Shown: piece after piece, positions 1 to 64,000 of the stretch
How the letters are laid out: each line of letters begins with the position of its first letter
Position numbering within the stretch: the stretch's first letter is position 1
Assembly (NCBI GenBank): GCA_001002765.1
Contig: LCMS01000001.1
Coordinates: 4,662 to 68,661, forward strand
Direction: 5' to 3'
Source: Candidatus Uhrbacteria bacterium GW2011_GWE2_46_68
GTDB lineage: Bacteria > Patescibacteriota > Patescibacteriia > UBA9934 > GWF2-40-263
Length of the DNA: 64,000 nt
Made by a program: the position numbers and the translations under genes
The notes under the pieces: model-generated
Seen by the model: only the letters and a program-made list of their open reading frames with translations
Told to the model about the DNA's origin: nothing
The model's database searches: none

Positions 1-113
1 GCGTGTTGTGTTGTTTTATGTTTTTGTTTCCACAAGCTGTGGAATCCTCGCCTTGCTTTTACAAAGCGATGAAAAATTAGTGGCGCTTATCATTCTTGCC
101 GTACTCATGATTC

Positions 114-617
114 TTGGCGCCTCGTATCTTGTTCATAAAGAACGTGTCGTTTTTTGTGTGTGTAAGAAATAAATGGTTGGTTGGAGGGGTATTATGTTTC
201 GTTTTTTTGATCGGAGTCGTCTTTGGTCTTTCTTTAGGAGAGACAAGGACAAGCGGTATAGTTTTATGTCCGGATGGATTCTCCATTTCCGTATTGATCG
301 CTGATGAACATCACGAACAAGTACAGGGGTTAAGCGGGACGTCCGTTCTTGAAGAAAATGAGGGGGTGTTATTTTTGTACAAAGAAGCCGGATACCCCGT
401 CCATTGGATGAAAGACATGTTTATCTCGATTGATCTTTTATGGCTTTTGGATGGGGAAATCGTGTTTATGGTAGAAAACGCTCCGATCCCATCGGGGGGA
501 GAGATTGCACACTACCGTCCAGAGGCGCTTGCCAATCAAGTTCTGGAAGTTCCTGCAGGTTTTGTTCAAAAACACGGGCTTTCGGTTGGTGATCACCTTG
601 ACGTACACATACCCTGA
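114..617 (+). CDS. DUF192 (COG1430) family protein with an N-terminal TM segment
   Basis: ORF translation carries motifs typical of DUF192, including GVLFLY, IDLLWL and GEIVFMVENAPIPSGGE. Confidence 0.55.
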   Translation: MAPRILFIKNVSFFVCVRNKWLVGGVLCFVFLIGVVFGLSLGETRTSGIVLCPDGFSISVLIADEHHEQVQGLSGTSVLEENEGVLFLYKEAGYPVHWMKDMFISIDLLWLLDGEIVFMVENAPIPSGGEIAHYRPEALANQVLEVPAGFVQKHGLSVGDHLDVHIP

Positions 618-687
618 CCGTATACTTTCCCCACATTCTTAATCGCTGGCACACTCGTCTTTTGGCGTAGGAGCCGCGTCAAACATT

Positions 688-1002
688 ATGTTGGCCGTGA
701 TTCAAACCGGAGGAAAACAATATATTGTCCGCGAAGGACAAGAGCTCAACGTCGAGCTTTTAACTCAAGAGCCTGGAAGCGATCTTTTGCTTGATGCCCT
801 ACTCATTTTTGAAGAAGACGGGAGCGATGCCAAAGTCGGCACACCTACGGTTTCAGGAGCAAAGGTGGAGACCAAGGTGCTTGAGCATGGAAGAGCCAAA
901 AAGGTTTCGGTGATCAAGTACAAACCAAAGGTGCGTTATCGTCGCAATGTCGGTCATCGTCAACCTTTCACCAAAATCAAAATAGAAAAAATCTCCGCCT
1001 AA
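688..1002 (+). CDS. rplU: 50S ribosomal protein bL21
   Basis: N-terminus MLAVIQTGGKQYIVREGQ and the ~104-aa length match bL21. Confidence 0.85.
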   Translation: MLAVIQTGGKQYIVREGQELNVELLTQEPGSDLLLDALLIFEEDGSDAKVGTPTVSGAKVETKVLEHGRAKKVSVIKYKPKVRYRRNVGHRQPFTKIKIEKISA

Positions 1003-1018
1003 CGCGGAGATTTTTCTT
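988..1018 (+). terminator. Rho-independent terminator after rplU
   Basis: Stem atctccgc/gcggagat of 8 bp with loop ctaac, followed by tttttc; the stop codon sits in the loop. Confidence 0.6.
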
Positions 1019-1027
1019 TAAGATTTG

Positions 1028-2812
1028 TTATCGCAGAACGCCACCCCATTCGATCACGCTGAAGCCGTGGCGCGCGGGTACAGGAGGAAGTTTTGGAGGA
1101 TTGGATGGAGCCGCCTCATCCAAAGGTTCGTAATCCATAAGGATGCGCAGCATCATATCCGGATGTATCGAGAAAGTGAGTGGAGCGATTTGATTCATGG
1201 CACGGGTTCCATGAAATCCAATTTTATAATACGAGGCACCTTGCATGCGCGGATACCAGAATTCCATAAAGTCCGCCGTTTCTTTTTCATTGAGTCCAAG
1301 GTTACTCAAAGTGCTTGTGAGAAAAGTTTTCACATCGGATTTTGCGACCACCCAATAGTGTTGCGGAGGCACATACAGTTTTCCCACACCTTCCCAAAAC
1401 AGATACGGATAGGTCGTGCCATCGGCATTCACCAAGGTTCCATCCGGATAAGCCGTCACATGCCAACCACCTTCATAGACAGGTTCGGAAACACTCAAGT
1501 TCGCATCAATCTCTACCGTGACATCGGTCGGTTCCTCGGGATAAAGATAGATGACCGGTTTTCCACATTCTGCCGCAGGCAAAACATCCGTGTTTGTAAA
1601 CTCGATCCAACGTCCAAGCGGATCTTGCCAGTAAAAATAGGGGTGGCCGGAAATAAATTGTTCCCATGTTTTTGTTTCATCACTCATTTGCCAACTCCCA
1701 AAAGCGATTTGATAGTATTCGGTATCATAGGAAGCGACTTCATACACCGTTCCCGACGCCCCATCAACATCATACGTTCCTGCTTCCACCAAGGTTCCAA
1801 TTTCGGATGCTTCGCGCACATTGGCATAGGTGTCCATTCCACATCCTCCCATACCACCCTTGATATAAAGTTTGTCATTTGTAGTCCCATCATTCCATAC
1901 AATAGGAGGAGGAGTGGATCCACTCTCTATCACCACATAAGGATCCGTCCAAAATGGCACATTCATGTCATACCAAATCAAGCGTCCATCTTCGCGTGTC
2001 GTATAAAAACCGTGTGAACCGCTGGCAAAAAATATACTACCTGTTTCTCCTTCAACAAAGACATATTCACTCAATGTTTTGCCTGTCGTCAGTGTGACTT
2101 GGTGAGGAATAATGGTTGGGGAAAAGTTTACATAATCCGCGCGATACCAAGTGCCCATAAATGTGTATGTATTGTCATTAGTATCGACAAGGGAGGATGC
2201 GGGTTCTTCCAGCTCGGGAATTTTCAAAGAAAGATTTGTTTGCACCAAGGTTTTAAGACTTGGAAAATCTTCTAAGAAAGGACGATAGGTATTTGGACTC
2301 GAGAAAGCCGAACCAATAAAAGAGGAGTATTGATCCAACAAAATGGGATCCCCACTTGTGGAAGGAACAAGGAGATACATATGAGCCGTATCTATTCCCA
2401 TACCGGGAAAATCCACCATCATGATGACGAGTTTGTATCCCGCATGGGTTCCTTCCCTGACGGTTCCAAGAAGGAGCGTATGTGGCTCATTTGGAAAATC
2501 CAAATTTTCCCACTCGTCTCCATAATTGTCTTCGTACATTACTTGTGAAAGAGTTGTACGAGATTCCACTTCCATTTGTTCCGTGACCGGAATCCAATCG
2601 ATAGCGAGGGTGTTTTCATCCGTGGGTTCAGACGTATCATCCACAGGTTGATCATTGACGATTGCATCGTTGTTTGTGTTTTCCACCGGTAAAAGTTTCA
2701 TACCAAGGGCGAATCCTCCGAGGAAAACCACAATGGTGATGGCGATCCCCACGCTGATTGAAGCAAAGATCTCGAGAGCCGAGAGTTTGTGCATAGGTGT
2801 TTGGTTCATCAT
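1028..2812 (-). CDS. hypothetical membrane-anchored secreted protein (594 aa)
   Basis: Long ORF with an N-terminal signal-anchor (ISVGIAITIVVFLGGFALG) and no recognised domain. Confidence 0.55.
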   Translation of the reverse strand: MMNQTPMHKLSALEIFASISVGIAITIVVFLGGFALGMKLLPVENTNNDAIVNDQPVDDTSEPTDENTLAIDWIPVTEQMEVESRTTLSQVMYEDNYGDEWENLDFPNEPHTLLLGTVREGTHAGYKLVIMMVDFPGMGIDTAHMYLLVPSTSGDPILLDQYSSFIGSAFSSPNTYRPFLEDFPSLKTLVQTNLSLKIPELEEPASSLVDTNDNTYTFMGTWYRADYVNFSPTIIPHQVTLTTGKTLSEYVFVEGETGSIFFASGSHGFYTTREDGRLIWYDMNVPFWTDPYVVIESGSTPPPIVWNDGTTNDKLYIKGGMGGCGMDTYANVREASEIGTLVEAGTYDVDGASGTVYEVASYDTEYYQIAFGSWQMSDETKTWEQFISGHPYFYWQDPLGRWIEFTNTDVLPAAECGKPVIYLYPEEPTDVTVEIDANLSVSEPVYEGGWHVTAYPDGTLVNADGTTYPYLFWEGVGKLYVPPQHYWVVAKSDVKTFLTSTLSNLGLNEKETADFMEFWYPRMQGASYYKIGFHGTRAMNQIAPLTFSIHPDMMLRILMDYEPLDEAAPSNPPKLPPVPARHGFSVIEWGGVLR

Positions 2813-2815
2813 AAA

Positions 2816-4615
2816 TTAAGGGTTAAAGACGGTTGTTATTTTCCCTTGCATCATAACATCGCGCAAAGGTTCGGACGAGAGATCGGCCAGTTCTTCAAAG
2901 ATTTTCGCCGCCTCTTGATCACTCACGGGCGTAGGTTGTTTTTCGATAATGCGATAGGGGAGAATCCATAAGGAAAGATTATTTTTTTCTCGCAATACAC
3001 CCACGGCATACCCTTTGTCCGTCTCAGGCATGGGTTGATCAAAAATGAAATTGCCCATGGAATAAAATACAGGAACGTCATCAATCATCTCGGCTCCTTG
3101 GGTGACGTGTGGATGTCCACCCACAATAAGATCAGCCCCTGCCTCCACCATCAGTGATGCCAAGTATTGCTGACTTGTATCCGGCACGCGCGCATATTCG
3201 GTTCCCCAATGCGGATAGGCAATGACAAAAAGATTTTCCGCAGATGCCTCCTCGATTTGTGCAACCAAGGTTTTCCAACTGCTTTGGAATTGATTGAATC
3301 CCACAAAAGAAACGCTCGTATTTCCCACTTCCATATCAAGACGAGGCGCCGCATCGTTATAAGTGCCAAACCATTTGATCCCAAGACTTGTAAGGGTTTC
3401 CTGCGTGGAAGTCGTGGCCTCTTTCCCATAATCATCCGTGTGATTATTGGCAAGGCTCACAACATCAACATAGAGTGACAAAACTTCATCCGCCTCGATC
3501 GGGAACACAAAAGGGTAGGGGGCCTCATGCGCATTTTTACGTTCCCAATCTCCTACGGTTCCCTCATGATTGCCGATAACCGTGTGAGTACCCGATAAAA
3601 ATCGTTCCATGTTTTGCCAAGGATAATCATAGCCATGCTCTTCCATTTCGGTTCGCACACTGCGGTCAAGCATGATGTCGCCGATCATGGTGAGGCTCAT
3701 AAACGTACCGTTTTCCGGAGGGCCACTTGTGAAGTAGCCCAAGATATGGCTGGTATTATCTTCAGGATCATTTGTGGCTCCCATCAAAATAGAACTGCCG
3801 CGATAGAGCGGATGCCACACTTGCGAGCCGTGTTCCTTGTTAAACGCAAACAAAATACGCAGGAGCGCATTGGAATCGGTTTCGAGTTCGCATCCGCGAC
3901 AATCACCATGAGCAAGGGCGGTCAAAGTGACCTCGTCATGAAAGGCCGCGATGTACTCGGGAAGATAGTGGGACATGTCGGCGCTGCCTATCAACAAGGC
4001 ATTAGGAAGAGTTTGAGCAATGGTTGTGCCCAAGATCGTCGCTTGCTCAAGAGTGAGATTGTCATGGACAATAATGGGGACAAGTTTGGCGTTTGGAAAA
4101 GATTTTTTGATAAACGGGGTGAGGGCGGCAATGCCGTGTTCCTTTGCAAAAGCTTCTTCCTCTTGTGCAAGCTCGGTATTTTTTGACAACAGTTCAACTA
4201 CAGCTCCCTCATCTGTTTCCAAAATGCCATAAGGTGTTTGCCAATTTCCTAAAGAGATTTGAGCAAAAGATCGTCCAACCGAAAAATGATTGGGGCTTAT
4301 TAGGACGATGGTGTGCACATCTTCATTACCGATGGTATAAAAAGTTTCGGCGATTTTGTGAGCTACAAGGAGATGATGGGCTGCAAGCGCGCTTTGGACA
4401 GCATTTTTCTCCTCATGCCATTTCGCTTGCGCATAGGCGGACTCATAAAAGTTTTGATCTTGCAGGCCGGAGGAATAAAGAGGGGAATCGTCTTCATGTA
4501 TTAAAGAGGGGAGGAAAACATATTGAGATCCCAAAAAAATTCCCAAACAAAAAAGACCTGTGAAAAGACAGATCCAAACCATCCAAGAAAAAGAAGAGTG
4601 GGGGAGAAGGGTCAT
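2816..4615 (-). CDS. fusion protein with an N-terminal TM, a MEMO1-like domain and a CapA-family metallophosphatase domain
   Basis: The N-terminal half has MEMO-like motifs (LISPNHF, SADMSHY). The C-terminal half has CapA/PGA_cap motifs (LTMIGDIMLDRSV, ANNHTDDYG, YPHWGTEY, GGHPHVTQG, MGNFIFDQ). Confidence 0.55.
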   Translation of the reverse strand: MTLLPHSSFSWMVWICLFTGLFCLGIFLGSQYVFLPSLIHEDDSPLYSSGLQDQNFYESAYAQAKWHEEKNAVQSALAAHHLLVAHKIAETFYTIGNEDVHTIVLISPNHFSVGRSFAQISLGNWQTPYGILETDEGAVVELLSKNTELAQEEEAFAKEHGIAALTPFIKKSFPNAKLVPIIVHDNLTLEQATILGTTIAQTLPNALLIGSADMSHYLPEYIAAFHDEVTLTALAHGDCRGCELETDSNALLRILFAFNKEHGSQVWHPLYRGSSILMGATNDPEDNTSHILGYFTSGPPENGTFMSLTMIGDIMLDRSVRTEMEEHGYDYPWQNMERFLSGTHTVIGNHEGTVGDWERKNAHEAPYPFVFPIEADEVLSLYVDVVSLANNHTDDYGKEATTSTQETLTSLGIKWFGTYNDAAPRLDMEVGNTSVSFVGFNQFQSSWKTLVAQIEEASAENLFVIAYPHWGTEYARVPDTSQQYLASLMVEAGADLIVGGHPHVTQGAEMIDDVPVFYSMGNFIFDQPMPETDKGYAVGVLREKNNLSLWILPYRIIEKQPTPVSDQEAAKIFEELADLSSEPLRDVMMQGKITTVFNP

Positions 4616-4916
4616 AATGATTTTATCATACGGGTTTTTGGGGTGTTCGTCATTTCTTGTTTATCTTTTATAATGTGATGACTCTAGGGGAAGGTTTGAA
4701 ATGACGGGAGAAGAAAAGATGATAAATCACTCAAAAAACCCCAATAAAAACGCAAAAAGATGGGGTTTTTTCTTGACACATACGTTATTTTATGATACGT
4801 TGGCGCGTTCTAAAAAGTGCGTTTTTCAAAAGGAACGTCGTGCAATCAAGCGGTTTGATAGGCGTATAACATCTCCTCCTTGTTATACGTTCTGTCGAAC
4901 CACTTGAGTGCATGGC

Positions 4917-4961
4917 TAGAACGTAGGATTTGATTTATTGATCAAATCTTTCGTTCTAGTC
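4917..4961. repeat. imperfect inverted repeat (ctagaacgtaggatttgat / atcaaatctttcgttctag) upstream of the first high-GC island gene
   Basis: Seen directly; it contains the TCCTACGTT motif that recurs at 6509 and 9877. Confidence 0.5.
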
Positions 4962-5074
4962 AAAGGCACAGCTCCTTACAAGGAAGACTAACCCAAAACT
5001 AGAAGTTCGAAGCTCGACAACACCCCCACTACGGCGGAGAACCCGCCGTTTCCACTCGAAACAGGAGCCACACC

Positions 5075-6493
5075 ATGCGTACCTTCGTCACTCTCTTCGG
5101 TCTTTTCTTCGTTTTCGCCACCCCGGCCTTCGCGGCCGACTACTACCTCGACAATGACGGCGACGGCTACGGACAGACCACGGTCAAGCAGGCAAGCACC
5201 GCGACCGCGGCCCCCACGGGCTACGCGGCCGACAGTGGTGACTGCAATGACACCGACGCCGCGATCAACCCGGATGCCATCGAAGGGTGGGGTCAGGCCG
5301 GCGACAAGATCGACCAGGACTGCGACGGTTCCGACCGCCCCCTGCCCACGATCCCGGCCGATGCGGGGAGGAAGTTCAAGAAGAACTACCCCACGATGAA
5401 TGCCCTCGTCCTCGCGCGTACCTACGGGTACTGCGGGGTGACCGCGGGCTGCGTGATCAACAACACCGATGGCAAGTTCGAGGTCACCACGGCCGGCCAG
5501 GCCTTGTGTGACATGACCGTGTCGCGCGGATATTGGAAGCTCTGGGACGAAAACCAGTGCGCCCAGACCGCGGGCCTGATGTCCTCCCGTGGTGGTGGTC
5601 TCGGCAAGAGCACCGTCGAGAAGATGATCGCCGATGGGAACGCGCCCCTGGCGGCCCGCATCGATGAGGTCGCCCAGGCCTCCTACGACTTCGATATGCG
5701 GCTCGACGAGAGGATCGAAGTCCTGAACATCGCGGTCCTGACGGACAACAGGCGGCTCGATGACCTCGAGGAAGCGGCCGAGTTGTTCGACACCCGGCTC
5801 GATGACCTCGAGGAAGCGGACGTGACCCTGACTCGTGATATCAACGAGGTGTTCGATTCCCAGGTCGCCCTCGTTGGTGGCAGGAAGTCCGATGGCTCGG
5901 TCGTTCCGCCCGAAAAGTCCCGTATGAGTGTGGTGGAGGCAGGGGTCATGGACCTTTCTGACAACGGCATCATGGTGCTCGGTAGCTTTGGCGGAAACGT
6001 CGGCTACCAGCGGCCCTATGCCGTGCAGGAAGGCGGACGCTATGTCCGTGATGCGATGTTCGGTTCGGTCGGCGTCGGGGGTTTCCTTGGCGGCCGGTTC
6101 GGCCAGTTCCAGATGGGCGCTTCCGGCCTCGGAACCCGTACCTGGGATCCGAGCTATGGCAACAGCTTCACCCTCGGCCTCGAGGGCACCTACTTCCCCG
6201 GTGACATGGGCTTCGGCCTGTTCCTGGGTGGCGGGTCCCACGAGTCCGGAGGCAAGCCTCCGGTCGAGTCGACCGTGATCGGCCGCTACGGATTGGTCGG
6301 TTTGCAGGGCGTGTGGAACGCCCCGATCAACGGATACGGTATGTTCCAGATCGTCCCCCGCCTCTCGGCTGGCATCGAGGTCTTCGGGACCAAGGCCAGC
6401 GACGGTGAGAACGTGATCGTCGATGCCCAGCCCGGCGCCCTGCTGATGTTCTCCCTCGAGCTCCGCGCTGGCGCGGGACCCAAGGGCATCTAG
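5075..6493 (+). CDS. secreted protein with one MopE-type Cys/Asp motif, a coiled-coil middle and a Gly-rich C-terminal domain
   Basis: Signal peptide ending AFA|AD. Motifs DNDGDGYG and DCNDTDAAINP...DQDCDG. Heptad-like RLDDLEEA repeats. High-GC codon usage. Confidence 0.6.
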   Translation: MRTFVTLFGLFFVFATPAFAADYYLDNDGDGYGQTTVKQASTATAAPTGYAADSGDCNDTDAAINPDAIEGWGQAGDKIDQDCDGSDRPLPTIPADAGRKFKKNYPTMNALVLARTYGYCGVTAGCVINNTDGKFEVTTAGQALCDMTVSRGYWKLWDENQCAQTAGLMSSRGGGLGKSTVEKMIADGNAPLAARIDEVAQASYDFDMRLDERIEVLNIAVLTDNRRLDDLEEAAELFDTRLDDLEEADVTLTRDINEVFDSQVALVGGRKSDGSVVPPEKSRMSVVEAGVMDLSDNGIMVLGSFGGNVGYQRPYAVQEGGRYVRDAMFGSVGVGGFLGGRFGQFQMGASGLGTRTWDPSYGNSFTLGLEGTYFPGDMGFGLFLGGGSHESGGKPPVESTVIGRYGLVGLQGVWNAPINGYGMFQIVPRLSAGIEVFGTKASDGENVIVDAQPGALLMFSLELRAGAGPKGI

Positions 6494-6748
6494 ATAGATA
6501 GAGTCTTCCTACGTTACGAGGGCGAGTGGTTCAATCCCATCTCGCCCGTCTTGCAAAGGTGTTGAGCATTGCCTCGACAACTTTGCGAAGATTCGTTCAT
6601 TTACATTGGATTAAAAGAGAACCGGGGATGTGAGAGAAAAAGAATGAGAAATTTTTTTCCTTCACACCCCTGGTTTTACTAGGGATTTCGAAAGACCAAC
6701 CCAGTACGGGCGAGGTTTCCTCGCCCAACTTCAACAAGGAGTTCCACC

Positions 6749-7399
6749 ATGCGTTCTCTTCTTCTCTCCCTTCTTTCCCTCTCCGTCGCCTGCGGTCCGG
6801 CCTGGTATCAGGGTCCTGCTCTGGAAGACACCTGTGAGGAGGCCGACACGGATACCGATTCCGACAGCGACAGCGACACAGACTCGGACACCGACTCCGA
6901 CACCGACTCCGACACCGACGTGGTCGTCGAGACCGACCCGTGCGAGGGGAAGGATCTCTGCATCGACTTCGAGACCCCCGGTGGTGTCGAGGTTGAGAAC
7001 GTGTACTTCCATGCCCACGTGATCGACGATGATGACGACTTCGATGCCATGGTGGCCGGCACGGTCAACTGGCCGGACTGGACCATCAACCTGACCTTCG
7101 ATGACATCGAGGAAGCCAGCGTCGGCCTGGACACGGGCTACATCGCGGCGGTGCGGTACAACGTGTCGTTCTGCGACGGTCACGAGGATGGCGACGACGG
7201 TGATGCGGACCACTGCACGTGGCTCGCGTACGGTCGTACCAGCTCCGAGGCCTACCTCACGGCCGACACCGAGGTCTGGTATTGGGGAGAGGACTACGAT
7301 CCCGAGACCATGACCTGGTGCTACGACACCGAAGGTGACACCGACTCCAACGACGACGAGTGTGGAACCTCGGTCGTCGCTGGTCCCAGCGTCGACTGA
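6749..7399 (+). CDS. acidic lipoprotein with a (DT/DS)n repeat
   Basis: Lipobox LSVAC|G followed by DTDTDSDSDSDTDSDTDSDTDSDTD; start context ccATGCGT. Confidence 0.6.
   Translation: MRSLLLSLLSLSVACGPAWYQGPALEDTCEEADTDTDSDSDSDTDSDTDSDTDSDTDVVVETDPCEGKDLCIDFETPGGVEVENVYFHAHVIDDDDDFDAMVAGTVNWPDWTINLTFDDIEEASVGLDTGYIAAVRYNVSFCDGHEDGDDGDADHCTWLAYGRTSSEAYLTADTEVWYWGEDYDPETMTWCYDTEGDTDSNDDECGTSVVAGPSVD
6845..6919 (+). repeat. in-frame hexanucleotide repeat (GAC-WSC) of about 12.5 units inside the CDS
   Basis: gacacggataccgattccgacagcgacagc...gacaccgac read directly. Confidence 0.8.
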
Positions 7400-7416
7400 T
7401 CCACACGTTTTGCTAC

Positions 7417-7455
7417 GGCCCCCGTTGAGCTTTGCTCCGGGGGCTTTTCTGTTTC
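7417..7455 (+). terminator. Rho-independent terminator
   Basis: ggcccccg ... cgggggc stem followed by ttttctgtttc. Confidence 0.55.
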
Positions 7456-7537
7456 TTTAATCAAAAAATAGAACATAAACAAATCCCTCCGAAGTCCACG
7501 CCGATGGCGGGGAAGAAGGGGGGGATTCTGTTTCAAA

Positions 7538-7590
7538 AGGGGCGAACGGCCGTTTTGTACGGTAGGGGCGAACGGCCGTTCGCCCCTACC
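7538..7590. repeat. GC-rich perfect palindrome ggtaggggcgaacggccgttcgcccctacc with an adjacent half-copy
   Basis: The 30-nt self-complementary sequence was read directly; it belongs to a family of six copies. Confidence 0.9.
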
Positions 7591-7616
7591 TTAGCCAAAA
7601 AGCGACCGTGATGGCC

Positions 7617-7645
7617 TTGACAAAATGACGTTTTTTTGTTATAGT
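7617..7645 (+). promoter_or_regulatory. near-consensus sigma70 promoter TTGACA-N17-TATAGT
   Basis: ttgaca at 7617-7622, a 17-nt spacer, then tatagt at 7640-7645. Confidence 0.6.
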
Positions 7646-7651
7646 AGGACG

Positions 7652-7809
7652 TTCAGAATTTGGCAAAAGTACACGGATTTGCGCCATGTTTACAAGGATA
7701 ATGCTTGCGAAGACCTGTTACGAAGCGGGTTTAGCCGGCAACACACGAGGGTGAGAGTAGGGAATCCAAAGGGATTTCCATATCCACACCCTCAAACGGG
7801 TGTTTTTTC
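7652..7809 (+). ncRNA. candidate structured RNA (sRNA or riboswitch-like leader) ending in an intrinsic terminator
   Basis: About 160 nt between the consensus promoter and the terminator acaccc-tcaaac-gggtgt-TTTTTT. An alternative helix gagggtg (7747-7753) with caccctc (7787-7793) overlaps the terminator 5' arm. No ORF is present. Confidence 0.4.
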
Positions 7810-7810
7810 A

Positions 7811-7862
7811 TAATTTCCAATCCCTTCATTCATTAGAAATTGGAAATTAGTAATTGGAAATT
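7811..7862. repeat. AT-rich palindromic repeat (aatttccaat ... attagaaattggaaattagtaattggaaattt), copy R5
   Basis: Near-identical to 32637-32682 and the inverse of 31933-31975 and 32566-32610. Confidence 0.8.
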
Positions 7863-8048
7863 TACCCACCTCCTTGTCCCCATAGTGCAACTCCGTGACT
7901 TGAGGAAGTTCTTTCCAATAGAACGGAGAAACAGCAAAAAGATCAGTCAACCATACGGGCAAGGTTCTATCCCTGCCCACCCACACCAAACCCGCACGCT
8001 TGCGTGCGTCACGCTTCGCGTTCCAACTACCCCAAGGAGAAAAACACC

Positions 8049-9857
8049 ATGCGTTCCCTTCTTCTCGCTACTCTCATCTTCACCTCGGGCTGCAACCCAG
8101 CTTTCATCTTCGACGGCACCTCCACTGACACCGGCAGCGTCATCGACGACGACACTGGCATCCAGATCGAGGACACCGACATCGAAGATGGCTTCGAGCA
8201 GGGCCCCCAGATCGATCCCGACGACCTCGACAACCTCTTCGACGAGGACGAGACCGACGCGGACGAGGACGGCAGCCCGGCTTCCGAGGACTGCGACGAT
8301 CACGACGACGATGTGTACCCTGGTGCCACCGAGAAGTGCGACGGCGATGACAATGACTGCAACGGCGAAGTGGACGAGGGCTGCTCCGACAGCTCCTACA
8401 CCTACTACCGCGACAGCGACAGCGACGGGTACGGCGACAGCGCCGTGACCACGACCGTCACCACGGCCACGGCCCCCACGGGCTACGTCGCAAACGATGA
8501 CGACTGCGATGACATGAGCGCAGCCGTGAGCCCCGCCGACGCCGAGATCTGCAACAGCATCGATGACGACTGTGATGGCAGCGTGGACGAGGGCGTCACC
8601 ACCACCTTCTACGCCGACACCGATACCGACACCTATGGCAACGTGGCCTCCACCAAGGCCGCGTGCAGCCAGCCCACGGGCTACGTCGCAAACGATGATG
8701 ACTGCAACGACAGCACCTCCTCGGCCCACCCGGGCGCGACTGAGAGCTGCAATGACAGCATCGACAACGACTGCGATGGCGATACCAACGAGGGCTGCAC
8801 CGGCAGTGCCTCGGACAACGATGGCGACGGCTACACCGAGGACGGCGGCGACTGCGATGACACCGACAACAGCGTCCACCCGGGCGCCACCGAGACCTGC
8901 GACAGCGAGGACGACGACTGCGACGGCATCGTGGATGAGAGCGTGACCGTGACCTACTACCGCGACAGCGACAGCGACGGCTACGGCGTGGCGACCACCA
9001 CGATCGCGGCCTGCTCCGCACCGAGCGGGTACGTCACCAACTCGACCGACTGCAATGATGTGAGCGGAAGCGTCCACCCGGGCGCGACCGAGACCTGCAA
9101 CTACACGGATGACGATTGCGACGGATCCACGGACGAGGGCGTGATCAACACGTACTACCGCGACAGCGACAGCGACGGCTATGGCGTGAGCACCACGACC
9201 ACGGCCGCCTGTTCCGCTCCCACGGGCTACGTCACGAACTCGACTGACTGCAACGACACCAGTGCGGCCGTGAGCCCCGCCGATGTCGAGATCGACAATG
9301 ACATCGATGATGACTGCGACGGTACGATCGACGAGGGCTTCACCAGCACCTCGGATCCCTGCAGCGGGCAGCTCGCCTGCTTCGTGAACGATGACAGCGA
9401 CAGCTACAACGATGTCCTCTACGTCCATATGTCCCTCTTCACCCAGGGCTCGACCTACCAGACCCACGACGCGGTCGTGGTCGGGATCGGCGGCTCCTGG
9501 GACCTGAATGACGACAACGTGGCCGTGATCGAAGATGGTTCGTGGTTCGTGATCGACCCCAGCACCTGGTCGTGCGGAGTCGAACAAGATGTCACCCTCG
9601 TGTCCTCCCTGGACAACGACGGCGTCGATCTGTTCGATGAGTACGACTGCGATACGGATGAAGAGCTCGAGACGTCCGCCTGCGACGGAGTAGTTTCCTA
9701 CGCCACCTGGTCTTCCGAGGCCATCTGGCTCCAGAATTACGCCTTCTGCACGGGCGGATCGACGATCGCCGGCCAGATCTGTGAAAGCCAGGGCACCACG
9801 TCGTACCTCTTCTCCCTGGAGGTCGACTGCAGCACCCGCGAGTTCCGGGCGGATTAG
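8049..9857 (+). CDS. lipoprotein with about 7 MopE-type Cys/Asp-rich repeats and a distinct C-terminal domain
   Basis: Start chosen at MRSLLLATLIFTSGC|N (lipobox) with aaggag 10 nt upstream. Repeats read DCDD.DDDV.PGA.E.C.G.DNDC.G.VDEG, alternating with YYRDSDSDGYG. Confidence 0.7.
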   Translation: MRSLLLATLIFTSGCNPAFIFDGTSTDTGSVIDDDTGIQIEDTDIEDGFEQGPQIDPDDLDNLFDEDETDADEDGSPASEDCDDHDDDVYPGATEKCDGDDNDCNGEVDEGCSDSSYTYYRDSDSDGYGDSAVTTTVTTATAPTGYVANDDDCDDMSAAVSPADAEICNSIDDDCDGSVDEGVTTTFYADTDTDTYGNVASTKAACSQPTGYVANDDDCNDSTSSAHPGATESCNDSIDNDCDGDTNEGCTGSASDNDGDGYTEDGGDCDDTDNSVHPGATETCDSEDDDCDGIVDESVTVTYYRDSDSDGYGVATTTIAACSAPSGYVTNSTDCNDVSGSVHPGATETCNYTDDDCDGSTDEGVINTYYRDSDSDGYGVSTTTTAACSAPTGYVTNSTDCNDTSAAVSPADVEIDNDIDDDCDGTIDEGFTSTSDPCSGQLACFVNDDSDSYNDVLYVHMSLFTQGSTYQTHDAVVVGIGGSWDLNDDNVAVIEDGSWFVIDPSTWSCGVEQDVTLVSSLDNDGVDLFDEYDCDTDEELETSACDGVVSYATWSSEAIWLQNYAFCTGGSTIAGQICESQGTTSYLFSLEVDCSTREFRAD

Positions 9858-9966
9858 CCGTTCCGTTCGTCTCCGTTCCTACGTTATACGCGAGCCCCTT
9901 GTCTTTGTTCACACTTCGGTGTGTTCATTGACCAGGGGCTCTTGTTGTTTTCAAGGTTGATGATCC

Positions 9967-10018
9967 GGTAGGGGCGAACGGCCGTTCGCCCCTACCGTAC
10001 CGGCCGTTCGCCCCTACG
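9967..10018. repeat. GC-rich palindrome copy P2 plus a half-copy
   Basis: ggtaggggcgaacggccgttcgcccctacc followed by gtaccggccgttcgcccctacg. Confidence 0.9.
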
Positions 10019-10219
10019 ATTCATTGACATTTTTGCCAAAATATGGTAAAAACTTAGGCCAATTTTGGCTGAAAATATCGCTGATTTGACATAAAAACCT
10101 CTGGTTTAGGGATTTTTATGTCAGGTCAGTTCAGAGGTTCCTTCCACCATCGTGCGTTACGACCTGGCGCGCGATATTTCCAACAATGACCCGACCCCCA
10201 ACCCTCAAGGGAGGTTTCC

Positions 10220-12955
10220 ATGCGTCTTTTTCTGTGTGGTCTCTTTCTCATCTCCGGCTGCGAGTTTTTCGGCCCGGCCAGCGTTTTCGACGACACCAAG
10301 CCCGATGATTCGGGCACTATCGACACCGGTGCCCCCTGCGAAGAGCAGGCCTGGTACCGCGACAGCGACGGCGATGGGTACGGCATCTCGGTTTCCGAAA
10401 CCTGGGCCTGTGAGGCCCCCGAAGGCTTCGTGGCCAACGGCAAGGACTGCGATGACGACGACCCTGCGGTCAACCCCGGAGCGGTCGAAGTCTGCAACGG
10501 GATCGATGACAACTGCGACGGTGAGATCGACAACGATCCCGACGGCGACGACATCTGGTACATCGACGCGGACAGCGATGGCTACGGCAACCCGGACATG
10601 GCCCAGGACTGCGATGGCTATGACTGGTTCGTGAGCCAGGCGGGCGACTGCAACGATCTCGACCCCGCGGTCAACCCCGCGGCCACCGAGCTGTGCGACG
10701 AAGTCGACAACGACTGCGACGACACGATCGACGAGGATGATGCGGCCGATGCCACGCCCTGGTACGAGGACTTCGATGGCGATCTCTACGGCAACCTTGC
10801 CGTGGTGCGTGACGCCTGTGCGGAGCCCGAGGGCTACGTGGCCGACGCAACCGACTGCGATGACACGGACGCGGGTGTGAACCCCGACGCCAGCGAGTTC
10901 TGCGACGAGAAGGACAACAACTGCAACAGCGAAGTGGACGAGGGTGTGACCCTCACCTTCTACGCCGATGCTGATGCCGATCTCTACGGCGACGTGGGCA
11001 ACACCACGGAGGCCTGCCTCCTGACCGACGGCTACACCGAGGACGCAACCGACTGCGATGACGATGATCCCGCGGTCAACCCCGGCGCGGTCGAAGACTG
11101 CAATGGCATGGATGACGACTGCAACGGCGAAGTGGACGAGGGCGTGACCCTCACCTTCTACGTCGATGTCGACGCCGATCTCTATGGCGACGCGATGGTC
11201 TACGTCGAGTCCTGCGAAGCCCCCACGGGCTATGTCGCGGACGCGACCGACTGCAACGATGCCACGGCAAGCGCCTACCCGGGCGCTGACGAGTACTGCG
11301 ACACCCTCGACAACGACTGCGACAGCGTGGTCGACGAGAGCGACGCGATCGATGCCGGCGACTGGTTCGCGGATGCGGATGGCGACCTCTACGGTGATGT
11401 GACCATGGCCTTGCGCGCCTGCATGGCGCCCATGGGCTATGTCGCGGACGCGACCGACTGCAACGATGACACTGCGAGCGCCTACCCCGGCGCCAGTGAG
11501 TACTGCGACACCCTCGACAACGACTGCGACAGCGTGGTCGACGAGAGCGACGCGATCGATGCCCCGACCTGGTACACCGATCTGGACACGGACGGCTACG
11601 GCGACGCGATCACGGCCACCTTCTCTTGCACCGCCCCTGCGGGCATGATCGAGGACGGCACGGACTGCGATGACCTGGACCGTTCGGTTCATCCCAATGC
11701 CACCGAATTCTGTGATGAGATGGACAATGACTGCGATGGCCTGGTCGACGAAGAGCGGGGCAACCTGTTTTTCGCCGATGCGGATGGCGACGGTTTCGGT
11801 GACCCCTCGGTCTCTTCGGAGGCCTGTGCGGCTCCCTTGACCTATGTCGCTGACGACACGGACTGCGATGACACCGACGCGGGTGTGAATCCCGGCGCCG
11901 ACGAGCTCTGCAACGGGCTCGATGACGACTGCGATGGCACGCTGGACGAGGATGCCACGGAAATGAGCGCCTGGTACCTGGACTACGACAACGATTCCTT
12001 TGGGAATTGGATGGCGCAGACCTGGTCGTGTGATCAGCCCGCAGGCTATGTGGCTGACGCCACGGACTGCAATGATCTTCTCTCCTCGGTTTTCCCAAGC
12101 GCCTCCGAGACCTGCAACGGGCTCGATGACGACTGCGACGGCACCACCGATGAGGGGGTGAAGACCACTTTCTACGCGGATGCGGACGCGGACGGCTACG
12201 GCAACGTGGCTGTGACCGAGGAAGCTTGCGATCCCTCCGAAGGGTTCGTCTATGATTCCACGGACTGCGACGATGCCGATGTGGATGTGAACCCCGGCGC
12301 CGACGAGTTCTGCAACAGCCTCGATGACAACTGTGATGGCACGGTGGACGAGGATGATGCGGTCGACGCCCCGACCTGGTACGCGGACAGTGATCTCGAC
12401 CTCTACGGTGATGAGAACAACACCCTGGAGGTGTGCACCGCTCCCGCGGGCTACATCGCCGACGCGACCGACTGCGATGACACCGATGATCTCGTGAACC
12501 CCGAGGGGATCGAGATCTGCGATGACACGATCGACAACGACTGCGACGGGGACACCGACCTTTCCGACGAGTGCCTCTATGAAGGAACCTACACGGGAAC
12601 CTTCGAGGCCGATGTTACCTTGACCGCCTTCGGGATCACGGACACCTGTGAGGGTGCTGTGGAGCTCGATGTTGCGATCGACGGGGAGCCCATGATCTTC
12701 GGTGAGGCGTCATGTGCCTTCTCGGGATTGTTCGCCACCTATTACGCTGACGACATCATCGGCGCGATCGAGGGAGACATCTTCTCGGACATGGATGCCG
12801 AGGGCGATCTCTACGATGACGACGAGATCTTCTCGTCCATCTGGACCGGGATTTTCGACACCGATGAGCTCGACGCCACGTTTGTGGGTGAGGGTACCCT
12901 CCTTGGGTACGCCTACACCTATGACGGGACGTTCGAGACGATTTACACGCCCTAG
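10220..12955 (+). CDS. large lipoprotein (911 aa) with at least 12 MopE-type Cys/Asp-rich repeats
   Basis: Lipobox LISGC|E and RBS gggagg. Repeating DCDD.D..VNPGA.E.CNG.DDDCDG..DE ... WY.D.DGDLYGD units. Confidence 0.7.
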   Translation: MRLFLCGLFLISGCEFFGPASVFDDTKPDDSGTIDTGAPCEEQAWYRDSDGDGYGISVSETWACEAPEGFVANGKDCDDDDPAVNPGAVEVCNGIDDNCDGEIDNDPDGDDIWYIDADSDGYGNPDMAQDCDGYDWFVSQAGDCNDLDPAVNPAATELCDEVDNDCDDTIDEDDAADATPWYEDFDGDLYGNLAVVRDACAEPEGYVADATDCDDTDAGVNPDASEFCDEKDNNCNSEVDEGVTLTFYADADADLYGDVGNTTEACLLTDGYTEDATDCDDDDPAVNPGAVEDCNGMDDDCNGEVDEGVTLTFYVDVDADLYGDAMVYVESCEAPTGYVADATDCNDATASAYPGADEYCDTLDNDCDSVVDESDAIDAGDWFADADGDLYGDVTMALRACMAPMGYVADATDCNDDTASAYPGASEYCDTLDNDCDSVVDESDAIDAPTWYTDLDTDGYGDAITATFSCTAPAGMIEDGTDCDDLDRSVHPNATEFCDEMDNDCDGLVDEERGNLFFADADGDGFGDPSVSSEACAAPLTYVADDTDCDDTDAGVNPGADELCNGLDDDCDGTLDEDATEMSAWYLDYDNDSFGNWMAQTWSCDQPAGYVADATDCNDLLSSVFPSASETCNGLDDDCDGTTDEGVKTTFYADADADGYGNVAVTEEACDPSEGFVYDSTDCDDADVDVNPGADEFCNSLDDNCDGTVDEDDAVDAPTWYADSDLDLYGDENNTLEVCTAPAGYIADATDCDDTDDLVNPEGIEICDDTIDNDCDGDTDLSDECLYEGTYTGTFEADVTLTAFGITDTCEGAVELDVAIDGEPMIFGEASCAFSGLFATYYADDIIGAIEGDIFSDMDAEGDLYDDDEIFSSIWTGIFDTDELDATFVGEGTLLGYAYTYDGTFETIYTP

Positions 12956-12983
12956 CTACGGCTATAGGAGGCGGATAACACGA

Positions 12984-13016
12984 AGCGGCAGCTGACGACC
13001 AGCGCCGCTTTTTTCG
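12984..13016 (+). terminator. Rho-independent terminator
   Basis: agcggc-N14-gccgct followed by tttttt. Confidence 0.6.
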
Positions 13017-13026
13017 TTGAGAAGTA

Positions 13027-13221
13027 GGGGTCAGGTCCGGACATCGGACTTTTTGGAGAGACAATGAAAATTTAACGCATTTTTTACTTTTTTTAGAAGA
13101 TATTCATCACTTTTTTATCCATCAATGCATTAAAACTGAAAAAATATAAGGAGCATTTTCCTCAAAATAAGAGAAGTATTTTTGATCTTTCTTGAAAAAG
13201 TCCGATGTCCGGACCTGACCC
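13027..13221. mobile_element. MITE-like element (195 bp) with 28-bp perfect terminal inverted repeats GGGGTCAGGTCCGGACATCGGACTTTTT
   Basis: TIRs read directly and the interior is AT-rich and non-coding. It shares the outer GGGGTCAGGTC with the element at 52441-52597. Confidence 0.55.
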
Positions 13222-13260
13222 CACAACCCGATTTGTTTTGTGCTACAATACACTTAAGAT

Positions 13261-14814
13261 ATGGTGGAATTTCGATCTCTTTACGCCCACGCGGAGGAAC
13301 ATATCACATTGCTCACTTTTGGATTATTCATCCTGCTTGGAGCTTTGCTTATTTTGCAAAGCTTATTTTCTCCATTTTTGATTTTGTCGATCCTTCTTGT
13401 GATCGGCTTTTTTATTTTGAGTTTTTATCGCCCGTTGTGGACCCTTGCCTTTGTTGCCATCTATCTTCCTTTTGAAAGTGTGCTCCTTAAGTTTATTCCC
13501 GAGGATATTTATGTGTTCGCGCGTTACTTTTCCGAAGGGCTTATTTATCTTCTTTGCGCGGTCGTTCTTTGGCATATCCTTTCAGGAAAAATAAAACTAC
13601 GACACACACCGATCGATTTTCCTTTCATCTTATTCGTGATTATTCTTCTTTCCTCCGCACTTATTAATGTTGTAGAACCCACCGTAGCCGTTTTAGGAAT
13701 CCGTCAGATCATTCGGTTCATTCTGGTTTTTTATCTTGTCTCTTACCTGCGTCCGTCCAAAACCTATATCAAACGCCTCACCGCCGCGATGTTTGCGGTT
13801 GTATTGGGAGAATCTCTCATCGGCATCACCCAGTCGTTTGTTGGAGAATCTATGGACGCTTTTTTACTGCCTTCGGACATGCGTTCGCTTGGAGACATCA
13901 CTCTTACTTCGGGTGTTTCCCAATTTTGGGATCCTGGGTCGCGAGTATTCGCCACTCTTGGACGTTATGATCGCCTTGGAAATTTTCTTTATTTGTTCCT
14001 TTTGATGGGCGTGGGATTCTTGTATGAGGCGCGCAGTTGGGTGGATCGTCGACAATTATGGCTTCTTTTTGCTTTGGGGCTTCCCGCTTTGCTGCTCACG
14101 TATTCCCGTTCATCTTGGTTTGCATTTTTGTTCGGGTTTTTATTTGTGAGCCTTTGGATCAAACGTGATCGTCGCGTGGCGATTGCGTTTGCCGGATTTT
14201 TGATTGTGATCGCCTCTTATCTCACACTCACTGGATTACAAGTACGATTCATCACCGAGGCTCCGGGGCAAACCTTGACCGAACGTTTTTATGAGACGTT
14301 TAGTTATGCCAGGTGGCGAGGGGAATATATCGGACTTGGACGTGTATTTTGGTTCGTGCAGACGATCACGACCGTGGTGCCTGCATCTCCGTTGTTTGGA
14401 TTTGGTCCGGGACAATATGGTGGAGGAGCCGTGGCTGCACTTGGAAACGCGGTGGTATATGAGAGGTTGGGATTACCCTATGGCGTGTTTGGCACCGAAG
14501 GCATGATTGATAACAATTGGTTTTCTCTGTGGGGAGAAAGTGGAACGCTCGGCATCATTTTTTACGGATGGATGTATATCGGACTTTTTCTTTATGCCTT
14601 GCGCGTCTATCATCGCAGTCAAGACCCGACCGTTCGTGCTATGGCCATGGGACTTGCGGCCATACTTCTTGGCGTGGGATTCAATGCGTTTACATCGACC
14701 GTTTTGGAAATTCGTACGCTTGCATTTTATCTTTGGCTCTACGCGGGCTTTTTGTATGTGTTGGATCAAAAACGTCCGCGTGCGAAACATCGTCGCTTAA
14801 AAGAGGAGATATGA
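13261..14814 (+). CDS. polytopic membrane protein, O-antigen ligase/polymerase-like
   Basis: About 12 predicted TM segments and a position next to two GT4 genes; the family assignment is tentative. Confidence 0.45.
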   Translation: MVEFRSLYAHAEEHITLLTFGLFILLGALLILQSLFSPFLILSILLVIGFFILSFYRPLWTLAFVAIYLPFESVLLKFIPEDIYVFARYFSEGLIYLLCAVVLWHILSGKIKLRHTPIDFPFILFVIILLSSALINVVEPTVAVLGIRQIIRFILVFYLVSYLRPSKTYIKRLTAAMFAVVLGESLIGITQSFVGESMDAFLLPSDMRSLGDITLTSGVSQFWDPGSRVFATLGRYDRLGNFLYLFLLMGVGFLYEARSWVDRRQLWLLFALGLPALLLTYSRSSWFAFLFGFLFVSLWIKRDRRVAIAFAGFLIVIASYLTLTGLQVRFITEAPGQTLTERFYETFSYARWRGEYIGLGRVFWFVQTITTVVPASPLFGFGPGQYGGGAVAALGNAVVYERLGLPYGVFGTEGMIDNNWFSLWGESGTLGIIFYGWMYIGLFLYALRVYHRSQDPTVRAMAMGLAAILLGVGFNAFTSTVLEIRTLAFYLWLYAGFLYVLDQKRPRAKHRRLKEEI

Positions 14815-16031
14815 AGATGATCATGGCCAATAAATTTTATTATCTTCGAGGCGGAGCAGAACGTTATCTTCTTGATGTTTCCAAGCGTTTGGAAGCGCAA
14901 GGCCATGAGATCATTCCCTTTGCCATGAAGGATGTACAGAATCTGGAAACTCCTTACGAACGATTTTTCGTAAGCCAAGTGGAAACGCAGCGCACACGTT
15001 TTGATTGGCAAGGTTTGCGCACCTTTGGCCGGATGCTTTATTCGTTTGAGGCGAAAAAAAAGATGAACGCTTTGATCAAAGAAGTACAACCGGATTTTTG
15101 CCACATCCATAATATTTATGGTCAAATTTCTCCTTCGATTCTTGATGCGCTTCAAAAAAATAAAATTCCCGTGGTCATGACCGTACACGATCACCATTTG
15201 GTTTCACCCGCCTACAATGTGTGGGCACAGGGGTGTGGGTCTCAAGATATTCCGCGTGGAGTAGTGCGAGCGACTTTTTCTCGTTTTCATAAAGATTCCT
15301 TGGTTGCCAGTTTCGCTCAAGTTCTCGCCTTTCGTTTGCACGAGATGATGGGAATCTACAAACACAAAGTTGATTTGTTTCTTTGCCCATCTGTATATAT
15401 GCGCAGCCGATTGATCGCGACAGGATTTGCCGCGGAAAAAATTCGTGTGTTGCATAATCCCGTGGAAACGGAACGTATTTTGCCGTCTTATCAACATCGC
15501 GGATATTTTTTGTTTGTAGGTCGATTGTCGCCTGAAAAAGGCGGGGCCACTATTTTGCGTCTTGCAAGGTTTTTGCCAAATATCCATTTTAAAATTGTAG
15601 GCAGCGGGCCTGAACAGGAAAAATTGGAACAAAAAGGAAGGGGGCTTAGTAATGTGGAGTTTTTGGGATTTCGCATAGGGGATGCCTTGCAAGAGTTGTA
15701 TCATGGGGCGATCGCGGTTTTGATTCCCTCACGCGTGCAAGACAATTTTCCCTTTACTGCGCTTGAAGCGCATGCATCGGGAAAGCCGGTGATCGGGAGC
15801 GAAGTGGGAGGAATGGGAGAGATTGTACAAGATCGCGTGACCGGGTTTTTGGTAAAGCCTTTGGATTTGCATGGATGGAGTGAGGCTGTAATGCGCCTTT
15901 GGTATGACGACGATTTACAACAACAAATGTCCAAGGCTGCGCGAGAATGGGTAGAAAAACGATTCACCATTCGTGCGCATGATGAACAATTGATGAGGTT
16001 ATATGAGGAGGTAAGGAGAAAAATAAAGTAA
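14811..16031 (+). CDS. glycosyltransferase family 4 (GT1_4 superfamily)
   Basis: N-terminal YYLRGGAERY motif and C-terminal E...E motif region (FPFTALEAHASGKPVIGSEVGG); start MKMIMANK overlaps the upstream stop. Confidence 0.7.
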   Translation: MKMIMANKFYYLRGGAERYLLDVSKRLEAQGHEIIPFAMKDVQNLETPYERFFVSQVETQRTRFDWQGLRTFGRMLYSFEAKKKMNALIKEVQPDFCHIHNIYGQISPSILDALQKNKIPVVMTVHDHHLVSPAYNVWAQGCGSQDIPRGVVRATFSRFHKDSLVASFAQVLAFRLHEMMGIYKHKVDLFLCPSVYMRSRLIATGFAAEKIRVLHNPVETERILPSYQHRGYFLFVGRLSPEKGGATILRLARFLPNIHFKIVGSGPEQEKLEQKGRGLSNVEFLGFRIGDALQELYHGAIAVLIPSRVQDNFPFTALEAHASGKPVIGSEVGGMGEIVQDRVTGFLVKPLDLHGWSEAVMRLWYDDDLQQQMSKAAREWVEKRFTIRAHDEQLMRLYEEVRRKIK

Positions 16032-16034
16032 ATC

Positions 16035-16067
16035 AAAATCCCCGAGATTTTTCTCGGGGATTTTTTG
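16035..16067. terminator. bidirectional terminator between convergent GT genes
   Basis: aaaatccccgaga-tttt-tctcggggatttttt. Confidence 0.65.
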
Positions 16068-16076
16068 ATTAAACGG

Positions 16077-17231
16077 TTAAGATGCGCTCTTTTCCACGAT
16101 CGGCTCCATACAGGATATCTCGTAGAGATAAGCGGTCTTTTGGGCAATATCTCGCCAATCATAGTGAGTTGCCACATAAGTCCGTGCTTCAACTCCGACT
16201 GCTTTCACAAGGTCAGGATGGGTGATCAGCATCTTCAAATGTCCGGCAAGATCATCCACATTATTGGTTTGAAAGGTAAGTCCGGCTTCATCGGTTAATT
16301 CTCGGTTTTCCGGAATATCCGAAGAAAGCACACACTTGCCATAGCCCATGGCTTCCAAAACCGCGATCGGAAGACCTTCAGATTCAGAGGGGTGCACAAC
16401 TGCATAGGAAAAACGAAAGAGAGCGTGGAGCACCGGGCCGGTCTGTGTTCCTGTAAAGACAATTGAGGGGTCATTTTGCGCAAGCGCATGAAGCTCGCGG
16501 ATATAATCCTCGGTAAACGCACTTCCTCCTACAATTGCCAATTTTTTTTGTCCCACAAGTTGAGGCTCATGTGCACGAAGGATCTTCCAAGCTTTGATAA
16601 GCGTGTGAGCCCCTTTATGGCGCACAAGGCGAGAACACATCATGAGATATTCATTTGGAACCAAATCATAGTCTTTGAGGTAAGAAGGGTCTGCATCTTC
16701 CAAGGGGATTTGGGTTCCGTTTGGAATATAGATCGCATGGATTCCATAGCGTTTTTGACAGTATGTTTGGAGAGTTTTGGAGACAACAATGGTGGCGTCA
16801 GGAATACGGCAAGCCATCCATTCTCCAAGCCAAAGCATAAGGCGCGCAAAGGCATTCCATTTTTGATGATGGCGATCCACGCAGTGAAAGGTCACGATCA
16901 CCTTAGCGGAAGGACGTAAGATTTTCGGAAGCCAGGCAAGAAGAGCTGGGCCCACACCATGGATATGAAACACATCCACCTTTTCGCGGGATGCGCGGAG
17001 AATGGAAGTGAAGGTATGGGTAATGGCGTCCAAGTGTTTGGTTTTGATACAGGGAGTTTCTAAACAACGGATTCCACAATAATTGTCCTGCGCCTGTGCA
17101 TACCAACGACGACAAAACACCAAAACCTCATGGCCTTGTTTGACGAGCATCTTGGACAACTCTTCCACATGGCGCTCAATACCGCCGGCATGGGAAGGAA
17201 TGCCCTTTTGTCCGATCATGGCTATCTTCAT
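16077..17231 (-). CDS. glycosyltransferase family 4
   Basis: MKIAMIGQKGIPSHAGGIERHVEEL at the N-terminus and ESEGLPIAVLEAMGYGKCVL at the C-terminus; start trimmed to MKIAMIG. Confidence 0.7.
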   Translation of the reverse strand: MKIAMIGQKGIPSHAGGIERHVEELSKMLVKQGHEVLVFCRRWYAQAQDNYCGIRCLETPCIKTKHLDAITHTFTSILRASREKVDVFHIHGVGPALLAWLPKILRPSAKVIVTFHCVDRHHQKWNAFARLMLWLGEWMACRIPDATIVVSKTLQTYCQKRYGIHAIYIPNGTQIPLEDADPSYLKDYDLVPNEYLMMCSRLVRHKGAHTLIKAWKILRAHEPQLVGQKKLAIVGGSAFTEDYIRELHALAQNDPSIVFTGTQTGPVLHALFRFSYAVVHPSESEGLPIAVLEAMGYGKCVLSSDIPENRELTDEAGLTFQTNNVDDLAGHLKMLITHPDLVKAVGVEARTYVATHYDWRDIAQKTAYLYEISCMEPIVEKSAS

Positions 17232-17326
17232 AAAACAGGTTATATTAGCAAAAAATAGGCATTTTGTCAATCGTTTGAGGTGGATAACATCAAAAAATAA
17301 GGGGAAAAGCCCATGTTTTTCAATAC

Positions 17327-17376
17327 GGTAGGGGCGAACGGCCGTCTGTAGGGGCGAACGGCCGTTCGCCCCTACG
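17327..17376. repeat. GC-rich palindrome copy P3 (a half-copy plus a full copy) in a divergent promoter region
   Basis: ggtaggggcgaacggccgtc followed by tgtaggggcgaacggccgttcgcccctacg. Confidence 0.9.
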
Positions 17377-17454
17377 TAATACCCCTCGATTGACCGGTCA
17401 ATTATGTTTTGTTACGGTAGTCAACCTTGTTCTTTCAAAACAGGAGAGTGAACC

Positions 17455-18687
17455 GTGGGAAAAACAAATCAAAAAACGCGCGGACTGGGATTTTTGATTC
17501 TCCTTCCAAAGTTCATACCTAAGATTTTTGGTTTTCTTTTCAAGTTTCTAAAGATGGCAAAAGGATTCAAGATCGGTATGGCCGTAGCAACTTTCGGCAG
17601 CTATACCTGGCTGTTTAGCTGGCAGTTCGCATTGCTTCTCATGGGAAGCATCTTTTTTCACGAACTCGGGCATATTCGCGCCATGAAGGCCTACGGAATG
17701 AAAACCAAGGGAGTCTATTTTCTTCCATTTTTGGGAGCCGCGGCCGTAACCGAGGATCAATTTTCCTCTCGTCACACTGAGGCTGTTATCGGTCTTTGGG
17801 GTCCTGTTTGGGGACTTATCCTTTCCATGATTTTTTTTGACATCTATGCGTGGACGGGAAGTCCGCTTATGGCCGGGATTGCCGGATGGTGTGCGCTTGT
17901 GAATCTTTTCAATTTGCTCCCGATCAAACCTCTTGATGGAGGGAGGATTGTGTCTTCGATCGCGTTTTCGTTTTCCAGGCGCACGGGAATGACTGTTATG
18001 CTCGCCGGGCTTAGTCTTGCCTTTATCCTTGCAATAGTCACAAAGATCAGTATCTTTCCTCTGATCGTTTTTATCGGTTTTTTGGAGGTGTTGAGCGAGT
18101 GGAGAGATATTCCGGACGTTCGTGGTTTGCGAGAATCTTTGAGGGAAAAGGTGAAGACCGTGATTGGCTGTGATCCGGACGCTCCTAAAAATGAGATTTT
18201 GAAGAGAATGTTTGAATCAAACATATCCGAAACATTTTCCAATTTTCCCCTTGAGACAAGAGAACATATCCGGGAAATTGTGGGATCAGAAAAACTGACC
18301 TTGGAGAATTTTGTACAGCTCAAATACACAGAGGACGTTTCCGGGGCGTTGTTGCACGTCGTTTACACACAGGTCGAATTAAAGATGTTGACTCTTCTTC
18401 TTGAGGCAAATGTAAGAAAGCGTTGGAGATTTTTCAGGATGTTTCATTGCGACCCCAAACTTCTGCGTGATACCGTCTTGCAGAGCAGTTTTGCTGAAGC
18501 GTTTTTCGGTATTCTAAACGGTACTTTTGAACTCTCGCAAAAGACTTCAAGGCCTCTTATGGACACCAAGTCCATTGTCGTCACGATCGCCGGAACGATG
18601 ATAGTTATCGCTCTTCTTATCAGCATCATCTATTTGTCTGCCATTGATCCAGGATCCATGGTCGCGCTCCGGATTCTTCAAAGCTAG
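17455..18687 (+). CDS. site-2-protease-like M50 family membrane metalloprotease with a long C-terminal extension
   Basis: HELGH zinc motif and NLLPIKPLDGGRI motif; multiple TM segments. Confidence 0.55.
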   Translation: MGKTNQKTRGLGFLILLPKFIPKIFGFLFKFLKMAKGFKIGMAVATFGSYTWLFSWQFALLLMGSIFFHELGHIRAMKAYGMKTKGVYFLPFLGAAAVTEDQFSSRHTEAVIGLWGPVWGLILSMIFFDIYAWTGSPLMAGIAGWCALVNLFNLLPIKPLDGGRIVSSIAFSFSRRTGMTVMLAGLSLAFILAIVTKISIFPLIVFIGFLEVLSEWRDIPDVRGLRESLREKVKTVIGCDPDAPKNEILKRMFESNISETFSNFPLETREHIREIVGSEKLTLENFVQLKYTEDVSGALLHVVYTQVELKMLTLLLEANVRKRWRFFRMFHCDPKLLRDTVLQSSFAEAFFGILNGTFELSQKTSRPLMDTKSIVVTIAGTMIVIALLISIIYLSAIDPGSMVALRILQS

Positions 18688-18688
18688 A

Positions 18689-18714
18689 ACACCCCACGCT
18701 CGGGTGTTTTTTTG
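18689..18714 (+). terminator. Rho-independent terminator
   Basis: acacccc-acgct-cgggtgt followed by ttttttt. Confidence 0.6.
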
Positions 18715-18764
18715 TAGACGATTTATCTGTTATTCTGTAAGGGTCATTCTTTCAATTATTTTTT

Positions 18765-20444
18765 ATGGTTTCAGAATATTCTCGAGGCGATCGAGAGGCG
18801 CATAGCGAATCCGAACGCCTTTCCCAATGTTTAGTCAGGCATATTGTGGATGTAAAACCCCAATGGCATGGCACACGGGAACATAAGGCGCAGATAGGAG
18901 ATACAGCCGTTGCAGCCATTGAGGCGCGAGTGTCTCGTTGCGATCCGCCACTTGAGGTTTCGCAGCTCAAATTGGAAAAAGGGAAAAGTATCGTACTGGT
19001 AGGTCCAAACGGAAGCGGCAAGAGTACGCTTTTTGATGCGATCATGGGTCGGGCACACGCGCGGTTTGATGAAGGGTCTTTTGGATACGGCAGGGGCGTG
19101 CATCAAAAAGAAACCTTGCGTATCGCGCGCTTGGATCAAGAAGAAATTTTGGATTCGATCAAAGAGATGACCGCTCGTCAAGTTTTGGATTTGGCAATTG
19201 ATCATTTTCAAGCCGAGTTTCCTGTGGACTGGAATGCTATGGAAAAATACGAGCAGAATCTTGCAAACGACGAAGCTCATGTGCGCATCGAGTCACTTAT
19301 GAGTCAAGTTGGGCATCTTTTTGAAATCGAACAATTTTTGGGCCGCAAAGTGTGCGAGCTTTCCGGAGGAGAACGCACAAAACTTTCTCTCCTCATGCTT
19401 CTTTCAAGCGAGCCTGATGTGCTTCTTTTGGACGAGCCCACCAATCACCTTGATTTGGAAAGCATTGCAAAATTGACCGGACTTTTTGATACATATAAAC
19501 GCGCAGGCGTATCTGTGGTCAATGTGAGTCACGTAGAATGGTTTTTGCAACTCGCAGGCGAGGATGGAACCGTGGAATTGCAAGTGGAGAAAAATCGTCG
19601 TGTGGCCATGTCTTCTCAATCCCCGTACCGCAAGTTTATGAAGCGGGAGAAACGTCGACCCCTTATGACCGGCGCAATCACTTGGCAAACCGAAGGAGTG
19701 GGAAAATCGGCGGGGATCAGCCCTTTTGATGCGGATTTTTCTTTTGCCGTGCCAAATTCTCCACTGCATGCAGTGGAGCTACCCGCAATTTCAAGCGGTG
19801 ACCTGACCGTGTTTAGTGGAAAAAACGGCACAGGAAAAACGAAAATGATGGAGGCGATGGCAGATCCTCATTTCAAGTCCATTCGTCGCGAAAAAGGAAC
19901 CCAAGTGGCGTATCTTCCACAATTTTGGCCTGAACAAATCGCCAATGGAACCGTGGAAAATTTTTTTCTTTGGGTGAAAGAACAAGTGAATCGTTATAGT
20001 GATAAAACCGCCGAGCGATTCAAAAAAGAATTGCGCCAAGTGGGATTTGGAAACGGCACACGAGATCTGTTGCGCGAGCCCATCACTTCTTTTAGCGGAG
20101 GAGAACAGCGATTGCTTTGGTTTGTGGCTGCGAGTATTTTTGAGGGAACCAATGTGTTGGTTTTAGATGAGCCGAGTAACCACATGGATGAGGCTACAAT
20201 GCACAGTGTGCTCAAGGCCATTCAAGATTTTCCCGGAAGCGTCATTCTTTCCACTCATGATTTGCGTTTGATGGAAGAGCTCGAAAAATATTCGGGGAAA
20301 TCAAGAAATGGAGTGCAAAATATTGTGTTTATGCGCGATGGCGAAGATGCTGTCTTAGTGAAAAGTGATGAGAGTCCTTTGGAATATGCCAAGGCCACGT
20401 TTGAACGAGGACGTAAAAAAGCAGGGAGAGTGAAGGTCGCATAA
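18765..20444 (+). CDS. ABC-F type ATPase with two nucleotide-binding domains and no TM domain
   Basis: Two Walker A motifs (GPNGSGKST, GKNGTGKT) and two ABC signatures (LSGGERTKL, FSGGEQRLL). Confidence 0.7.
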   Translation: MVSEYSRGDREAHSESERLSQCLVRHIVDVKPQWHGTREHKAQIGDTAVAAIEARVSRCDPPLEVSQLKLEKGKSIVLVGPNGSGKSTLFDAIMGRAHARFDEGSFGYGRGVHQKETLRIARLDQEEILDSIKEMTARQVLDLAIDHFQAEFPVDWNAMEKYEQNLANDEAHVRIESLMSQVGHLFEIEQFLGRKVCELSGGERTKLSLLMLLSSEPDVLLLDEPTNHLDLESIAKLTGLFDTYKRAGVSVVNVSHVEWFLQLAGEDGTVELQVEKNRRVAMSSQSPYRKFMKREKRRPLMTGAITWQTEGVGKSAGISPFDADFSFAVPNSPLHAVELPAISSGDLTVFSGKNGTGKTKMMEAMADPHFKSIRREKGTQVAYLPQFWPEQIANGTVENFFLWVKEQVNRYSDKTAERFKKELRQVGFGNGTRDLLREPITSFSGGEQRLLWFVAASIFEGTNVLVLDEPSNHMDEATMHSVLKAIQDFPGSVILSTHDLRLMEELEKYSGKSRNGVQNIVFMRDGEDAVLVKSDESPLEYAKATFERGRKKAGRVKVA

Positions 20445-20460
20445 AATGCGTGATCAAAAA

Positions 20461-20490
20461 AACAAGAGGCAATGAACCCCTTGTTTTTTG
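20461..20490. terminator. bidirectional terminator
   Basis: aacaag-N13-cttgtt followed by ttttt. Confidence 0.45.
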
Positions 20491-20504
20491 ATTTGAGGTG
20501 ATTA

Positions 20505-22373
20505 TTATTCCACCACTCCTTTTTCCGAGGCCATGATATCTTCGGGGAGATCGGTTGTTATAGCAGCACTTGTAGCGCTCACAAACGCGCCGGTTGTTTG
20601 ATCCAAGGCCGTGATTTGAATATCAGAAAGAAGAATGGGAGAAGTTCCGATTTGTTCCTCGGTTGGTATGAGGGAAACTTCAAAGGCAATACCCACAACC
20701 GCACTTTGAGGATCAAGAGTCGGTTGAACAAAATGTGATGTCCAAGAAACGGTTTGTAACGCAGGATTATAAGTGACTCCTTCATCTTGCGAAACCGTTT
20801 GTCGTCCGGTGAAAGAGACGTAAGGAGGAAGAGTTCCTTCGATGGTCACTTGTGAAAGCGGATTGGTTGTGCCGGAAAGATGCCAGAAAATCCAGTACTT
20901 TGTTTCTTGTCCTACGCGCGGAGGCAGGGGGCCACGTCCGAGCTGATCCCCGCTTGGGAGTGCATAACGTGCAAAACTCTCAAGGACAAGGGGAGTGGTG
21001 AGTATCGTGGAAAGAGAAGTGCCCGTATAGGCGATTTCCTGTCCATCCATACTTCCAAGTCGATAAGTGGTGAGAGGAGTTGTGTCAATCGAGATATTTT
21101 CATATCGTGAAAGTTCACTGACAGACACGGAAGATCGCAGTCTCGTGGATAAGATCACTTCTCCTTTTTGCCCCGGAGTGATTTCGTCCAAATCAATAGC
21201 ATCGTCTTTATCGATCAAAATATTTTTTTGTGAGACAAATGGGCTGTTTGATTGCACGCCGATTCGTACATCATAGATAGTGGCATCGCCTGTATTCTCA
21301 TAAGCAATCGTGATCTTCATTTCTGATCCCGGTCGCACGGTTTTTCGATCCACAATCTGTGTCAAAGAAAGCTGTGGAGGAATTACTGCACATGTTTGCG
21401 TCAACACCTCTTGTCGATAATGAGTTTGTTCAAAAGTAAAGGAAGGGTGTAAAGAAAAAACAACTTCTTCTTTTGTGGTCGCAAGATACCCGGAAAAGCT
21501 CATGGTTCCTTGTTCTCCCGCAATAATTGAGGGAAGAGTGAAATGATTATCCACAAGACTCGGTTGACTTTCGATTAAAACAAAACCTTCAGGCCAAGAC
21601 GGTTCAATGCTAATTTCCGGGAAATCCACCGTACCCGTATTGTGATAGGTGATGGTTCCCTCAATCGCTTGATAGGCAACCAAAGGTTCGGGAATCCATA
21701 ATGTGAGTGCCAAAGTGGAGCGTACAGGAGAAAAACGATGTTCACTTGTTTTTTGCGCCACTTTATTTTTTTCTCCGTAGGAAAAGGTCATGAGACTGCG
21801 AAATGTTTGTGTGCCACCCACATCTCCAAACAGGACTCCTGTGATTTTGATAGATCCCGTCGCCTCTGGTTTAAGAGTTCCGAGGATCACATGATTTTCT
21901 TCCACAGCCGCATTTTCAGAAAGAATTTCTTGCAATTGAAAATGTGCAGGATAGGTAAGGGTTATGTTTGCGTTGCGAAGTTCTTCTCCTGTCCCGTTTG
22001 TATAGTGAATGATAAGAGTGGAAGGCGCTCCACTGACAATTTCTTCCGGAGCGATGGAGACGTCGAGATACAGATCATCGGCAATGGTGTGTTTTGGAAA
22101 AAATGTCAAAATTCCTGCCGCGACAAGAAGGCCAAGGGTAAGGCCGATCAAGACAAGGTCAGCCAAAAAAATCGTGCGAGCAAAGGCATAGCGTCCGGCA
22201 TAATGTTTTTCAAACCATTTCACAAAAGGAAGAAGTGCCAGCCTTCCCGGGTGAATGACAAGACTTATGGTTTTATGGAGGAGATGTTCGGGTGTGCCCA
22301 AGTCGTGACAGACAAGATGAGGTTTGAGACGGTGGAAAAAAGACATATTAAAAAGAAGAAAGAGTAAAGACAT
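20505..22373 (-). CDS. membrane-anchored surface protein with repeated beta-sandwich-like (DUF11/CARDB-like) segments
   Basis: N-terminal TM (LVLIGLTLGLLVAAGILTFF) then a repetitive T/S-rich ectodomain; start trimmed to M29 to avoid overlapping the upstream gene. Confidence 0.45.
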   Translation of the reverse strand: MSLLFLLFNMSFFHRLKPHLVCHDLGTPEHLLHKTISLVIHPGRLALLPFVKWFEKHYAGRYAFARTIFLADLVLIGLTLGLLVAAGILTFFPKHTIADDLYLDVSIAPEEIVSGAPSTLIIHYTNGTGEELRNANITLTYPAHFQLQEILSENAAVEENHVILGTLKPEATGSIKITGVLFGDVGGTQTFRSLMTFSYGEKNKVAQKTSEHRFSPVRSTLALTLWIPEPLVAYQAIEGTITYHNTGTVDFPEISIEPSWPEGFVLIESQPSLVDNHFTLPSIIAGEQGTMSFSGYLATTKEEVVFSLHPSFTFEQTHYRQEVLTQTCAVIPPQLSLTQIVDRKTVRPGSEMKITIAYENTGDATIYDVRIGVQSNSPFVSQKNILIDKDDAIDLDEITPGQKGEVILSTRLRSSVSVSELSRYENISIDTTPLTTYRLGSMDGQEIAYTGTSLSTILTTPLVLESFARYALPSGDQLGRGPLPPRVGQETKYWIFWHLSGTTNPLSQVTIEGTLPPYVSFTGRQTVSQDEGVTYNPALQTVSWTSHFVQPTLDPQSAVVGIAFEVSLIPTEEQIGTSPILLSDIQITALDQTTGAFVSATSAAITTDLPEDIMASEKGVVE

Positions 22374-24375
22374 CGGTGGTAAAAGCAAAAATTTCTTCGG
22401 TTCCGTTTCCATCAATGTCCGAAGCGGTGATGAGTAAGCCGTTTTTTTGTGTGGCACTGGCTCCTAAAAATTCGGAAAAAAGATTTCCGTCGCGATCAAA
22501 GATTTTGACCCAAGGTTCTAATCCAGCCCCCGGGCCAGTGATGATCTCATCGATCCCATCACCGTTTATATCACCTGAAGCGACATAAGCTCCTCCGCGA
22601 TAATCTTCATCATACGCGAGAAAGCCAGGATTGATGACCTTGCCGTGTTTGTTGGTGATGCGAATATGGGGGCCACCACCATCCCCGGCCGCACAAATAA
22701 TTTCCCGTGTCCCGTCTCCATTAAGATCACCGATTGCGACACGGACACCCCCTCGGAACGATTCATGATAAGGAAAAAATCCAGGATTGATTAAAATTCC
22801 TTCACTGTTAAACACGCGGATATGCGGGCCTCCGCCTTCTTCGGTTCCTGTGACAATTTCCATAGATCCATCATTTTCCAAATCTCCCACCGCAAGATTT
22901 ACCCCGTCGTGATACAGATCAGTATACGGTGCAAAACGAGAGAGAAGAGATCCGTTTTCGTCATAAATAGAAACATAGGTGTCTCCTGCAGCTATGGTTT
23001 CACGCTCCCCGTCATGGTCAAGGTCATAGCGAACGACAAAGGTTCCGCCGAGTTGTGAAGCGTCATAGGCAAAAAATCCCGTGCGGGATGCATTGCCTTC
23101 GAGATCAAACACACGCGTAAAGGATCCATTCAAAAATGGTGCATCAGTGAGTTCTTTAATCGGACGCAAAAGAATGATTCCGTCTTTGGAGGCTAAGGTG
23201 ATCGTTGAGGTAACCGACCCATCATTGATAGACGGATCCTGGGTTCCACGGAGCTTTTCGTATTCACCGTCAAGCATAATGGTTTGTGAGGTTGATGTTG
23301 CGTTCAAAACGACTTTGCCGTTTTCAAAATCTCGCTCCCAAATTCCCGTAGTGATGGTGACATCATGAGGATCCAAAAGATTTTCAGGATCTCCTTTTTG
23401 TTCTCCCAAATACACATCATATTCATCGTACGTCCATAGTTGACTATGATTTTCATCTCCATAATCAAAGCCGAAAAACCCGCTGCCTAAAAGCGTGGTG
23501 GTGATGCCATAGCGCACACTTTGATAATCGTTCGAGTCTCCGGTGTTTTTTGTATTCACGTTAATAATATTGATGGGGGATCGGGTCAGCGATTCTTCAA
23601 AAGAAAGATAATCGCGCGTTCGATTTTTCCAATCCGTGAGAGTGTCGTTTGAGGAAGGAAATGTTTCAAACATGCGACCGTTCACATACGGGGCAAAGGA
23701 GAGGTTGGAACTGCCGTTTGTGATCATGATGGCAGAGGATCCCAAAAGAGACCGTGTGGTGGAAAATAATTCTTTATATCGAGAAGCCCAAAGCGTATTT
23801 GCTTCGGCAGCCGAATCATTTTTTCCGTCTTGATTGATATCAAGGTCTCCAATCCAAGTGATACTGTCCTGAACTTCGTCATAAAAGATTCCATCCCAAT
23901 ATCCGGTGGAGATTACTTCCTCGTCTACAAAAGAGGCAAGGTAAGAGATCCAATTTGTATTGAGATTGAGTGCTCGCGTTCCTGGCCAGACGGATTTTTG
24001 CGATCCATCCTCATCGGTAAGCCACCAATCAGACTCGATGCCTTCATATAATTTGTCATGGAAAGGATCAGACCAATAGCGATCATTCCAGCTGACCGTA
24101 GGGATATAGGCTAAGAGAATAATATCTGGATTGAGTTTCCGGATTTTATCGAAAAATTCTTTGTTATAGATTTGCGCTTCGGCAGGGAGGACAAGGAGAT
24201 CAAAGGTGGAAAGGGTTTGGATAGTGTTTTCATCTTGGAGGGTTGAACCGGACATGAGGAAATAATTTGCTGTCCTGACAGAGGGCGGTTCATCAGAAGC
24301 CAAAAGAGACGCCTTGTGCCAAGGGGCAAGGAGGAGAACCGCTATGGTGAAAAAATGAATCAGGCGTCGTATCAT
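22348..24375 (-). CDS. secreted protein with a glycoside-hydrolase-like N-terminal domain and C-terminal FG-GAP/VCBS repeats
   Basis: Signal peptide MIRRLIHFFTIAVLLLAP. At least four repeats of the form GDLxNDGxxEIVTGTxxGGGPHIRVFN. Start trimmed from the ORF track because the extended N-terminus overlaps the HTH gene. Confidence 0.6.
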   Translation of the reverse strand: MIRRLIHFFTIAVLLLAPWHKASLLASDEPPSVRTANYFLMSGSTLQDENTIQTLSTFDLLVLPAEAQIYNKEFFDKIRKLNPDIILLAYIPTVSWNDRYWSDPFHDKLYEGIESDWWLTDEDGSQKSVWPGTRALNLNTNWISYLASFVDEEVISTGYWDGIFYDEVQDSITWIGDLDINQDGKNDSAAEANTLWASRYKELFSTTRSLLGSSAIMITNGSSNLSFAPYVNGRMFETFPSSNDTLTDWKNRTRDYLSFEESLTRSPINIINVNTKNTGDSNDYQSVRYGITTTLLGSGFFGFDYGDENHSQLWTYDEYDVYLGEQKGDPENLLDPHDVTITTGIWERDFENGKVVLNATSTSQTIMLDGEYEKLRGTQDPSINDGSVTSTITLASKDGIILLRPIKELTDAPFLNGSFTRVFDLEGNASRTGFFAYDASQLGGTFVVRYDLDHDGERETIAAGDTYVSIYDENGSLLSRFAPYTDLYHDGVNLAVGDLENDGSMEIVTGTEEGGGPHIRVFNSEGILINPGFFPYHESFRGGVRVAIGDLNGDGTREIICAAGDGGGPHIRITNKHGKVINPGFLAYDEDYRGGAYVASGDINGDGIDEIITGPGAGLEPWVKIFDRDGNLFSEFLGASATQKNGLLITASDIDGNGTEEIFAFTTDVFTLSSF

Positions 24376-24394
24376 AAAAAAGAAGGGGCAGGAC

Positions 24395-24694
24395 TTAGAG
24401 TGTGTCTTCCTTCTTTTCGGGCTGGACATTAAATGGGTTAGGGGAATAGAGCTTGTTGGTGATCCGCCAGCGATCCACGTATTGACCGATGCCTTTATTG
24501 TCCCGTTTGTTTCGGGCGGTTGTTGTTCGTTGTGACCAACGCAGGAGGGATTCAAAGTTAAGTTTGTATCGCCCCTGAACCACCACATAGGTGATTTCTT
24601 GGTCTTTGATGGCTCGGCGGATGGTTCTTTGGCTGACGCCAAAGATACGTGCGGCTTCAGAGACAGAGAGGCGGATTGCGGTTTGGTTTGACAT
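24395..24694 (-). CDS. helix-turn-helix DNA-binding protein (excisionase/MerR-type HTH)
   Basis: LSVSEAARIFGVSQRTIRRAI motif; sits 20 bp upstream of the FG-GAP gene on the same strand. Confidence 0.55.
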   Translation of the reverse strand: MSNQTAIRLSVSEAARIFGVSQRTIRRAIKDQEITYVVVQGRYKLNFESLLRWSQRTTTARNKRDNKGIGQYVDRWRITNKLYSPNPFNVQPEKKEDTL

Positions 24695-24763
24695 AGAAAT
24701 GAGATCAATTTGTCTACAACAGTGTAGCCATACAAAACCTTTTTGTCAATTGAGGATTGATTT

Positions 24764-25441
24764 TTGGGCGTTTTTCAGCTATCCTTCGTTCATCTTGTAA
24801 CGTTTTCCTTATTTCAAACGACTACTATTGTGCAAGGCTCGAAAGAACAATTCCTCCTGTATCGGTTGCGCACGCATCGAGATTCTCGGGCTTTCGCGTG
24901 CCTTTTCAATGAGCACAAGGATCCCATCTTCCGCTATCTCAAGGCAAAATTACCTACTGTTCAGGACGCGGAAGATGCCCTTTCCACGACCTTCTTGCGT
25001 CTGTGGAATTACGTTATCACCTCGCCGGTGGATCATGTATCCAGCCTGACGTTTACCATAGCCAAAGGGGTGATCGCGGATTTCTATCGGCAAAGAAAAG
25101 TAGACATACCATTAACAAATGAAGAAGGTGAAGACTTGCCTTTAGCTGGAGAGGACGGCAAAGAAGGAATCGAACAACGAGTTGAGGTGTCGCTTATCAA
25201 GCGAATCATTCCAACCCTTAAGTCCGAGCATCAAGATGTGATCATTCTGCGCTTTGTCCAAGGGCTTTCTGTAAGGGAAGCTGCCAGGTATCTTCAAAAG
25301 TCTGAAAGCGCGGTTCGAGTGACTCTACACCGCGCGATCAAAGAGCTACGTATCAAATTCGAACAAAAACATTGTGAACCACCGCACGTTTCTCCAAACT
25401 CTGCAGGAACTCAAGGAGACCACCCGGTCAACCGACCTTGA
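24764..25441 (+). CDS. sigma-70 family (ECF-like) RNA polymerase sigma factor
   Basis: Region 2-like FLRLWNY and a region 4 HTH (LSVREAARYLQKSESAVRVTLHRAIKELR); the true start may be GTG at 24830. Confidence 0.65.
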   Translation: MGVFQLSFVHLVTFSLFQTTTIVQGSKEQFLLYRLRTHRDSRAFACLFNEHKDPIFRYLKAKLPTVQDAEDALSTTFLRLWNYVITSPVDHVSSLTFTIAKGVIADFYRQRKVDIPLTNEEGEDLPLAGEDGKEGIEQRVEVSLIKRIIPTLKSEHQDVIILRFVQGLSVREAARYLQKSESAVRVTLHRAIKELRIKFEQKHCEPPHVSPNSAGTQGDHPVNRP

Positions 25442-26294
25442 GCTTTCCACACAAAACGCATGGCAAAAAATTGCCACTGACCTTGAGTTGCCCTTGGAGA
25501 ATACTGTGAGTGGTTTTTCTGTACGTGAATATCTGGATTATGGCATTGGATATGCCGCGCGTCTTGCCGTAAAACCGGTAGCCGTTTCTTTGACAGCTTT
25601 TGTTTTTGTGGTAGCTGGAGGGTTGGGTATCACAAATGCTTCTTTTTACAGCCTCCCGGGAGATGCCATGTACCCGGTCAAGTTATCCATGGAGCATCTT
25701 CAGCTTTCCATTTCTTCCGACGATGCCCAGCGTGCCAAATTACAAGTGGAGTTTGCCGGTCGCCGACTTGAGGAAATGACCGATCTAGCTGCTCGCTCAG
25801 GCGATCAGGTTTCCAATATTCAATACGCCATGAATCAATTTCGTCAGGAGACTAGAGTCATTCAAGATGAATTGACCTCTGATTCTACCGATTTGGCTCG
25901 TGAAGTCAGTCGTAAGGTGGAAATCTACAATTCAACCGTTTCCGCTTCCCCCGATCTTAAGACCGAACTTGTGGGAGAAGAAGTACAAGAGATTATTGAA
26001 GCGACTCAAGATCAGGCTGTAGAAGTTTTCTTGTCCACACATGAATCTACGCAAGATGCGGAAAGCGCCAAAGAGCTCGATTACACGTTTGATCAAGAAT
26101 ATTCAGCACTCGAGAGTGAATTGGAAACCTTCACAGCCGATCAAGAAAAAGATTTTTTTACACAATTCAATACAACTTCCACAGCCTATCTCATTTTAGC
26201 TGATCAACTGCGCGATCAAGCCGCTTATCGTCGTGCGTTTCAAATTTTGAGCGAAATAGAGATGTTCCTCCAAGTTTTCAAGGAAACCTCTTAG
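25374..26294 (+). CDS. anti-sigma-factor-like membrane protein (DUF5667-like)
   Basis: Immediately follows and overlaps the sigma gene. It has a single TM (VSLTAFVFVVAGGLGI) and an acidic coiled-coil ectodomain. Confidence 0.45.
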   Translation: MNHRTFLQTLQELKETTRSTDLELSTQNAWQKIATDLELPLENTVSGFSVREYLDYGIGYAARLAVKPVAVSLTAFVFVVAGGLGITNASFYSLPGDAMYPVKLSMEHLQLSISSDDAQRAKLQVEFAGRRLEEMTDLAARSGDQVSNIQYAMNQFRQETRVIQDELTSDSTDLAREVSRKVEIYNSTVSASPDLKTELVGEEVQEIIEATQDQAVEVFLSTHESTQDAESAKELDYTFDQEYSALESELETFTADQEKDFFTQFNTTSTAYLILADQLRDQAAYRRAFQILSEIEMFLQVFKETS

Positions 26295-26502
26295 GTTTCC
26301 CTTCGATCCGGGTATCTTTTCCAAGGATATCCGGATCGGGGCTGACCCGACTTCTTCTTTTCTACGCAAGTGGAAAAAGAGGAGTGAATGTGTTTTTTAC
26401 AGGTGGATGATAGAAAAGTCGAGGCTTGAAAAAGCCATTGTCCACTTTAATTCCGAAAAAAGGTTCGCCCGGTATAACCCCCGGGTAAAAAATTACTTTC
26501 TT

Positions 26503-29500
26503 ATGAACGATGTACTCAAAATGGGAAAGAAAGCATTTACCGTGTTCGTCGCTGCGGCCACTTTGTTGTGGACCGTCGGTGTAGTGTCTTTTGTTGCCCC
26601 TTTGGCCGCAAAAGCCGCTTCTTACGATGCCGGTGATCTCATTAAAGGTGAAACCTTCTCAACCGTTTATTACTACGGAACAGATGGTCTTCGCTACTCT
26701 TTCCCAAACGAAAAGACGTATTTTACTTGGTATACTGATTTCGACGATGTCGTTACCATTTCCGATGAGGATTTGGGTGACATTTCCCTTGGCGGCAACA
26801 TTGTGTACCGCCCGGGATCCCGCTGGATCAAGGTAGATAATATGGCCGAAGTCTATGCAGTTTCCACTGATGGAACCATCCATTGGATCGAAGATGCCGA
26901 TGTGGCCGAAGACCTTGCTGGCGCAAATTGGAACCAATTTATCGATGACGTTCCAGATGTATTCTTCTCTGATTACGCTGCTGGTGATTCCATTGTAGAT
27001 GCCAGCGAAGGATATGATGGCATGCTTGTCGATGATGAAGGAACCACCTATCTCATCTGGGATGGCGAAAAGCGTGAAGTGTCCGATATGGATGCCAACC
27101 GTTTTAACAGCGATTATGTGCTCGATGGCGATGGTGTCGATCTCGACAGCATGACCACGGGTGATGAGATTGATTCCGAACTTGATAACATGACCGATAC
27201 CGCCCAGGTGGTAGATGAGGAAACCTATACCGAAACCACCGAAGTGACCGTGAGCGTAGCCGATGATTCTCCAGATTCACTCACCCTCGCTTCCGGTACG
27301 GATACAACTGTTGACGTGAATGGTTTTGCCAATCTCGTCAGCTACGAATTTGACAACCCAACCGATGAGGATTTGACCGTCACAAGTTTTGCTTTGAATC
27401 GTGGTGGTGTGTCTTCTGACACAACACTCTCAAACGTCTATCTTTTTGATGGATATGTACGTTTGACCGATTCCGCCACTCTTTCAAGCGGAAAAGTGAC
27501 TTGGAACGACACCTCCGGTCTTTTCACGATTCCAGCAGGTACCAGCGCGACCATTGATGTCTGGGGCGATATCGCCTATGCCACCTCCGGTCAAACGGTG
27601 TACCTCAAGATTGCTTCAGCCGATGACATCACTTTTGATGGCAGCTATGAGGCAACAGGAGACTTCCCACTCCAAGGCGCAACTCACAGTATTGCGACGG
27701 TTTCAAACCTCTCATACTTTGATGTGAACGCCACGACAACTCCTTCAGCTTCATCCATTGATGCTCAAGACGATTATCGTATTTGGGAAAATACCGTAAA
27801 CATCGGTAACAATGAGATGTATCTTTATTCCATCCGTTTCCGTAATATCGGATCCATCGATGCTGATGATATCGAAAACTTCCGATTGTATGTGGCCGGT
27901 GTGAATTATGGCGATGCCGTTGCAAACCAGGATGCCAATGGATACGTCACCTTCGATCTCTCCGACGACCCAGTCAAGATGAATACCGGTAACCATATCG
28001 TGAAAGTTTTGGCTGATATTATCGGTGGATCTACTCGCACAGTCTCCATGTCTTTGCGCACAGCCGCTGACGTGGTTGCTATGGACGAGGATTACGATCA
28101 AGCCACGGTTACAACCGATGGCGGCGGAACAGCTTTCGCCAACCATGATGCAGGTGCACAAACCATCAACAGTGGAACCTTGGTGATCAGCAAGTCATTG
28201 ACTTCAGCTTCTGGCAATGTCACCAATGGCGCCACCAACATGTCACTCGCAAAGTTTGACGTGAAGGCATATGGAGAAGACATGAAAGTTGAAAACCTCA
28301 ACTTCTATGTTGATGAAAGCGACAACGACACAGCATTCACCCTCCGCAATGGCGCGGTTTATGCTGACGGTGTCCAAATCGGAAGCACAGCAGCCCTCGC
28401 TTCCAATAGCGATGCCACCCTTGCTTACACAGCTTATACTTTTGGTTCATCCCTTGTGATCGAGCCGGGAGAGACTGTTGTGATCGAAGTAAAAGGTGAC
28501 ATTTATGACAGCGATGGTACCAATGATTGTGCCAATGCCGATACCTTGCAGGTCAACATGGACAACACGACTTCAAGCAACGTCTTGCGAAGAACATCCG
28601 GAAGCTACACAACCTATCCATCTGCCGATGTAGCTGCAAACACCCTCACAGTTGCCCAAGGCAGCTTGACGGTCGCAAAGAACACTTCTTATGCCGATCA
28701 GAGCACCGTTGCTCCAAAGACGGCTTATAAGCTCGGTTCTTTCACCATTGCTTCTTCAACAACCGAAGTTGTGAACATCACCCAGTTTGATGTGGATTTC
28801 ACTGATGCCGATGCTTTCGATGCCTCTGATGATTTGACCAACCTCTATATTGAGTATGGTCCAACATCTGCATACAACACGAGCTCCATCAAAGGAACCG
28901 TGACAGATTCAGATAATACCTGGTCTGTGAACTATGCCTTGGCAGCCAGCACCACCATCTATGTGAACATCTATGCCGATATCCCAACCAGTTCAACAAA
29001 TGGTGATGGCATAGCTGACACGATGCGCCCAAGCCTGACCATTACAGCCCAAGGTGCCTCCTCTGCCGCTGATGCTTCAGCCACAGTTGTGACCGGACAA
29101 ACCGTTACTTCAACAACCGGTTCTTTCACCGAGTCTGAAGATTCTATGCCAGCAGCCAAGGTGGTTGCGGCAAACCAGGAAGTTGAAGCAGCCAAGTTCC
29201 GCTTCACCGCTTCCAATGAGACCTACAACATCAAAGAGGTGACCGTCTCTGTGACAAGCGCAACCGTAGCCGGTGTGATCGGTACAGCAAACCTGTACGA
29301 CGGTTCCACCTTAATCGGTTCTGCCGCTTTTGATCAGAGCAGCAACATGCGAGCCCTCATTTATGTGACAGGTGGTCTCGAAGTGCCTTATAACACCTAC
29401 AAGACTCTCACCGTCAAACTCGATTTGAACGATGTGGGTACAGGTTCGGGTACTTCTCAACAGGACGCAGCCATTACCCTTTACTCAGTGAAGTTTGCTG

Positions 29501-30264
29501 ATTCCACCGGCGTGGAGACAACCGAAACGTCAGGAACAGAATTCTCTGGTTTGGCCGGTAACTCGGTTTACGTCTACAAGTCCATCCCAACCGTCAGCAT
29601 CGTTGATTTGACAAACAATGATTTGTCAAACGGCAATGCCCAGGATATCTACAAGTTTACCGTCGCAGCAGCCAGCAACAGCTCGATTGCTCTCAAGCAA
29701 ATCAAGCTCAATGTGACCTGGAGCGATGGCGGAACCGACGATACCCTCGAGGTTGAAACCCTCAAGTTCTACAAGAATGGCACGGATATTTCTTCCAGTG
29801 TCACCATCGTAGACGAGGACGGAAACCTTGTGTCAAGCACCAGTGGTTTGCTCGAAACCGATGGCACATGTGTCATTACCTTCAGTAGCACAGAGGACAC
29901 CATCTCCGCAGGCAGCTCGGTTACTTACACCGTCAAGGGAACCCCAACCGGTTTCCGCGTGCTCGGTGCAACCGATACAGCTCGCGACAGCGTGGCTCTC
30001 TACCTCAAGGGTGATGCATCACACAATGGAACCAGCACATATTTGAACGATGAAACCGATATTGGCGCAGGTCAGTCCGAGATTATGGAACTCCTTGACA
30101 GTGCAGCCGTCAGTTCCAGCGATGGTACTGCCGCGAACTTCATCTGGTCTGATATGAGTTCGATCTCCCACACCTACGACATCAACGCTTCGTCTTCAAG
30201 CGATTGGGCAAACGGTTACTTGGTCTTGAATCTTGATTTGGATTCAGAATCATGGGGCCGATAG
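26503..30264 (+). CDS. giant secreted surface protein (~1250 aa), S-layer/adhesin-like
   Basis: Signal peptide MGKKAFTVFVAAATLLWTVGVVSFVAPLAAKA and a T/S/D/G-rich beta-rich repetitive body; start trimmed to MNDVLKMGKK. Confidence 0.6.
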   Translation: MNDVLKMGKKAFTVFVAAATLLWTVGVVSFVAPLAAKAASYDAGDLIKGETFSTVYYYGTDGLRYSFPNEKTYFTWYTDFDDVVTISDEDLGDISLGGNIVYRPGSRWIKVDNMAEVYAVSTDGTIHWIEDADVAEDLAGANWNQFIDDVPDVFFSDYAAGDSIVDASEGYDGMLVDDEGTTYLIWDGEKREVSDMDANRFNSDYVLDGDGVDLDSMTTGDEIDSELDNMTDTAQVVDEETYTETTEVTVSVADDSPDSLTLASGTDTTVDVNGFANLVSYEFDNPTDEDLTVTSFALNRGGVSSDTTLSNVYLFDGYVRLTDSATLSSGKVTWNDTSGLFTIPAGTSATIDVWGDIAYATSGQTVYLKIASADDITFDGSYEATGDFPLQGATHSIATVSNLSYFDVNATTTPSASSIDAQDDYRIWENTVNIGNNEMYLYSIRFRNIGSIDADDIENFRLYVAGVNYGDAVANQDANGYVTFDLSDDPVKMNTGNHIVKVLADIIGGSTRTVSMSLRTAADVVAMDEDYDQATVTTDGGGTAFANHDAGAQTINSGTLVISKSLTSASGNVTNGATNMSLAKFDVKAYGEDMKVENLNFYVDESDNDTAFTLRNGAVYADGVQIGSTAALASNSDATLAYTAYTFGSSLVIEPGETVVIEVKGDIYDSDGTNDCANADTLQVNMDNTTSSNVLRRTSGSYTTYPSADVAANTLTVAQGSLTVAKNTSYADQSTVAPKTAYKLGSFTIASSTTEVVNITQFDVDFTDADAFDASDDLTNLYIEYGPTSAYNTSSIKGTVTDSDNTWSVNYALAASTTIYVNIYADIPTSSTNGDGIADTMRPSLTITAQGASSAADASATVVTGQTVTSTTGSFTESEDSMPAAKVVAANQEVEAAKFRFTASNETYNIKEVTVSVTSATVAGVIGTANLYDGSTLIGSAAFDQSSNMRALIYVTGGLEVPYNTYKTLTVKLDLNDVGTGSGTSQQDAAITLYSVKFADSTGVETTETSGTEFSGLAGNSVYVYKSIPTVSIVDLTNNDLSNGNAQDIYKFTVAAASNSSIALKQIKLNVTWSDGGTDDTLEVETLKFYKNGTDISSSVTIVDEDGNLVSSTSGLLETDGTCVITFSSTEDTISAGSSVTYTVKGTPTGFRVLGATDTARDSVALYLKGDASHNGTSTYLNDETDIGAGQSEIMELLDSAAVSSSDGTAANFIWSDMSSISHTYDINASSSSDWANGYLVLNLDLDSESWGR

Positions 30265-30275
30265 TTTGACAGATA

Positions 30276-30298
30276 GGTGCGAACAACCGTTCACACCC
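30276..30298. repeat. degenerate member of the GC palindrome family (ggtgcgaacaaccgttcacaccc)
   Basis: GAAC-N4-GTTC core with flanking complementarity. Confidence 0.5.
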
Positions 30299-30316
30299 AC
30301 GAAACACAAAAACAGG

Positions 30317-30347
30317 CTTTCGGGCCTGTTTTTGTTTGGCGATTGAT
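30317..30347 (+). terminator. Rho-independent terminator after the giant gene
   Basis: aaaacaggc-tttcgg-gcctgtttttg. Confidence 0.65.
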
Positions 30348-30405
30348 TTTTTTACTTTTTTTAGTTAACGTATGGAGGTGAAGTTAACAAAATATAGAAA
30401 AAAGT

Positions 30406-30633
30406 ATGGATATTCAAGATAAGATTTTAAGTGCGGTTCTCGATATCCAAGGAGATGTAAAAGATCTAAAAGAACGGATGGGGAAAATGGAAGATGTTCA
30501 AGGAAGGGTTTGTGACAAGTTGGACAGTTTCATGATCCTTATCAATCGTCATGAAGCAGAGATCGCAGCCGTGCGATCTAAACTTGAAAGACTGGAAGAT
30601 CGTTTGAGCCAACTAGAAACCGCCCGAGTGTAA
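30406..30633 (+). CDS. small coiled-coil protein (75 aa)
   Basis: Heptad-rich ORF; a terminator aaaccgcc ... ggcggttttattttt (30617-30650) encloses the stop codon. Confidence 0.4.
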   Translation: MDIQDKILSAVLDIQGDVKDLKERMGKMEDVQGRVCDKLDSFMILINRHEAEIAAVRSKLERLEDRLSQLETARV

Positions 30634-30854
30634 AAGGCGGTTTTATTTTTCCAATCGAGCGGCAAGAGACCTTAAAACGCGTTTTACCTTGCGTCTGCTC
30701 ATGCGAATACAAACACGACGAATGGCTTTATCAAGACTTGCATCCTCCTTTTGCCTGGCTGACCAAGAAAGTGTGAGAGGATAGTAACGAAGGGAAAGAG
30801 TAGACATAGAGTTTTTTTTGGGATTCTTTTGATCAGACGAACGGTTGTGTGTCC

Positions 30855-30884
30855 GGTAGGGGCGAAGGGCCCTTCGCCCCTACC
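30855..30884. repeat. GC palindrome variant P4 (ggtaggggcgaagggcccttcgcccctacc)
   Basis: A perfect palindrome whose centre differs from the other copies by compensatory substitutions. Confidence 0.9.
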
Positions 30885-30969
30885 GTTTGTTCCATACAGA
30901 GACAGAAAGGACATCGTGATCAAAAGAATCATTAAGAATGAAAAGACAAGAGGAGCGTAGGGAAGATGT

Positions 30970-31251
30970 ATGAAGGTTGTTGATGGAGGGGAAAGAACGA
31001 TTTTTTATAAAGAAGACCCTGAAGCCCCTCTTGTCTTGGCACATTATTGTGAAAGGACAAACAGAAACATGATTGTTTTCTCCACCTATTACTTTTACAA
31101 TATAAAAGACGTCGGATCCGCAAGGATAAGGTGTCATACAAGGACGTTGATCAATGTCTTGCCAGACATCAACGTCCTTTGGTTTTTTGGTAGGACTTAC
31201 GTGTTTGGATGCAGAACGAGGAAAAACCGAGGCTTTTTGCGAGGCGTATGA
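30970..31251 (+). CDS. hypothetical protein (93 aa). It is ambiguous with an antisense 139-aa ORF at 30880-31299 that would sit 12 bp downstream of lexA
   Basis: ggaag RBS-like sequence upstream; only one of the two overlapping ORFs can be real. Confidence 0.25.
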   Translation: MKVVDGGERTIFYKEDPEAPLVLAHYCERTNRNMIVFSTYYFYNIKDVGSARIRCHTRTLINVLPDINVLWFFGRTYVFGCRTRKNRGFLRGV

Positions 31252-31310
31252 GACATACGTTGAGTAAAAAATGCAGGTTTTGACAAAGTTATGCGCCAAA
31301 CACGTAAGTC

Positions 31311-31931
31311 CTACACTGGCCTAAACTTACGAATCACTGCACGGACAACTCCTTGAATAATGCAATCTTTAACATAAATAGGCTGCATGGTGCTATTGGC
31401 CGGCTGGAGACGAATACGATTTTGCTCGCGATAAAAACGTTTGAGTGTGGCATAGGCATTATCAAGAAGCGCCACTACGACCTCGCCATTTTTTGGTGAA
31501 GGATTACGCTCTACCACCACAAAATCTCCATCTAAGATGCCATCCTCAATCATAGACTGACCTTTGACACGCAAGACATACGAATTGGCGCCATCCACCA
31601 CAAAGGTGGTGGGGACAGCCATGGTTTCGCGATCTTCTACGGCCTCGATAGGCTCGCCGGCTGTAATGAGTCCGGATAAAGGGAGCAAAACAGCATAAGC
31701 GGTTTGGGCAGATTCGTCCTTGATAAGCTCAATGGACCGCGCCTCGCCACCTTCACCCATGGTGATCGCGTTTTTTTCAAGAAGCGCTTTGACATGTTGA
31801 TGAACCGTAGCGGGGGAGGAAAGACCAAGAGAATCCGCAATCTCCCGATAACTTGGCGCATACCCATGCTCGGAAAAATAGGTGCGAATAAAGTGCAAAA
31901 CCTCGGCTTGTTTTTTTGTGAGAGAGTTCAT
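31311..31931 (-). CDS. lexA: LexA repressor (S24 peptidase)
   Basis: N-terminal winged HTH (GYAPSYREIADSLGLSSPATVHQHVKAL), an Ala-Gly cleavage site (ITAGEP) and the serine motif GQSMIEDGILDGDFVVVE; start trimmed to MNSLTKKQ. Confidence 0.8.
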   Translation of the reverse strand: MNSLTKKQAEVLHFIRTYFSEHGYAPSYREIADSLGLSSPATVHQHVKALLEKNAITMGEGGEARSIELIKDESAQTAYAVLLPLSGLITAGEPIEAVEDRETMAVPTTFVVDGANSYVLRVKGQSMIEDGILDGDFVVVERNPSPKNGEVVVALLDNAYATLKRFYREQNRIRLQPANSTMQPIYVKDCIIQGVVRAVIRKFRPV

Positions 31932-31932
31932 A

Positions 31933-31975
31933 AGATTCAAGAATTTCCAATTTCTAATATCTAATTTCCAATGAA
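31933..31975. repeat. AT-rich repeat R1 (agaatttccaatttctaatatctaatttccaatg) immediately upstream of the lexA start
   Basis: Family member; the inverse orientation of R4 and R5. Confidence 0.75.
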
Positions 31976-31992
31976 GGAAAAAGATAGATATT

Positions 31993-32364
31993 TTAAGAAA
32001 AAGTTTGAATTGAGTAATTCGGATTATTTTTTGTTTTTTGAATGATAGCATGAAGAATAAGATGAATTTCTTTTACTTCCTGCCATAATTTCTGGATGGA
32101 TTCATTCTGTTCTGGTTGGGCAACCGATACCATCTTTAGCCAATATTTTGTTTCCTCGGCTTCCTTTTTGGCAATAAAGAATTTATGGATGAAATCTTTC
32201 CTCGAAGACGCATTATCAGCTTCACAATAGTTAGCACCTACACTTGTACCAGATTTAACAAGTTGTGAAATAAGAGGTTTTGAAATGATGTTTTGGGGAA
32301 CCTTCTTAACGAATTCTATGATATTTTTTCCAAATTCATTTGTTCGACTTTTGATGTCATACAT
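31993..32364 (-). CDS. four-helix-bundle protein (23S rRNA intervening-sequence protein family, TIGR02436-like)
   Basis: GKNIIEFVKKVP...QLVKSGTSVGANYCEADNASSRKDFIHKFFIAKKEAEETKYWL matches the family signature. Confidence 0.7.
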   Translation of the reverse strand: MYDIKSRTNEFGKNIIEFVKKVPQNIISKPLISQLVKSGTSVGANYCEADNASSRKDFIHKFFIAKKEAEETKYWLKMVSVAQPEQNESIQKLWQEVKEIHLILHAIIQKTKNNPNYSIQTFS

Positions 32365-32418
32365 AGATTTCCTTCATTATCCGACGGAGCCAGATCCGGC
32401 TTTGCCGGAGAAATTAGG

Positions 32419-32447
32419 AATTGGAAATTAGAAATTTTTGTTTTGTG
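32419..32447. repeat. AT-rich repeat R2 (agaaattaggaattggaaattagaaattt)
   Basis: Family member with a ccggctttgccgg hairpin just upstream. Confidence 0.7.
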
Positions 32448-32495
32448 TTCGTTGTTTGTTCGTATTTATAATAGAGCGAACAAAATACGAACACA
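32444..32495. promoter_or_regulatory. 19-bp inverted repeat (TGTGTTCGTTGTTTGTTCG / CGAACAAAATACGAACACA) bracketing a perfect TATAAT; a candidate operator-promoter
   Basis: Read directly. It lies about 80 bp upstream of the 4HB-lexA transcription unit on the minus strand and about 190 bp upstream of metK on the plus strand. The arms contain GTTCG/CGAAC motifs. Confidence 0.5.
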
Positions 32496-32565
32496 AGAGT
32501 CTATCTGTGGATAACATATCATCTGGAAGAAGGGGTGAAATCTTGGTACGCTTCCAGCGGATTAT

Positions 32566-32610
32566 TAAGAGAATTTCCAATTTCTAATGTCTAATTTCTA
32601 ATGTAGGCGC
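32566..32610. repeat. AT-rich repeat R3 (gagaatttccaatttctaatgtctaatttctaatg)
   Basis: About 90% identical to R1. Confidence 0.75.
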
Positions 32611-32636
32611 CTATCGGCGATATTTGAAATAAATAT

Positions 32637-32682
32637 CCCCATTCATTAGAAATTAGTAATTGGTAATTGGAAATTTTTATCT
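32637..32682. repeat. AT-rich repeat R4 (ccccattcattagaaattagtaattggtaattggaaattt)
   Basis: About 85% identical to R5 at 7811-7862. Confidence 0.8.
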
Positions 32683-32686
32683 CATT

Positions 32687-33745
32687 ATGCCCAAAGTCGT
32701 TGAATCGGTTTTAGCCGGACAGCCCGACAAAGTCTGCGATCAAATCGCAGATGCGATTGTGGATGAATATCTTCGTCGTGATCCTGACGCGTCCGTTGAC
32801 CTTCATGTTATGGGTTCTCATGGCATGATGATGATCGGGGGCGAAGTTCATTCCAAGGCCGACTTTGATCTTTCCGAACTTGCCAAACAGGTTTATCAAA
32901 AAATCGGTTATACCGATGACGTTGAAGTGTTTGTAAATATTGATCAACCTTCCTCTGAAATGCAGCTTCTGGATCGTCATCTCCCCGGTGACACCGTGGT
33001 TGTAAACGGTTACGCCACACTCGAGACAAGGGAACGTTTACCGCGAGCGCTTGTGTATGCTCATGATATGGCAAGGAGACTTGATAATCTCCGCAAAACC
33101 GATCCGGCATTTGGCTGGCTCCAACCCGACGGAAAAGTCCAGGTCATGGTGTGGAAAAGTGAAGTGAAGGCTGTAACCATTCTGGCTTCTCATGCCAAAG
33201 ACGTGGAACTCAAGACTGTACAAAGCGCGCTTTTGGATCGTGTGATTGTACCGATTGTGGGCGAAGAAGGTGTGCAGATTTTTATCAACCCCATTGGACC
33301 GTTTACTATTCACGGATTTTCCGCAGATTCAGGAGCCAGCGGCCGCAAACTTGCTGTGGATACCTATGGAGCTCTGATCCCTCATGGTGATCACACATTG
33401 TCTGGCAAAGATCCCATGAAGGCCGAGCGCGCGGGGACCTATATGGCACGTTATGTGGCACGTTGGCTTGTAGAGCGGGAACTCGCGGAAAGTGCCTTGG
33501 TGACGATCGCCTACACTATGGGGCGATCCGAACCTTTGCTTATCAAAGCTCAAGGAACGGCGACAAAATCTCGCGGAGTCAGGATGGATCTTTCCAATGT
33601 GATCAAACGTGAATTTGATTTTCGACCCGAGGCCATTGTGGATCGTCTCGAACTCAAACAGCCTATTTATGAGCAAACGGCTGTGTACGGACATTTTGGA
33701 AGAACCGGATTTCCTTGGGAAAAGAAAATCGAAAAAACAGGGTGA
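32687..33745 (+). CDS. metK: S-adenosylmethionine synthetase
   Basis: ESVLAGQPDKVCDQIADAIVDEY (compare GHPDK) and HGDHTLSGKDPMKAERAGTYMARYVARWLV (compare [26 protein letters not shown]). Confidence 0.8.
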   Translation: MPKVVESVLAGQPDKVCDQIADAIVDEYLRRDPDASVDLHVMGSHGMMMIGGEVHSKADFDLSELAKQVYQKIGYTDDVEVFVNIDQPSSEMQLLDRHLPGDTVVVNGYATLETRERLPRALVYAHDMARRLDNLRKTDPAFGWLQPDGKVQVMVWKSEVKAVTILASHAKDVELKTVQSALLDRVIVPIVGEEGVQIFINPIGPFTIHGFSADSGASGRKLAVDTYGALIPHGDHTLSGKDPMKAERAGTYMARYVARWLVERELAESALVTIAYTMGRSEPLLIKAQGTATKSRGVRMDLSNVIKREFDFRPEAIVDRLELKQPIYEQTAVYGHFGRTGFPWEKKIEKTG

Positions 33746-33758
33746 TTCCCTGTTTTTA
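33733..33758 (+). terminator. Rho-independent terminator for metK (aaaaaacagggtgattccctgttttt)
   Basis: The stop codon lies in the loop. A near-identical copy occurs at 34221. Confidence 0.7.
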
Positions 33759-33969
33759 AGGGGGTTTCACCCCCTTGCCCCCTCTCCGCTTTTCTTTGGC
33801 CTGCAAAGAAAAGCGGAAGAAAAGAAACAGGCCGCCCGCCTGCGCTCGCCAGGCCACCTTTGGCACCGCGAGCCTTGGCTGTGGAACGTCGCTTGCCTCC
33901 TGCGGCTGACAGAAAAATGTAACGGTCAGCCTTGGAGGCTTCGCTCAAACAATCCTCGCCACAACAAGC

Positions 33970-34154
33970 CTATAGTTATCACATCATGAAACAGGATTTA
34001 TTCATCCGCAATGATGGCGGTCTGCTTGTCCTTCGCACAGAAAAATCCTCAATGTATCTACGGATACATCTGCGGTTTTCCTGTGCTGCAGGACGGCGCA
34101 TCCCATCCATCCTTGCGGCGTCTAAAGTCCCGTTTCATGATGTGATAACTATAG
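33970..34154. mobile_element. MITE-like element (185 bp) with 23-bp perfect terminal inverted repeats CTATAGTTATCACATCATGAAAC
   Basis: Read directly. The interior is GC-rich and hairpin-rich, and no gene-like ORF is present. Confidence 0.45.
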
Positions 34155-34220
34155 CTTGTTGTCGGCTCACTTGTGCCAAGGTGGCTCTGACGTGCTCGGA
34201 GGGCGGGATAAAGATCAGAT

Positions 34221-34269
34221 AAAAACAGGGTGATGCCCTGTTTTTTTGTATGTAGGGGTGAACGGCCGC
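34221..34269. terminator. bidirectional terminator (aaaaacagggtgatgccctgttttttt) plus a degenerate GC palindrome P5 (gtaggggtgaacggccgctcacccctta)
   Basis: The hairpin with T-runs on both strands serves the convergent minus-strand RNase J-like gene. Confidence 0.65.
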
Positions 34270-34294
34270 TCACCCCTTATATGACCTATAAGAC

Positions 34295-35662
34295 CTATAT
34301 TTCTATTTCCTGAAACATTTCAGGAATAATCACTTCGGTGCGCAAATGATAACGCAGGTGGGTGGCAAATACTTCTTGCACGGCAAATTCGCCATGTACA
34401 AGAATAATTTTTTTCGGCACATCGCCTTCTTTTGGCGTCAACCATTTTGTGAGTTTGTTTTGATCCGCGTGAGAAGAGAATGCACCCACAGCTTTTACGC
34501 TCGCTTTCACCTCCACCTCTTGCCCATAGACTCGCACCTGTTTGGCACCTTCGTAGAGACGGCGTCCCAAAGTTCCCGTTGCCTGATAACCGATAATCAA
34601 AAGTTGAGTTTTTTCGTCCGGTAAATAACGTTGAAGATGGTGCATGATCCGTCCGCCCGACATCATGCCGCTTCCGGCAATAATGATTTTTGGAGCCGGG
34701 CGATCATTGATTACTTTTGATTCTTCACGGTTCAAGGTTTCCACCAAGTTTGGGAAAGTAAAAAAGTCTCGGTCAGGTTCTCGTAAAATATCCGCTTCAA
34801 AACGGAGATAATTTTGATAATGCCGATAGATTTCAGTTGCACGGATCGCCATGGGGCTATCCAAAAAGATCGGCAGATTTGTTTTTAGGTCATGAAGAAG
34901 AATCTGATCCATCTCATAGAGCACCTCTTGCGTGCGCTCGATCGAGAAGGTTGGGATCAACAAAACCGATTGATTGCGCACGGTTTGCTCGATCAAATCT
35001 CGTAGAATAGTTGTGCGGTCTTTAGGATCCTCATGCAAGCTGTCTCCATAGGTAGACTCACAAATCACCACATCGGCTTGTGAAAGATCTTCGGTTTCAG
35101 GAAGGATGGGGACATCGCTATTGCCAAGATCACCGGAAAAAACCACGCGTTTCCCTTCGGCTTCAATCGAAAGAAATGCCGAACCCAAGATATGTCCGGC
35201 ATCATGAAACATAAAAGAGATTCCGGGAGTCATCTCCACTGTTTCGTGATAATTCACGGTTTGCATCTGTTCAAACACTTGGGTCACATCTTCCTCATCA
35301 TACAAAAGCGGTTCTCCTTCTCGCTCCGTATTTTCTTTCATGATGTGATAAGAATCCTCCAAAATGATGCGGGTAAGCGGGCGCGTAGGATGTACACAAT
35401 AGATGGAGCCCGTAAAACCGGCTTTGATGAGCTTGGGAAGCCTGCCTGTATGATCTGCATGTGCGTGAGTGACAAAGACAGCTTCTATCGTTTTAGGATC
35501 AAAATGGAAATCTTCGAAGTTCGGTTCGTCCGCATATCGCCTGCCTTGGAACATGCCGCAATCAATCAAGTACTGGTGCATATTTCCTTGCACATCTTTA
35601 ATAACAATTTGATGACAAGAGCCTGTGACTTCTCGTGCGGCCCCATGGAATGTGATCTGCAT
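34295..35662 (-). CDS. rnj: beta-CASP metallo-beta-lactamase ribonuclease, RNase J-like
   Basis: HxHxDH motif (VFVTHAHADHTGRLP); length and domain order fit RNase J. Confidence 0.7.
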   Translation of the reverse strand: MQITFHGAAREVTGSCHQIVIKDVQGNMHQYLIDCGMFQGRRYADEPNFEDFHFDPKTIEAVFVTHAHADHTGRLPKLIKAGFTGSIYCVHPTRPLTRIILEDSYHIMKENTEREGEPLLYDEEDVTQVFEQMQTVNYHETVEMTPGISFMFHDAGHILGSAFLSIEAEGKRVVFSGDLGNSDVPILPETEDLSQADVVICESTYGDSLHEDPKDRTTILRDLIEQTVRNQSVLLIPTFSIERTQEVLYEMDQILLHDLKTNLPIFLDSPMAIRATEIYRHYQNYLRFEADILREPDRDFFTFPNLVETLNREESKVINDRPAPKIIIAGSGMMSGGRIMHHLQRYLPDEKTQLLIIGYQATGTLGRRLYEGAKQVRVYGQEVEVKASVKAVGAFSSHADQNKLTKWLTPKEGDVPKKIILVHGEFAVQEVFATHLRYHLRTEVIIPEMFQEIEI

Positions 35663-35787
35663 AAAAAATTTCTACATTGGAAATTATTTTATGCCATTAT
35701 CATAACGCGTTCGCAAAAATAGTGCACCCATTTTTATTTTGTGGATAAGTTACAAAAGATTCGGATATTCCTCTTATCTTTGTTATA

Positions 35788-37497
35788 ATGATAACAGTGC
35801 AAGTTATGACGCAAGAACAATTTCACGAAGCGTTAGTGGAACATGGCACCATAACCGAAGATCAGTTTCAATCCGTGATAGACAGTCGTGAGGCAAAGGA
35901 GGCGGGTATAGGAGAAGCCTTGGTGGTACGAGGTGTGATCAGTGAGTCTCAACTCGGTCAAATGTTAGCCTGGTGGTACAAGGTGCCTTATTTTGATTTT
36001 GGAAAAGAAGGTGTTGATCATGAGATTACACGTTTGTTGCCAGAATCTTTTGTGCGCGAACAACGGGTGATTCCCGTTTCTCATCATGAGCAAGAAGGGT
36101 TCAAGGTCGCCACATCTGATCCGAAAAATATAGTCCTGCGTTGTTTGCTCGAAAAATATCTTCGTGATCGTGTGCAATTTGTGTTTGCGACCGACCGTCA
36201 AATTGCGGGGCATCTTTATCTTTTTCAGCAAAATCTCGGAGAAACAATCAAAAAGATTCTGAAACAACCTGCAGTTTTCGGAAACGCGACCGATACAAAG
36301 GCCGTCACCATTACTGACACTCTCATCAGTTTTGCCTATCAGACGGGTGTTTCCGATATTCATTTGGAATCAGGGGAAAAGATTACCATGGTGCGTTTCC
36401 GTGTGGATGGCGTTTTACATGATATGGCGGAAATCCCCCCCGAGATTCATCAAGCCGTGATTTCTCGTCTCAAGGTTATGGCCCGTCTTCCCACCGATGA
36501 AACCCGCAAAACCCAAGACGGTAAGATTTTATTTCAATCTCCTTGGCATGATGCCGTGGATATTCGTTTATCTCTCGTCCCAACAACACATGCGGAAAAT
36601 GCAGTTCTGCGTTTGCTCACAGACCGTAATAAGAATTTTTCTTTTCATGATATCGGTCTTCGTGAGCGTGATGGGGAAAAGGTTTTAAATGCCTCTCATC
36701 AACCCTGGGGCATGATTTTGGTTGCCGGTCCCACAGGTTCGGGAAAAACAACAACGCTTTACAGTGTGCTCAAGATGCTTAATGATCGTGATATTCATAT
36801 CGTGACCATTGAGGATCCCGTAGAGTATGACATGAAAGGCGTGACGCAAATTCAGGTGAATGAAAAAGTCGGTTTGACCTTTGCCAGCGGTCTACGTTCC
36901 ATTGTGCGCCAAGACCCTGACATTATTATGGTAGGAGAGATCCGCGATCGGGAAACCGCAGGTATTGCCATTAATGCCGCCATGACAGGACATTTGGTTT
37001 TATCCACCATTCATACCAATGATGCGGCCACGACTTTTGTCCGACTCGTCGATATGGGGGCGGAGGATTATCTTTTGGCATCCACCATCAACGTGGTGAT
37101 TGCACAAAGACTTATTCGACGCATTTGTCTCGGATGTATTCAGAGTGTATTTTTGACGCCATCACAAATACAAATTATCGAACGCATTCCCAAAGCCAAG
37201 GAATATCTTTTGAATATAAGCGAAAAGCAAAATCTTTCCGATGTACGTTTGTTTGCGGGGAAAGGGTGTCAGGCATGTCACCAAACGGGGTATAAAGATC
37301 GCGTGGGCATTTTCGAAGTGCTGGATGTAACCGAGAGAATTCGTCAAGGAATCATGGAAAGGAAGGAAGCAGAGACAATCAAAGAAATAGCTTTAAACGA
37401 TGGAATGACGACTATGCTACAAGACGGTTTTAACAAAGCTTTAGTCGGATTGACGACCATAGAGGAGGTACTTCATGAAACACAGACCACTTCATGA
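35788..37497 (+). CDS. pilB: type IV pilus assembly ATPase PilB/GspE family
   Basis: GspII_E N-terminal domain, Walker A VAGPTGSGKTT and a C-terminal tetracysteine (CLGC...CQAC). Confidence 0.85.
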   Translation: MITVQVMTQEQFHEALVEHGTITEDQFQSVIDSREAKEAGIGEALVVRGVISESQLGQMLAWWYKVPYFDFGKEGVDHEITRLLPESFVREQRVIPVSHHEQEGFKVATSDPKNIVLRCLLEKYLRDRVQFVFATDRQIAGHLYLFQQNLGETIKKILKQPAVFGNATDTKAVTITDTLISFAYQTGVSDIHLESGEKITMVRFRVDGVLHDMAEIPPEIHQAVISRLKVMARLPTDETRKTQDGKILFQSPWHDAVDIRLSLVPTTHAENAVLRLLTDRNKNFSFHDIGLRERDGEKVLNASHQPWGMILVAGPTGSGKTTTLYSVLKMLNDRDIHIVTIEDPVEYDMKGVTQIQVNEKVGLTFASGLRSIVRQDPDIIMVGEIRDRETAGIAINAAMTGHLVLSTIHTNDAATTFVRLVDMGAEDYLLASTINVVIAQRLIRRICLGCIQSVFLTPSQIQIIERIPKAKEYLLNISEKQNLSDVRLFAGKGCQACHQTGYKDRVGIFEVLDVTERIRQGIMERKEAETIKEIALNDGMTTMLQDGFNKALVGLTTIEEVLHETQTTS

Positions 37498-39043
37498 GAA
37501 GTTTTTTTTGACGCGTATTTTTTGTTTCCTGTTTTGGATATTGGTTTTGTTTTTACCTCATCGAAATGTTTTGGCGCTTGGGTTGTATTCTCCGACAATC
37601 GCGCTTGGGGAAGTGGAGGCAGGGGAAGATTACACAGGAACATTTCGCGTGGTACGTGAGGCGGGAGAAGTAGGAACAGGGAGCTTGTCGGTGGATGTGG
37701 AAATAACGGGTGACCAATGGATTTCGGTGACAGGTGAAGAATCTTTTGTCATGAGCGCAAGCGAAAACGCGTATGATTATACCTTTCTTTTTTCTCCAAA
37801 CGCCGTGCAAACAGGGGATTATCAAATACATTTTATTTTTTTTCTTGAGCCTTCCGGTTCACACGACGGGGGTGCGGGAGCTGTTGTTCGCGAGGGTGTA
37901 GAGGGAACGTTGACCTACAGAATGATCACTTCTTCCGAAACCGGAACAGGATCGGTTTCTTCAGGGCAAGGAACCTCATCCTCGTCTGGCACAGAAACAT
38001 CAAGCGGATCTTCTGACAGCGAAACTGAAGATGAAGGCACTTCGAGCCAAGAAGGTGGCACTGAAGAAGAAGACGATACGCAAATAAGCGACTCGCCGGA
38101 ACAAATCGAGGTTTCCGAAAGATCAGAATCGGAAACGGAGACGATTTGGACAGGGGATGGAACCGAAGGATCAAGAGAAAGCACAGACGCAGGGGATGCA
38201 GTGGCGACTGAATCGTCGGCAACATCTGAAGCGGATAGTGTGGATTTTCAGGATGTTGCAGAGTTTATGGGATTTTATGGACAAACAGGGTCGGGATTAT
38301 CCTCTCACGATCTTGATGGGGGTGGCAGCATAGGCCTATCTGATCTCTCTTTGCTTGTCTCGCAATGGACTTCGGACGAAGGGGGATTTACCGGCCTGTC
38401 CCCTGTGGAACCCGGAGAGCCACTTGACGAGGACGTTATTCTTTTCAAATTTCAGGTGGCGCATGCGGATAGGGAAAAGTTTTCCGTGATTTTATCAAGC
38501 GCACATAAAACCACAGACGACGAGGTTACCATGTACATTTTGGTGGATACGGGACAAGGAGGGGTGAATACGGCTGATCTTACGATCGACTATGATACGG
38601 AAAAATTACGGTTTATCGATGCGGAGATTGAGGGGTCGATTTTTTCCATTTTTCGTTCAAAACCACAGGAAATTGAAAGCGGAAAAATCAGCTTAACCGC
38701 TGCAACTCCCTGGTCTTTTGTGGGTACAAACGGTTTTGTGGCCACTTTGTATTTTTCTTTGATTGCAAAAGGAGAGGCTGCTTTGCGTTTTGAAGAAATC
38801 GAGTCATACGGAGAAGATGCTTATGAGCCAGGACAGGTTTTGGGAACGGATTTGATCGGCATAGTAGATAAAAAATCCACATCTCTTTCCGATACGACGG
38901 AGGAGGAAGTCAGAGCCGAGCAAATCCCGTCTTACTTTTTTCAAATCAATTTTTTAGAGATTATTCTTCTTTTGATATTGCTTATGGACACCATTGCTTT
39001 TTGGATTCTTTACCGTGACACAAAAGATCAACAATATGTTTAG
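37475..39043 (+). CDS. secreted acidic protein with dockerin-like and cohesin-like segments
   Basis: Signal peptide; D/E/S/T-rich linker; DLDGGGSIGLSDLSLLVSQW (dockerin-like); a C-terminal beta-sandwich-like segment; and a terminal TM. Confidence 0.45.
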   Translation: MKHRPLHEKFFLTRIFCFLFWILVLFLPHRNVLALGLYSPTIALGEVEAGEDYTGTFRVVREAGEVGTGSLSVDVEITGDQWISVTGEESFVMSASENAYDYTFLFSPNAVQTGDYQIHFIFFLEPSGSHDGGAGAVVREGVEGTLTYRMITSSETGTGSVSSGQGTSSSSGTETSSGSSDSETEDEGTSSQEGGTEEEDDTQISDSPEQIEVSERSESETETIWTGDGTEGSRESTDAGDAVATESSATSEADSVDFQDVAEFMGFYGQTGSGLSSHDLDGGGSIGLSDLSLLVSQWTSDEGGFTGLSPVEPGEPLDEDVILFKFQVAHADREKFSVILSSAHKTTDDEVTMYILVDTGQGGVNTADLTIDYDTEKLRFIDAEIEGSIFSIFRSKPQEIESGKISLTAATPWSFVGTNGFVATLYFSLIAKGEAALRFEEIESYGEDAYEPGQVLGTDLIGIVDKKSTSLSDTTEEEVRAEQIPSYFFQINFLEIILLLILLMDTIAFWILYRDTKDQQYV

Positions 39044-40058
39044 AGTATCTCTTATGAGTCGTGTGTTTCTTTTTTTGCTTTTTAGCGGTTGTTTGTTTGG
39101 GCATGCGGTTCCATCAAACGCCGCGGGAATCGGTGTTTCTCCATCTTCCATCAACACCGAAATTTTGGCGGGAGACAAAGTAGAGCAAACATTGTCACTT
39201 TCCCGTTTTGGAAATTCGGAAGAAATGCGGTTTTTGGTGCAAGTTTCGGAAGGCAATGATTTTATTGATTTGTTGGGGCAAGAAGAAGTGATCATCCCGT
39301 TTGGAGCCTCTCAAATATCGTTTACGTTTGCGATCAACGCGCAAAATCTTGGGGTGGGTGAGAAAATCGGAAACATTCAATTTTTGTCAGATATGCAAAT
39401 GCAAGATGGAAATTCCGGAAATCTTGTACAAACCGGGTTGGAGGTAAAAGTGAAGGCATCAATCGTCAACGCTTATGCCGTGGATGAAACTGTGGATGCG
39501 CAGCAAAATTGCAGTATTTTATCCGAGATCGCAGTTTCCAATATGCGCTTGAGTTATGCACGCGGTGGGGGGGGTGACACTTTAGATCTTACCTGGGATA
39601 TGCAAAATATCGGATCGGTTTCCATGAAGTCCGTGGCCTATGAGACAAACATTTTCAGAGACGGCGTATTGATTTCTTCCAGTCGTGAGGTCGCTGGAGG
39701 AGTTTTTGAAGCAGGTCAAACCATTTCACAAATCAAGTCTCAACATTTTTCTTCCTTACTCCCCGGTCTTTATCGTGTGGAATTAAAGTGGGGGGATAAG
39801 ACGCAAACCGTACAAATAACCGTGGAGCCGACGCTGTGGCAAGCGATATGGGATCAGGTATCGATTATCAGTGTTGCAGTGGGAGGACTGCTTGCTGCTG
39901 TCTTTGCTTTTCTTTTTATCAAAACAAAACTTTCTCTTTATGCGACAGTAAGGGCTTTGGGAAAAATGAAACGCAAAGTGGCCTCTGCGGCCACAAGCGG
40001 AGCAAAAAAAATAACACGCCGTCGTACGACAAAATTTTCCGCAAAAAGGGAAAAATAA
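39036..40058 (+). CDS. surface protein with a signal peptide, a C-terminal TM anchor and a basic tail; paralogue of 41066-42442
   Basis: MFRVSLMSRVFLFLLFSGC...AAGIGVSPSSINTEILAGDKVEQTL, ending with a TM plus a KR-rich tail. Confidence 0.5.
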   Translation: MFRVSLMSRVFLFLLFSGCLFGHAVPSNAAGIGVSPSSINTEILAGDKVEQTLSLSRFGNSEEMRFLVQVSEGNDFIDLLGQEEVIIPFGASQISFTFAINAQNLGVGEKIGNIQFLSDMQMQDGNSGNLVQTGLEVKVKASIVNAYAVDETVDAQQNCSILSEIAVSNMRLSYARGGGGDTLDLTWDMQNIGSVSMKSVAYETNIFRDGVLISSSREVAGGVFEAGQTISQIKSQHFSSLLPGLYRVELKWGDKTQTVQITVEPTLWQAIWDQVSIISVAVGGLLAAVFAFLFIKTKLSLYATVRALGKMKRKVASAATSGAKKITRRRTTKFSAKREK

Positions 40059-40171
40059 TTTTTTGTCATGAACTCTTCGCGGGACATTGGAAAATCATTG
40101 TTACAAAAGAGGGATCTCTCGTCGTTTCACTCATCGGGATAACATGAGAAGAGAGAAGCTCACGCTTGGGT

Positions 40172-40687
40172 TCATTGAGAAAACGAAAAGACAAGGCCAA
40201 AGATGTGATCGCGCGTTACAGGTCCGTACTCCCTGGAGTCCGTACTCTCATCTCGGTTATCACCCAGTAAAAAATATTCATTTTCTTTCAAAATATCGAA
40301 TGTTTGAGCGCTGCCGTTCCAGTTTCTTGTGACGGTTCCTTCGGGAAGATAGGTCTCTCCAAGTAAAAATGTTTTTCCGTCCATTCCTGTGACAAACACT
40401 TGATTGAGCCTGATCGTGACTTGTTCTCCGGGAAGGCCGATCACTCGCTTGATGACCACCTCTTTAAGCGAAGGGATAGAGGCTTGCACCACATCTCCTC
40501 GATCGGGCGAGTGAAACAGAAGATCAAACTTGTTAATGAAAAAAACTTGCGAGTCAAAAAAATTCGGTTCCATGGAGACGCCATCCACTATGCCCGGTTC
40601 AACGACAAAAGAACGAATAAAGATAAATGCAAAGGTGATCGCACACGTCAATTTGAAAATTTTCCAAAGATAATCATTTCTGCTCAT
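40172..40687 (-). CDS. lepB: signal peptidase I
   Basis: VEPGIVDGVSMEPNF (catalytic Ser box) and GDVVQASIP / VIGLPGE boxes. Confidence 0.75.
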   Translation of the reverse strand: MSRNDYLWKIFKLTCAITFAFIFIRSFVVEPGIVDGVSMEPNFFDSQVFFINKFDLLFHSPDRGDVVQASIPSLKEVVIKRVIGLPGEQVTIRLNQVFVTGMDGKTFLLGETYLPEGTVTRNWNGSAQTFDILKENEYFLLGDNRDESTDSREYGPVTRDHIFGLVFSFSQ

Positions 40688-40722
40688 ACTTCTTCTATGA
40701 TATTATACCTGAAAGAGACGTT

Positions 40723-41073
40723 ATGAAGAATTTTTTTTGGGGACTGCAGGCGATCACGGAAAATTTTTTATTTTTTTCAAAACAACTTTCACAGTACCAA
40801 CTCTTTTGGGGATTTGCAGTCGGATTTTTTGTTGCCACACTTTTTTATGGATTCTTGATCACAGATCATCCCAAACAAGTGCCGACCGTTTTATTTCATG
40901 ATTCCTCCTCTTCCTTCCAAAAGATTTATCAGAGAAAAGAAGGTCAAGCCTATTCCACTTCTTTTTACGATTTTTCAAAAAAGGCCAATCGATTAAAGAC
41001 AGCTTTTCTTCTGGCCGGCATTCTTGCCATTGTATTAACACTCATTTCTTTACTAACCGTTTTTTATGGATAA
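40723..41073 (+). CDS. small membrane protein (116 aa)
   Basis: Two predicted TM segments. Confidence 0.3.
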   Translation: MKNFFWGLQAITENFLFFSKQLSQYQLFWGFAVGFFVATLFYGFLITDHPKQVPTVLFHDSSSSFQKIYQRKEGQAYSTSFYDFSKKANRLKTAFLLAGILAIVLTLISLLTVFYG

Positions 41074-42442
41074 AAAAAACAAACAAAAAAGAGTTTTTTC
41101 CGGAAGTTTGATTTTAGCCTCACTTTTTTTCTTGTTCTTTCCCTTCCTAACTCCTCTTCCCGCAAAGGCCATAGGAGCTTCTCCGTCAAGAATAAACAAT
41201 GTGACGGTTTTGCGAGGAACCGTGCAGACCCAATCCATTTCCATTGTTCGTGCGATATCGGAGGGGAATCGCGAAGTGACGGTCAATGTGACAAAGCGTG
41301 GCGAGTATGCTCATTACATCAATGCGCCAGAGTCCATTATTTTGCTTAGTGGGCAAAATAGTGTGATCTACACTTTTGATGTGGATGCAACCGATGCGGC
41401 GGTAGGGGAATATCAGGTTATTCTCTCTTTTCTTGTCGATCCGTATATCACAGCACAGACAGAAGCAACATCAGGAGGAATGAGCGCCGGTGTCGGATTT
41501 ATTACAGGTGTGGATATTCCGGTTACTTTTACGGTCTCCGGAGATCAAGTGGTGTCTTATGATGTTCAAAGTATGGGAATGGATGACACCGAAGTAAATA
41601 TGCCTGTTTTCCTCACCTTTAATATCCATAATACGGGGAATGTAGAATGGAAACCACAAAAAGTGGAATTGACATTTACTGACACATCCGATCCAGCCCA
41701 TGTGGTGACCGAAATTGTCGAAAGTGAAGATTTTCCCGTGGTAAAACCCAGTGCTGAAAGTGTTGTCACGGTTGTACAAATCGCATCTGTATTGATCGAG
41801 GGGACCTACGAGGTGAAAGCTAAGTTTTATTATGAAGGTCAGGTGGTGGCAGAGCTTTCTTCTTCTTCGCTTTTGACGGTTTATCCGGTCGGAACCCTCG
41901 CGCAATCAGGCGAGCTTTTGTCCGCAAGTACCAATAAGACATCGTATGAAAGAGGAGAAAAAGTGAATGCAAGTGTGATTTTCAAAAATACGGGTGAGGT
42001 AAAGGTAAACGGCACCTTGTACATAGATATGTATAAGGACGGCTCTTATGTGGATTTGCTCTTGGGAGAAACCTTGGCTGTTGATAGGGGAGACGAAGTA
42101 GTTTTTTCAAAAATTATAGAAACGGATGGCCCTGGAGATTATGTGGCTTCGGCTTATGTCAAATACAGCAATAAAAAAACAGAATCCATTGATTTGGCCT
42201 TTTCCGTTATTTCTGCCGGAGGAGTCGGTGATGCCTTGTCGTTTGCCAATTCTGTCTGGGGTTTGGCTATTTTGATCGGTATTATTGTTGTTATAGCTGT
42301 CATTATCAAAATAACGAGGAAAAAGAACGGAACGTCGCCCACCATCATTCCCCAAACGAACACCATCCCCACGATAAATCAAATGGAAGCGCATAAAGAA
42401 GAGCAAAATGTTTTACCAATCGATGAGACAAAGGAAAACTAA
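41066..42442 (+). CDS. surface protein with a signal peptide and a C-terminal TM anchor; paralogue of 39036-40058
   Basis: LPAKAIGASPSRINNVTVLRGTVQTQSISI at the N-terminus and a C-terminal TM (WGLAILIGIIVVIAVIIKITRKK). Confidence 0.5.
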   Translation: MDKKNKQKRVFSGSLILASLFFLFFPFLTPLPAKAIGASPSRINNVTVLRGTVQTQSISIVRAISEGNREVTVNVTKRGEYAHYINAPESIILLSGQNSVIYTFDVDATDAAVGEYQVILSFLVDPYITAQTEATSGGMSAGVGFITGVDIPVTFTVSGDQVVSYDVQSMGMDDTEVNMPVFLTFNIHNTGNVEWKPQKVELTFTDTSDPAHVVTEIVESEDFPVVKPSAESVVTVVQIASVLIEGTYEVKAKFYYEGQVVAELSSSSLLTVYPVGTLAQSGELLSASTNKTSYERGEKVNASVIFKNTGEVKVNGTLYIDMYKDGSYVDLLLGETLAVDRGDEVVFSKIIETDGPGDYVASAYVKYSNKKTESIDLAFSVISAGGVGDALSFANSVWGLAILIGIIVVIAVIIKITRKKNGTSPTIIPQTNTIPTINQMEAHKEEQNVLPIDETKEN

Positions 42443-42623
42443 AAATTGTGGATAACTTTTTTGTGCGATTTCGTTCTTATTTGTCGCAATAAATGCTATA
42501 ATTTAAGCAAAGAAAATATCGGTGAGAAGGACACCGAAAAAATTCATTATTTTCATTCAAAATTAAACAAAAATAAATGAAACAAAAGATGTAGAACTTT
42601 TTATTCTTTTACTCTTATTTTTT

Positions 42624-43526
42624 ATGCAGGAATCAAAGGCCCTCCATTATGTTTTGGGGCTATCGCTCGCCATGATCGCGCTTTTTGTGGTCGTCGCGCT
42701 TGTGATGATCAATACGCGTGCAAGTGACTCTGAAGTGACCATCAATAACGTATCACCGACCGTGGTTGAATCCGCTTTGGATGCAGGAGCTGCCATCACA
42801 CTTACCTCCGGAACAACAAAGGAGGTCGTAGCAACAGCTACCGTACAAGACACGAACGGAAATGCAGACATCGCGACTGTATTAATGGTTCTTTATCGTT
42901 CCGGAGCAACAGGGGGAACAGCTTGCTCATCGGACGACAACGATTGTTACCGCATCAACGAATGTGTATTGACAAATAATGCAGATCCTCTTCAAAAAGT
43001 GGCCACTTGCACTTTTGTCATGGATCACTATGCGGATTCCACCAGCGCGAGTGGACGTTATCCAGCAGAAAACTGGAAATTGTATGTGAGGGTGGCAGAT
43101 ACAGATGCCACAACAGGAGAATTGAATACGACGACAACCGAAGTAAATGATTTGTTATCACTTAGTATTCCTTCCGTAATTAACTTCGGTACAGTTAGTC
43201 TTGGGAACCAAGGGTATACAAACTTAACCATTGAAAACCAAGGAAACATGCGATCCGGAGTAAATATCTCGTCTTCAGATGATGATATGGATTGTACGGT
43301 TCGAGGCGCGATTCCGCGTGATAAACAAGAACATAAGGATGCCACTTTTGCGATTGGAGCTGGTACAGATTTGAGCGCAACTCCCACAGATACAACTTTG
43401 ACCATTGATTGGCAAGCAACAGGAACAGATACCTCGGACATTCTTTATATGGGAGTAGATGTTCTTCCGTCAGGTCTTGAGGGTGTTTGTACCATGGTGG
43501 ATACTTTGACAGCCTTTGCAAAGTAA
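42624..43526 (+). CDS. N-terminally anchored hypothetical protein; paralogue of 43859-44821
   Basis: Shared motifs with the paralogue, including NVSPTVVES/NVAPTVVSA, CSSDDNDCYRINECVL/CTADNNGCYVVSSCTL and LSLSIPS.IN.G. Confidence 0.5.
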   Translation: MQESKALHYVLGLSLAMIALFVVVALVMINTRASDSEVTINNVSPTVVESALDAGAAITLTSGTTKEVVATATVQDTNGNADIATVLMVLYRSGATGGTACSSDDNDCYRINECVLTNNADPLQKVATCTFVMDHYADSTSASGRYPAENWKLYVRVADTDATTGELNTTTTEVNDLLSLSIPSVINFGTVSLGNQGYTNLTIENQGNMRSGVNISSSDDDMDCTVRGAIPRDKQEHKDATFAIGAGTDLSATPTDTTLTIDWQATGTDTSDILYMGVDVLPSGLEGVCTMVDTLTAFAK

Positions 43527-43535
43527 TTTGACTTT

Positions 43536-43772
43536 ATGAATCAAAAATTACTCGCGGTGTTGGCGGTCGTTGTTGTCCTATTGAGTGGGTTGGTGTTAAT
43601 TGCGGTTACCAAGTCTGTGCAAACCGATGATCTTGAGGATGTCGGAAGTATTCTCGTCCCAGGATCGGTTGCAGGACAAGAATTGGAAAACCCACCCACA
43701 ACCGTAGGCTCCGAAGCGGTCGTGAACATTCCGCAAACCAGCACAACCGCGCAGGTGAAAATTGGTGAATAA
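43536..43772 (+). CDS. small membrane protein (78 aa)
   Basis: N-terminal TM (LLAVLAVVVVLLSGLVLIAV). Confidence 0.3.
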   Translation: MNQKLLAVLAVVVVLLSGLVLIAVTKSVQTDDLEDVGSILVPGSVAGQELENPPTTVGSEAVVNIPQTSTTAQVKIGE

Positions 43773-43858
43773 TGTAAAAGATACGGTAACAGAAAAACCG
43801 CTCTGTCATAAGGGCGGTTTTTGATTTCAAATTTTACTGTTATAATGGAGGTAATGTT

Positions 43859-44821
43859 ATGAATCACGCAGGAGGGCGCAGACAAGAAAAAATAAGAAAA
43901 GGAATTTTCCTTTTACTTTTTGGGATAGGCATGTTGTTTGTTTTTACTTTTACGTTTTATCGATCTTTGGCAACTGATGTTTCTGTGCAAATTGGCAACG
44001 TTGCCCCTACGGTTGTTTCGGCGTTTCTTCATGCTTCCTCTTTTATTTTTACGGAACAATTCAATATAGGTACCCCTGTCAATGTAATGATTCCAGGGTC
44101 AACCGGAGCCTTATATGGAAATGGACGGGTGGAGGACTTAAACGGTCGAGATGATATTGTGAACGTGCGAGGTGTTTTTTATCGTTCCAGCGTTTCGGGC
44201 GGATCGGATTGTACAGCGGACAACAACGGTTGTTATGTGGTGAGTTCATGCACCTTACGTGACCTCACGGGAAACGATTTGCGTAAAGAATATTCCTGCC
44301 GTTTTGATCTTTCCGCTTATATTGATTCCACAGATAGTGACGGCCATTATTCCACAGATACTTGGAATTTTTTTGTCGAGGTGAGCGATGGAACAGCAAT
44401 AGATTCCGAGTCAGTAACAACCGAAGTCAGCTCGCTTCTTTCCTTGGATATTCCTTCCTCCATCAACTATGGAGTCTTGGGGCTTGGGGATAAAACACCC
44501 GCAGGTTCGATAAATATTACGGTCACACAACAGGGGAATGTGCGGGCAGGTGTGGAGATTTCAGGTGTGGGAACAGCAATGAACTGTTCGGGCCGCGGAT
44601 CCATTCCACGTGAGAATCAAGAATATTCCACTGAGTCTTTTACTCATGGAACAGGAATTGATTTGTCCGGCACGCCCATCTCAACTGGTATGGTGCTCGG
44701 GTGGCAGGAAACCGATACGGCCGTTTCTGATGATTTGTATTTTGGGATTGAGATTCCCTCAAGCGGGGTCGAGGGTATCTGCTCTATGGTAAACACACTA
44801 ACTGCAGCTTCTCTTGACTGA
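43859..44821 (+). CDS. N-terminally anchored hypothetical protein; paralogue of 42624-43526
   Basis: See the paralogue; followed 5 bp later by the kinase gene. Confidence 0.5.
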   Translation: MNHAGGRRQEKIRKGIFLLLFGIGMLFVFTFTFYRSLATDVSVQIGNVAPTVVSAFLHASSFIFTEQFNIGTPVNVMIPGSTGALYGNGRVEDLNGRDDIVNVRGVFYRSSVSGGSDCTADNNGCYVVSSCTLRDLTGNDLRKEYSCRFDLSAYIDSTDSDGHYSTDTWNFFVEVSDGTAIDSESVTTEVSSLLSLDIPSSINYGVLGLGDKTPAGSINITVTQQGNVRAGVEISGVGTAMNCSGRGSIPRENQEYSTESFTHGTGIDLSGTPISTGMVLGWQETDTAVSDDLYFGIEIPSSGVEGICSMVNTLTAASLD

Positions 44822-44826
44822 TCATT

Positions 44827-47106
44827 ATGTGGAAACAAAAGGGGGATATGTTTCGTTTCTTTTTTTCAAGAATCACCAGGCAATTGGAGTTTTTTCTACT
44901 TCTTTTTATTCTTGTTCCTCTATTGTGTTTGAGCATTTTTTTCATTTTTCAGGCTAGGGGGAACAGTCATGATACATCGAATTTTCTTGCCTATTCCGTT
45001 TTGATCAATAAAAGCAGGGTGCAAGAGATTTTGAATGCTTACGAATCGGGTGTGGAAACTCTTGCCCTTGATTTGCAAGTGCACGAGAATTTTTTTTCTT
45101 TTTTATCCGTTCATGATGAGGAAAGTTTTTCTGTTTTGGATTTACTCGGACGTGAAGACATATCCGGGGATCTGATCGCCGGTGCAGCTTTTTTAGGTTA
45201 TCAAGATAATGCGGCTATAGTTACGACAAACGGTTTTACGTTCACACAAGACGAGGTGCATGCTTTTGCTAGTCATAAAACAGACGGAAGAGAGACAAAA
45301 ACAACATTTCTTTTTCGAAATTCAGGAACCAACGATCTCTCCATCCTTCTTTCCTATCCTTTTGAAGACGAACAATCTTTATTTTCCGGTTTTCTCATTA
45401 TCGAGATAAAACCATCGTCTTTACTCGAGCTTGAAAAGAATTTCCGTACACTTTCCCAAACCGGTGAAATGCAGATTGTCTCATGGGGGAAAAACGGAAA
45501 CGCTCAAACAATTTTGCCATCGCGGTTTATCAATGCCTCTGTTGTTTCTTCCATCACCTCTGACTCTCTTTATGCCAAAGTGTTGAAACGGAATGGGTTT
45601 TTAGATAGGAGCATTGTGGATTATCGTGGGAAAAGCGTGTTTGCCGCCTCACGTTATCTTCCAACCCACGAGCTTGGTCTCATCGTAAAGATGGATCGTC
45701 AAGAGGTGCTTGAACCCCTCATCATCCTTGCCGGGTCTTTAACACTTATTGCTGTTTTCCTTTTGTTTTTCGGTTTTGTGTTTATTTCTTATTTTTCTTC
45801 CATCGTGGCAAAACCACTTGAGGATCTTGCCGAGGCCGCCAGAAGAATTGAAAAAGGGGAAACTGATATTCGTCTCCCTCATACGGATGCTAAAAATGAA
45901 ATCGGCGTGATGACCAGGGCGTTTCGTCGCATGACCACATCACTCATCGAATCCAATGAGGCATTGGAGGAAAAGGTGCACAATCGCACCGCGGAATTGC
46001 AAAAAAATTTTTCTCTGATCAAAAAAGAAAAAGCCAAGGACGATGCATTGCTTTCAAGCATTGGAGAGGGGTTGGTTGTTGTGGATGCCAAGGGACTGAT
46101 CATAATGGTGAATCGGGCTGCGGAAAGTATTTTTACTCTGCGCAGTGACCGTATGGTCGGGAAGCAGTTTTCTTCAGTAATTGTTCTTTTGGATAAAGAT
46201 AATCATGTATTGTCGGGAGATGCTCATCCGGTATTATCCACGCTTTTGACCGCCAAAAAAGCGAATCGTATGGAGTTTTTGTCCAAACGGTCAAATCAAG
46301 ATATATTTCCCATTGCCCTTACTTCAGCCCCCATTCTTTTGAGTGGAAAAGTGACCGGTTCGGTCATTATCATTCGTGATATTACCAGGGAAAAGGAGAT
46401 CGACCGCATGAAATCCGAATTCATCTCGATCGCTTCACATCAGTTGCGCGGTCCGGTGGCTTCGATCAAATGGTATGGGGAGCTTTTGGGGAAAGAGACC
46501 TCCCGCATGAAAGAATCCACAAAAGAGTTTGTAAATCGCATCAATGTTTCAACGGTTCAATTAGTCGCGCTTATCGATGATTTCCTTAATGTTTCCCGCA
46601 TCGAATCAAATACGGTTGCCAGAACACTTGAAGATATTGAACCCTATAAACTCGTACAAAATATAGTGGAAACTTATCGCCATGACATTGAAGAAAAGGG
46701 GTTGAAGCTCACGATCAAGAATCTTTCAAAAGTGAAAAGCGTTTCCTTTGATCCTGAGTCCATTCGCGAGATTTACGCTAATATCATCGCCAATGCAATC
46801 AAATATACGAAAGATCGTGGGGATATCTTCATTAGACTTTTCGATCGTGGTGTGACCTTAATGTTAGAGGCAAAAGATACAGGCGAGGGCATTCCAAGAG
46901 ATGAACAATCAAAGATTTTTACCAAGTTTTATCGGGCGAGCAATGTGCTTGAGGGCGGACATAAAGGGACGGGACTCGGACTTTACACCGCGCATCTTTT
47001 GGCAAAACAAGCGGGAGGGGACATCACGTTCATTTCCGCAAAAGGGAAAGGATCCACATTCACGGTTTCCCTTCCCCGCAAACAAAAAACTCTTTCAAAA
47101 AATTAA
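44827..47106 (+). CDS. sensor histidine kinase (TM, HAMP, PAS, HisKA, HATPase_c)
   Basis: H-box HQLRGPVASIKWYGELL and G-box GTGLGLYTAHLLAKQAGGDI. Confidence 0.75.
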   Translation: MWKQKGDMFRFFFSRITRQLEFFLLLFILVPLLCLSIFFIFQARGNSHDTSNFLAYSVLINKSRVQEILNAYESGVETLALDLQVHENFFSFLSVHDEESFSVLDLLGREDISGDLIAGAAFLGYQDNAAIVTTNGFTFTQDEVHAFASHKTDGRETKTTFLFRNSGTNDLSILLSYPFEDEQSLFSGFLIIEIKPSSLLELEKNFRTLSQTGEMQIVSWGKNGNAQTILPSRFINASVVSSITSDSLYAKVLKRNGFLDRSIVDYRGKSVFAASRYLPTHELGLIVKMDRQEVLEPLIILAGSLTLIAVFLLFFGFVFISYFSSIVAKPLEDLAEAARRIEKGETDIRLPHTDAKNEIGVMTRAFRRMTTSLIESNEALEEKVHNRTAELQKNFSLIKKEKAKDDALLSSIGEGLVVVDAKGLIIMVNRAAESIFTLRSDRMVGKQFSSVIVLLDKDNHVLSGDAHPVLSTLLTAKKANRMEFLSKRSNQDIFPIALTSAPILLSGKVTGSVIIIRDITREKEIDRMKSEFISIASHQLRGPVASIKWYGELLGKETSRMKESTKEFVNRINVSTVQLVALIDDFLNVSRIESNTVARTLEDIEPYKLVQNIVETYRHDIEEKGLKLTIKNLSKVKSVSFDPESIREIYANIIANAIKYTKDRGDIFIRLFDRGVTLMLEAKDTGEGIPRDEQSKIFTKFYRASNVLEGGHKGTGLGLYTAHLLAKQAGGDITFISAKGKGSTFTVSLPRKQKTLSKN

Positions 47107-47125
47107 TTCATCTTCATTATTTTCT

Positions 47126-47494
47126 ATGTCCAAAAAAGTGCTGATCGTCGAAGACGACAAATTTTTATCGGATATTTATCAGAACCAATTGCAAAAGGAA
47201 GGAATCGAAACTCAAGTGGCTGTGGACGGGAAGGAAGCGTTGGTTTATTTGGAAAAAGAAAACCCGAGGGTCATTATTCTTGACATGATTATGCCAAGAA
47301 TGAATGGATTTGATTTTCTTGAAGCTTTGCGAAAGAACAACGAATGGAATGATATTCCCGTGATCGTGCTCACAAATTTGGGACAAGAAGGGGACAAAGC
47401 GCGGTGTCATGAGCTGCGAGAGTGTACATATCTTGTCAAAACCGAGGTGGAGATCGATAGAGTCATCAAACTGATCAAAGAAAAAATAAGCTGA
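47126..47494 (+). CDS. single-domain response regulator (CheY-like receiver)
   Basis: MSKKVLIVEDD...VIILDMIMPRMNGFDFLEALR; start trimmed from the ORF track. Confidence 0.7.
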   Translation: MSKKVLIVEDDKFLSDIYQNQLQKEGIETQVAVDGKEALVYLEKENPRVIILDMIMPRMNGFDFLEALRKNNEWNDIPVIVLTNLGQEGDKARCHELRECTYLVKTEVEIDRVIKLIKEKIS

Positions 47495-47496
47495 TT

Positions 47497-48585
47497 ATGA
47501 AAGGAGGATTTAAAGGGGTGTGGGAACGCGTTGAGGAGATGCTTGAGCCGGTGGATAAAAGAGAAGTGGCAAACATGACCAAAAGTTTGGCCATTATGTT
47601 GCGATCCGGGGTTACGACCGTGGATGCACTTGATATTCTTGCCGAACAACATACCGGTAGAGTGAAAAGCGCGGTTAAACATATGGCGGAGCAGGTGCGT
47701 TTTGGGGAAACGTTTGCCGAAGCTGCAGAAAAAGAAAAAAACGTTTTTGACAAGGTGTTTATCGGTTCGGTTCGTATCGGAGAAAATTCCGGCACACTCG
47801 CGGAAAACCTCGAACATTTGTATACGCAAATGGATCGTTCGTTGATGATCAGGCAACAAGTGATTTCCGCCATGATTTATCCCGCCATTGTCGTATCTTT
47901 GATTGCGGTCGTTGGGTTTTGCATTGCGATTTTCGTGTTGCCGCAGATGGCGCAAACATTTGCGGCGCTTAAAACCGAGCTGCCATGGAGCACGCGGATG
48001 ATTATGGGGTTTGCCGATTTTTCCAAGAAGTACGGGCTTATCGTTTATCCGTTTTTTTTCCTTTTTAGCGCGTTTTGTGTTCTTTTTTTGAAACAAAAAT
48101 TTATCCATCGTTTTACGCATCCTTTCATTTTGCGCGTTCCTTTCCTTTTTTCTTTTTCCCGCGAATTGAACAATGCTCGTTTTTGCCGCTCACTTGGAAC
48201 TTTATTGGAAAATGGTGTTCCGATTCGAGAGGCCATGTTGTTGACCAGTACGCTTATGTCCAATGTTGTATTCGGCAAGCAGGTTTTTTATATGAGCCAG
48301 GAAGTAGAGTCTGGAAAATTATTGTCCGAATCCCTTCGCAAATATCATCGTTTGTTTCCCGCCATGATCGCAAGCATGGTGGCTGTGGGAGAGCGTTCGG
48401 GAGGAGTGGGAAAAATGCTTTTGTATTTGGCGGATTATTTTGAAAATCGTGTGGACGTGAAGTTTAAAAATTCTTCTTCCTTAATCGAGCCTGCTCTTCT
48501 CATTTTAGTGGGACTTGCCGTAGCATTTGTGGCGTTTTCGATTTTGTCTCCCATTTACGACATTACTTCTTCGTTATCGGGATAA
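47497..48585 (+). CDS. pilC: type IV pilus platform protein PilC/GspF family
   Basis: Two T2SSF-like repeats and 3-4 TM segments. Confidence 0.7.
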   Translation: MKGGFKGVWERVEEMLEPVDKREVANMTKSLAIMLRSGVTTVDALDILAEQHTGRVKSAVKHMAEQVRFGETFAEAAEKEKNVFDKVFIGSVRIGENSGTLAENLEHLYTQMDRSLMIRQQVISAMIYPAIVVSLIAVVGFCIAIFVLPQMAQTFAALKTELPWSTRMIMGFADFSKKYGLIVYPFFFLFSAFCVLFLKQKFIHRFTHPFILRVPFLFSFSRELNNARFCRSLGTLLENGVPIREAMLLTSTLMSNVVFGKQVFYMSQEVESGKLLSESLRKYHRLFPAMIASMVAVGERSGGVGKMLLYLADYFENRVDVKFKNSSSLIEPALLILVGLAVAFVAFSILSPIYDITSSLSG

Positions 48586-48620
48586 TCGTCTATTAGAAAT
48601 TTTCTTTCCATATTGATTAT

Positions 48621-49637
48621 ATGTTTTTTCCTCATTTATCAGGTTTGGGTATAGACGTTTCCGAACATCACGTGCGTTTCGCGCTTGTTTCTTTTTTTGG
48701 AGGCGTCAAACATGTACAAGAGATTGTGCTTCCCGAAGGGTATGTTGTGGATGAAAAAATCGTCAAACAAGAAGAGTTGAAAGCATTGATACAAGAACAG
48801 TTAAAAACCATACGTCCGTTTATCGCTTCATCGGTACGCACGACGATTTTGGTACCGGAGTCCCGAGTGTTTTCCGCCGAAATACTTGTGGAATTGCACC
48901 AAGATGAGGAAATGGCTTTGGCCGAGGCTACGCGTCTTGCACAAAAGAAAATTCCCATTCCGTTTGGTCAAGCATATCTTTCCGCTTCTTGGGGTGAGAA
49001 AATTTCCGATCAAAAGCGTGTCAATATTTATACGTCTCCTCGGGAAGTGATTGATGGACTTTCCCATGTCTTTCTCACATTTTTTCCACACCTGATAGCC
49101 ATGGAAGTTAACAGTAAAGCGCTTCAACGCCTGCTCATTCTCTTTTCGAAATACAAACAACTTTTGGCAAAAAAAGATCAGTTGATTTGTATTGCCGACG
49201 TCGGACACAGTTGGTCTACCATTTCCGTATTCACTTCTTATGGTTCACAGTTGTTTTCTCGTACTCTGTCGCATGCGGGGCACTGCGAAGTCGTGGAAGG
49301 CAAAATGGTTCTTAGGCCCGAAGCCGCACAATTGATTGCAGAGACGATCACCGAAACCAAAGCTTTTTTTCATGTACAAAAGAGGCCTATAGCGGTTGCT
49401 GTCTTATGCGGGGTGGAGGCCATGCAAGAGCATGTGTTGGACGCCTGTCGTTTGGAAAAAGAAATTCCTGTTATTCTTGCCGGGGATATGGTGACGCTTC
49501 ATGGCGCGTCCAAAGATTCCATTCATTGTTTTGGAGCCGCAATCGGAGCTGCCTATCGTGCCCTGCGGCCGGGTCAGTATGCGTATCAACATAATTTTTT
49601 GTCCGGCATGCATGAAGAGAAAACACCGGATAAATGA
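48621..49637 (+). CDS. pilM: PilM-like actin-fold pilus assembly protein
   Basis: GLGIDVSEHHVRFALV at the N-terminus and its position after pilC. Confidence 0.5.
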   Translation: MFFPHLSGLGIDVSEHHVRFALVSFFGGVKHVQEIVLPEGYVVDEKIVKQEELKALIQEQLKTIRPFIASSVRTTILVPESRVFSAEILVELHQDEEMALAEATRLAQKKIPIPFGQAYLSASWGEKISDQKRVNIYTSPREVIDGLSHVFLTFFPHLIAMEVNSKALQRLLILFSKYKQLLAKKDQLICIADVGHSWSTISVFTSYGSQLFSRTLSHAGHCEVVEGKMVLRPEAAQLIAETITETKAFFHVQKRPIAVAVLCGVEAMQEHVLDACRLEKEIPVILAGDMVTLHGASKDSIHCFGAAIGAAYRALRPGQYAYQHNFLSGMHEEKTPDK

Positions 49638-49643
49638 ACGGAT

Positions 49644-50084
49644 ATGCGTGAGGAAAAACGAGGCTTCACTATCATTGAGCTTATTGTTGTTTTAGGGATC
49701 ATCAGTCTTTTGTGTACACTTGCGTTTCGTTTTTCTCTTACAGGCATAAGAGAAAATGAAGTGTCGGGAGCGGTGCAAGGTTTTGTTTTTGCCGCACGAC
49801 AAGCCCAGATATTGTCGCGAGCGGGAGAAGGGAATGCGCCTTGCGGTGTGTATGCGCAAACAGGTGGAATCACGGTGTTTCAGGGGGAAAGTTATGCGAC
49901 GCGGGACACAAGCCTGGATCGCATTTTTCCGGTAGCTGACAGCGTTTTTTTTACAGGAGACACGGAAATCATCTTTGCCGATTTTACCGGAAAACCCGAT
50001 GTCGGAGGGGTGTTGGTGGTATCTTCCTCTGGTGTTTCGTCCGTATCAGTCACAATCAATGCGGAGGGCATGGTGGAGTATTAG
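49644..50084 (+). CDS. prepilin-type N-terminal cleavage/methylation domain protein (minor pilin)
   Basis: KRGFTIIELIVVLGIISLL. Confidence 0.7.
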   Translation: MREEKRGFTIIELIVVLGIISLLCTLAFRFSLTGIRENEVSGAVQGFVFAARQAQILSRAGEGNAPCGVYAQTGGITVFQGESYATRDTSLDRIFPVADSVFFTGDTEIIFADFTGKPDVGGVLVVSSSGVSSVSVTINAEGMVEY

Positions 50085-50095
50085 ATATCGAAAAT

Positions 50096-51487
50096 ATGTT
50101 TGCGTACGAAAAAAAACAAGAAGGATTTATTCTCGTGGAAGTATTGGTCACCATGGCACTTTTGGCATTGTTTTTTTCAGGTATTACCAGCGCGTGGGTA
50201 AATGGATTGCAATCAGGACGTGTGGCAGGTGATCGTACGCGCGCACTTTTTTTGGCTGAGGAAGGTCTGGCAGCCGTTCAAAATCTACGTGACGCCGGTT
50301 TTACAAATCTGACAAACGGCACTCACGGCATCAATGATTCAGGTTTGCAGTGGGCATTTGCAGGGTCATCGGACGCGACAGATATTTTTACAAGAGAAGT
50401 GACAATCTCTTCGATCGACGCATCCACAAAAAATATAACCAGCACCGTTTCTTGGGAAAAGTCTGATGGGGTCATATCTTCCGTTGCACTCACCTCATAT
50501 TTTACCAATTGGATCACAGCGACCTCCGGAGGATGGCTGACTCCATCACAGACAGGGGTTCTCAACCTTTCCAGCACACAAGACGGATTGCGTGTTCAAG
50601 TTTCTGGAGATTATGCTTATATCGTGCGCGCAAGCGGAAGCCCGGATTTTTTCATAGTGAATATCACAAATCCTTCCGCACCAGCCCTTGTCGGTTCTTT
50701 GTCGGTTGGAAACACCGTCACAGATCTAGTTGTTTCGGGTTCTTACGCTTATGTGACCGGACAAAATAATTCGGCCGAATTAAGAATCATAAATATTACT
50801 AACCCAGCTTCCCCGACCATTGTTGGAACCTATAATGCACCGGGAAACGCTAACGCTACATCTGTCTTTGTAAGCGGTACAAACGCGTATGTTGTGCGCG
50901 CATCAAGCAGTGATCGTGAGTTTCTTGCTGTGAATATCACCAATCCTGCTATTCCTGTACTGCTTGGATCTTTGGATTTAGGAGATCAGGGGAACGATGT
51001 GGCGGTGTCGGGTTCTTATGCCTATGTGGCATCAAACAGCAATACACAAGAGGTACAGATAGTGAATATAACGAATCCAGCTGTTCCGACCTTGGCGGGC
51101 AGTTATAATCTTTCAGGCACATCCAATTCTTCTTCCATCGCGGTAAACAGTAACCTTGTTTATTTTTCCAATAATGACACGCTCTATATTTTGGACGATA
51201 CCACGCACGGCTCGCCTGTATGGCAAGGCTCTACCGGTCTTGGCGGCGTGATCAATGACATCGCTTTTGACGGGAGCGGTTTATCGCTCATTTTTGCGGC
51301 CACATCTTTTTCCACACGCGAGTGTGAAGTTGTGAATGTGTATGATCCCACAGCCCCCGTTTTGATCGGCTATGTGAATATCACAGGCTCATCGGCTAAC
51401 GGAGTTGCCTATGATCCCGTATTGGATCAAGTGGTGATGGCTTGCACAGACAATTCCTCGGAACTTATCACCATAACGCATCCTTAG
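50096..51487 (+). CDS. minor pilin with a C-terminal LVIVD-repeat beta-propeller-like domain
   Basis: Prepilin N-terminus GFILVEVLVTMALLALFF, then at least 5 repeats of YAYVxxxxxxxExxIVNITNPAxPxLVGS. Confidence 0.6.
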   Translation: MFAYEKKQEGFILVEVLVTMALLALFFSGITSAWVNGLQSGRVAGDRTRALFLAEEGLAAVQNLRDAGFTNLTNGTHGINDSGLQWAFAGSSDATDIFTREVTISSIDASTKNITSTVSWEKSDGVISSVALTSYFTNWITATSGGWLTPSQTGVLNLSSTQDGLRVQVSGDYAYIVRASGSPDFFIVNITNPSAPALVGSLSVGNTVTDLVVSGSYAYVTGQNNSAELRIINITNPASPTIVGTYNAPGNANATSVFVSGTNAYVVRASSSDREFLAVNITNPAIPVLLGSLDLGDQGNDVAVSGSYAYVASNSNTQEVQIVNITNPAVPTLAGSYNLSGTSNSSSIAVNSNLVYFSNNDTLYILDDTTHGSPVWQGSTGLGGVINDIAFDGSGLSLIFAATSFSTRECEVVNVYDPTAPVLIGYVNITGSSANGVAYDPVLDQVVMACTDNSSELITITHP

Positions 51488-51489
51488 GT

Positions 51490-52008
51490 GTGAAAAGATT
51501 ATTTCAAAATAAAAAAAGAGGTTTTACGCTCATTGAGGTTGTTTTATATGTCGCGATTGCGGGTATGGTGGTTTTTGCCCTCGGGTTTCTTGTGAAGGAA
51601 TCCGGAGAAACCCGTTTGCGTCAAAGGGTTATGGCCGAGGTGGAGCAACAAGGCCTTCTTATTTCGGATCATATCTCGCAAGCTATAAGGAACGCGGCTT
51701 CGATTACTACTCCTTCCGCAGGAAATACGACTTCTTCGCTCACACTTGCTTATGCGGACGTGTTAAAAAACCCAACAGTATTTGATGTATCTGCAGATGC
51801 CGTACAGATCACCGAGGGGGCGGAATCTCCAATACCTCTTACCAATACACGTGTTTTGGTGACTGATTTTTCTTTTCACAATCTTTCCCTTGCTTCCACA
51901 CCCGGTAGTGTGCAATTTTCATTTACGTTAAACTACGTCCTTTCTTCGGATGATGCCACGCGTTTTCAATATTCAAGAACATTTTATGGTGCGGCCAGTT
52001 TGCGATAA
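51490..52008 (+). CDS. minor pilin (prepilin-type)
   Basis: A GTG start gives VKRLFQNKKRGFTLIEVVLYVAIAGMVVFALG; the ORF-track ATG would overlap the upstream gene. Confidence 0.55.
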   Translation: MKRLFQNKKRGFTLIEVVLYVAIAGMVVFALGFLVKESGETRLRQRVMAEVEQQGLLISDHISQAIRNAASITTPSAGNTTSSLTLAYADVLKNPTVFDVSADAVQITEGAESPIPLTNTRVLVTDFSFHNLSLASTPGSVQFSFTLNYVLSSDDATRFQYSRTFYGAASLR

Positions 52009-52432
52009 ACATGGATTTGTCCTTCCAAAGCTCCACCGACAGTGGAGCAAAGGAGGATTTGCCACACTTGCCGGCATATTGATGGTAGGCGCAATCGGAG
52101 CGGCAACCGCAACTTTAGTCTTGTTTTTTGGATCGGATTTTTCCCGTTCTGTCTTAAGTGCGCAACAATCTTATGAAGCAAAAGCGCTTGCTCGCGCTTG
52201 CGCCGATACGGCTCTTTTGGCAATACATAACAATATCTCTTACACAGGTTCTGATTCACTTACTTTAGGTCAGGGTACTTGTGAGTATGTGATCACCGTT
52301 ACCGGCCCCACGAGCCGTTTGATTCAATCCTCCGGCACCGTGGGAGAGGTGACAAGAAATATAGAGATTTCCATATCGCGTTTGATGCCCACCATTAGCA
52401 TTTCTTCCTGGCAAGATGTGGATGAGTTTTGA
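51986..52432 (+). CDS. PilX-like minor pilin
   Basis: QWSKGGFATLAGILMVGAIGAATATLVLFF at the N-terminus; the start is uncertain. Confidence 0.45.
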   Translation: MVRPVCDKHGFVLPKLHRQWSKGGFATLAGILMVGAIGAATATLVLFFGSDFSRSVLSAQQSYEAKALARACADTALLAIHNNISYTGSDSLTLGQGTCEYVITVTGPTSRLIQSSGTVGEVTRNIEISISRLMPTISISSWQDVDEF

Positions 52433-52440
52433 TGAGGGGG

Positions 52441-52597
52441 GGGGTCAGGTCTTTACCTTTTACCTTATATTTTACCTTGTACAAAATTTTCACTCTTTTT
52501 TGAGAAGAAACCCTATACAATGACAGATATTTTTCAGATATTTTTGTTTATTTAAAGCCAAAATATTGGATGGGGTAAAAGGTAAAGACCTGACCCC
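52441..52597. mobile_element. MITE-like element (157 bp) with 24-bp terminal inverted repeats GGGGTCAGGTCTTTACCTTTTACC
   Basis: Read directly. It lies between the convergent pilX-like and pilin genes and shares the outer GGGGTCAGGTC with 13027-13221. A half-site tggggtcaggtcg occurs at 55821. Confidence 0.5.
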
Positions 52598-52691
52598 GAA
52601 GTTGTTTTTTGGGTAAGACCGCCTAAAACACAAACAAAAAATCGCCTCTGGAGCCATATCCGCGAGGCGATTTTTGTAGGAAACGAGGAAA

Positions 52692-53168
52692 CTATCGTGT
52701 CACACTGATAGCGGCGCCGTCCGGATCACAAGCCCCAACTCTTACTGTCCCGTTGGAGTTGCGGATCATATAATAATCGGTTTCAGTGGTTAACCCACCT
52801 GCCGGATCCAGAGGTACCGTGCCAAGATAGCCATCAGTGACGAGTTCGGTGAGATCCACACAAGCGGCTTGCGTGGTTTGAGCGGTACATCCGGTATCGC
52901 AACCAGAGACATTAGTGCCAATCGTATAGCCACTTCCTGTGACCAAAGCTGTGACCGTGGCGGGATAAGCACCATCATTGTCCACTTGAAAGGTTTTGAG
53001 GGCTGCAGCGACGTTTTCCACATCAGCCTGTCGTCTGGCGTCACGCGCATCCGCAAAGCGTTGCGCAGGATTTAGAGAAACAAATACCACTCCGGCCAAG
53101 ATTGCGATAATGGCGATCACAATCAAAAGCTCAATGAGCGTAAAACCGCGTTTGCTGTTTTTTTGCAT
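52692..53168 (-). CDS. pilA: type IV pilin (major pilin candidate)
   Basis: MQKNSKRGFTLIELLIVIAIIAILAGVV class III signal; 158 aa. Confidence 0.8.
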   Translation of the reverse strand: MQKNSKRGFTLIELLIVIAIIAILAGVVFVSLNPAQRFADARDARRQADVENVAAALKTFQVDNDGAYPATVTALVTGSGYTIGTNVSGCDTGCTAQTTQAACVDLTELVTDGYLGTVPLDPAGGLTTETDYYMIRNSNGTVRVGACDPDGAAISVTR

Positions 53169-53306
53169 AGGTTTTTTAGAGAATTAACTTTTTATAGTTT
53201 ATCACAGTAAAAGCCTTTTTTGCGCGTTTGAAAGCGGGCCATGTGGATAATTCTCATTCACCATAGTGTGGGCATTTTTGTCTCCGATAAGGTAGAATGG
53301 TGACAT

Positions 53307-53498
53307 ATGACTGATAAACAAAAAACTGATATCTCTTTTACAGACGACGTGATCGTAGGGATGCCCGAAAGTTCGGAGCAGGTTTTAATCAGATCTGCGC
53401 TCATGGAAAAAATCCTCAAAAGCGCGGAAGCGATTCAAAAACTGCGCGCTGAAGGAGAGGTTGGTGCTGCCATTGCCAGAAAAATTCCCGAGAGTTAA
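53307..53498 (+). CDS. small hypothetical protein (63 aa)
   Basis: ORF only. Confidence 0.25.
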   Translation: MTDKQKTDISFTDDVIVGMPESSEQVLIRSALMEKILKSAEAIQKLRAEGEVGAAIARKIPES

Positions 53499-53553
53499 AG
53501 AAGCAACCGAAACAAAAAATCTCTCTTAGACAGAGAGGTTTTTGTTTTAACCA

Positions 53554-53964
53554 TTGTATAACTTGCTTGTGTTATGCGTTCGGGGGGGGGGTAAAATTAG
53601 CATGTTCATCATTTATTTCTTTAAGAACATGTATATGCCAGAAACGCCAGGGTATGTGCCACCAGAGGCACAAACAAAACAACCAGAGGAGTTGTCTCAA
53701 CAAGAGAACATTCCAACAGCAAGATGGAGCAAGGAAGGTCTCATAGAAAGAGTGGATAGAGAAAATTTAATTACTTCCATGGGAGAAATGGTCAGAATTA
53801 TCAAAGAGATGAGTTTTGAACAATGGAAACAAGTGGCTCCAGAAGTACAAGGGCGACCCATGACAGCAGAAGAGTATTTAACACTCATGCAAGATGGTTT
53901 GGACAGATTGAAACAAATGGGTGATGAAAATTTAGGCACAAGATCCTCGATAAAGATCGAATAG
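53554..53964 (+). CDS. hypothetical protein
   Basis: ORF only; the start may be the internal MFIIYFF. Confidence 0.35.
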   Translation: MYNLLVLCVRGGGKISMFIIYFFKNMYMPETPGYVPPEAQTKQPEELSQQENIPTARWSKEGLIERVDRENLITSMGEMVRIIKEMSFEQWKQVAPEVQGRPMTAEEYLTLMQDGLDRLKQMGDENLGTRSSIKIE

Positions 53965-54032
53965 CAATAAACAGAAGCCCCCTCGACGTGAGGGGGTTTT
54001 TTGGATAGACTACGCACAGTTATGGATCAAAT

Positions 54033-55820
54033 ATGGATCAAAATCTGATACGAAATTTCTGCATTATTGCGCACATTGATCATGGAAAGTCCACGCTTGC
54101 GGATCGCATGTTGGAAATGACCGGTACCGTGGATAAACGCAAAATGAAGGATCAAATTCTTGACTCCATGGATCTGGAGCGCGAAAAAGGGATCACGATC
54201 AAACTCACTCCGGCGCGCATGCACTATGAGGGGCATATTCTTAACTTAATCGATACCCCCGGGCATGTGGATTTTAATTATGAAGTTTCCAGATCTTTGG
54301 CAGCTGTGGAAGGAGCTGTTCTTCTTGTCGACTCCACCCAAGGAGTACAAGCGCAAACCATCGGGAATCTCTATCTTGCACTTGCCGAAGATCTCACCAT
54401 TATTCCCGTGCTCAATAAAATTGATCTTCCTGCGGCCGATGTCCCACGTCGTCGGCAAGAGCTCATGCAGCTTCTTGGATGTTCGCCTGATGAAATTCTG
54501 ACCGTGAGCGGAAAGACAGGCGAGGGAGTTCCTTTACTCTTACAGGAAATCATCAAGCGTATTCCTGCGCCGCAGGGAGATGCCACACGTCCATCACGAG
54601 CCCTTATTTTTGATTCTTTTTACGATGACTACAAAGGTGTGGTGGCTTATATTCGTGTGGTGGATGGAAGTTTTCACAAAGGAAAAAATGTCCGCATGTT
54701 TGCCACCCATGCACAGGGTGAAATTTTGGAACTCGGTGCCATTAATCCTACAGGGTGGCAACCTGCAGACACGCTTGAAACCGGACAAATCGGGTATCTC
54801 GTCACCGGACTTAAGGATATTCAAGGATGTCGCGTGGGGGACACGGTTATTGCCGCAGATCATGGAGCGGTCGAACATCTTCTCGGTTATAAAGAGGTAA
54901 AGCCCATGGTATATGCCGGATTGTTTCCTCAAGAGGGAAGTGACTTCCAACGTTTGCGCGAGGCCATGGATCGATTGAAACTCAATGATGCGGCACTTAC
55001 GTTTGAGCCCGAACATTCTCCCGCACTTGGGTATGGATTTCGTTGCGGGCTTTTGGGGATGCTTCATTTGGAAATCGTCAAGGAACGGTTGGAGCGTGAG
55101 TATGATCTTCCTCTTGTCATTACCGTTCCATCCGTGGGGTACACGGTTTACAAAAAAGGAGGGGAGAAAATGATGATCAAAAGTCCACTTGAGCTTCCCG
55201 ATCCTTCTTTTTATGATCACATCGAAGAACCTTGGGTCAAGGTGGATATTGTGACACCCAATGATTTTATCGGAGCGGTCATGTCTCTGGTTCAAGATCG
55301 GCGAGGAATGTACAAAAATACCGAATATCTTTCTGATGCCCAGGCGATTTTGCACTATGAGATGCCTCTTTCCATGGTGATTGTGGATTTTTATGACAAG
55401 CTCAAAAGTGTGACCTCCGGATATGCCTCGCTCAACTATGAATGGTTTGGAGAGCGCATGGCCGATGTGGTGCGGATGGATATTTTGGTTGCAGAGGAGC
55501 CGGAGGAAGCGTTTGCCACTCTTGTGTATCGTGATGAGGCCGAGCGTGTGGGGAGACGAGTCATTAGTGTGCTTAAAGATTCCATTCCCAAACAATGGTT
55601 TGTGATCAAACTTCAGGCAGCCATTGGAGGCAAGGTTGTGGCGGCAGAGCGCATCAGTGCACTTCGTAAAGATGTGACTGCAAAATTATATGGTGGAGAT
55701 GTCACACGTAAACGAAAACTTCTCGAAAAGCAAAAGAAAGGAAAGGCTAAGATGGCCGAATTCGGAAAAGGCAAGGTTCAGATTCCAACCAGCGCGTATT
55801 TGGAAGTGTTGAAACGATAA
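54033..55820 (+). CDS. lepA: elongation factor 4 (LepA)
   Basis: NFCIIAHIDHGKSTLADR and DTPGHVDF motifs plus the LepA C-terminal domain. Confidence 0.9.
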   Translation: MDQNLIRNFCIIAHIDHGKSTLADRMLEMTGTVDKRKMKDQILDSMDLEREKGITIKLTPARMHYEGHILNLIDTPGHVDFNYEVSRSLAAVEGAVLLVDSTQGVQAQTIGNLYLALAEDLTIIPVLNKIDLPAADVPRRRQELMQLLGCSPDEILTVSGKTGEGVPLLLQEIIKRIPAPQGDATRPSRALIFDSFYDDYKGVVAYIRVVDGSFHKGKNVRMFATHAQGEILELGAINPTGWQPADTLETGQIGYLVTGLKDIQGCRVGDTVIAADHGAVEHLLGYKEVKPMVYAGLFPQEGSDFQRLREAMDRLKLNDAALTFEPEHSPALGYGFRCGLLGMLHLEIVKERLEREYDLPLVITVPSVGYTVYKKGGEKMMIKSPLELPDPSFYDHIEEPWVKVDIVTPNDFIGAVMSLVQDRRGMYKNTEYLSDAQAILHYEMPLSMVIVDFYDKLKSVTSGYASLNYEWFGERMADVVRMDILVAEEPEEAFATLVYRDEAERVGRRVISVLKDSIPKQWFVIKLQAAIGGKVVAAERISALRKDVTAKLYGGDVTRKRKLLEKQKKGKAKMAEFGKGKVQIPTSAYLEVLKR

Positions 55821-55885
55821 TGGGGTCAGGTCGTGCTTCGTGCTTTTTATCCACGATGAAATAAAAACTCTCATCATTAATCATT

Positions 55886-57628
55886 ATGCCCGATATTTTT
55901 TGGCAAATAGCGCCACAGGTTTCAGAAGAAGAAACAGATGCTTATCCCGAGATAGATCCGGTTGTTTTGCAGTTGCTTGCCAATCGTGGCATCAAGTCAC
56001 AGGAAGCGATTGACATTTTTTTAGGTCCCGATTGGGGGCGCGATACCCATGATCCTTCTCTTTTTTTACACATGAAGCAAGCGACCAACCGTGTGTTTCA
56101 AGCGATTGAACGCGAAGAAATGATCAGTGTCCACGGTGACTATGATGCCGATGGTGTCTGCGGGACAGCCGTACTCGTCACGGTTTTGCGAGACATTTGC
56201 CGCCAACTGAAATGTGATCACGCCCGTTTTTCCACCTATATTCCTCATAGAGAAAAAGAAGGATATGGCCTTCATGAACATACGGTGCGGCACTTGCAAA
56301 AAGATGTGGGAACCAAACTTATTATCACGGTTGATTGCGGTATCAGCAATTATCAAGCGATTGAACTTGCCCACGATCTTGGTATGGATGTGATCGTCTG
56401 CGATCACCATGATGTGCCTGAGAAAGTTCCGAAAAACGCGATATTGATCCATCCGCAAGTCGTAGGAGAAACCTACCCGTTTAAACATTTGAGCGGAACC
56501 GGGGTGGCGTTTAAGTTTGCTCATGCTCTGCTTGAAGAAGCAAATCGTCGTGGAGCCGGATTTCATAAAGGCTATGAAAAGTGGTTGCTTGATTTGGTGG
56601 CGATTGCAACTGTGACTGACATCATGCCGCTCTTGGGAGAAAATCGCGTCCTCGAGCATTATGGACTTCTTGTTTTGAATAAAACGCGCCGCGTGGGACT
56701 CAAAAAATTGGTGGAGATTTCCGGAGGAGAATTTGGAAAACTGGATACCACGTCGATCGGGTATCAGATTGGTCCTCGGCTTAATGCGGCAGGAAGAATG
56801 GATCATGCCGACGTGGCACTGCAACTTCTCATTGAAGAAGACGAATCACGAGCGCTAGGACTTGCCAAAGAATTGCAAGAACTCAATATCGAACGACAAA
56901 AACAATCGGAAACGATTTTTCAAGAAGCTAAACGCCAAGTGGAAGCGCAGGAGGAATGTTCTTTGATTGTGGTGGTTGGTGAAGGATGGCCGGCCGGACT
57001 TGTGGGACTTGTGGCGGGAAAGTTAGTAGCCGCCTATCATCGTCCCGTATTTGTGATAGGACAAGAAGGGGAGGAATATGTGGGCTCGGGCCGAAGCCTT
57101 GGGGGATTTCATATGACGACCGCCTTGCAGACTATTGCAAAACATTTGGATGCGTTTGGCGGACATCCTCAAGCTTGCGGATTTTCGACGCGCGGAAAAG
57201 ATCGATTGGAAAAAGTTGTGGAAGGATTGCTTGCTTTTGCCAAGGAGACCATCCCCGATCCAAAAGTTGTGGCGACACTTGCCGTTGATGCAGAAATTCC
57301 ACTCTCATTATTGGATTGGGATTTTTACGGAGATTTGGAAAAGTTTGCGCCGTTTGGTGAAAAAAATCCTCGTCCGATTTTTTGTTCTCGTAACTTGACT
57401 GTGATGGGGATGGATACAGTGGGACTTCAGGGAAAACACTTGCGTTTGGTTTTACAATCTCCCGAAGGAAGAACATCCAAGTTTATCGGATTTAAATTTG
57501 GTGATTGGATTGAGCGATTGCATTTGGGAGCTCAATTGGATGTCGTTTACGAAATTGGAGTGAATGAGTGGAATGGCAGTCGTGAGCTTCAATGTTCCAT
57601 TCGTGATTTACGATTAGCATCACAATAA
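55886..57628 (+). CDS. recJ: single-stranded-DNA-specific exonuclease RecJ
   Basis: DHH motifs HGDYDADGVCG and DHH at VIVCDHHD, plus a DHHA1 region. Confidence 0.85.
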   Translation: MPDIFWQIAPQVSEEETDAYPEIDPVVLQLLANRGIKSQEAIDIFLGPDWGRDTHDPSLFLHMKQATNRVFQAIEREEMISVHGDYDADGVCGTAVLVTVLRDICRQLKCDHARFSTYIPHREKEGYGLHEHTVRHLQKDVGTKLIITVDCGISNYQAIELAHDLGMDVIVCDHHDVPEKVPKNAILIHPQVVGETYPFKHLSGTGVAFKFAHALLEEANRRGAGFHKGYEKWLLDLVAIATVTDIMPLLGENRVLEHYGLLVLNKTRRVGLKKLVEISGGEFGKLDTTSIGYQIGPRLNAAGRMDHADVALQLLIEEDESRALGLAKELQELNIERQKQSETIFQEAKRQVEAQEECSLIVVVGEGWPAGLVGLVAGKLVAAYHRPVFVIGQEGEEYVGSGRSLGGFHMTTALQTIAKHLDAFGGHPQACGFSTRGKDRLEKVVEGLLAFAKETIPDPKVVATLAVDAEIPLSLLDWDFYGDLEKFAPFGEKNPRPIFCSRNLTVMGMDTVGLQGKHLRLVLQSPEGRTSKFIGFKFGDWIERLHLGAQLDVVYEIGVNEWNGSRELQCSIRDLRLASQ

Positions 57629-57630
57629 TT

Positions 57631-58059
57631 ATGGAGGAAGCAATAAAAAAAGTGCGGATGTATACCGATGGGGGATCGCGGGGGAACCCGGGACCTGCGG
57701 CTTGCGCGGCAGTGATTAAACGCATGGAGGATGGGGAAGAAAAGGAGAATTTGGATCAGGTTTCGGAATACCTTGGAAAGACAACGAATAACCAGGCGGA
57801 ATATATGGCCATTATTCGTGGACTGGAAAAGGCCAAGGCTTTGGGAGCGCAAGAAGTGGAAGTGGTCATGGATTCCGAGCTTGCGGTCAAACAACTTAAT
57901 CGTGAATATAAAGTGAAAGATCCTGGTATCGCCGCGCGATTTTTGGAGGTGTGGAACGTGACACAAGCATTTCGTCATGTGACTTTTCGTCATGTGCGTC
58001 GAGAACAAAATCAAGAAGCCGATGCACTTGTGAATGAGTGTCTTGATAACCATCATTAG
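57631..58059 (+). CDS. rnhA: ribonuclease HI
   Basis: MYTDGGSRGNPGPAACAAV, NQAEYMA and MDSELAVKQL motifs. Confidence 0.75.
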   Translation: MEEAIKKVRMYTDGGSRGNPGPAACAAVIKRMEDGEEKENLDQVSEYLGKTTNNQAEYMAIIRGLEKAKALGAQEVEVVMDSELAVKQLNREYKVKDPGIAARFLEVWNVTQAFRHVTFRHVRREQNQEADALVNECLDNHH

Positions 58060-58061
58060 AG

Positions 58062-59378
58062 ATGTCTATGTCTCTTTCTCGACCAAGTTTGGAATCTTCC
58101 CCCTCTGCCGCCCCTGCGGAGGCAGGGGTCCAGCGCACTTCGGAAATTCTTGGCGAAGCCATTATGGATTCGGTTTCAAGTGTTCGTGATTCTTTGCCCA
58201 AGGAACATCGTGAACATTTCAATGCTCTCCGCAGGGAGATCATTGATTTTACAAAAGTTCACGGGATTCCAAAAGAATCCCTTACCAAACCCGCCGTTCT
58301 CCTCGAGGCTACAAAAAAACTTTCCACTTCAGACCTTGAACGACTCGCTCTCCTTCTCGAACGCTTTGAATATCTACTTAAACACAAGGAGCCAAAGGAA
58401 ATCACAGATCCTTTAGAATATGCCGAAGAGTTTTATCATCTTCGTGAGCAATACACTTTCCAAGTTTCCCTTCTTGAGCAAGTCGGTATCCTCAAAGAAG
58501 GAGCCATCCTAGGCATAGACGGTAATACCTATCCCATTCCCACTTTGGAACAAATGGCTTCTCGTCTCTTTGAGCGCCGTGAGACTCTTAAAACAAAACA
58601 CGACCAAGGCTTTACCAAACTCCTCCTTGTTCCTTTTGGTATGAGCCTTGATAGTCTCCAAGAAACATTCGAACAATTCCTTCTCAAATACAAAAAGGAT
58701 AATCCCACTTTTGATCTTGATACTAACGAACCTCTCTGGACGGGTGCAGACTATCAAGGAGCAGACATAGGAAATTCCCCAAACCTTGTCTATTATCCAC
58801 AGTCTTTTACAAAAGAAGGTCATGGGGGGAAGACAAAAGCACAGATACTCGTAGAACAAGCTCAAGGACGATGGGCCCCTGCCTCCGCAGGGGTGGTAGG
58901 AGAGAAGGGAGTTGGAACCCCAGGCTGGACTGTTCATCTTCTTCAGCCTTCTAATCCTTCCGATCCACATTCCCCGGGCTTTGCTTCCATTCCTAGAGAA
59001 GGACAAGGAACACCCCAAGGAAACCTTGTCCCTCGACCTCCTCTTGAGGCAAACGAAACCTCCAATGAATATCTTTCCATTCTTCAAAAAGCTCAAGAGG
59101 ATGAAGACTCTCCCTATCATGGTGAAACAGGCATGACTCCTGAAGATTGGATCATAGCCTTTATGATTCACCTTTTTGAAACAGGAAAACCCCTTGATGA
59201 TGCACGGAATCCCACAAACAAAGAAAGCACCTCTTACCTTACAGGAGCTTTTTTTCGGTTCTCCATCCGTGTGCCTTACGTGTGTTGGATCCGTGATAGT
59301 CGTCAGGCTTACCTCAGCGCGCTTGATCTTCATGCTCGGGGTGTGACCTTTGGTTTGCGGTCTTCGGTGGTGATTTAA
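58062..59378 (+). CDS. hypothetical protein (438 aa), tandem paralogue A
   Basis: The N-terminal ~70 aa are near-identical to the next gene, and the HGETGMTPEDWI motif is shared. Confidence 0.55.
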   Translation: MSMSLSRPSLESSPSAAPAEAGVQRTSEILGEAIMDSVSSVRDSLPKEHREHFNALRREIIDFTKVHGIPKESLTKPAVLLEATKKLSTSDLERLALLLERFEYLLKHKEPKEITDPLEYAEEFYHLREQYTFQVSLLEQVGILKEGAILGIDGNTYPIPTLEQMASRLFERRETLKTKHDQGFTKLLLVPFGMSLDSLQETFEQFLLKYKKDNPTFDLDTNEPLWTGADYQGADIGNSPNLVYYPQSFTKEGHGGKTKAQILVEQAQGRWAPASAGVVGEKGVGTPGWTVHLLQPSNPSDPHSPGFASIPREGQGTPQGNLVPRPPLEANETSNEYLSILQKAQEDEDSPYHGETGMTPEDWIIAFMIHLFETGKPLDDARNPTNKESTSYLTGAFFRFSIRVPYVCWIRDSRQAYLSALDLHARGVTFGLRSSVVI

Positions 59379-59381
59379 CCT

Positions 59382-60665
59382 TTGATATCTATGTCTCTTT
59401 TCCGACCAAGTTTGGAATCTTTTCCGTCTGCTACCCCCACGGAGGTGGGGGTCAAGCGCACTTCGGAAATTCTTGGCGAAGCCATCATGGATTCTGTTTC
59501 AAGTGTCCGTGATTCTTTGTCTAAAGAACACCGCGCATATTTTGAAACTTTGCGACAAGAGATCATCACCTTCACCGAGGTTCACGGGATTCCAAGAGAA
59601 TCTCTTGGCAAGCCCGACCTCCTCCGCGAGGCGACTGGCAAACTTTCCATTCCAGATCTTGAACGACTTGCCAATCTTCTTGAACGATTTGAATACCTTC
59701 TTAAGAACGGGGAACCAAAGAAAGAAGAACTCCCCGAATATTTTCAAGAAATTGAACGTCTTTATCATCTTCGCGAGCAATACACTTTTCAATTCAACCT
59801 TCTTAAAGAAACGGGAATACTTAAAGAAGGAGCCATCCTAGGCATAGACGGTAAGACCTATCCCATCCCCACTTTGGAACAAATCGCCATGCGTCTGTTT
59901 GAACGTCGTGGCGAACTTTCCACTAAACATGACCAAGGCTTTACTAAACTCCTCCTTGTTCCCTTTGGGATGAGTCTTGGTACTCTCCGAGAAATCCTCA
60001 AACAATTCCTACTCAAATATAAAGAGTCCCACTCCTCTTTTGATCTTTATAAACGCGAACCTCTTTGGACGTGGAAAAACTATCAAGGAGCAGACACAGG
60101 AGATTCTCCTAAGCTTGTTTATTATCCACAGTCTTTTGATCCGAAAGAGCATCAAGGAAAGACAAAGATGGAGATACTTGAAGAACAAGAAGACAATCAA
60201 GATTCCTTTCCCGGTTGGACTGTTCATCTTCTCCAGCCTTCTGATCCTTCCAATCTACATTCCCCGGGCTTTGCTTCTATTCCCAGAGAAGGACAAGGAA
60301 CACCCCAAGGAAAGCTCATCTCACGTCCTCCTCTTGAAGCAAACAAATATCTCAAGGAATATCTTTCCATTCTTCAAAAAGCTCAAGAGGATGAAGACTC
60401 TCCCTATCATGGTGAAACAGGCATGACTCCCGAAGATTGGATCACAGCCTTTATGATTCATCTTTCTGAAACAGGAAAACCAATGGATAACTGGCAAAAT
60501 AATAAAGAAAGCAAATCTTGCCTCATCGGAGCTTTTTTCTCGGCGCCCTCTGTCTCCATTCCTTGTGCACATTGGCGTTACGGTGATGCGCAGGTGCACT
60601 TAGAAAGTTTGGAAACCAAGTTTCCAGATGATTATGTGGGTGTCCGTACTTCGGTAGTGGTTTAA
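59382..60665 (+). CDS. hypothetical protein (427 aa), tandem paralogue B
   Basis: See paralogue A. Confidence 0.55.
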   Translation: MISMSLFRPSLESFPSATPTEVGVKRTSEILGEAIMDSVSSVRDSLSKEHRAYFETLRQEIITFTEVHGIPRESLGKPDLLREATGKLSIPDLERLANLLERFEYLLKNGEPKKEELPEYFQEIERLYHLREQYTFQFNLLKETGILKEGAILGIDGKTYPIPTLEQIAMRLFERRGELSTKHDQGFTKLLLVPFGMSLGTLREILKQFLLKYKESHSSFDLYKREPLWTWKNYQGADTGDSPKLVYYPQSFDPKEHQGKTKMEILEEQEDNQDSFPGWTVHLLQPSDPSNLHSPGFASIPREGQGTPQGKLISRPPLEANKYLKEYLSILQKAQEDEDSPYHGETGMTPEDWITAFMIHLSETGKPMDNWQNNKESKSCLIGAFFSAPSVSIPCAHWRYGDAQVHLESLETKFPDDYVGVRTSVVV

Positions 60666-60670
60666 CGTCG

Positions 60671-60952
60671 TTGTCACCGAAGATCAAAACGACGTACAAT
60701 AAAAGTATTATGTTGCAAGAAGAAATGCTCAAGAAAATTGAAGAAGCACTTGTAAAGATTCGTCCTCTGTTGGCACAAGACGGAGGAGACATCGAGCTTC
60801 TTTCTTTTGATCCGGGAACACAGATGGTCACGGTTCGTTTTCTTGGTGCTTGTCAGGGATGTCCTATGGCGCAATTCACCTTGCAACGCATCATCAAAAC
60901 AACCATCCAAGAATCTTGCCCCTTTGTTACTGATGTTATTCTCAACCCATGA
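60671..60952 (+). CDS. NifU-like (Nfu) Fe-S cluster domain protein
   Basis: LGACQGCPMAQFTLQ CxxC motif. Confidence 0.7.
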   Translation: MSPKIKTTYNKSIMLQEEMLKKIEEALVKIRPLLAQDGGDIELLSFDPGTQMVTVRFLGACQGCPMAQFTLQRIIKTTIQESCPFVTDVILNP

Positions 60953-61350
60953 ACCTTTTCAAACGTCATTTTAAACCGCGTTATCTCTGGATCGCTTTGG
61001 TAACCTTGGTGCGGCAATCAAAAACGTTTCGCATCACCACGGTGATTTCGTTTCTTTTTTTGCTCGCCATGTGGTTTTTGCCCATATGGCGCATTGTGCC
61101 TTTGGCCGAACTCAAACCTTTTCTTCCGCTTCACTATAATGTCTATATGGGTATTGATCGTTTTGGTCCTTGGTACGGTGCTTTTGTGATTCCGGTTCTT
61201 GGGACATTTCTGTGGATCATCAACAGTATTTTCGAAGCGCTGTTTTTTCAAAAGGCGCGAGTGCTGTCATCCTTTTTTGCGTTTGGAACCGTTGTCACCG
61301 AAGGGGTCCTTTTGGTTTCTTTGATTTTTATGATTCTTTTGAACGTATGA
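60949..61350 (+). CDS. small membrane protein
   Basis: 3 predicted TM segments. Confidence 0.3.
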   Translation: MNLFKRHFKPRYLWIALVTLVRQSKTFRITTVISFLFLLAMWFLPIWRIVPLAELKPFLPLHYNVYMGIDRFGPWYGAFVIPVLGTFLWIINSIFEALFFQKARVLSSFFAFGTVVTEGVLLVSLIFMILLNV

Positions 61351-62405
61351 CTTTGGAATCTTTTGAACTTATTCGTATTTTATTTTTGACCGCGGCCGCT
61401 TTTTTGATCGCGGTGGCGTGGACCCCGCTGCTTATGAAGGTGCTTGTGCATTTTAAAGCGGGAAAATCCATTCGCAGCGAAAAGGAAGCGCCGATTTTTG
61501 CCAAACTTCATGCCAAAAAAATCGGCACACCCACCATGGGGGGTGTGCTTGTTTGGGGGACCGTTCTTTTGATCGCACTTTGTTTGTATTATGCCGCAGG
61601 GTTTGTTCCGGCCGATCATCTGTTGGCCAAGTTGAATTTTTTAACACGCTCGCAAACCTTGTTGCCTTTGGGGGTATTAGTAGCCACAGCCATCGCAGGA
61701 TTTCTGGATGATTATTTGAATATTCGCAGGATCGGATCTGGCGGCGGAGGACTGCGTATGCGTCATCGTTTACTCATTTATACGTTGATTGCTTTTGTGG
61801 GAGCTTGGTGGTTTCGTATAAAGCTCGATTGGGATTTGATTTCTGTCCCATTTCTCGGGGATTTCAATTTGGGATTTTGGTATTTGCCGTTATTTTTATT
61901 TGTGATTATTGCCACGGCCTTTTCGGTGAATGAAACCGACGGGCTTGATGGATTGGCAGGCGGAACCTTGATGACATCGTTTGGTGCGTACGCTGTGATT
62001 GCCTTCGCGCTTGGTAAATATGATTTGGCGGTTTTCTGCGGAGTGATTTTAGGCGCGCTTTTAGCATTCCTTTGGTTTAATATCTATCCGGCACGATTTA
62101 TCATGGGAGATACAGGCGCTATGTCTTTGGGGATTACACTTGGTGTTGTAGCCATGCTCACCAATGCTCCTTTTATTCTCCCCATCGTAGGTTTGGTGTT
62201 TGTGTTGGAATCATGCTCTGTATTGTTGCAAGTTTTTTGGAAGCGTGTGTTTCATCATAAACTTTTTCTTTCCGCACCGTTTCATCATCACCTCGAGGCG
62301 ATAGGCTGGCCCGAACCAAAGATTGTCATGCGGCTTTGGGTTATTTCCATGGTTTGCGCCCCGCTTGGAGTTGCCTTGTTTCTTTTGGATGCCTTAATAC
62401 CGTAA
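61347..62405 (+). CDS. mraY: phospho-N-acetylmuramoyl-pentapeptide transferase
   Basis: NETDGLDGLAGG and other MraY boxes; start trimmed to MTLESFELIR to give a 352-aa protein. Confidence 0.85.
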   Translation: MTLESFELIRILFLTAAAFLIAVAWTPLLMKVLVHFKAGKSIRSEKEAPIFAKLHAKKIGTPTMGGVLVWGTVLLIALCLYYAAGFVPADHLLAKLNFLTRSQTLLPLGVLVATAIAGFLDDYLNIRRIGSGGGGLRMRHRLLIYTLIAFVGAWWFRIKLDWDLISVPFLGDFNLGFWYLPLFLFVIIATAFSVNETDGLDGLAGGTLMTSFGAYAVIAFALGKYDLAVFCGVILGALLAFLWFNIYPARFIMGDTGAMSLGITLGVVAMLTNAPFILPIVGLVFVLESCSVLLQVFWKRVFHHKLFLSAPFHHHLEAIGWPEPKIVMRLWVISMVCAPLGVALFLLDALIP

Positions 62406-62412
62406 ACGCATT

Positions 62413-63534
62413 ATGACCCGTGGTTCCGGACACGTGGATTATTCTTTTCTCTCCATTGTCGGGGCCATTATTCTTTTTGGTCTTATCATGCTCGTGTCCG
62501 CATCTGCCCCGGAAGGATATCGAGAATTTTTTGACAGCTACTATTACGTTAAACATCAATTGATTTTCGGTTTTATTCCAGGTCTTGCCGGGCTGCTTTT
62601 GTTCAGCCGCATTCCGTATACGTTTTGGCGTAAGCATGCATGGAATCTTTTGATTATATCGATCGTTCTTTTGGTTATTGTATTTATCCCGGGGATTTCC
62701 GCTGGAATCGGGACTGCACATAGTTGGATTTCGGTAGCTGGTGTTTTTTCCATTCAACCTTCCGAGATTGTGAAGCTCACCTTTCTTTTTTATTTGGCAG
62801 GATGGTTGAGTCAGAGAGGAAAACGTGCGGTTGAAGATGTTCACGGCGGGCTACTTCCGTTTGTAGGGGTACTTGGGACAATCATGCTTCTCATGATTTT
62901 ACAGCCGGATACGGGAACCATGTTTATTATCGCGGCCATGGCATTGGTAGTGTATTTTGTCGCGGGGGCGCCTCTTGCGTATGTACTTGGACTTTTTGGT
63001 GCAGGGCTTGGGGGTCTGTCACTTCTCATCAGTTTTTCACCGTATCGCGCGGCGAGGTTTACCACGTTTTTGCATCCCGAGCTTGATCCACAGGGGATCG
63101 GGTATCATATCAATCAAGCACTTTTGGCGATTGGGACCGGAGGATTTTTAGGTCTTGGATATGGGCATTCGCGTCAAAAGTTTGAGTATCTTCCCGAGGC
63201 TATCAATGATTCCATTTTTGCGATTATTGCCGAGGAAATGGGATTTATACTTGCGGTTGGGCTATTACTGCTTTTTGTCGCATTCGTATGGCGTGCTGTG
63301 GCAATCGCCAAGGCCGCACCGGATGATTTTGCAAAATATGTGACCGTGGGAATCACTGCATGGATTGCCTTGCAGGCGATCGTGAATATCGGCTCTATGG
63401 TGTCTTTGCTTCCTATGACCGGGGTTCCGCTTCCTTTTATAAGTTATGGTGGAACATCTTTGGCTGTTGCCATGTCCGCGGTCGGTGTGGTACTCAATAT
63501 TTCTAAACATACAAAAAATTCATCCATTGTATGA
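62413..63534 (+). CDS. ftsW: SEDS family peptidoglycan glycosyltransferase FtsW/RodA
   Basis: About 10 TM segments and the SIQPSEIVKL motif. Confidence 0.8.
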   Translation: MTRGSGHVDYSFLSIVGAIILFGLIMLVSASAPEGYREFFDSYYYVKHQLIFGFIPGLAGLLLFSRIPYTFWRKHAWNLLIISIVLLVIVFIPGISAGIGTAHSWISVAGVFSIQPSEIVKLTFLFYLAGWLSQRGKRAVEDVHGGLLPFVGVLGTIMLLMILQPDTGTMFIIAAMALVVYFVAGAPLAYVLGLFGAGLGGLSLLISFSPYRAARFTTFLHPELDPQGIGYHINQALLAIGTGGFLGLGYGHSRQKFEYLPEAINDSIFAIIAEEMGFILAVGLLLLFVAFVWRAVAIAKAAPDDFAKYVTVGITAWIALQAIVNIGSMVSLLPMTGVPLPFISYGGTSLAVAMSAVGVVLNISKHTKNSSIV

Positions 63535-64000
63535 ACGTTTTATTTGCAGGCGGTGGAACCTTGGGTCCGGTCACTCCACTTTTGGCAGTTGTGCAAGCAT
63601 GGAAGGCACAAGAATCAGGTGTTTCTTTTTTTTGGGCGGGAACACCGCACGGACCCGAACGAGAAGTGGTGGAAAAGGCAGGAATCCCTTTTTTCCAAAT
63701 TATTGTGGCACGACTGCCGCGCTATCTTTCTTTGGAATGGGTAAAGCTACCCTTTGTTTTTTTGCGAGCCTTAAGGCAATCATGGTGTTTGATTTCAAAA
63801 GTGAAACCAGATGTAATCGGGGCGGCAGGAGGGTACACGTCAGTTCCCATTGTGTTTGTGGGGTGGATGCGCGGTATCCCGAGTTGGATTCATCAAATGG
63901 ATGGGGAACCGCTTTTATCCAATCGTCTTTTGGCGCCATTTGCCACGCGCATTACCGTGACATGGCCAGATATGGTTTATGCATTTCCTGCTTTCAAAAC
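63531..64000 (+). CDS. murG: UDP-GlcNAc:undecaprenyl-PP-MurNAc-pentapeptide GlcNAc transferase (partial; runs off the window)
   Basis: MNVLFAGGGTLGPVTPLLAV G-loop and its position after ftsW. Confidence 0.75.
   Translation, partial: MNVLFAGGGTLGPVTPLLAVVQAWKAQESGVSFFWAGTPHGPEREVVEKAGIPFFQIIVARLPRYLSLEWVKLPFVFLRALRQSWCLISKVKPDVIGAAGGYTSVPIVFVGWMRGIPSWIHQMDGEPLLSNRLLAPFATRITVTWPDMVYAFPAFK

What the first reader, a model, noticed from the sequence alone, without database searches (positions are those of the whole stretch)
4990..12960. High-GC island with four paralogous MopE-type Cys/Asp-rich repeat proteins or lipoproteins
GC content and codon usage shift abruptly between about 4.99 and 12.96 kb. 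C-ending codons such as GAC, GGC, TGC and ACC dominate there, whereas the flanking genes favour A/T-ending codons. The island holds four plus-strand genes. All begin with the same context ccATGCG(T). Three carry lipoboxes (LSVAC|G, FTSGC|N, LISGC|E), and the first has a type I signal peptide. Their bodies are tandem 60-70-aa units of the form DCDD.D..VNPGA.E.CNG.DDDCDG..DE alternating with WY.D.DGDGYG. This is the 'putative metal-binding / MopE-type' cysteine-rich repeat known mostly from myxobacteria and methanotroph surface copper-binding proteins. The 911-aa member has at least 12 repeats, and the C-terminal non-repeat domains differ between paralogues. Such a family in a low-GC small genome suggests lateral acquisition or strong diversifying use as surface metal-binding or adhesion modules. 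Long antisense ORFs across the island are GC artefacts.
Basis: partly seen in the sequence, partly recalled or inferred. Interest (0 to 1): 0.75.

Follow-up and report, generated by a model that had tools for sequence, protein, structure and literature searches.

The report
Uhrbacteria surface-protein cluster with odd codons
Four neighbouring genes for secreted, cysteine- and aspartate-rich surface proteins of a tiny groundwater bacterium (Candidatus Uhrbacteria) use GC-rich codons that the rest of its genome avoids, and diverged relatives have kept this oddity so long that it is neither an assembly error nor a leftover of recent gene transfer.

Summary
The GC jump is real, but it is not a contiguous island. 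It is a codon-usage jump confined to four plus-strand genes: GC3 is 0.81-0.86 there and 0.37-0.57 in every other ORF of the window. The spacers between the genes are host-like (GC 0.41-0.50) and carry a host palindromic repeat. Eight independent assemblies are 100% identical across the junctions, so this is not a chimera.

Only g3 (6 units) and g4 (11 units) are true repeat paralogues of the PF11617 family. g1 has one degenerate unit and g2 has none. The similarity to MopE covers about 30 residues and does not include its copper site.

The same gene order, structured leader RNA and codon bias recur in four further Uhrbacteria lineages. Their synonymous sites are essentially randomised relative to the window, so the bias is actively maintained. 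It is not un-ameliorated foreign DNA.

Best reading: this is a vertically inherited locus encoding one secreted protein and three lipoproteins. These form acidic, disulfide-stapled, probably Ca2+-loaded surface modules. The genes have strong promoters and structured leaders and are probably very highly expressed. The cause of the codon bias is unresolved. The long antisense ORFs are by-products of the bias.

The parts
4773..4801 (+). Promoter of g1: TTGACA-N14-TGA-TACGTT (extended -10 type)
   Evidence: There are only 3 matches to TTGACA-N14-TGN-TANNNT in the 64 kb window, against 0.02 expected. The site is conserved in L009, L011, L045 and L046.
4802..5074 (+). Structured 5' leader of g1. Hairpin 1 spans 4840-4913 and has an invariant apical loop UCUCCUCCU (4872-4880). 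Hairpin 2 spans 4914-4961 and has a variable tip. A conserved GCUCCUU (4968-4976) can pair with the ribosome-binding site AGGAGC (5060-5066). A TACGG motif plus hairpin lies at 5030-5055.
   Evidence: The leader is 84% identical to L009, against 69% for the coding sequence. Of 61 predicted pairs, 16 show compensatory changes, against 4.0 +/- 1.7 in shuffles (0/500) and 0-3 in slid controls. The minimum free energy is -105.5 kcal/mol with z = -7.35. No Rfam family matches.
5075..6493 (+). g1: a 472-aa secreted protein. It has a type I signal peptide and one degenerate repeat unit (residues 23-85). These are followed by a small alpha/beta domain, a coiled coil and a Gly-rich C-terminal domain of 8-9 long beta strands.
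   Evidence: The AF2 model has low confidence (pLDDT 41), so only its secondary structure was used. The part outside the repeat unit has only about 10 relatives among 1.84 billion representative proteins. GC3 is 0.83.
6749..7399 (+). g2: a 216-aa lipoprotein. It has an acidic (D-T/S)n linker and an orphan Cys-containing domain of about 150 aa. It contains no MopE-type unit.
   Evidence: Orthologues occur in L009 and L011. GC3 is 0.81.
7557..7593 (.). REP-like palindrome GGTAGGGGCGAACGGCCGTTCGCCCCTACC. A second copy lies at 9967-10000.
   Evidence: The same element also occurs outside the locus at 17351, with variants at 30859 and 34255. The chance expectation is 0.00 (I2/I4).
7617..7810 (+). 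Leader or small-RNA unit upstream of g3. A consensus promoter lies at 7617-7645. It is followed by an RNA of about 155 nt and an intrinsic terminator at 7786-7803 plus a T run. GAGGGTG (7747-7753) can pair with the 5' arm of the terminator (7787-7793), which is an attenuator-like layout.
   Evidence: The promoter matches 11 of 12 positions plus TG, and the terminator was found in the same scan. The unit is conserved in L009 and L045 and absent from L011. No Rfam family matches.
7891..7980 (+). Conserved proximal leader of g3: hairpin CTCCGT...ACGGAG (7891-7928) and a TACGG motif plus hairpin (7954-7980).
   Evidence: It is conserved in W, L009, L011 and L045. L045 carries a compensatory change to TTCCGT...ACGGAA. 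The TACGG motif also lies upstream of g1 and g2.
8049..9857 (+). g3: a 602-aa lipoprotein with 6 PF11617 cores, 4 of them in full units of about 66 aa, and an orphan C-terminal domain of about 170 aa.
   Evidence: PF11617 scores 168 bits over 6 stretches. GC3 is 0.86. Orthologues are 71-90% identical.
10024..10219 (+). g4 promoter (TTGACA-N14-TGG-TAAAAA, 10024-10052) and leader with hairpin 10081-10129.
   Evidence: (I3).
10220..12955 (+). g4: a 911-aa lipoprotein with 11 tandem units of 66-69 aa. Each unit carries a DxDxDG-type loop, 4 Cys and a PF11617 core. An orphan C-terminal domain of about 125 aa follows.
   Evidence: PF11617 scores 328 bits over 11 stretches. Regex counting gives 11 + 11 motifs. 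The DNA repeat period is 198-207 nt at 60-81% identity. The AF2 model of two units has pLDDT 96.3. GC3 is 0.81.
12984..13015 (+). Terminator-like hairpin plus T run after g4. Similar hairpins follow g1 (6520-6547), g2 (7419-7452) and g3 (9892-9952).
   Evidence: Read directly from the sequence. These were not flagged by the simple scan, because their loops exceed 8 nt.
13027..13222 (.). 196-bp AT-rich element bounded by perfect 28-bp inverted repeats, at the right border of the locus.
   Evidence: (I1). It is present only in contigs of this strain. Its function is unknown.

Best explanation
This is a conserved, vertically inherited cell-surface protein locus of a Candidatus Uhrbacteria (Patescibacteria/CPR) genome.

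PROTEINS. g1 is exported through Sec with a cleavable signal peptide. g2, g3 and g4 are lipoproteins, tethered to the membrane by their N-terminal Cys. g3 and g4 are rods of 6 and 11 compact modules of about 66 residues. Each module carries a DxDxDG-type acidic loop and four invariant cysteines. The modules are inferred to be disulfide-stapled and Ca2+-loaded. They hold lineage-specific C-terminal domains away from the cell, for adhesion or envelope building.

EXPRESSION SIGNALS. g1, g3 and g4 each have a near-consensus extended -10 promoter and a long structured leader. All four genes have a strong ribosome-binding site and a terminator. This implies strong and regulated expression.

THE 'HIGH-GC ISLAND'. 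It is a synonymous-codon phenomenon restricted to the four coding sequences. It is kept at equilibrium (GC3 about 0.8-0.9) by a gene-specific force. The most likely force is selection on synonymous sites linked to the expression of these abundant proteins.

SHOWN: the coordinates, the repeat architecture, the codon bias, its confinement to coding sequence, its persistence across lineages, the structured g1 leader, and the absence of chimerism.

INFERRED: Ca2+ binding, disulfides, surface-rod and adhesion role, high expression, and selection as the cause of the bias.
For: ORGANISM AND ASSEMBLY
- Source names place the genes in Candidatus Uhrbacteria.
- Eight assemblies from NCBI, JGI, ENA and Logan are 100% identical over 5.9-22.7 kb spanning the junctions.
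- A host palindrome occurs both inside and outside the locus.

CODON BIAS
- GC3 is 0.81-0.86 in the four genes and 0.37-0.57 elsewhere. The spacers have GC 0.41-0.50.
- The bias is uniform along each gene, including the non-repeat domains.

PERSISTENCE
- Syntenic g1-g2-g3-g4 clusters occur in L009 and L011, and g1-g2-g3 occurs in the deeper lineage L045. Their GC3 is 0.75-0.92, against 0.40-0.57 in the flanking genes.
- At conserved residues, codons are identical about as often as chance predicts: observed 0.54-0.70 against 0.51-0.59 expected. For L011 versus L045 the values are 0.54 and 0.53, at 37% amino-acid identity.
- A host-like leader RNA (GC below 0.5) is shared by all five lineages, so one ancestral locus is the simplest history.

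AGAINST A STRAND-SYMMETRIC CAUSE
- Four-fold sites are C 0.56-0.66, G 0.21-0.32, T 0.07-0.14 and A 0.01-0.05.

NOT INTRINSIC TO THE FAMILY
- MopE-type genes in low-GC Flavobacteriales have host-like GC3.

EXPRESSION SIGNALS
- Two of the three perfect extended -10 promoters in the 64 kb window lie in this locus.
- The g1 leader folds with z = -7.35.
- L21 and the 1285-aa surface protein show a mild bias in the same direction.

PROTEINS
- Pfam results are and motif counts.
- The AF2 model of two repeat units has pLDDT 96.3.
- The DxDxDG calcium-binding motif is established knowledge (Rigden and Galperin 2004, from memory).
Against: - Genes expected to be highly expressed show no comparable bias. 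In the window, L21, two pilins and MetK have GC3 of 0.45-0.47. In L045, L20 and IF3 have 0.42-0.45. Ordinary expression-linked codon selection therefore does not obviously explain a jump to 0.85.
- G-ending Lys, Glu and Gln codons are preferred as strongly as C-ending codons. This looks more like a general GC preference than adaptation to tRNAs.
- The closest non-Uhrbacteria relative of g4 sits in a high-GC organism, and its MopE gene shows the same C>G asymmetry. A foreign signature therefore cannot be told apart from convergent selection by composition alone.
- No expression, metal-binding or localisation data were available.
- The g1 structure model is poor.
- All Uhrbacteria lineages compared belong to one fairly narrow clade.
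Confidence: 0.6

Rival explanations
1. Horizontally acquired island. The genes came from a high-GC donor such as Myxococcota, and their present GC3 is simply foreign composition that has not yet ameliorated.
For: - The codon usage resembles that of a high-GC organism.
- The nearest non-Uhrbacteria homologue of g4 (P0035, 49% identity) lies on a contig with GC3 of about 0.9 throughout.
- MopE-related proteins are most abundant in Myxococcota.
- Other Patescibacteria MopE genes show intermediate GC3 of 0.69-0.74, which could be read as stages of amelioration.
Against: - The locus is shared, in the same gene order and with the same host-like leader, by four further lineages.
- Synonymous codons are at or near random expectation between lineages, yet GC3 stays at 0.75-0.92. 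Neutral decay over that much turnover should have brought GC3 close to 0.45.
- The spacers are fully host-like and carry host repeats and consensus host promoters.
- The window holds no integrase, no tRNA and no flanking direct repeats.
- MopE genes in low-GC Flavobacteriales have fully host-like GC3.
Confidence: 0.15
2. GC-biased gene conversion or a local mutational bias. Under this reading, frequent recombination in a repeat-rich, fast-evolving surface-antigen locus drives GC upward.
For: - The island proteins diverge at least as fast as the flanking proteins: 52-76% amino-acid identity, against 66-91% for the flanks.
- Repeats offer substrates for conversion.
- All synonymous classes shift towards GC, including Lys, Glu and Gln.
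Against: - The bias stops at the boundaries of the coding sequences, while the spacers between the genes stay at GC 0.41-0.50.
- It is equally strong in g2 and in the non-repeat domains.
- Four-fold sites are strongly strand-asymmetric, with C two to three times G and T several times A. A strand-symmetric process does not predict this.
- DNA repeats are only 60-81% identical, so there is no sign of recent homogenisation.
Confidence: 0.1
3. Copper-handling proteins of the MopE/CorA type. The repeats would bind copper at the cell surface, as in methanotrophs.
For: The Pfam family is named Cu-binding_MopE, and g3 and g4 hit it strongly.
Against: [quoted passage not shown]
- g4 gives no PDB hit with phmmer.
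- A repeat profile aligns only to MopE* residues 14-44 at E = 0.03. This is outside the Cu(I) site (His132, His203, Kyn130) and within the N-terminal region not resolved in the crystal, whose model starts at Gly47 (PMC3423442).
- g4 has 1 His in 911 residues.
- The window holds no methane or ammonia monooxygenase context.
Confidence: 0.05
4. Assembly chimera. A high-GC fragment from another organism was joined into a low-GC contig.
For: There are abrupt compositional steps at about 4.99 and 12.96 kb.
Against: - Identical junctions appear in eight assemblies from different pipelines and samples.
- Composition switches eight times, at every gene boundary, rather than twice.
- A host REP-like palindrome lies inside the locus.
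- The same arrangement occurs in four other lineages.
Confidence: 0.01
5. Overlapping antisense genes. The long minus-strand ORFs (4988-6241, 7947-9587, 10205-11692) would be real, and their need to stay open would drive the avoidance of A at third positions.
For: The codon-aligned antisense frame is stop-free over all of g1-g3 and over 830 of the 911 codons of g4. JGI gene callers annotated these ORFs.
Against: - Resampling synonymous codons from the observed usage gives equally long open antisense frames in 65-89% of trials.
- Keeping the antisense frame open needs only TTA, CTA and TCA to be avoided, yet all A- and T-ending codons are depleted.
- The sense products have signal peptides, strong Pfam hits and a pLDDT 96 model.
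Confidence: 0.02

Closest known systems
PF11617 'putative metal-binding motif' / 'MopE-related' repeat proteins of Myxococcota, Bacteroidota and many uncultured bacteria
   Same: g3 and g4 carry the same unit of about 66 aa (a DxDxDG-like loop plus C.D....P.A.E.C...D.DCDG). They are 40-57% identical to thousands of such proteins. They are secreted or surface proteins, with variable C-terminal domains.
MopE / CorA secreted copper-binding proteins of methanotrophs (PDB 2VOV)
   Same: They share one motif of about 30 residues (MopE* residues 14-44) and are surface-associated or secreted.
   Different: There is no similarity to the MopE* core. The His/His/kynurenine Cu(I) site is absent, and His is nearly absent from g4. 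The shared motif lies in the N-terminal part of MopE* that is not resolved in the crystal.
Calcium-binding DxDxDG repeats such as thrombospondin type 3 repeats (comparison from memory, not tested by alignment)
   Same: Both are Asp-rich DxDxDG loops interleaved with disulfide-forming cysteines in tandem extracellular modules with little regular secondary structure. The model shows only a few short strands.
   Different: No fold match to any solved structure was detected. The unit length and Cys pattern differ. Calcium binding has not been shown.
Classical horizontally acquired genomic islands
   Same: There is a sharp compositional contrast with the flanks, and the cargo is surface proteins.
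   Different: The contrast is limited to coding sequence, and the spacers are host-like. There are no mobility genes, no tRNA and no border repeats. The locus is conserved in synteny across lineages, and its composition is stable despite synonymous saturation.
S-layer and other abundant envelope-protein genes with long stabilising 5' leaders (general knowledge, e.g. Lactobacillus slpA)
   Same: The genes have strong promoters, long highly structured 5' untranslated leaders, strong ribosome-binding sites and their own terminators.
   Different: No S-layer domain (SLH and the like) is detected. Abundance is not measured. The codon bias is far stronger than the mild bias seen in the ribosomal protein gene of the same genome.

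Membership tests
Pfam PF11617 (Cu-binding_MopE / putative metal-binding motif) repeat proteins | The whole-protein HMM score is above the gathering threshold (27 bits). | tested here: met
   g4 scores 327.8 bits (11 stretches) and g3 scores 168.2 bits (6 stretches). g1 scores 25.5 bits, below threshold, and g2 has no hit. Membership therefore holds for g3 and g4 only.
Pfam PF11617 repeat proteins | Tandem units with conserved Cys and Asp positions. | tested here: met
   g4 has 11 core motifs and 11 DxDxDxYG motifs, and g3 has 6 and 4. In a 51-sequence alignment of two-unit segments, 8 Cys and many Asp positions are invariant.
MopE/CorA copper-binding proteins of methanotrophs | Homology across the MopE* core domain. 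| tested here: not met
   phmmer of g4 against the PDB gives no hit at E <= 0.01. The repeat profile matches only 2VOV residues 14-44 at E = 0.03.
MopE/CorA copper-binding proteins of methanotrophs | A Cu(I) site formed by two His and a Trp-derived kynurenine. | tested here: not met
   The ligands are His132, His203 and Kyn130 (PMC3423442), which lie outside the shared motif. g4 has 1 His in 911 aa.
Bacterial lipoproteins (Lgt/LspA pathway) | An N-terminal signal peptide ending in a lipobox [LVI..][ASTVI][GAS]C. | tested here: met
   g2 reads ...LSVAC and g4 reads ...LISGC, and both match the pattern. g3 reads ...FTSGC from its true ATG at 8049 (read). g1 has no lipobox.
Bacterial lipoproteins (Lgt/LspA pathway) | Lgt and LspA are present in the genome. 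| not tested
   Neither was found among the window ORFs scanned. The rest of the genome was not available.
Horizontally acquired genomic island | Composition deviates from the host over the whole inserted segment. | tested here: not met
   Only the four coding sequences deviate. The spacers have GC 0.41-0.50 and carry host repeats.
Horizontally acquired genomic island | Mobility signatures are present (integrase, tRNA target, flanking direct repeats). | tested here: not met
   There is no tRNA in the 64 kb window and no flanking direct repeats. The flanking genes are Memo/PGA_cap and Wzy_C.
Horizontally acquired genomic island | Distribution among close relatives is patchy. | tested here: not met
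   The locus is present in synteny in all four related lineages recovered.
DxDxDG-type calcium-binding modules | A DxDxDG loop sequence. | tested here: met
   The motif [WFY][YF]xDxDxDx[YF]G occurs in 11 of 11 g4 units, in 4 g3 units and in 1 g1 unit.
DxDxDG-type calcium-binding modules | Bound Ca2+, or a fold shared with known Ca2+-binding repeats. | tested here: inconclusive
   The confident model (pLDDT 96.3) has no structural neighbour in the PDB. Metal binding cannot be tested with these tools.
Known RNA families (Rfam 15) for the leaders | A covariance-model match. | tested here: not met
   There is no match at gathering thresholds in the window. At E <= 1 in 4600-13300 there are only generic hairpin hits.

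The most novel reading that the evidence does not exclude
The four genes encode the dominant envelope or attachment proteins of this Uhrbacteria clade. They are deliberately kept in a separate 'codon dialect' (GC3 about 0.85 in a genome at about 0.45) by selection on synonymous sites. That selection could act on decoding by a reduced tRNA set or on mRNA survival. Expression would be gated by previously undescribed structured leader RNAs. The g1 leader has an anti-Shine-Dalgarno element, and an attenuator-like unit lies upstream of g3. If true, this would be a long-term, gene-specific compositional equilibrium that mimics a foreign island. It would also provide a first molecular handle on the CPR cell surface.
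Probability: 0.2. Interest if true: 0.75.

Novelty: new variant of a known kind. Interest (0 to 1): 0.58.

Why it matters
(1) GC3 and codon-usage outliers are routinely read as recent horizontal transfer. Here an extreme outlier is confined to coding sequence and is stable across lineages whose synonymous sites have turned over. It is therefore a concrete counter-example and a test case for what maintains gene-specific composition in a slow-growing, genome-reduced bacterium.

(2) The surface of CPR/Patescibacteria cells mediates their presumed attachment to hosts, and it is molecularly almost unknown. This locus names four candidate envelope proteins, including a module predicted with confidence that has no solved structural relative.

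(3) The 'Cu-binding_MopE' label, and the 'regulator of chromosome condensation' names carried by these proteins in public records, are misleading for this very large protein family.

(4) Gene callers replaced two of the real genes with antisense ORFs in public annotations.

(5) Two conserved leader RNAs with no Rfam family are candidates for new cis-regulators.

Tried and rejected
- Two scans of the GTDB species-representative genomes found nothing: the g1 alignment and a gapped leader pattern. The clade appears not to be represented there.
- A scan of metagenome contigs with the g2 alignment found nothing that tblastn confirmed.
- A 17-mer from the leader gave 29 loci, of which only L034 (the same contig as L009) was real. 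The rest were chance matches.
- The AF2 model of g1, built from a 4-sequence alignment, was too poor for fold search (pLDDT 41).
- The afdb50 fold library was not available.
- Relaxed Pfam scans of the non-repeat domains gave only noise. NCBIfam gave only low-complexity matches to SD-repeat adhesins in the g2 linker.
- Literature searches for codon usage in Uhrbacteria or CPR, and for maintained GC3 outliers, found nothing relevant.
- SNP-based polarisation failed, because all eight assemblies of this strain are 100% identical.
- The unpolarised W-L046 differences (25 against 27) are uninformative, because parallel decay would also look symmetric.
- Rejected explanations: ordinary high-expression codon bias as a sufficient cause, a property intrinsic to MopE genes, chimerism, and real antisense genes.

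Full report
WHAT IS THERE

The window comes from a Candidatus Uhrbacteria genome (Patescibacteria/CPR). Exact-sequence look-ups place g1, g3, g4 and the flanking genes in GW2011_GWF2_46_218-type and UBA assemblies. GC content rises from about 0.45 to about 0.62 between 5.0 and 13.0 kb.

Four plus-strand ORFs fill that region:
- g1, 5075-6493, 472 aa
- g2, 6749-7399, 216 aa
- g3, 8049-9857, 602 aa (the real start is the ATG at 8049, not the upstream GTG)
- g4, 10220-12955, 911 aa

The shift is almost entirely at third codon positions. GC3 is 0.81-0.86 in these genes and 0.37-0.57 in every other real ORF of the window. GC1 and GC2 are only slightly raised. Third positions are A 3%, C 59%, G 24% and T 14%, against A 22%, C 23%, G 21% and T 34% elsewhere. 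AAA, ATA, TTA, CTA, AGA and CGA are never used. The bias is uniform along each gene, including the non-repeat domains and g2.

The four spacers, and the two borders, have GC of 0.39-0.50. So the 'island' is really four high-GC3 coding sequences separated by host-like DNA.

NOT A CHIMERA

Eight assemblies are 100% identical to the window over 5.9-22.7 kb spanning the junctions. They are one NCBI UBA assembly (read at two overlapping loci), one JGI metagenome, one ENA assembly and four Logan assemblies of separate runs. A 30-bp palindrome (GGTAGGGGCGAACGGCCGTTCGCCCCTACC) lies in two of the internal spacers. It also occurs outside the locus at 17351, 30859 and 34255, against a chance expectation of 0.00.

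THE PROTEINS

Pfam PF11617 hits g4 with 11 stretches (328 bits) and g3 with 6 (168 bits). It hits g1 once, below threshold (25.5 bits against 27), and g2 not at all. Motif counting gives 11 complete units of 66-69 aa in g4. Each unit has a [WFY][YF]xDxDxDx[YF]G loop, four Cys and the C.D....P.A.E.C...D.DCDG core. g3 has six cores and four full units. g1 has one unit that has lost two of its cysteines. At the DNA level the period is 198-207 nt and copies are 60-81% identical.

g2 shares only its signal peptide with g3 and g4. The C-terminal domains of g3 and g4 are unrelated. No non-repeat region matches any Pfam family. g2, g3 and g4 have lipoboxes, and g1 has a type I signal peptide. 'Four paralogues' is therefore too strong. 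The locus holds two repeat paralogues, one protein with a single relic unit, and one unrelated lipoprotein.

The g1 model is poor (pLDDT 41). Its predicted secondary structure suggests a small alpha/beta domain, a long coiled coil and 8-9 long beta strands in the Gly-rich C-terminus. The part of g1 outside the repeat unit has only about ten relatives among 1.84 billion representative proteins.

IS IT 'MopE-TYPE'?

Only nominally.
- g4 finds nothing in the PDB with phmmer.
- A profile of the repeat finds MopE* (2VOV) at E = 0.03, and only over residues 14-44.
- According to PMC3423442, the Cu(I) site of MopE* is His132, His203 and kynurenine-130. The crystal model starts at Gly47, and the N-terminal region is flexible and disordered.
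- g4 has one His in 911 residues.

A MopE-like copper site is therefore excluded. The DxDxDG-type loops, 18% Asp and four invariant Cys per unit point instead to Ca2+-stabilised, disulfide-stapled extracellular modules. This is an inference from general knowledge of DxDxDG motifs and has not been shown.

IS IT A RECENT TRANSFER?

Full-length relatives of g1 and the best hits of g4 led to syntenic clusters in other lineages.
- L009 is named 'Patescibacteria group bacterium' and carries genes of 461/219/615/1200 aa.
- L011 carries genes of 474/218/605/1190 aa.
- A profile search led to a deeper lineage, L045. Its g1-like protein is 39% identical to the window's. It is followed by g2-like and g3-like genes, and the left-hand context is different.
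- L046 is a close relative, at 88% identity.

In every lineage the locus genes have GC3 of 0.75-0.92, with A3 as low as 0.01. Their neighbours, including L20 and IF3, have GC3 of 0.40-0.57. In the window, L009 and L045 the spacers have GC 0.35-0.50; in L011 they are higher, at 0.48-0.62.

At conserved amino acids, the fraction of identical codons between lineages is close to what random draws from the codon usage would give. Observed values are 0.54-0.70 and expected values are 0.51-0.59. L011 against L045 gives 0.54 against 0.53. Synonymous sites have thus turned over roughly completely while composition stayed put. Neutral amelioration towards the host value of about 0.45 should have erased most of the excess.

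The locus also has no integrase, tRNA or border repeats. MopE-type genes in low-GC Flavobacteriales have host-like GC3 of 0.28-0.37, so the bias is not intrinsic to the family. An ancient foreign origin remains possible. The nearest non-Uhrbacteria homologue of g4 lies in an organism with GC3 of about 0.9. Even so, the present composition needs a force that maintains it.

WHAT MAINTAINS IT?

This is unresolved. Against gBGC or local mutation bias:
- the effect stops at coding-sequence boundaries;
- four-fold sites are strongly strand-asymmetric, with C 0.56-0.66, G 0.21-0.32, T 0.07-0.14 and A 0.01-0.05 in all four lineages.

For selection linked to expression:
- Two of the only three perfect TTGACA-N14-TGN-TANNNT promoters in the 64 kb window lie upstream of g1 and of the g3 leader, against 0.02 expected. 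g4 has a near-identical one.
- All four genes have AGGAG-type ribosome-binding sites and their own terminators.
- The next most C-biased genes in the window are a 1285-aa putative surface protein and ribosomal protein L21.

Against a simple expression explanation:
- L21, L20, IF3, the pilins and MetK have ordinary GC3 of 0.42-0.47;
- G-ending Lys, Glu and Gln codons are favoured as strongly as C-ending ones.

Other Patescibacteria MopE lipoprotein genes also have raised GC3. The values are 0.74 against 0.34-0.50, 0.69 against 0.52-0.59, and 0.69 against 0.48-0.56. The phenomenon may therefore be wider in this group.

ANTISENSE ORFs

TTA, CTA and TCA are essentially absent, so the codon-aligned antisense frame has almost no stops. 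Resampling synonymous codons from the observed usage gives open antisense runs as long as those observed in 65-89% of trials. The ORFs are by-products of the bias. JGI and ENA gene calls nevertheless annotated them in place of g1 and g3.

REGULATORY RNA

The region upstream of g1 (4734-4936) is 84% identical to L009, against 69% for the coding sequence. Across five sequences it forms two long hairpins. Of 61 pairs, 16 show compensatory changes, against 4.0 +/- 1.7 in shuffles (0/500) and 0-3 in slid controls. Hairpin 1 has an invariant UCUCCUCCU loop.

The whole 5' UTR folds at -105.5 kcal/mol (z = -7.35). In that fold a conserved GCUCCUU segment pairs with the ribosome-binding site.

Between g2 and g3 lie a consensus promoter, an RNA of about 155 nt and an intrinsic terminator. 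The unit is conserved in L009 and L045. A GAGGGTG segment can pair with the 5' arm of the terminator, which is an attenuator-like layout. Rfam has no family for either element. The covariation rests on few sequences, and the structures were derived from the same alignments.

VERDICT

The interpretation needs correcting.
- This is not a contiguous foreign island of four paralogous copper-binding proteins.
- It is a conserved Uhrbacteria surface-protein locus: two repeat lipoproteins, one unrelated lipoprotein and one secreted protein.
- Its coding sequences alone are held at a GC-rich codon equilibrium.
- The proteins are new members of a huge but structurally uncharacterised family.
- The persistent, coding-sequence-restricted codon bias and the leader RNAs are the unusual parts.

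Noticed in passing
window 4802-5074: Conserved, strongly structured 5' leader of g1 with no Rfam family. It has two long hairpins, an invariant UCUCCUCCU apical loop and a GCUCCUU element that can sequester the ribosome-binding site.
   Followed up: partly
window 7617-7810: A promoter, an RNA of about 155 nt and an intrinsic terminator lie between g2 and g3, with possible antiterminator pairing (7747-7753 with 7787-7793). The unit is conserved in L009 and L045 and missing in L011. It could be an attenuator/riboswitch-like leader or a separate small RNA.
   Followed up: partly
window 5030, 6705, 7954: A TACGG motif followed by a short GC-rich hairpin lies 40-95 nt upstream of the start codons of g1, g2 and g3, and of their orthologues. 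It could be a processing or 5'-stabiliser element (sequences).
   Followed up: partly
window 7557-7593, 9967-10000, 17351-17372, 30859-30880, 34255-34276: A REP-like perfect palindrome, GGTAGGGGCGAACGGCCGTTCGCCCCTACC, is dispersed in intergenic regions. One Logan contig (L005) breaks exactly at a copy.
   Followed up: partly
window 13027-13222: A 196-bp AT-rich element with perfect 28-bp terminal inverted repeats lies between g4 and the Wzy-like gene. It is found only in this strain's contigs. It may be MITE-like or a long regulatory hairpin.
   Followed up: partly
L002, L003 (public annotations of this same contig): Automated gene calling annotated the antisense ORFs (417 aa and 546 aa) instead of g1 and g3. 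NCBI and UniRef names such as 'Regulator of chromosome condensation' are transferred mis-annotations.
   Followed up: yes
L049 5473-8457; L047 8001-10649; L048 1-1795: MopE-type lipoprotein genes of other Patescibacteria also have GC3 above their neighbours: 0.74 against 0.34-0.50, 0.69 against 0.52-0.59, and 0.69 against 0.48-0.56. Flavobacteriales members (L013, L014) do not.
   Followed up: partly
window 25668-30264 (and L047 1563-7718): A DUF5667 protein followed by a giant orphan protein (1285 aa here, 1401 aa in L047) recurs in two Patescibacteria loci. In L047 an ECF-type sigma factor gene precedes them. The giant protein is the most C-biased gene outside the locus.
   Followed up: no
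window 35788-53168: A type IV pilus gene cluster (PilB, PilC, PilM, two prepilin-type proteins and an LVIVD beta-propeller) sits together with several orphan ORFs and a PAS/HAMP histidine kinase.
   Followed up: no
window 2816-4615 (- strand): The left flank is a fusion of a Memo-like (AmmeMemoRadiSam system protein B) domain and a PGA_cap (CapA) domain with an N-terminal membrane segment. It is conserved next to the locus in L011.
   Followed up: no

What the first reader, a model, noticed from the sequence alone, without database searches (positions are those of the whole stretch)
7538..34269. Family of perfect 28-30-bp GC-rich palindromes with compensatory variants and a GAAC-N4-GTTC core
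The self-complementary 30-mer GGTAGGGGCGAACGGCCGTTCGCCCCTACC occurs at 7561, 9967 and 17347, each with an adjacent half-copy. A variant at 30855, GGTAGGGGCGAAGGGCCCTTCGCCCCTACC, keeps perfect dyad symmetry by changing both halves. That compensatory change argues for selection on the hairpin, the cruciform or a dimer-binding site. Degenerate relatives lie at 30276 and 34242. Most copies sit at gene 3' ends or between convergent genes, which is REP-like behaviour. One sits in a divergent promoter region at 17.3 kb. Three decorate the high-GC island. The core CGAAC-GGCC-GTTCG matches the GAAC-N4-GTTC architecture of the Gram-positive LexA (Cheo) box, and a lexA gene lies in this window. That link is only a hypothesis.
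Basis: partly seen in the sequence, partly recalled or inferred. Interest (0 to 1): 0.7.

Follow-up and report, generated by a model that had tools for sequence, protein, structure and literature searches.

The report
Double-foot REP palindromes in a CPR bacterium
The GC-rich palindromes are real, but they are ordinary REP elements, the small hairpin repeats linked to RAYT (TnpA_REP) tyrosine transposases, found here in a Candidatus Uhrbacteria genome, and they are not LexA operators.

Summary
The 28-mer GTAGGGGCGAACGGCCGTTCGCCCCTAC occurs exactly three times (7562, 9968, 17348). A variant that keeps the symmetry by changing both halves lies at 30856. Two decayed copies lie at 30273 and 34252. 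Three of the four intact copies carry an extra arm. All six are intergenic, and none is expected by chance.

The window comes from a Candidatus Uhrbacteria (CPR) genome, not a Gram-positive one. The motif TAGGGGCGAA-N6-TTCGCCCCTA occurs in more than 120 genomic loci across many phyla. Flanks are unrelated, the feet are conserved as GTAG...CTAC, and the centres vary but stay symmetric. The same hairpin lies in frame (VGANGRSPL) between the HuH and Tyr motifs of a very large RAYT family, including two CPR genes. Copies outside those genes match the copy inside.

This is the "double-foot" REP of TnpA_REP subclass 2.4 described by Quentin et al. 2018, so it is a new member of a known kind.

The LexA idea fails. 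The copy nearest lexA reads GAAG/CTTC. Other genomes read GAAT or GAAA at that position. No such box precedes lexA.

No cognate RAYT was found in about 85 kb. The only Y1 gene nearby is of a different type, flanked by terminal inverted repeats.

The parts
7562..7589 (.). Full double-foot REP, GTAGGGGCGAACGGCCGTTCGCCCCTAC (the 30-mer is 7561-7590). It is intergenic, 27 nt upstream of a consensus-like promoter at 7617-7645.
7538..7554 (.). Extra left arm plus centre (AGGGGCGAACGGCCGTT), 7 nt upstream of the full copy. It can pair with the far arm to make a 17-bp stem.
   Evidence: (I5)
9968..9995 (.). Full double-foot REP (the 30-mer is 9967-9996), between the two co-directional MopE-repeat genes.
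10001..10017 (.). Extra right arm plus centre (CGGCCGTTCGCCCCTAC), 5 nt downstream of the full copy.
   Evidence: (I7)
17348..17375 (.). Full double-foot REP in the divergent region between the GT4 gene (16077-17270, minus strand) and the M50 peptidase gene (17455-18687, plus strand).
17327..17345 (.). Extra left arm plus centre (GGTAGGGGCGAACGGCCGT), 2 nt upstream of the full copy.
   Evidence: (I2)
30856..30883 (.). Variant REP GTAGGGGCGAAGGGCCCTTCGCCCCTAC. Pair 12-17 is changed from C-G to G-C. It lies between the convergent 75-aa gene (ends 30633) and lexA (ends 31311).
30273..30300 (.). Decayed REP ATAGGTGCGAACAACCGTTCACACCCAC. It lies 9 nt after the stop of the 1253/1285-aa gene and just before a canonical terminator (30306-30335).
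   Evidence: (I15)
34252..34279 (.). Decayed REP GTAGGGGTGAACGGCCGCTCACCCCTTA. It lies just after a canonical terminator (34221-34245), between convergent metK and the beta-CASP gene.

Best explanation
These are repetitive extragenic palindromes of the GTAG-tagged superfamily. More precisely, they are the 'double-foot' type, with 5' GTAG and 3' CTAC, that goes with TnpA_REP/RAYT subclass 2.4 (Bertels group 4).

Each unit is a 28-nt hairpin-forming sequence. The foot GTAG-GGGC is the conserved recognition part. The inner stem and centre are free to vary as long as they stay complementary.

From published work on TnpA_REP, a HuH/Tyr single-strand DNA endonuclease binds the folded hairpin on single-stranded DNA, reads the GTAG foot, and cuts and rejoins next to it. 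Inferred here: such an enzyme spread and maintains the copies in this genome. Also inferred: the '1.5-copy' arrangements are by-products of imprecise processing, template switching, or deletion within REP dimers.

Any effect on transcript ends would be secondary.
For: Shown here:
- There are four intact and two decayed copies, none expected by chance.
- All six are intergenic. About 11% of the DNA is intergenic by the gene table, so six out of six by chance is roughly 2e-6. This is my own rough arithmetic.
- The hairpins are strong: -18 to -25 kcal/mol, z-scores -6 to -7.
- Three different stem pairs are compensated within the window.
- TAGGGGCGAA-N6-TTCGCCCCTA occurs in more than 120 loci from many phyla. 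Flanks are unrelated. The base before is almost always G and the base after C.
- Copies from one genome share the same centre in 37% of comparisons, against 9% between genomes.
- No cargo gene recurs near the copies.
- The identical sequence lies in frame inside RAYT-like genes (PF01797; NF047646). These include two CPR genes: L161 carries GGTAGGGGCGAACGGCCGTTCGCCCCTAC.
- In 80 RAYT loci chosen without using the hairpin, 44 carry an internal double-foot hairpin. In 8 of 16 loci that have both, an external copy is within 2 mismatches of the internal one, against 5% between loci.
- The family shows the subclass 2.4 motifs: NH[IFVLM]H in 200 of 203 proteins, WQxN[YF] in 194 of 203, Y[IV]x[NEHQ]NP in 158 of 203.

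Literature: Quentin et al. 2018 (PMC6006769) describe double-foot REPs and in-frame REP insertions for subclass 2.4. Di Nocera et al. 2013 (PMC3733652) define GTAG REPs.
Against: - No subclass 2.4 RAYT gene was found in the window or in about 21 kb of extension.
- The only Y1 gene nearby (L162:12908-13786, about 1.3 kb past the window end) is subclass 2.1-like. It is flanked by unrelated 33-nt terminal inverted repeats.
- The genome-wide copy number is unknown.
- All recovered strains are at least 99.6% identical, so no insertion polymorphism shows mobility.
- The dyad symmetry runs through the centre (pairs 13-16 and 14-15). A hairpin does not need this.
Confidence: 0.8

Rival explanations
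1. The palindromes are LexA (SOS) operators of the Cheo-box type, GAAC-N4-GTTC, bound by the LexA encoded at 31311-31931.
For: Three intact copies and one decayed copy literally contain GAAC-N4-GTTC. A lexA gene is in the window.
Against: - The host is a CPR bacterium, not a Firmicute.
- There is no such box upstream of lexA or of the gene that precedes it in the operon.
- The copy nearest lexA lies at the gene's 3' end and reads GAAG/CTTC.
- In other genomes the same element reads GAAT, GAAA or GAAG at this position, while GTAGGGGCGAA is what is conserved.
- The neighbouring genes are MopE-repeat, glycosyltransferase and M50 protease genes, not DNA-repair genes.
- A separate candidate operator, two GTTC-N7-GTTC motifs, lies upstream of the lexA operon.
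Confidence: 0.03
2. The primary role is at the RNA level. The hairpins would end transcripts or protect 3' ends, and were selected for that rather than spread by a transposase.
For: - Three of the six copies lie at 3' ends or between convergent genes.
- The stems are very stable.
- The copy at 30854-30885 is flagged terminator-like.
- Asymmetric centres such as TGATTA/TAATCA, which allow G-T(U) pairing on one strand only, are common in other genomes.
- Di Nocera et al. argue that many REPs act as RNA elements.
Against: - Five of the six copies have no T-run.
- The organism has its own canonical A-tract/T-tract terminators, and two of them sit right beside decayed copies.
- One copy is in a divergent promoter region, and at least one lies directly upstream of a promoter-like site.
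- This reading does not explain why the same sequence lies inside RAYT genes across many phyla.
Confidence: 0.1
3. The palindromes are double-strand binding sites (or cruciforms) for some other dimeric protein, such as a nucleoid or topology factor. Perfect symmetry would be what is selected.
For: The dyad symmetry runs through the centre. Pairs 13-16 and 14-15 are complementary in 35 and 34 of 39 family variants, although a hairpin loop does not need this. In 172 copies, about half of the centres are perfect 6-bp palindromes.
Against: - Inner stem positions covary freely with all four base pairs. That fits a structure, not a sequence-specific operator.
- No candidate binding protein is linked to the copies.
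- Quentin et al. note that a perfect double foot can arise simply by a central deletion in an inverted REP dimer.
Confidence: 0.05

Closest known systems
'Double-foot' long REPs of TnpA_REP subclass 2.4 (Quentin et al. 2018, BMC Genomics 19:475; equals RAYT group 4 of Bertels et al. 2017)
   Same: - 5' GT[AG]G and 3' C[TC]AC feet, and a G-C run at the base of the stem.
- The same sequence is found in frame between the HuH and Tyr motifs of the tnpA_REP gene and in flanking copies.
- Scattered across many phyla.
   Different: - That paper lists Cyanobacteria, Bacteroidetes and 'various phyla'. A CPR/Patescibacteria host is not mentioned in the parts I read.
- No cognate gene was found within about 85 kb here.
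- Three of the four intact copies carry an extra arm.
GTAG-tagged REP superfamily (Di Nocera et al. 2013); long-stem families such as GTAG-24
   Same: - GTAG tag and a GC-rich stem of 12-13 bp.
- Sub-families with alternative complementary stem residues.
- Singletons, dimers and trimers.
- Mostly intergenic and downstream of genes.
   Different: In most GTAG families the tag is unpaired and present at one end only. Here it is paired with CTAC, so the unit has no orientation. The exact sequence GTAGGGGCGAA was not found in that paper or its supplements.
E. coli REP/BIME with TnpA_REP (YafM); REPINs of Pseudomonas
   Same: Small hairpin repeats tied to a single-copy, domesticated Y1 HuH enzyme that recognises GTAG plus a hairpin on single-stranded DNA.
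   Different: - The E. coli REPs are imperfect, bulged and oriented, and form BIMEs.
- REPINs are inverted doublets with a spacer.
- Copy numbers there are in the hundreds, and the enzyme subclasses differ (2.2; 2.5).
Cheo box (LexA operator of Firmicutes and Actinobacteria)
   Same: A literal GAAC-N4-GTTC in three intact copies.
   Different: The box is not conserved in the variants. It is not in SOS promoters. It sits inside a much longer conserved palindrome whose conserved part is the GTAGGGGC foot.

Membership tests
GTAG-tagged / double-foot REP (TnpA_REP subclass 2.4 type) | 5' GT[AG]G tetranucleotide at the foot of the hairpin and its complement C[TC]AC at the 3' end | tested here: met
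   GTAG...CTAC is present in all four intact copies. It is partly eroded in the two decayed copies.
GTAG-tagged / double-foot REP (TnpA_REP subclass 2.4 type) | A 20-40 nt GC-rich stem-loop with consecutive G-C pairs at the base of the stem | tested here: met
   The unit is 28 nt, with GGGG/CCCC directly after the tag. Folding energy is -17.9 kcal/mol for the single unit, z = -6.6.
GTAG-tagged / double-foot REP (TnpA_REP subclass 2.4 type) | Multiple dispersed copies, predominantly extragenic | tested here: met
   Six copies in 64 kb, all intergenic. No further copy in about 21 kb of flanks. A genome-wide count was not possible.
GTAG-tagged / double-foot REP (TnpA_REP subclass 2.4 type) | Sub-families with complementary (compensated) stem changes | tested here: met
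   Pairs 12-17, 8-21 and 6-23 are compensated within the window. Ten of 14 pairs show double-sided changes across 39 variants. Caveat: the variants from outside the window were selected for pairing in the outer stem.
GTAG-tagged / double-foot REP (TnpA_REP subclass 2.4 type) | The same sequence is found flanking and/or in frame inside a subclass 2.4 tnpA_REP gene (NH[IFV]H, WQ, YIxNNP) | tested here: met
   Met in other genomes, including two CPR genomes. L161 carries the identical 28-mer internally. 44 of 80 unbiased loci carry an internal hairpin. The family motifs were checked.
GTAG-tagged / double-foot REP (TnpA_REP subclass 2.4 type) | A cognate RAYT gene in the same genome | tested here: inconclusive
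   None was found in the window or in the flanks. The only nearby Y1 gene is subclass 2.1-like with unrelated terminal inverted repeats.
GTAG-tagged / double-foot REP (TnpA_REP subclass 2.4 type) | Binding and cleavage of the single-stranded hairpin by TnpA_REP | not testable with these tools
   This needs biochemistry.
LexA operator (Cheo box) | A CGAAC-RNRY-GTTYC consensus that is conserved among sites | tested here: not met
   The centre GGCC breaks RNRY. The copy at 30856 reads GAAG/CTTC. Homologous elements elsewhere read GAAT/GAAA.
LexA operator (Cheo box) | Located in the promoters of lexA and other SOS genes | tested here: not met
   There is no GAAC-N4-GTTC upstream of lexA or its operon partner. 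The only matches in the window are the REPs themselves.
Intrinsic terminator | A GC-rich hairpin directly followed by a T-run, at gene 3' ends | tested here: not met
   Only one of six copies is flagged, with a weak tail. Canonical terminators lie beside two copies.
MITE | A 70-300 bp unit bounded by terminal inverted repeats, with conserved internal sequence | tested here: not met
   Nothing is conserved beyond the 28-30 nt palindrome and its extra arm.
Known RNA families (Rfam 15) | A match at the gathering score | tested here: not met
   There were no matches in the whole window.

The most novel reading that the evidence does not exclude
The hairpin inside subclass 2.4 RAYT genes may not be a sporadic 'insertion'. 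It may be an ancestral part of the gene, fixed in position and selected at the nucleic-acid level.

It is present in 44 of 80 unbiased loci. All 152 encoded residue pairs obey base pairing. It keeps the same GTAGGGGC foot from Cyanobacteria to CPR.

On this reading the enzyme's gene carries a master copy of its own substrate. That copy would seed or re-seed the dispersed REPs, including those in this Uhrbacteria window, or it would regulate the gene itself. This would explain why an almost identical 26-28-mer is found across so many phyla.
Probability: 0.3. Interest if true: 0.6.

Novelty: new member of a known kind. Interest (0 to 1): 0.3.

Why it matters
It files a striking repeat under a described class and removes a tempting but wrong SOS-operator reading.

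Two modest new points come out of it. First, double-foot REPs occur in a streamlined CPR genome. Second, their sequence is identical to the hairpin embedded in CPR RAYT genes.

If the embedded hairpin proves to be a functional master copy or a self-regulating site, it would bear on an open question: how REPs are generated and kept matched to their enzyme.

Tried and rejected
- **Literature by exact sequence.** GTAGGGGCGAA, its complement and the encoded peptides gave no relevant paper.
- **Rfam.** No match at gathering score.
- **A recurring cargo gene next to the palindrome.** None in 120 loci. This did surface three RAYT-like genes.
- **Insertion polymorphism among strains.** All recovered contigs are at least 99.6% identical and all carry the copy.
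- **A RAYT pseudogene next to the copy at 7562.** A tblastn hit (E = 0.002) rests on the REP-encoded VGANGRSPL alone, and a family profile finds nothing more.
- **The neighbouring Y1 gene as the cognate enzyme.** It is only 24% identical to subclass 2.4, and its terminal inverted repeats are unrelated.
- **A subclass 2.4 RAYT from Uhrbacteria by name.** No informative names were returned.
- **The extra arm as a general feature of the family.** It is only modestly enriched elsewhere: 10 of 172 copies against about 1.5 expected.
- **Cheo-box reading.** Rejected.


Full report
**1. The observation**

A search with up to three mismatches finds the 30-mer GGTAGGGGCGAACGGCCGTTCGCCCCTACC exactly at 7561 and 9967. 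It is found with only its two outermost bases changed at 17347. The doubly substituted form GGTAGGGGCGAAGGGCCCTTCGCCCCTACC is at 30855. No match occurred in 100 dinucleotide-preserving shuffles. Looser searches add decayed copies at 30273-30300 and 34252-34279.

Aligned on the 28-nt core GTAGGGGCGAACGGCCGTTCGCCCCTAC, the window shows three independent compensated pairs:
- 12-17, C-G to G-C, at 30856.
- 8-21, C-G to T-A, at 34252.
- 6-23, G-C to T-A, at 30273.

Three of the four intact copies have one additional arm plus centre a few bases away: 7538-7554, 10001-10017 and 17327-17345. As single-stranded DNA the single unit folds at -17.9 kcal/mol. The 1.5-copy units fold at about -25 kcal/mol, by pairing the outer arms. 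Z-scores are -6 to -7.

**2. Context in the window**

Exact look-up of the LexA and MetK proteins names the source as Candidatus Uhrbacteria (CPR/Patescibacteria; for example GW2011_GWF2_46_218 and GCA_003519005.1). It is not a Gram-positive organism.

By the public gene calls and Pfam hits, all six copies are intergenic:
- 7562 lies between co-directional genes, upstream of the first large MopE-repeat gene.
- 9968 lies between the two large co-directional MopE-repeat genes.
- 17348 lies between a divergent glycosyltransferase gene and an M50 protease gene.
- 30273 lies just after the stop of a 1253-aa gene.
- 30856 lies between a convergent 75-aa gene and lexA.
- 34252 lies between convergent metK and a beta-CASP gene.

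From the gene table, about 11% of the DNA is intergenic. Six of six by chance is therefore roughly 2e-6, by my own rough arithmetic.

Only the copy at 30854-30885 scores as terminator-like. The organism's own terminators are A-tract/T-tract hairpins, and two of them sit right next to the decayed copies. Rfam has no match anywhere in the window.

**3. The element elsewhere**

About one match would be expected from pattern length alone, by my estimate. Hosts include Chloroflexota, Cyanobacteria, Bacteroidota, Planctomycetota, Desulfobacterota, Nitrospirota, Omnitrophota, Patescibacteria and Proteobacteria.

Flanks are unrelated. The base before the motif is nearly always G and the base after it C, which gives GTAG...CTAC. 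The free centre stays symmetric or nearly so: CGGCCG, TAATTA, TAATCA/TGATTA, AAATTT, GCATGC, TGGCCA.

Copies from one genome share the same centre in 37% of pairs, against 9% between genomes. That is the pattern expected from amplification within a genome. No gene family recurs next to the copies. Thirty-three stretches of viral contigs also carry the motif.

**4. The link to a transposase family**

Three of the 120 loci hold a Y1/HuH gene with the palindrome inside or at the end of the reading frame. Its best matches are PF01797 and NF047646, "REP-associated tyrosine transposase". The NF047646 score is below that model's cut-off.

In frame, GTA GGG GCG AAC GGC CGT TCG CCC CTA reads VGANGRSPL.

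Two protein searches returned 7,990 and 7,612 relatives. Of the 203 sequences retrieved from those two searches:
- 149 carry V-G-A-x-G-x-x-P-L after the HuH motif.
- 16 carry the alternative frame (…APT).
- Most of the remainder carry split or decayed versions.

The two residues whose first codon bases pair in the hairpin always co-vary compatibly: N/T/K with S, H/Q with A, D with P, Y/F with T. This holds in 152 of 152 instances and 9 of 9 pair types. Shuffled controls gave a mean of 116 and a maximum of 125. What is conserved is therefore the hairpin, not the peptide. These two searches are biased toward proteins that share words with queries containing the motif.

An unbiased sample came from the metagenome scan, which used only the HuH and N-terminal peptide patterns.
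- 44 of 80 loci have a 27-29-nt double-foot hairpin inside the gene.
- The foot GTAG-GGGC is conserved, and stem positions 9-13 take all four base pairs. The outer-stem pairing statistics are circular, because I selected for that pairing.
- The two central pairs were not selected for, and they are still complementary in 35 and 34 of 39 variants.
- In 16 loci with both internal and external hairpins, the external copy lies 9-220 bp from the gene in most cases.
- That external copy is within 2 mismatches of the internal one in 8 loci. The between-locus control gives 5%.

Two CPR genomes carry such a gene in the same syntenic slot: ileS-thiI-lemA-x-RAYT-NIF3. L161 contains GGTAGGGGCGAACGGCCGTTCGCCCCTAC. 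This includes the exact 28-mer core of the window, with the same 5' flanking G.

**5. Comparison with the literature**

Di Nocera et al. 2013 define GTAG-tagged REPs. Their stems are 6-13 bp, with sub-families of complementary stem variants, dimers and trimers, and RAYT association. Hosts are Proteobacteria, Cyanobacteria, Chloroflexi and the PVC group.

Quentin et al. 2018 describe exactly this case for TnpA_REP subclass 2.4, which equals Bertels group 4. Its motifs are HuH NH[IFV]H, WQ and YIxNNP. It has "double foot" REPs with 5' GT[AG]G and 3' C[TC]AC. REPs are inserted in frame between the HuH and Tyr motifs. The hosts are "Cyanobacteria, Bacteroidetes and various phyla". The family retrieved here has those motifs.

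The kind is therefore known. Not found in the library searched:
- the sequence itself;
- any report of REPs in CPR, since none of the ten listed hits contains the REP term.

**6. Mechanism**

*Established in the literature (abstracts seen; PMC3479197, PMC8266576).* TnpA_REP binds REP hairpins on single-stranded DNA, recognises the GTAG foot, and cleaves.

*Shown here.* The window's repeats have the defining anatomy. They match the hairpin embedded in CPR subclass 2.4 genes. In other genomes the internal and dispersed copies are cognate.

*Inferred.* The Uhrbacteria copies were generated and are maintained by such an enzyme. The extra arms may come from imprecise processing, template switching, or deletion within dimers. 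Quentin et al. already suggest that a double foot can arise by a central deletion in an inverted dimer. The same arm-arm-arm' pattern appears in RAYT linkers (for example VGANDNVGANGRSPL) and in L149. Elsewhere it is only modestly enriched: 10 of 172 copies against about 1.5 expected.

**7. What remains open**

No subclass 2.4 gene lies in the window or in about 21 kb of extensions.

The only Y1 gene nearby lies 1.3 kb past the window end, after ftsW-murG. It has NHYH, FQ, YIVLNP and a long C-terminal tail. It is flanked by unrelated 33-nt terminal inverted repeats and is 24% identical to subclass 2.4. I classify it as TIRYT/subclass 2.1-like and not the cognate enzyme.

All recovered strains are nearly identical, so mobility is not shown directly.

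**8. The LexA hypothesis**

The only GAAC-N4-GTTC sites in the window are the repeats themselves. None precedes lexA or the PF05635 gene that heads its operon. The copy nearest lexA is at the gene's 3' end and reads GAAG/CTTC. Homologous elements in other genomes read GAAT, GAAA or GAAG.

The divergent region upstream of the lexA operon holds the only two GTTC-N7-GTTC motifs in the window, arranged as an inverted pair. From general knowledge, that is the alphaproteobacterial type of LexA box. It is a lead only.

**9. Verdict**

This is a real, non-random repeat family. It is a new member, in a CPR host, of a known kind: the double-foot GTAG REPs of RAYT subclass 2.4. The LexA link does not.

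Noticed in passing
window 7832-7862, 31942-31972, 32413-32436, 32572-32602, 32645-32675: An AT-rich repeat with a 7-nt period, AATTTCC/AATTTCT. On the coding strand it reads ATTRGWAATTRGWAATT. There are 14 matches against 0.43 expected. Each block lies just upstream of a gene start (a MopE gene, lexA, the PF05635 gene, metK). It may be a promoter or leader element.
   Followed up: partly
window 32447-32461 (+) and 32478-32492 (-): The only two GTTC-N7-GTTC motifs in the window form an inverted pair. They lie in the divergent region between the PF05635-lexA operon and metK. They are a candidate SOS operator of the direct-repeat type (I4, 34, 54).
   Followed up: partly
window about 6000-12500: A high-GC island (57-62% against about 45%). 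It coincides with three genes for MopE-type Cys-rich repeat proteins: 5075-6493, 8004-9857 and 10220-12955. Whether the cause is repeat composition or foreign origin was not examined.
   Followed up: no
L162:12859-13796 (about 1.3 kb beyond the window's right end): A 292-aa Y1_Tnp gene with NHYH, FQ, YIVLNP and a long C-terminal tail. It is flanked by 33-nt terminal inverted repeats (94% complementary) and sits next to a tRNA-like sequence (L162:12680-12752). It is TIRYT/subclass 2.1-like and unrelated to the palindromes.
   Followed up: partly
window 58062-59378 and 59382-60665: Tandem paralogous genes, about 78% identical at the nucleotide level. A further paralogue lies beyond the window (L162:20474-21116).
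   Followed up: no
L160:9981-10529 and L161:6329-6907: The subclass 2.4 RAYT genes of two CPR genomes occupy the same syntenic slot: ileS-thiI-lemA-x-RAYT-NIF3. This suggests vertical inheritance. The Falkowbacteria copy has NYFH in place of the HuH motif.
   Followed up: partly
L007:2634-6517 (Desulfacinum MAG); also L079: Here the palindrome is embedded in a longer inverted-repeat element. Two copies of it bracket a 3.8-kb segment.
   Followed up: no
L127-L159 (IMG/VR): The same palindrome occurs in 33 stretches of viral contigs, with five or more copies on one 36.7-kb contig. These could be vehicles for horizontal spread, or mis-binned host DNA.
   Followed up: no
L019:5059-5697: An Anaerolineaceae RAYT gene holds two different GTAGGGGC hairpins in frame (VGAGSQPAPV and RAGLEPAPT). 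A third, the CGGCCG type, overlaps its stop codon.
   Followed up: partly

What the first reader, a model, noticed from the sequence alone, without database searches (positions are those of the whole stretch)
7617..7809. Consensus promoter, ~160-nt structured RNA and intrinsic terminator: candidate sRNA or riboswitch-like leader
A TTGACA-N17-TATAGT promoter is followed by an ORF-free ~160-nt segment. The segment ends in a hairpin (acaccc/gggtgt) plus T6. A mutually exclusive helix, gagggtg (7747-7753) with caccctc (7787-7793), sequesters the terminator 5' arm. That is the antiterminator/terminator architecture of riboswitches and attenuators. The next gene, a MopE-type lipoprotein at 8049, starts about 240 nt downstream. 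The first ~40 nt (aggacgttcagaatttggcaaaagtacacggatttg) resemble the region upstream of the paralogous gene at 10220 (aggccaattttggctgaaaatatcgctgatttg). This suggests a conserved leader class for this gene family. I could not match it to a known riboswitch (cobalamin, SAM, c-di-GMP) or to SRP RNA.
Basis: seen in the sequence. Interest (0 to 1): 0.65.

Follow-up and report, generated by a model that had tools for sequence, protein, structure and literature searches.

The report
Structured leader RNA before lipoprotein gene
The promoter, folded RNA and terminator are real and conserved in a few related uncultured Uhrbacteria, but they are the front half of a roughly 280-base, tightly folded leader of the neighbouring surface-lipoprotein gene, belonging to no known RNA family and with an unknown trigger.

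Summary
TTGACA-N17-TATAGT lies at 7617-7645. A structured plus-strand RNA follows (z -4.1). The ACACCC/GGGTGT hairpin plus T6 lies at 7786-7808 and competes with the GAGGGTG/CACCCTC helix.

Promoter, RNA and terminator are conserved in three other metagenomic lineages of Candidatus Uhrbacteria, always between the same two lipoprotein genes. The flanking intergenic DNA is not conserved. No Rfam family matches and no ORF is conserved.

The first ~50 nt of the transcript are complementary (38 bp, two compensatory changes) to an invariant block at 7870-7926, downstream of the terminator. Folding 7649-7930 gives the same four-way junction in three lineages (z -6.4 to -8.6).

In two lineages the block directly follows the terminator. 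No other sigma-70-type promoter was found before the start codon at 8049, and the paralogous promoter at 10024 drives the next MopE gene.

My best reading is a ~400-nt 5' leader of the MopE-type lipoprotein gene with an internal terminator/antiterminator module, that is an attenuator with an unknown signal. A trans-acting sRNA, or a constitutive leader for mRNA stability or processing, remain possible.

This is a new, narrowly distributed RNA family of a known regulatory kind. Covariation rests on only four sequences.

The parts
7417..7459 (+). Intrinsic terminator of the upstream 216-aa lipoprotein gene (GGCCCCCG...CGGGGGC followed by a T-rich run). It shows that the RNA downstream is a separate transcription unit.
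   Evidence: Sequence. It is conserved in L084, L085, L087 and L089, with compensatory changes in L085.
7538..7590 (.). REP-like palindromic repeat (GGTAGGGGCGAACGGCCGTTCGCCCCTACC plus a half copy) just upstream of the promoter.
   Evidence: There are four copies in the window, against 0 expected. A copy sits at the same position upstream of the paralogous promoter at 10024.
7617..7645 (+). Sigma-70-type promoter, TTGACA-N17(TG)-TATAGT. The predicted transcription start is about 7649-7652.
   Evidence: The -35, the spacer length, the TG and the -10 are invariant in four lineages, while the DNA upstream is 42-45% identical in L085 and L089.
7649..7698 (+). 5' arm, the first ~50 nt of the transcript. 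It can fold on itself (P1, or P0 plus P1b). In the read-through transcript it pairs with the block at 7870-7926.
   Evidence: It is the most conserved part of the RNA. Duplex energy is -43.3 kcal/mol, z -5.1. There are 38 pairs, 96.8% of cells are paired and two changes are compensatory.
7702..7740 (+). P2 hairpin, with an invariant tip CCUGUU-ACGA-AGCGGG and an interrupted basal stem.
   Evidence: 91% of cells are paired, and the basal stem varies.
7747..7793 (+). P3 hairpin. Its base GAGGGUG/CACCCUC is invariant and acts as the 'antiterminator'. Its tip is variable and is replaced by a REP-like hairpin in L089.
   Evidence: One change in the tip is compensatory. P3 alone folds at -23.9 kcal/mol.
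7786..7808 (+). Terminator-like hairpin ACACCC/GGGUGU (-8.6 kcal/mol) plus U6. Its 5' arm overlaps the 3' strand of P3.
   Evidence: The hairpin and a U-rich tract are kept in all five lineages, including the deletion remnant L084.
7812..7862 (.). AT-rich inverted repeat (AATTTCCAAT...ATTGGAAATT). It is a copy of a dispersed repeat and forms hairpin P4 in the read-through leader.
   Evidence: Other copies lie at 31940-31975, 32405-32436 and 32570-32680. The copy in L085 is longer, and L089 and L084 have none.
7870..7926 (+). Conserved block, the 3' arm. It is complementary to nt 2-50 of the transcript and closes the ~280-nt domain.
   Evidence: It is 88-91% identical and nearly invariant in all lineages that reach it. 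The long-range helix is predicted independently in the window, L097/L087 and L085.
7927..8048 (+). Remainder of the leader. It is poorly conserved, contains small hairpins, and ends in the Shine-Dalgarno AAGGAG at 8034-8039.
   Evidence: Identity to L085 is 56%. L097 carries an insertion of about 180 nt here. No promoter-like site was found.
8049..9857 (+). MopE-repeat lipoprotein gene (602 aa), the presumed regulated gene.
   Evidence: Pfam PF11617, E 3.7e-50, six repeats. Orthologues are 90%, 75% and 71% identical.
10024..10219 (+). Paralogous promoter (TTGACA-N17, TGgTAAAAA) and ~165-nt leader of the next MopE gene. It has a conserved long local hairpin at 10081-10129 and no terminator.
   Evidence: The profile of this region matches 7405-7647 at E 9e-7.

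Best explanation
The flagged segment is the promoter-proximal part of a long (~400 nt), highly structured 5' leader of the MopE-type lipoprotein gene at 8049, in a Candidatus Uhrbacteria (CPR/Patescibacteria) genome.

Proposed sequence of events:
1. Transcription starts about 7650 from the consensus promoter.
2. The nascent RNA forms a 5' hairpin, then P2, then P3.
3. The 3' strand of P3 (CACCCUC) overlaps the 5' arm of an intrinsic-terminator hairpin (ACACCC/GGGUGU plus a U-tract), so each transcript either stops near 7809 or reads through.
4. A stopped transcript gives a ~158-nt RNA.
5. In a read-through transcript the block at 7870-7926 anneals to the first ~50 nt (38 bp). This closes a ~280-nt four-way junction (P2, P3, P4) and buries the 5' end.
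6. The gene is then translated from its own Shine-Dalgarno sequence.

I take the P3/terminator competition to be a conditional attenuator set by an unidentified factor, which could be a ligand, a protein or kinetics.

Shown here: the promoter, the helices, their conservation, the complementarity, and the lack of coding potential or of any known family.

Inferred: the transcription start, actual termination and read-through, that the switch is regulated, and any effect on the gene.
For: - Conservation islands. The promoter is 84-88% identical, the RNA 76-89% and the block 88-91%. The flanking intergenic DNA is 42-56% identical (84% in the closest lineage, L087) and the neighbouring coding sequence 58-79% (alignments).
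- Structure. The 160-nt piece gives z -4.1, -4.0 and -3.8 in three lineages. The whole domain gives z -7.4, -8.6 and -6.4 with the same architecture. The minus strand is 16 kcal/mol weaker.
- Long-range helix. 96.8% of cells are paired, against 35-47% in slid registers. There are two compensatory A-U to G-C changes and four compatible one-sided changes. The duplex z is -3.7 to -5.1.
- Same transcription unit. In L089 and L084 the block follows the terminator within about 15 nt, which leaves no room for a separate promoter. No sigma-70-like site lies between 7809 and 8049. The stretch from the block to the start codon is not conserved.
- Paralogy. The homologous promoter at 10024 directly drives the next MopE gene.
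- Poised switch. The terminator and P3 conformers differ by 0.6-5.1 kcal/mol in all four lineages. The hairpin and U-tract are kept in all five lineages.
- Not coding, and no Rfam match.
Against: - There are no expression data. The transcription start, termination and read-through are all predicted.
- Only four distinct sequences exist. Covariation does not exceed the shuffle controls (93/500; 240/500), and most helix positions are invariant and so uninformative.
- Several alternative pairings of the 5' 50 nt fit the sequences equally well: P1 local, P0 plus P1b, and the long-range helix.
- At equilibrium the terminator is formed in only 0.07-6% of molecules. It may hardly terminate, which would make the leader constitutive.
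- L084 has lost the promoter and 5' two-thirds of the RNA but keeps an intact gene and block. The leader is therefore dispensable, or that gene is expressed by other means.
- The 5' arm's duplex energy with the block (-43.3) is only modestly better than with the best unrelated tile of the window (-40.8).
- CPR promoters that differ from the sigma-70 consensus would have been missed.
Confidence: 0.45

Rival explanations
1. An independent trans-acting small RNA. Transcription ends efficiently at about 7809, giving a ~158-nt sRNA. Its conserved 5' 50 nt base-pair in trans with the block in the 5' UTR of the adjacent MopE mRNA, which is made from its own promoter, and modulate its stability or translation.
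For: It has its own consensus promoter and a canonical-looking hairpin plus U6, both conserved. The 5' region is the most conserved part, as sRNA seed regions usually are. Its complementarity to the block is extensive and conserved. L084 keeps the gene without the RNA.
Against: No promoter-like site lies between the terminator and the block or the start codon. In L089 and L084 the block abuts the terminator. The terminator is thermodynamically disfavoured against P3. The paralogous promoter at 10024 is a gene promoter. 38 bp of pairing that begins at nucleotide 2 of the transcript is more typical of an intramolecular helix than of an sRNA seed.
Confidence: 0.2
2. A constitutive structural leader. 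The hairpin plus U run is not a working terminator. The ~280-nt domain simply protects the 5' end, or provides a double-stranded processing site (for example for RNase III) that sets mRNA half-life. There is no conditional switch.
For: The antiterminated fold dominates at equilibrium, at 94-99.9%. In the full-length fold GGGUG is used in helix P4. The long helix starts at the very 5' end. The paralogous leader has a ~22-bp local hairpin at the equivalent place and no terminator.
Against: ACACCC, GGGUGU and a following U-rich tract are invariant in all five lineages. That includes lineages without the AT-rich repeat, and the remnant L084 where P3 is gone. The exact overlap with P3 is conserved, and the conformers are nearly isoenergetic in the window.
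Confidence: 0.25
3. A non-functional or mobile-element remnant. On this view 7649-7926 is a MITE-like insertion with ~50-nt imperfect terminal inverted repeats, and the RNA-like features are incidental.
For: An imperfect inverted repeat flanks a ~170-nt core. The region is littered with REP-like palindromes and a dispersed AT-rich repeat. A REP-like hairpin sits in the P3 tip of L089, and a REP-associated deletion is seen in L084.
Against: The element is single-copy. Neither the sequence profile nor the covariance model finds another copy in the window or in 1.32 Mb of other loci. The repeat starts at the predicted transcription start. G-U pairs make the plus strand 16 kcal/mol more stable than the minus strand. 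Changes in the arms are compensatory. It is far better conserved than the surrounding intergenic DNA in L085 and L089. I saw no target-site duplication by eye.
Confidence: 0.06
4. A small protein-coding gene: the 62-aa plus-strand ORF at 7625-7813, or the 64/65-aa minus-strand ORF at 7792-7989 that the GenBank record of the same contig annotates.
For: Both ORFs exist mechanically. The minus-strand frame stays open across the block in three lineages.
Against: The plus-strand ORF starts inside the promoter and is frame-shifted by indels in the relatives. The minus-strand ORF has no conserved start, stop or length. It runs through a dispersed repeat, and six of eight substitutions in the block are non-synonymous (codon comparison by eye). 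A database search with these peptides found only the same loci.
Confidence: 0.03

Closest known systems
Transcriptional 'ON' riboswitches and attenuators with a terminator/antiterminator expression platform (for example the pbuE adenine riboswitch; from general knowledge)
   Same: It lies in a 5' leader behind a strong promoter. It has a multi-helix junction, including a possible three-way junction of P1b, P2 and P3. One helix strand overlaps a terminator arm. The alternative folds are nearly isoenergetic. A gene follows on the same strand.
   Different: There is no sequence or structure match to any Rfam riboswitch and no ligand can be inferred. About 240 nt separate the terminator from the start codon. 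A 38-bp clamp between the 5' end and a block downstream of the terminator is not a usual riboswitch feature. The element is known from only four lineages.
5'-UTR-derived small RNAs made by premature termination that also act in trans (for example Listeria SreA/SreB, Sinorhizobium rnTrpL; from general knowledge)
   Same: A terminated leader fragment of ~160 nt with a conserved, potentially accessible 5' region and extensive complementarity to an mRNA leader.
   Different: Here the only detected target is the transcript's own downstream leader. Trans action is not needed to explain the data and was not tested.
5'-terminal stabilising stem-loops and long double-stranded RNase III sites in bacterial leaders (for example the ompA 5' stem-loop and the pnp and rnc leaders; from general knowledge)
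   Same: A long helix begins at nucleotide 2 of the transcript. The paralogous leader has a ~22-bp hairpin at the equivalent place.
   Different: The two arms are ~170-230 nt apart and enclose a terminator-like module. No cleavage or stability data exist.
Correia/REP/MITE-type repeat elements co-transcribed into mRNAs (from general knowledge)
   Same: Imperfect inverted repeats would form long hairpins in RNA. REP-like and AT-rich dispersed repeats are embedded in or next to the element.
   Different: The 5'-arm/block pair and the P2-P3 core are single-copy. They are strand-asymmetric and anchored to a conserved promoter.

Membership tests
Any Rfam 15 family (riboswitches, 6S, SRP, tmRNA, RNase P, known sRNAs) | A covariance-model score at or above the family's gathering threshold | tested here: not met
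   There were 0 matches at gathering score in the whole window. No plus-strand match overlapped 7649-7809 even at E<=10 in the window. The same held in L087, L089, L102 and L085. The only matches were generic hairpin hits on the repeats.
Sigma-70-type promoter | -35 and -10 hexamers with a 16-18 nt spacer, conserved in relatives | tested here: met
   The match is 11/12 with an extended TG. The hexamers, the spacer length and the TG are invariant in four lineages. The match alone is not rare by chance. Promoter activity was not tested.
Intrinsic (Rho-independent) terminator | A G+C-rich hairpin immediately followed by a U-tract | tested here: met
   The stem has 6 bp (4 G-C), the loop 6 nt, followed by U6, at -8.6 kcal/mol. 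It is conserved in five lineages.
Intrinsic (Rho-independent) terminator | The hairpin actually forms and stops transcription | not testable with these tools
   Equilibrium occupancy is only 0.07-6% because P3 competes. An in vitro transcription assay or Term-seq is needed.
Riboswitch / transcription attenuator (as a kind) | Mutually exclusive terminator and antiterminator helices in the 5' leader of the regulated gene | tested here: met
   GAGGGUG/CACCCUC and ACACCC/GGGUGU share five bases. Both are invariant in four lineages, and the conformers lie within 0.6-5.1 kcal/mol. That the segment is a leader is inferred.
Riboswitch / transcription attenuator (as a kind) | A conserved sensor domain supported by covariation | tested here: inconclusive
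   95-97% of cells are paired, against 30-53% in slid registers, but there are only 1-2 compensatory pairs per model and no excess over shuffles. Four sequences are too few.
Riboswitch / transcription attenuator (as a kind) | Binding of a specific ligand or factor that shifts the fold | not testable with these tools
   No ligand can be inferred. The gene's function (MopE-repeat lipoprotein) gives no clear metabolite lead.
Trans-acting base-pairing sRNA | Own promoter and terminator giving a discrete transcript | tested here: inconclusive
   The sequence signals are present and conserved. The terminator is predicted to be mostly masked. There are no transcript data.
Trans-acting base-pairing sRNA | A target mRNA transcribed independently of the sRNA | tested here: not met
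   No promoter-like site lies between 7809 and 8049. The block abuts the terminator in L089 and L084. Non-consensus promoters cannot be excluded.
MITE / dispersed repeat element | Multiple copies in the genome | tested here: not met
   The profile and the covariance model find only the orthologous copy in the window and in each related contig. Only 64 kb of the genome was available.
Small protein-coding gene | An ORF with conserved frame, start and stop in relatives | tested here: not met
   Indels break the frame of the plus-strand ORF. The minus-strand ORF varies from 65 to 114 aa, with unrelated N- and C-termini.

The most novel reading that the evidence does not exclude
This is a previously undescribed class of ligand- or factor-sensing attenuator in CPR/Patescibacteria that controls a surface MopE-repeat lipoprotein. 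A three-way junction (P1b-P2-P3) would sequester both arms of the terminator when 'on'. Read-through would be locked in by a 38-bp clamp between the transcript's 5' end and a downstream block. The prematurely terminated ~158-nt product, which carries the same 5' arm, could compete in trans for that block, giving a built-in feedback.
Probability: 0.2. Interest if true: 0.7.

Novelty: new variant of a known kind. Interest (0 to 1): 0.5.

Why it matters
Regulatory RNAs of the Candidate Phyla Radiation are almost uncharted. These organisms have tiny genomes and few recognisable regulators, and they depend on cell-surface proteins to attach to hosts.

A strongly structured, conserved leader with a built-in terminator decision in front of a fast-evolving surface lipoprotein would be a concrete, testable example of RNA-based gene control in this group. 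Its design is also unusual: the 5' end is clamped to a block beyond the terminator.

The practical lesson is for gene callers. The annotated 64-aa 'hypothetical protein' on the opposite strand is probably an artefact of this RNA element.

The limits are real. The family is known from four close lineages, no signal is known, and there are no expression data.

Tried and rejected
- Rfam at gathering score on the whole window, and at E<=10 on the region and on three homologues. Nothing relevant.
- A genome-contig scan anchored on the Memo/PGA_cap fusion protein (2816-4615). The nearest relative is only 43% identical (Ca. Uhrbacteria RIFOXYB12). The source genome itself is not in that collection, and none of the 80 loci has the RNA. 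The scan was effectively wasted.
- A metagenome scan with GGCAAAAGNNCACGGATTTGCG. It returned two true homologues that were already known, plus eight chance hits in coding regions.
- Baiting with the spurious antisense ORFs. This returned only the same organism (L101, 100% identical) and the L087 lineage (L102).
- A covariance model and nhmmer profiles. No paralogue was found in the window or anywhere else.
- Complementarity of the P3 5' strand to the signal-peptide codons at 8065-8081 (16 of 17 pairs). Rejected as compositional, purine-rich against pyrimidine-rich. The register and energy are not conserved: offsets are +15, +6 and +27, and energies -27, -17.5 and -22.8 kcal/mol.
- A leader peptide. 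The 22-codon ORF from 7686 has no Shine-Dalgarno sequence and is not conserved in frame (read from the sequence).
- Housekeeping RNA (6S, SRP, RNase P, tmRNA). Rejected on three grounds: no Rfam match, a narrow distribution, and deletion in L084.
- An automatic alignment of leader 1 against leader 2 was mis-registered and uninformative.
- Two literature searches found nothing on CPR leaders or on MopE regulation.

Full report
**1. What is in the sequence**

- The promoter is TTGACA at 7617-7622, a 17-nt spacer ending in TGT, and TATAGT at 7640-7645 (11 of 12 matches).
- The hairpin is ACACCC (7786-7791) / GGGTGT (7798-7803), followed by T6.
- GAGGGTG (7747-7753) is complementary to CACCCTC (7787-7793), which overlaps the terminator's 5' arm.

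The plus strand 7652-7809 folds at -52 kcal/mol, z -4.1. The minus strand gives z -1.4.

An 11/12 promoter match by itself is not remarkable. 65% of local-composition shuffles of the window contain one.

A mechanical 62-aa ORF (7625-7813) exists. It begins inside the promoter spacer.

**2. Organism and neighbourhood**

The same DNA is in MAG GCA_003519005.1. One of its proteins is named by NCBI as Candidatus Uhrbacteria bacterium. A JGI contig is 100% identical over 701 nt.

The region holds four tandem genes for Asp-rich lipoproteins with MopE repeats, at 5075, 6749, 8049 and 10220. The upstream gene (6749-7399) has its own good terminator at 7417-7459.

**3. Relatives**

No Rfam family matches, either at gathering score over the window or at E<=10 locally.

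Orthologues of the flanking proteins led to syntenic contigs.
- Three further lineages carry the element at the same position: L087/L097/L102, L085/L095 and L089.
- A fifth lineage, L084, has lost the promoter and the 5' two-thirds of the RNA. It keeps the terminator hairpin, the downstream block and an intact gene.
- L089 has a REP-like hairpin in the tip of P3, and L084 breaks exactly there. A repeat-mediated deletion is therefore likely (inference).
- A more distant contig, L090, has neither the RNA nor the MopE gene after the orthologous upstream gene.

Every further search returned only these lineages:
- the metagenome pattern scan;
- the search baited with spurious ORFs;
- the sequence profiles;
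- the covariance model run over 1.32 Mb.

**4. Conservation**

| Segment | Identity to the window |
|---|---|
| Promoter | 84-88% |
| RNA | 76-89% |
| Block at 7866-7930 | 88-91% |
| Intergenic DNA upstream of the promoter | 42-45% in L085 and L089, 84% in the close L087 |
| Block to start codon | 56% |
| Adjacent coding sequence | 58-79% |

Indels of 1, 1 and 2 nt break every ORF. This is therefore a selected, non-coding element.

**5. Structure of the 160-nt part**

All four sequences fold into a 5' domain, P2 (7702-7740) and P3 (7747-7793).
- The base of P3 and the tip of P2 are invariant.
- The tip of P3 varies in length and sequence but stays a hairpin, with one compensatory pair.

The terminator hairpin never appears in the minimum-energy folds. 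Forcing it costs 0.6-5.1 kcal/mol relative to keeping P3. Its equilibrium occupancy when GGGUGU has just emerged is 0.07-6%.

GGGUGU can also pair with GCGCC at 7681-7685 (helix P1b). That gives a P1b-P2-P3 three-way junction in which both terminator arms are sequestered, and all of its pairs hold in all four sequences.

**6.

Nucleotides 2-50 of the predicted transcript are complementary to the conserved block at 7870-7926. The 38 bp are:
- CGUUC/GAACG
- AGAAUUU/AAGUUCU
- AAGU/ACUU
- CACGGA/UCCGUG
- UUGCGC/GUGCAA
- AUG/CAU
- ACAAGGA/UCCUUGU

Evidence for this helix:
- Folding the whole leader predicts it independently in the window, L097 and L085.
- Duplex energies are -42 to -45 kcal/mol, z -3.7 to -5.1.
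- 96.8% of cells are paired, against 35-47% in slid registers.
- Two A-U to G-C double changes and four compatible single changes occur. The sub-helix 7-13/109-115 (alignment columns) is weaker.
- The 282-nt domain 7649-7930 folds at -105.3 kcal/mol, z -7.4, with the centroid almost identical to the minimum-energy fold. L085 gives z -8.6 and L087 z -6.4 with the same four-way junction.
- The minus strand is 16 kcal/mol weaker, z -3.95. This fits G-U pairs and an RNA read from the plus strand.

**7. Cis or trans**

Four observations place the block in the same transcript.
- In L089 and L084 the block follows the terminator's U-tract within about 15 nt.
- No promoter-like site lies between 7809 and 8049.
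- The stretch between the block and the start codon is unconserved and tolerates a ~180-nt insertion in L097.
- The region from the upstream terminator through the palindromic repeat to the promoter is paralogous to the one at 9860-10053 (E 9e-7). That promoter directly drives the next MopE gene through a ~165-nt leader, which carries a conserved long local hairpin and no terminator.

The AT-rich inverted repeat at 7812-7862 is a copy of a dispersed repeat. It is dispensable, being absent in L089 and L084.

**8. Interpretation**

The best-supported reading is a ~400-nt structured leader of the MopE lipoprotein gene with an internal terminator/antiterminator module.

I commit to a conditional attenuator with an unknown signal (confidence 0.45). 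The reasons are that the overlap, the hairpin and the U-tract are invariant in every lineage, and that the two folds are nearly isoenergetic.

The rivals are:
- a constitutive leader for stability or processing (0.25);
- a trans-acting sRNA that targets the neighbouring leader (0.2);
- a repeat-element remnant (0.06);
- a small ORF (0.03).

**9. Limits**

There are only four distinct sequences from one narrow clade. Covariation does not beat the shuffle controls, and several alternative pairings of the 5' arm fit equally well. There are no expression data, and non-consensus promoters cannot be excluded.

**10. Novelty**

The element belongs to no known RNA family. The regulatory kind (leader, attenuator) is known. 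The clamp between the 5' end and a block beyond the terminator is an unusual variant.

Noticed in passing
window 7561-7590, 9967-9996, 17347-17376, 30855-30884 (half copies at 7538-7554 and 10001-10017): A 30-nt perfect palindrome, GGTAGGGGCGAACGGCCGTTCGCCCCTACC, recurs in intergenic regions (4 copies, 0 expected by chance). Variant versions occur in the related contigs L084, L087 and L089. One sits inside the P3 tip of L089, at the breakpoint of the L084 deletion.
   Followed up: partly
window 7812-7862, 31940-31975, 32405-32436, 32570-32680; L085 3727-3835: A dispersed AT-rich inverted-repeat element (AGAATTTCCAATTTCTAATG ... CATTAGAAATTGGAAATT). Two copies end 10-11 nt upstream of ATG start codons that lack an obvious Shine-Dalgarno sequence (about 31931 on the minus strand and 32688 on the plus strand). 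The element might carry promoter or translation signals.
   Followed up: partly
window 10024-10219: A second conserved promoter (TTGACA-N17 with TGgTAAAAA) and a ~165-nt structured leader of the 911-aa MopE gene (z -4.5). It contains a ~22-bp hairpin at 10081-10129, conserved with compensatory changes in L084 and L085.
   Followed up: partly
window 7792-7989, minus strand: The GenBank record of the same contig annotates a 64-aa hypothetical protein here. It lies antisense to the conserved block and the AT-rich repeat. Its start, stop and length are not conserved in relatives, so it is probably a miscalled gene.
   Followed up: yes
L097 (reverse complement) about 3540-3790; L083 63-250: In the L087/L097 lineage a ~180-nt insertion that forms a very long hairpin sits between the conserved block and the MopE ribosome-binding site. 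This shows that this part of the leader tolerates large insertions.
   Followed up: no
window 6625-6675: Upstream of the 6749 lipoprotein gene there is a hairpin, GGGGAUGUGAGAG...CCUUCACACCCC followed by UGGUUUU. It resembles P3 (GAGGGUGAGAG...CACACCCUC) and may be a diverged paralogue of the P3/terminator module.
   Followed up: no
window 4647-5074: A promoter-like site (TCGTCA-N16-TATAAT at 4647) would give the 5075 MopE-family gene a ~390-nt leader as well. Long leaders may be a general trait of this gene cluster.
   Followed up: no
window 2816-4615, minus strand: A 599-aa fusion of a Memo-like (AmmeMemoRadiSam system protein B) domain and a PGA_cap/metallophosphatase domain. The nearest genome-collection relative is only 43% identical (Ca. 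Uhrbacteria RIFOXYB12_FULL_58_10). The source genome itself was not found in the GTDB-representative collection.
   Followed up: no
window 7638-7666, minus strand: A 10/12 promoter-like site (TTGCCA-N17-TATAAC) lies on the opposite strand and overlaps the plus-strand -10 and the transcription start. It is probably a by-product of the AT-rich promoter sequence.
   Followed up: no
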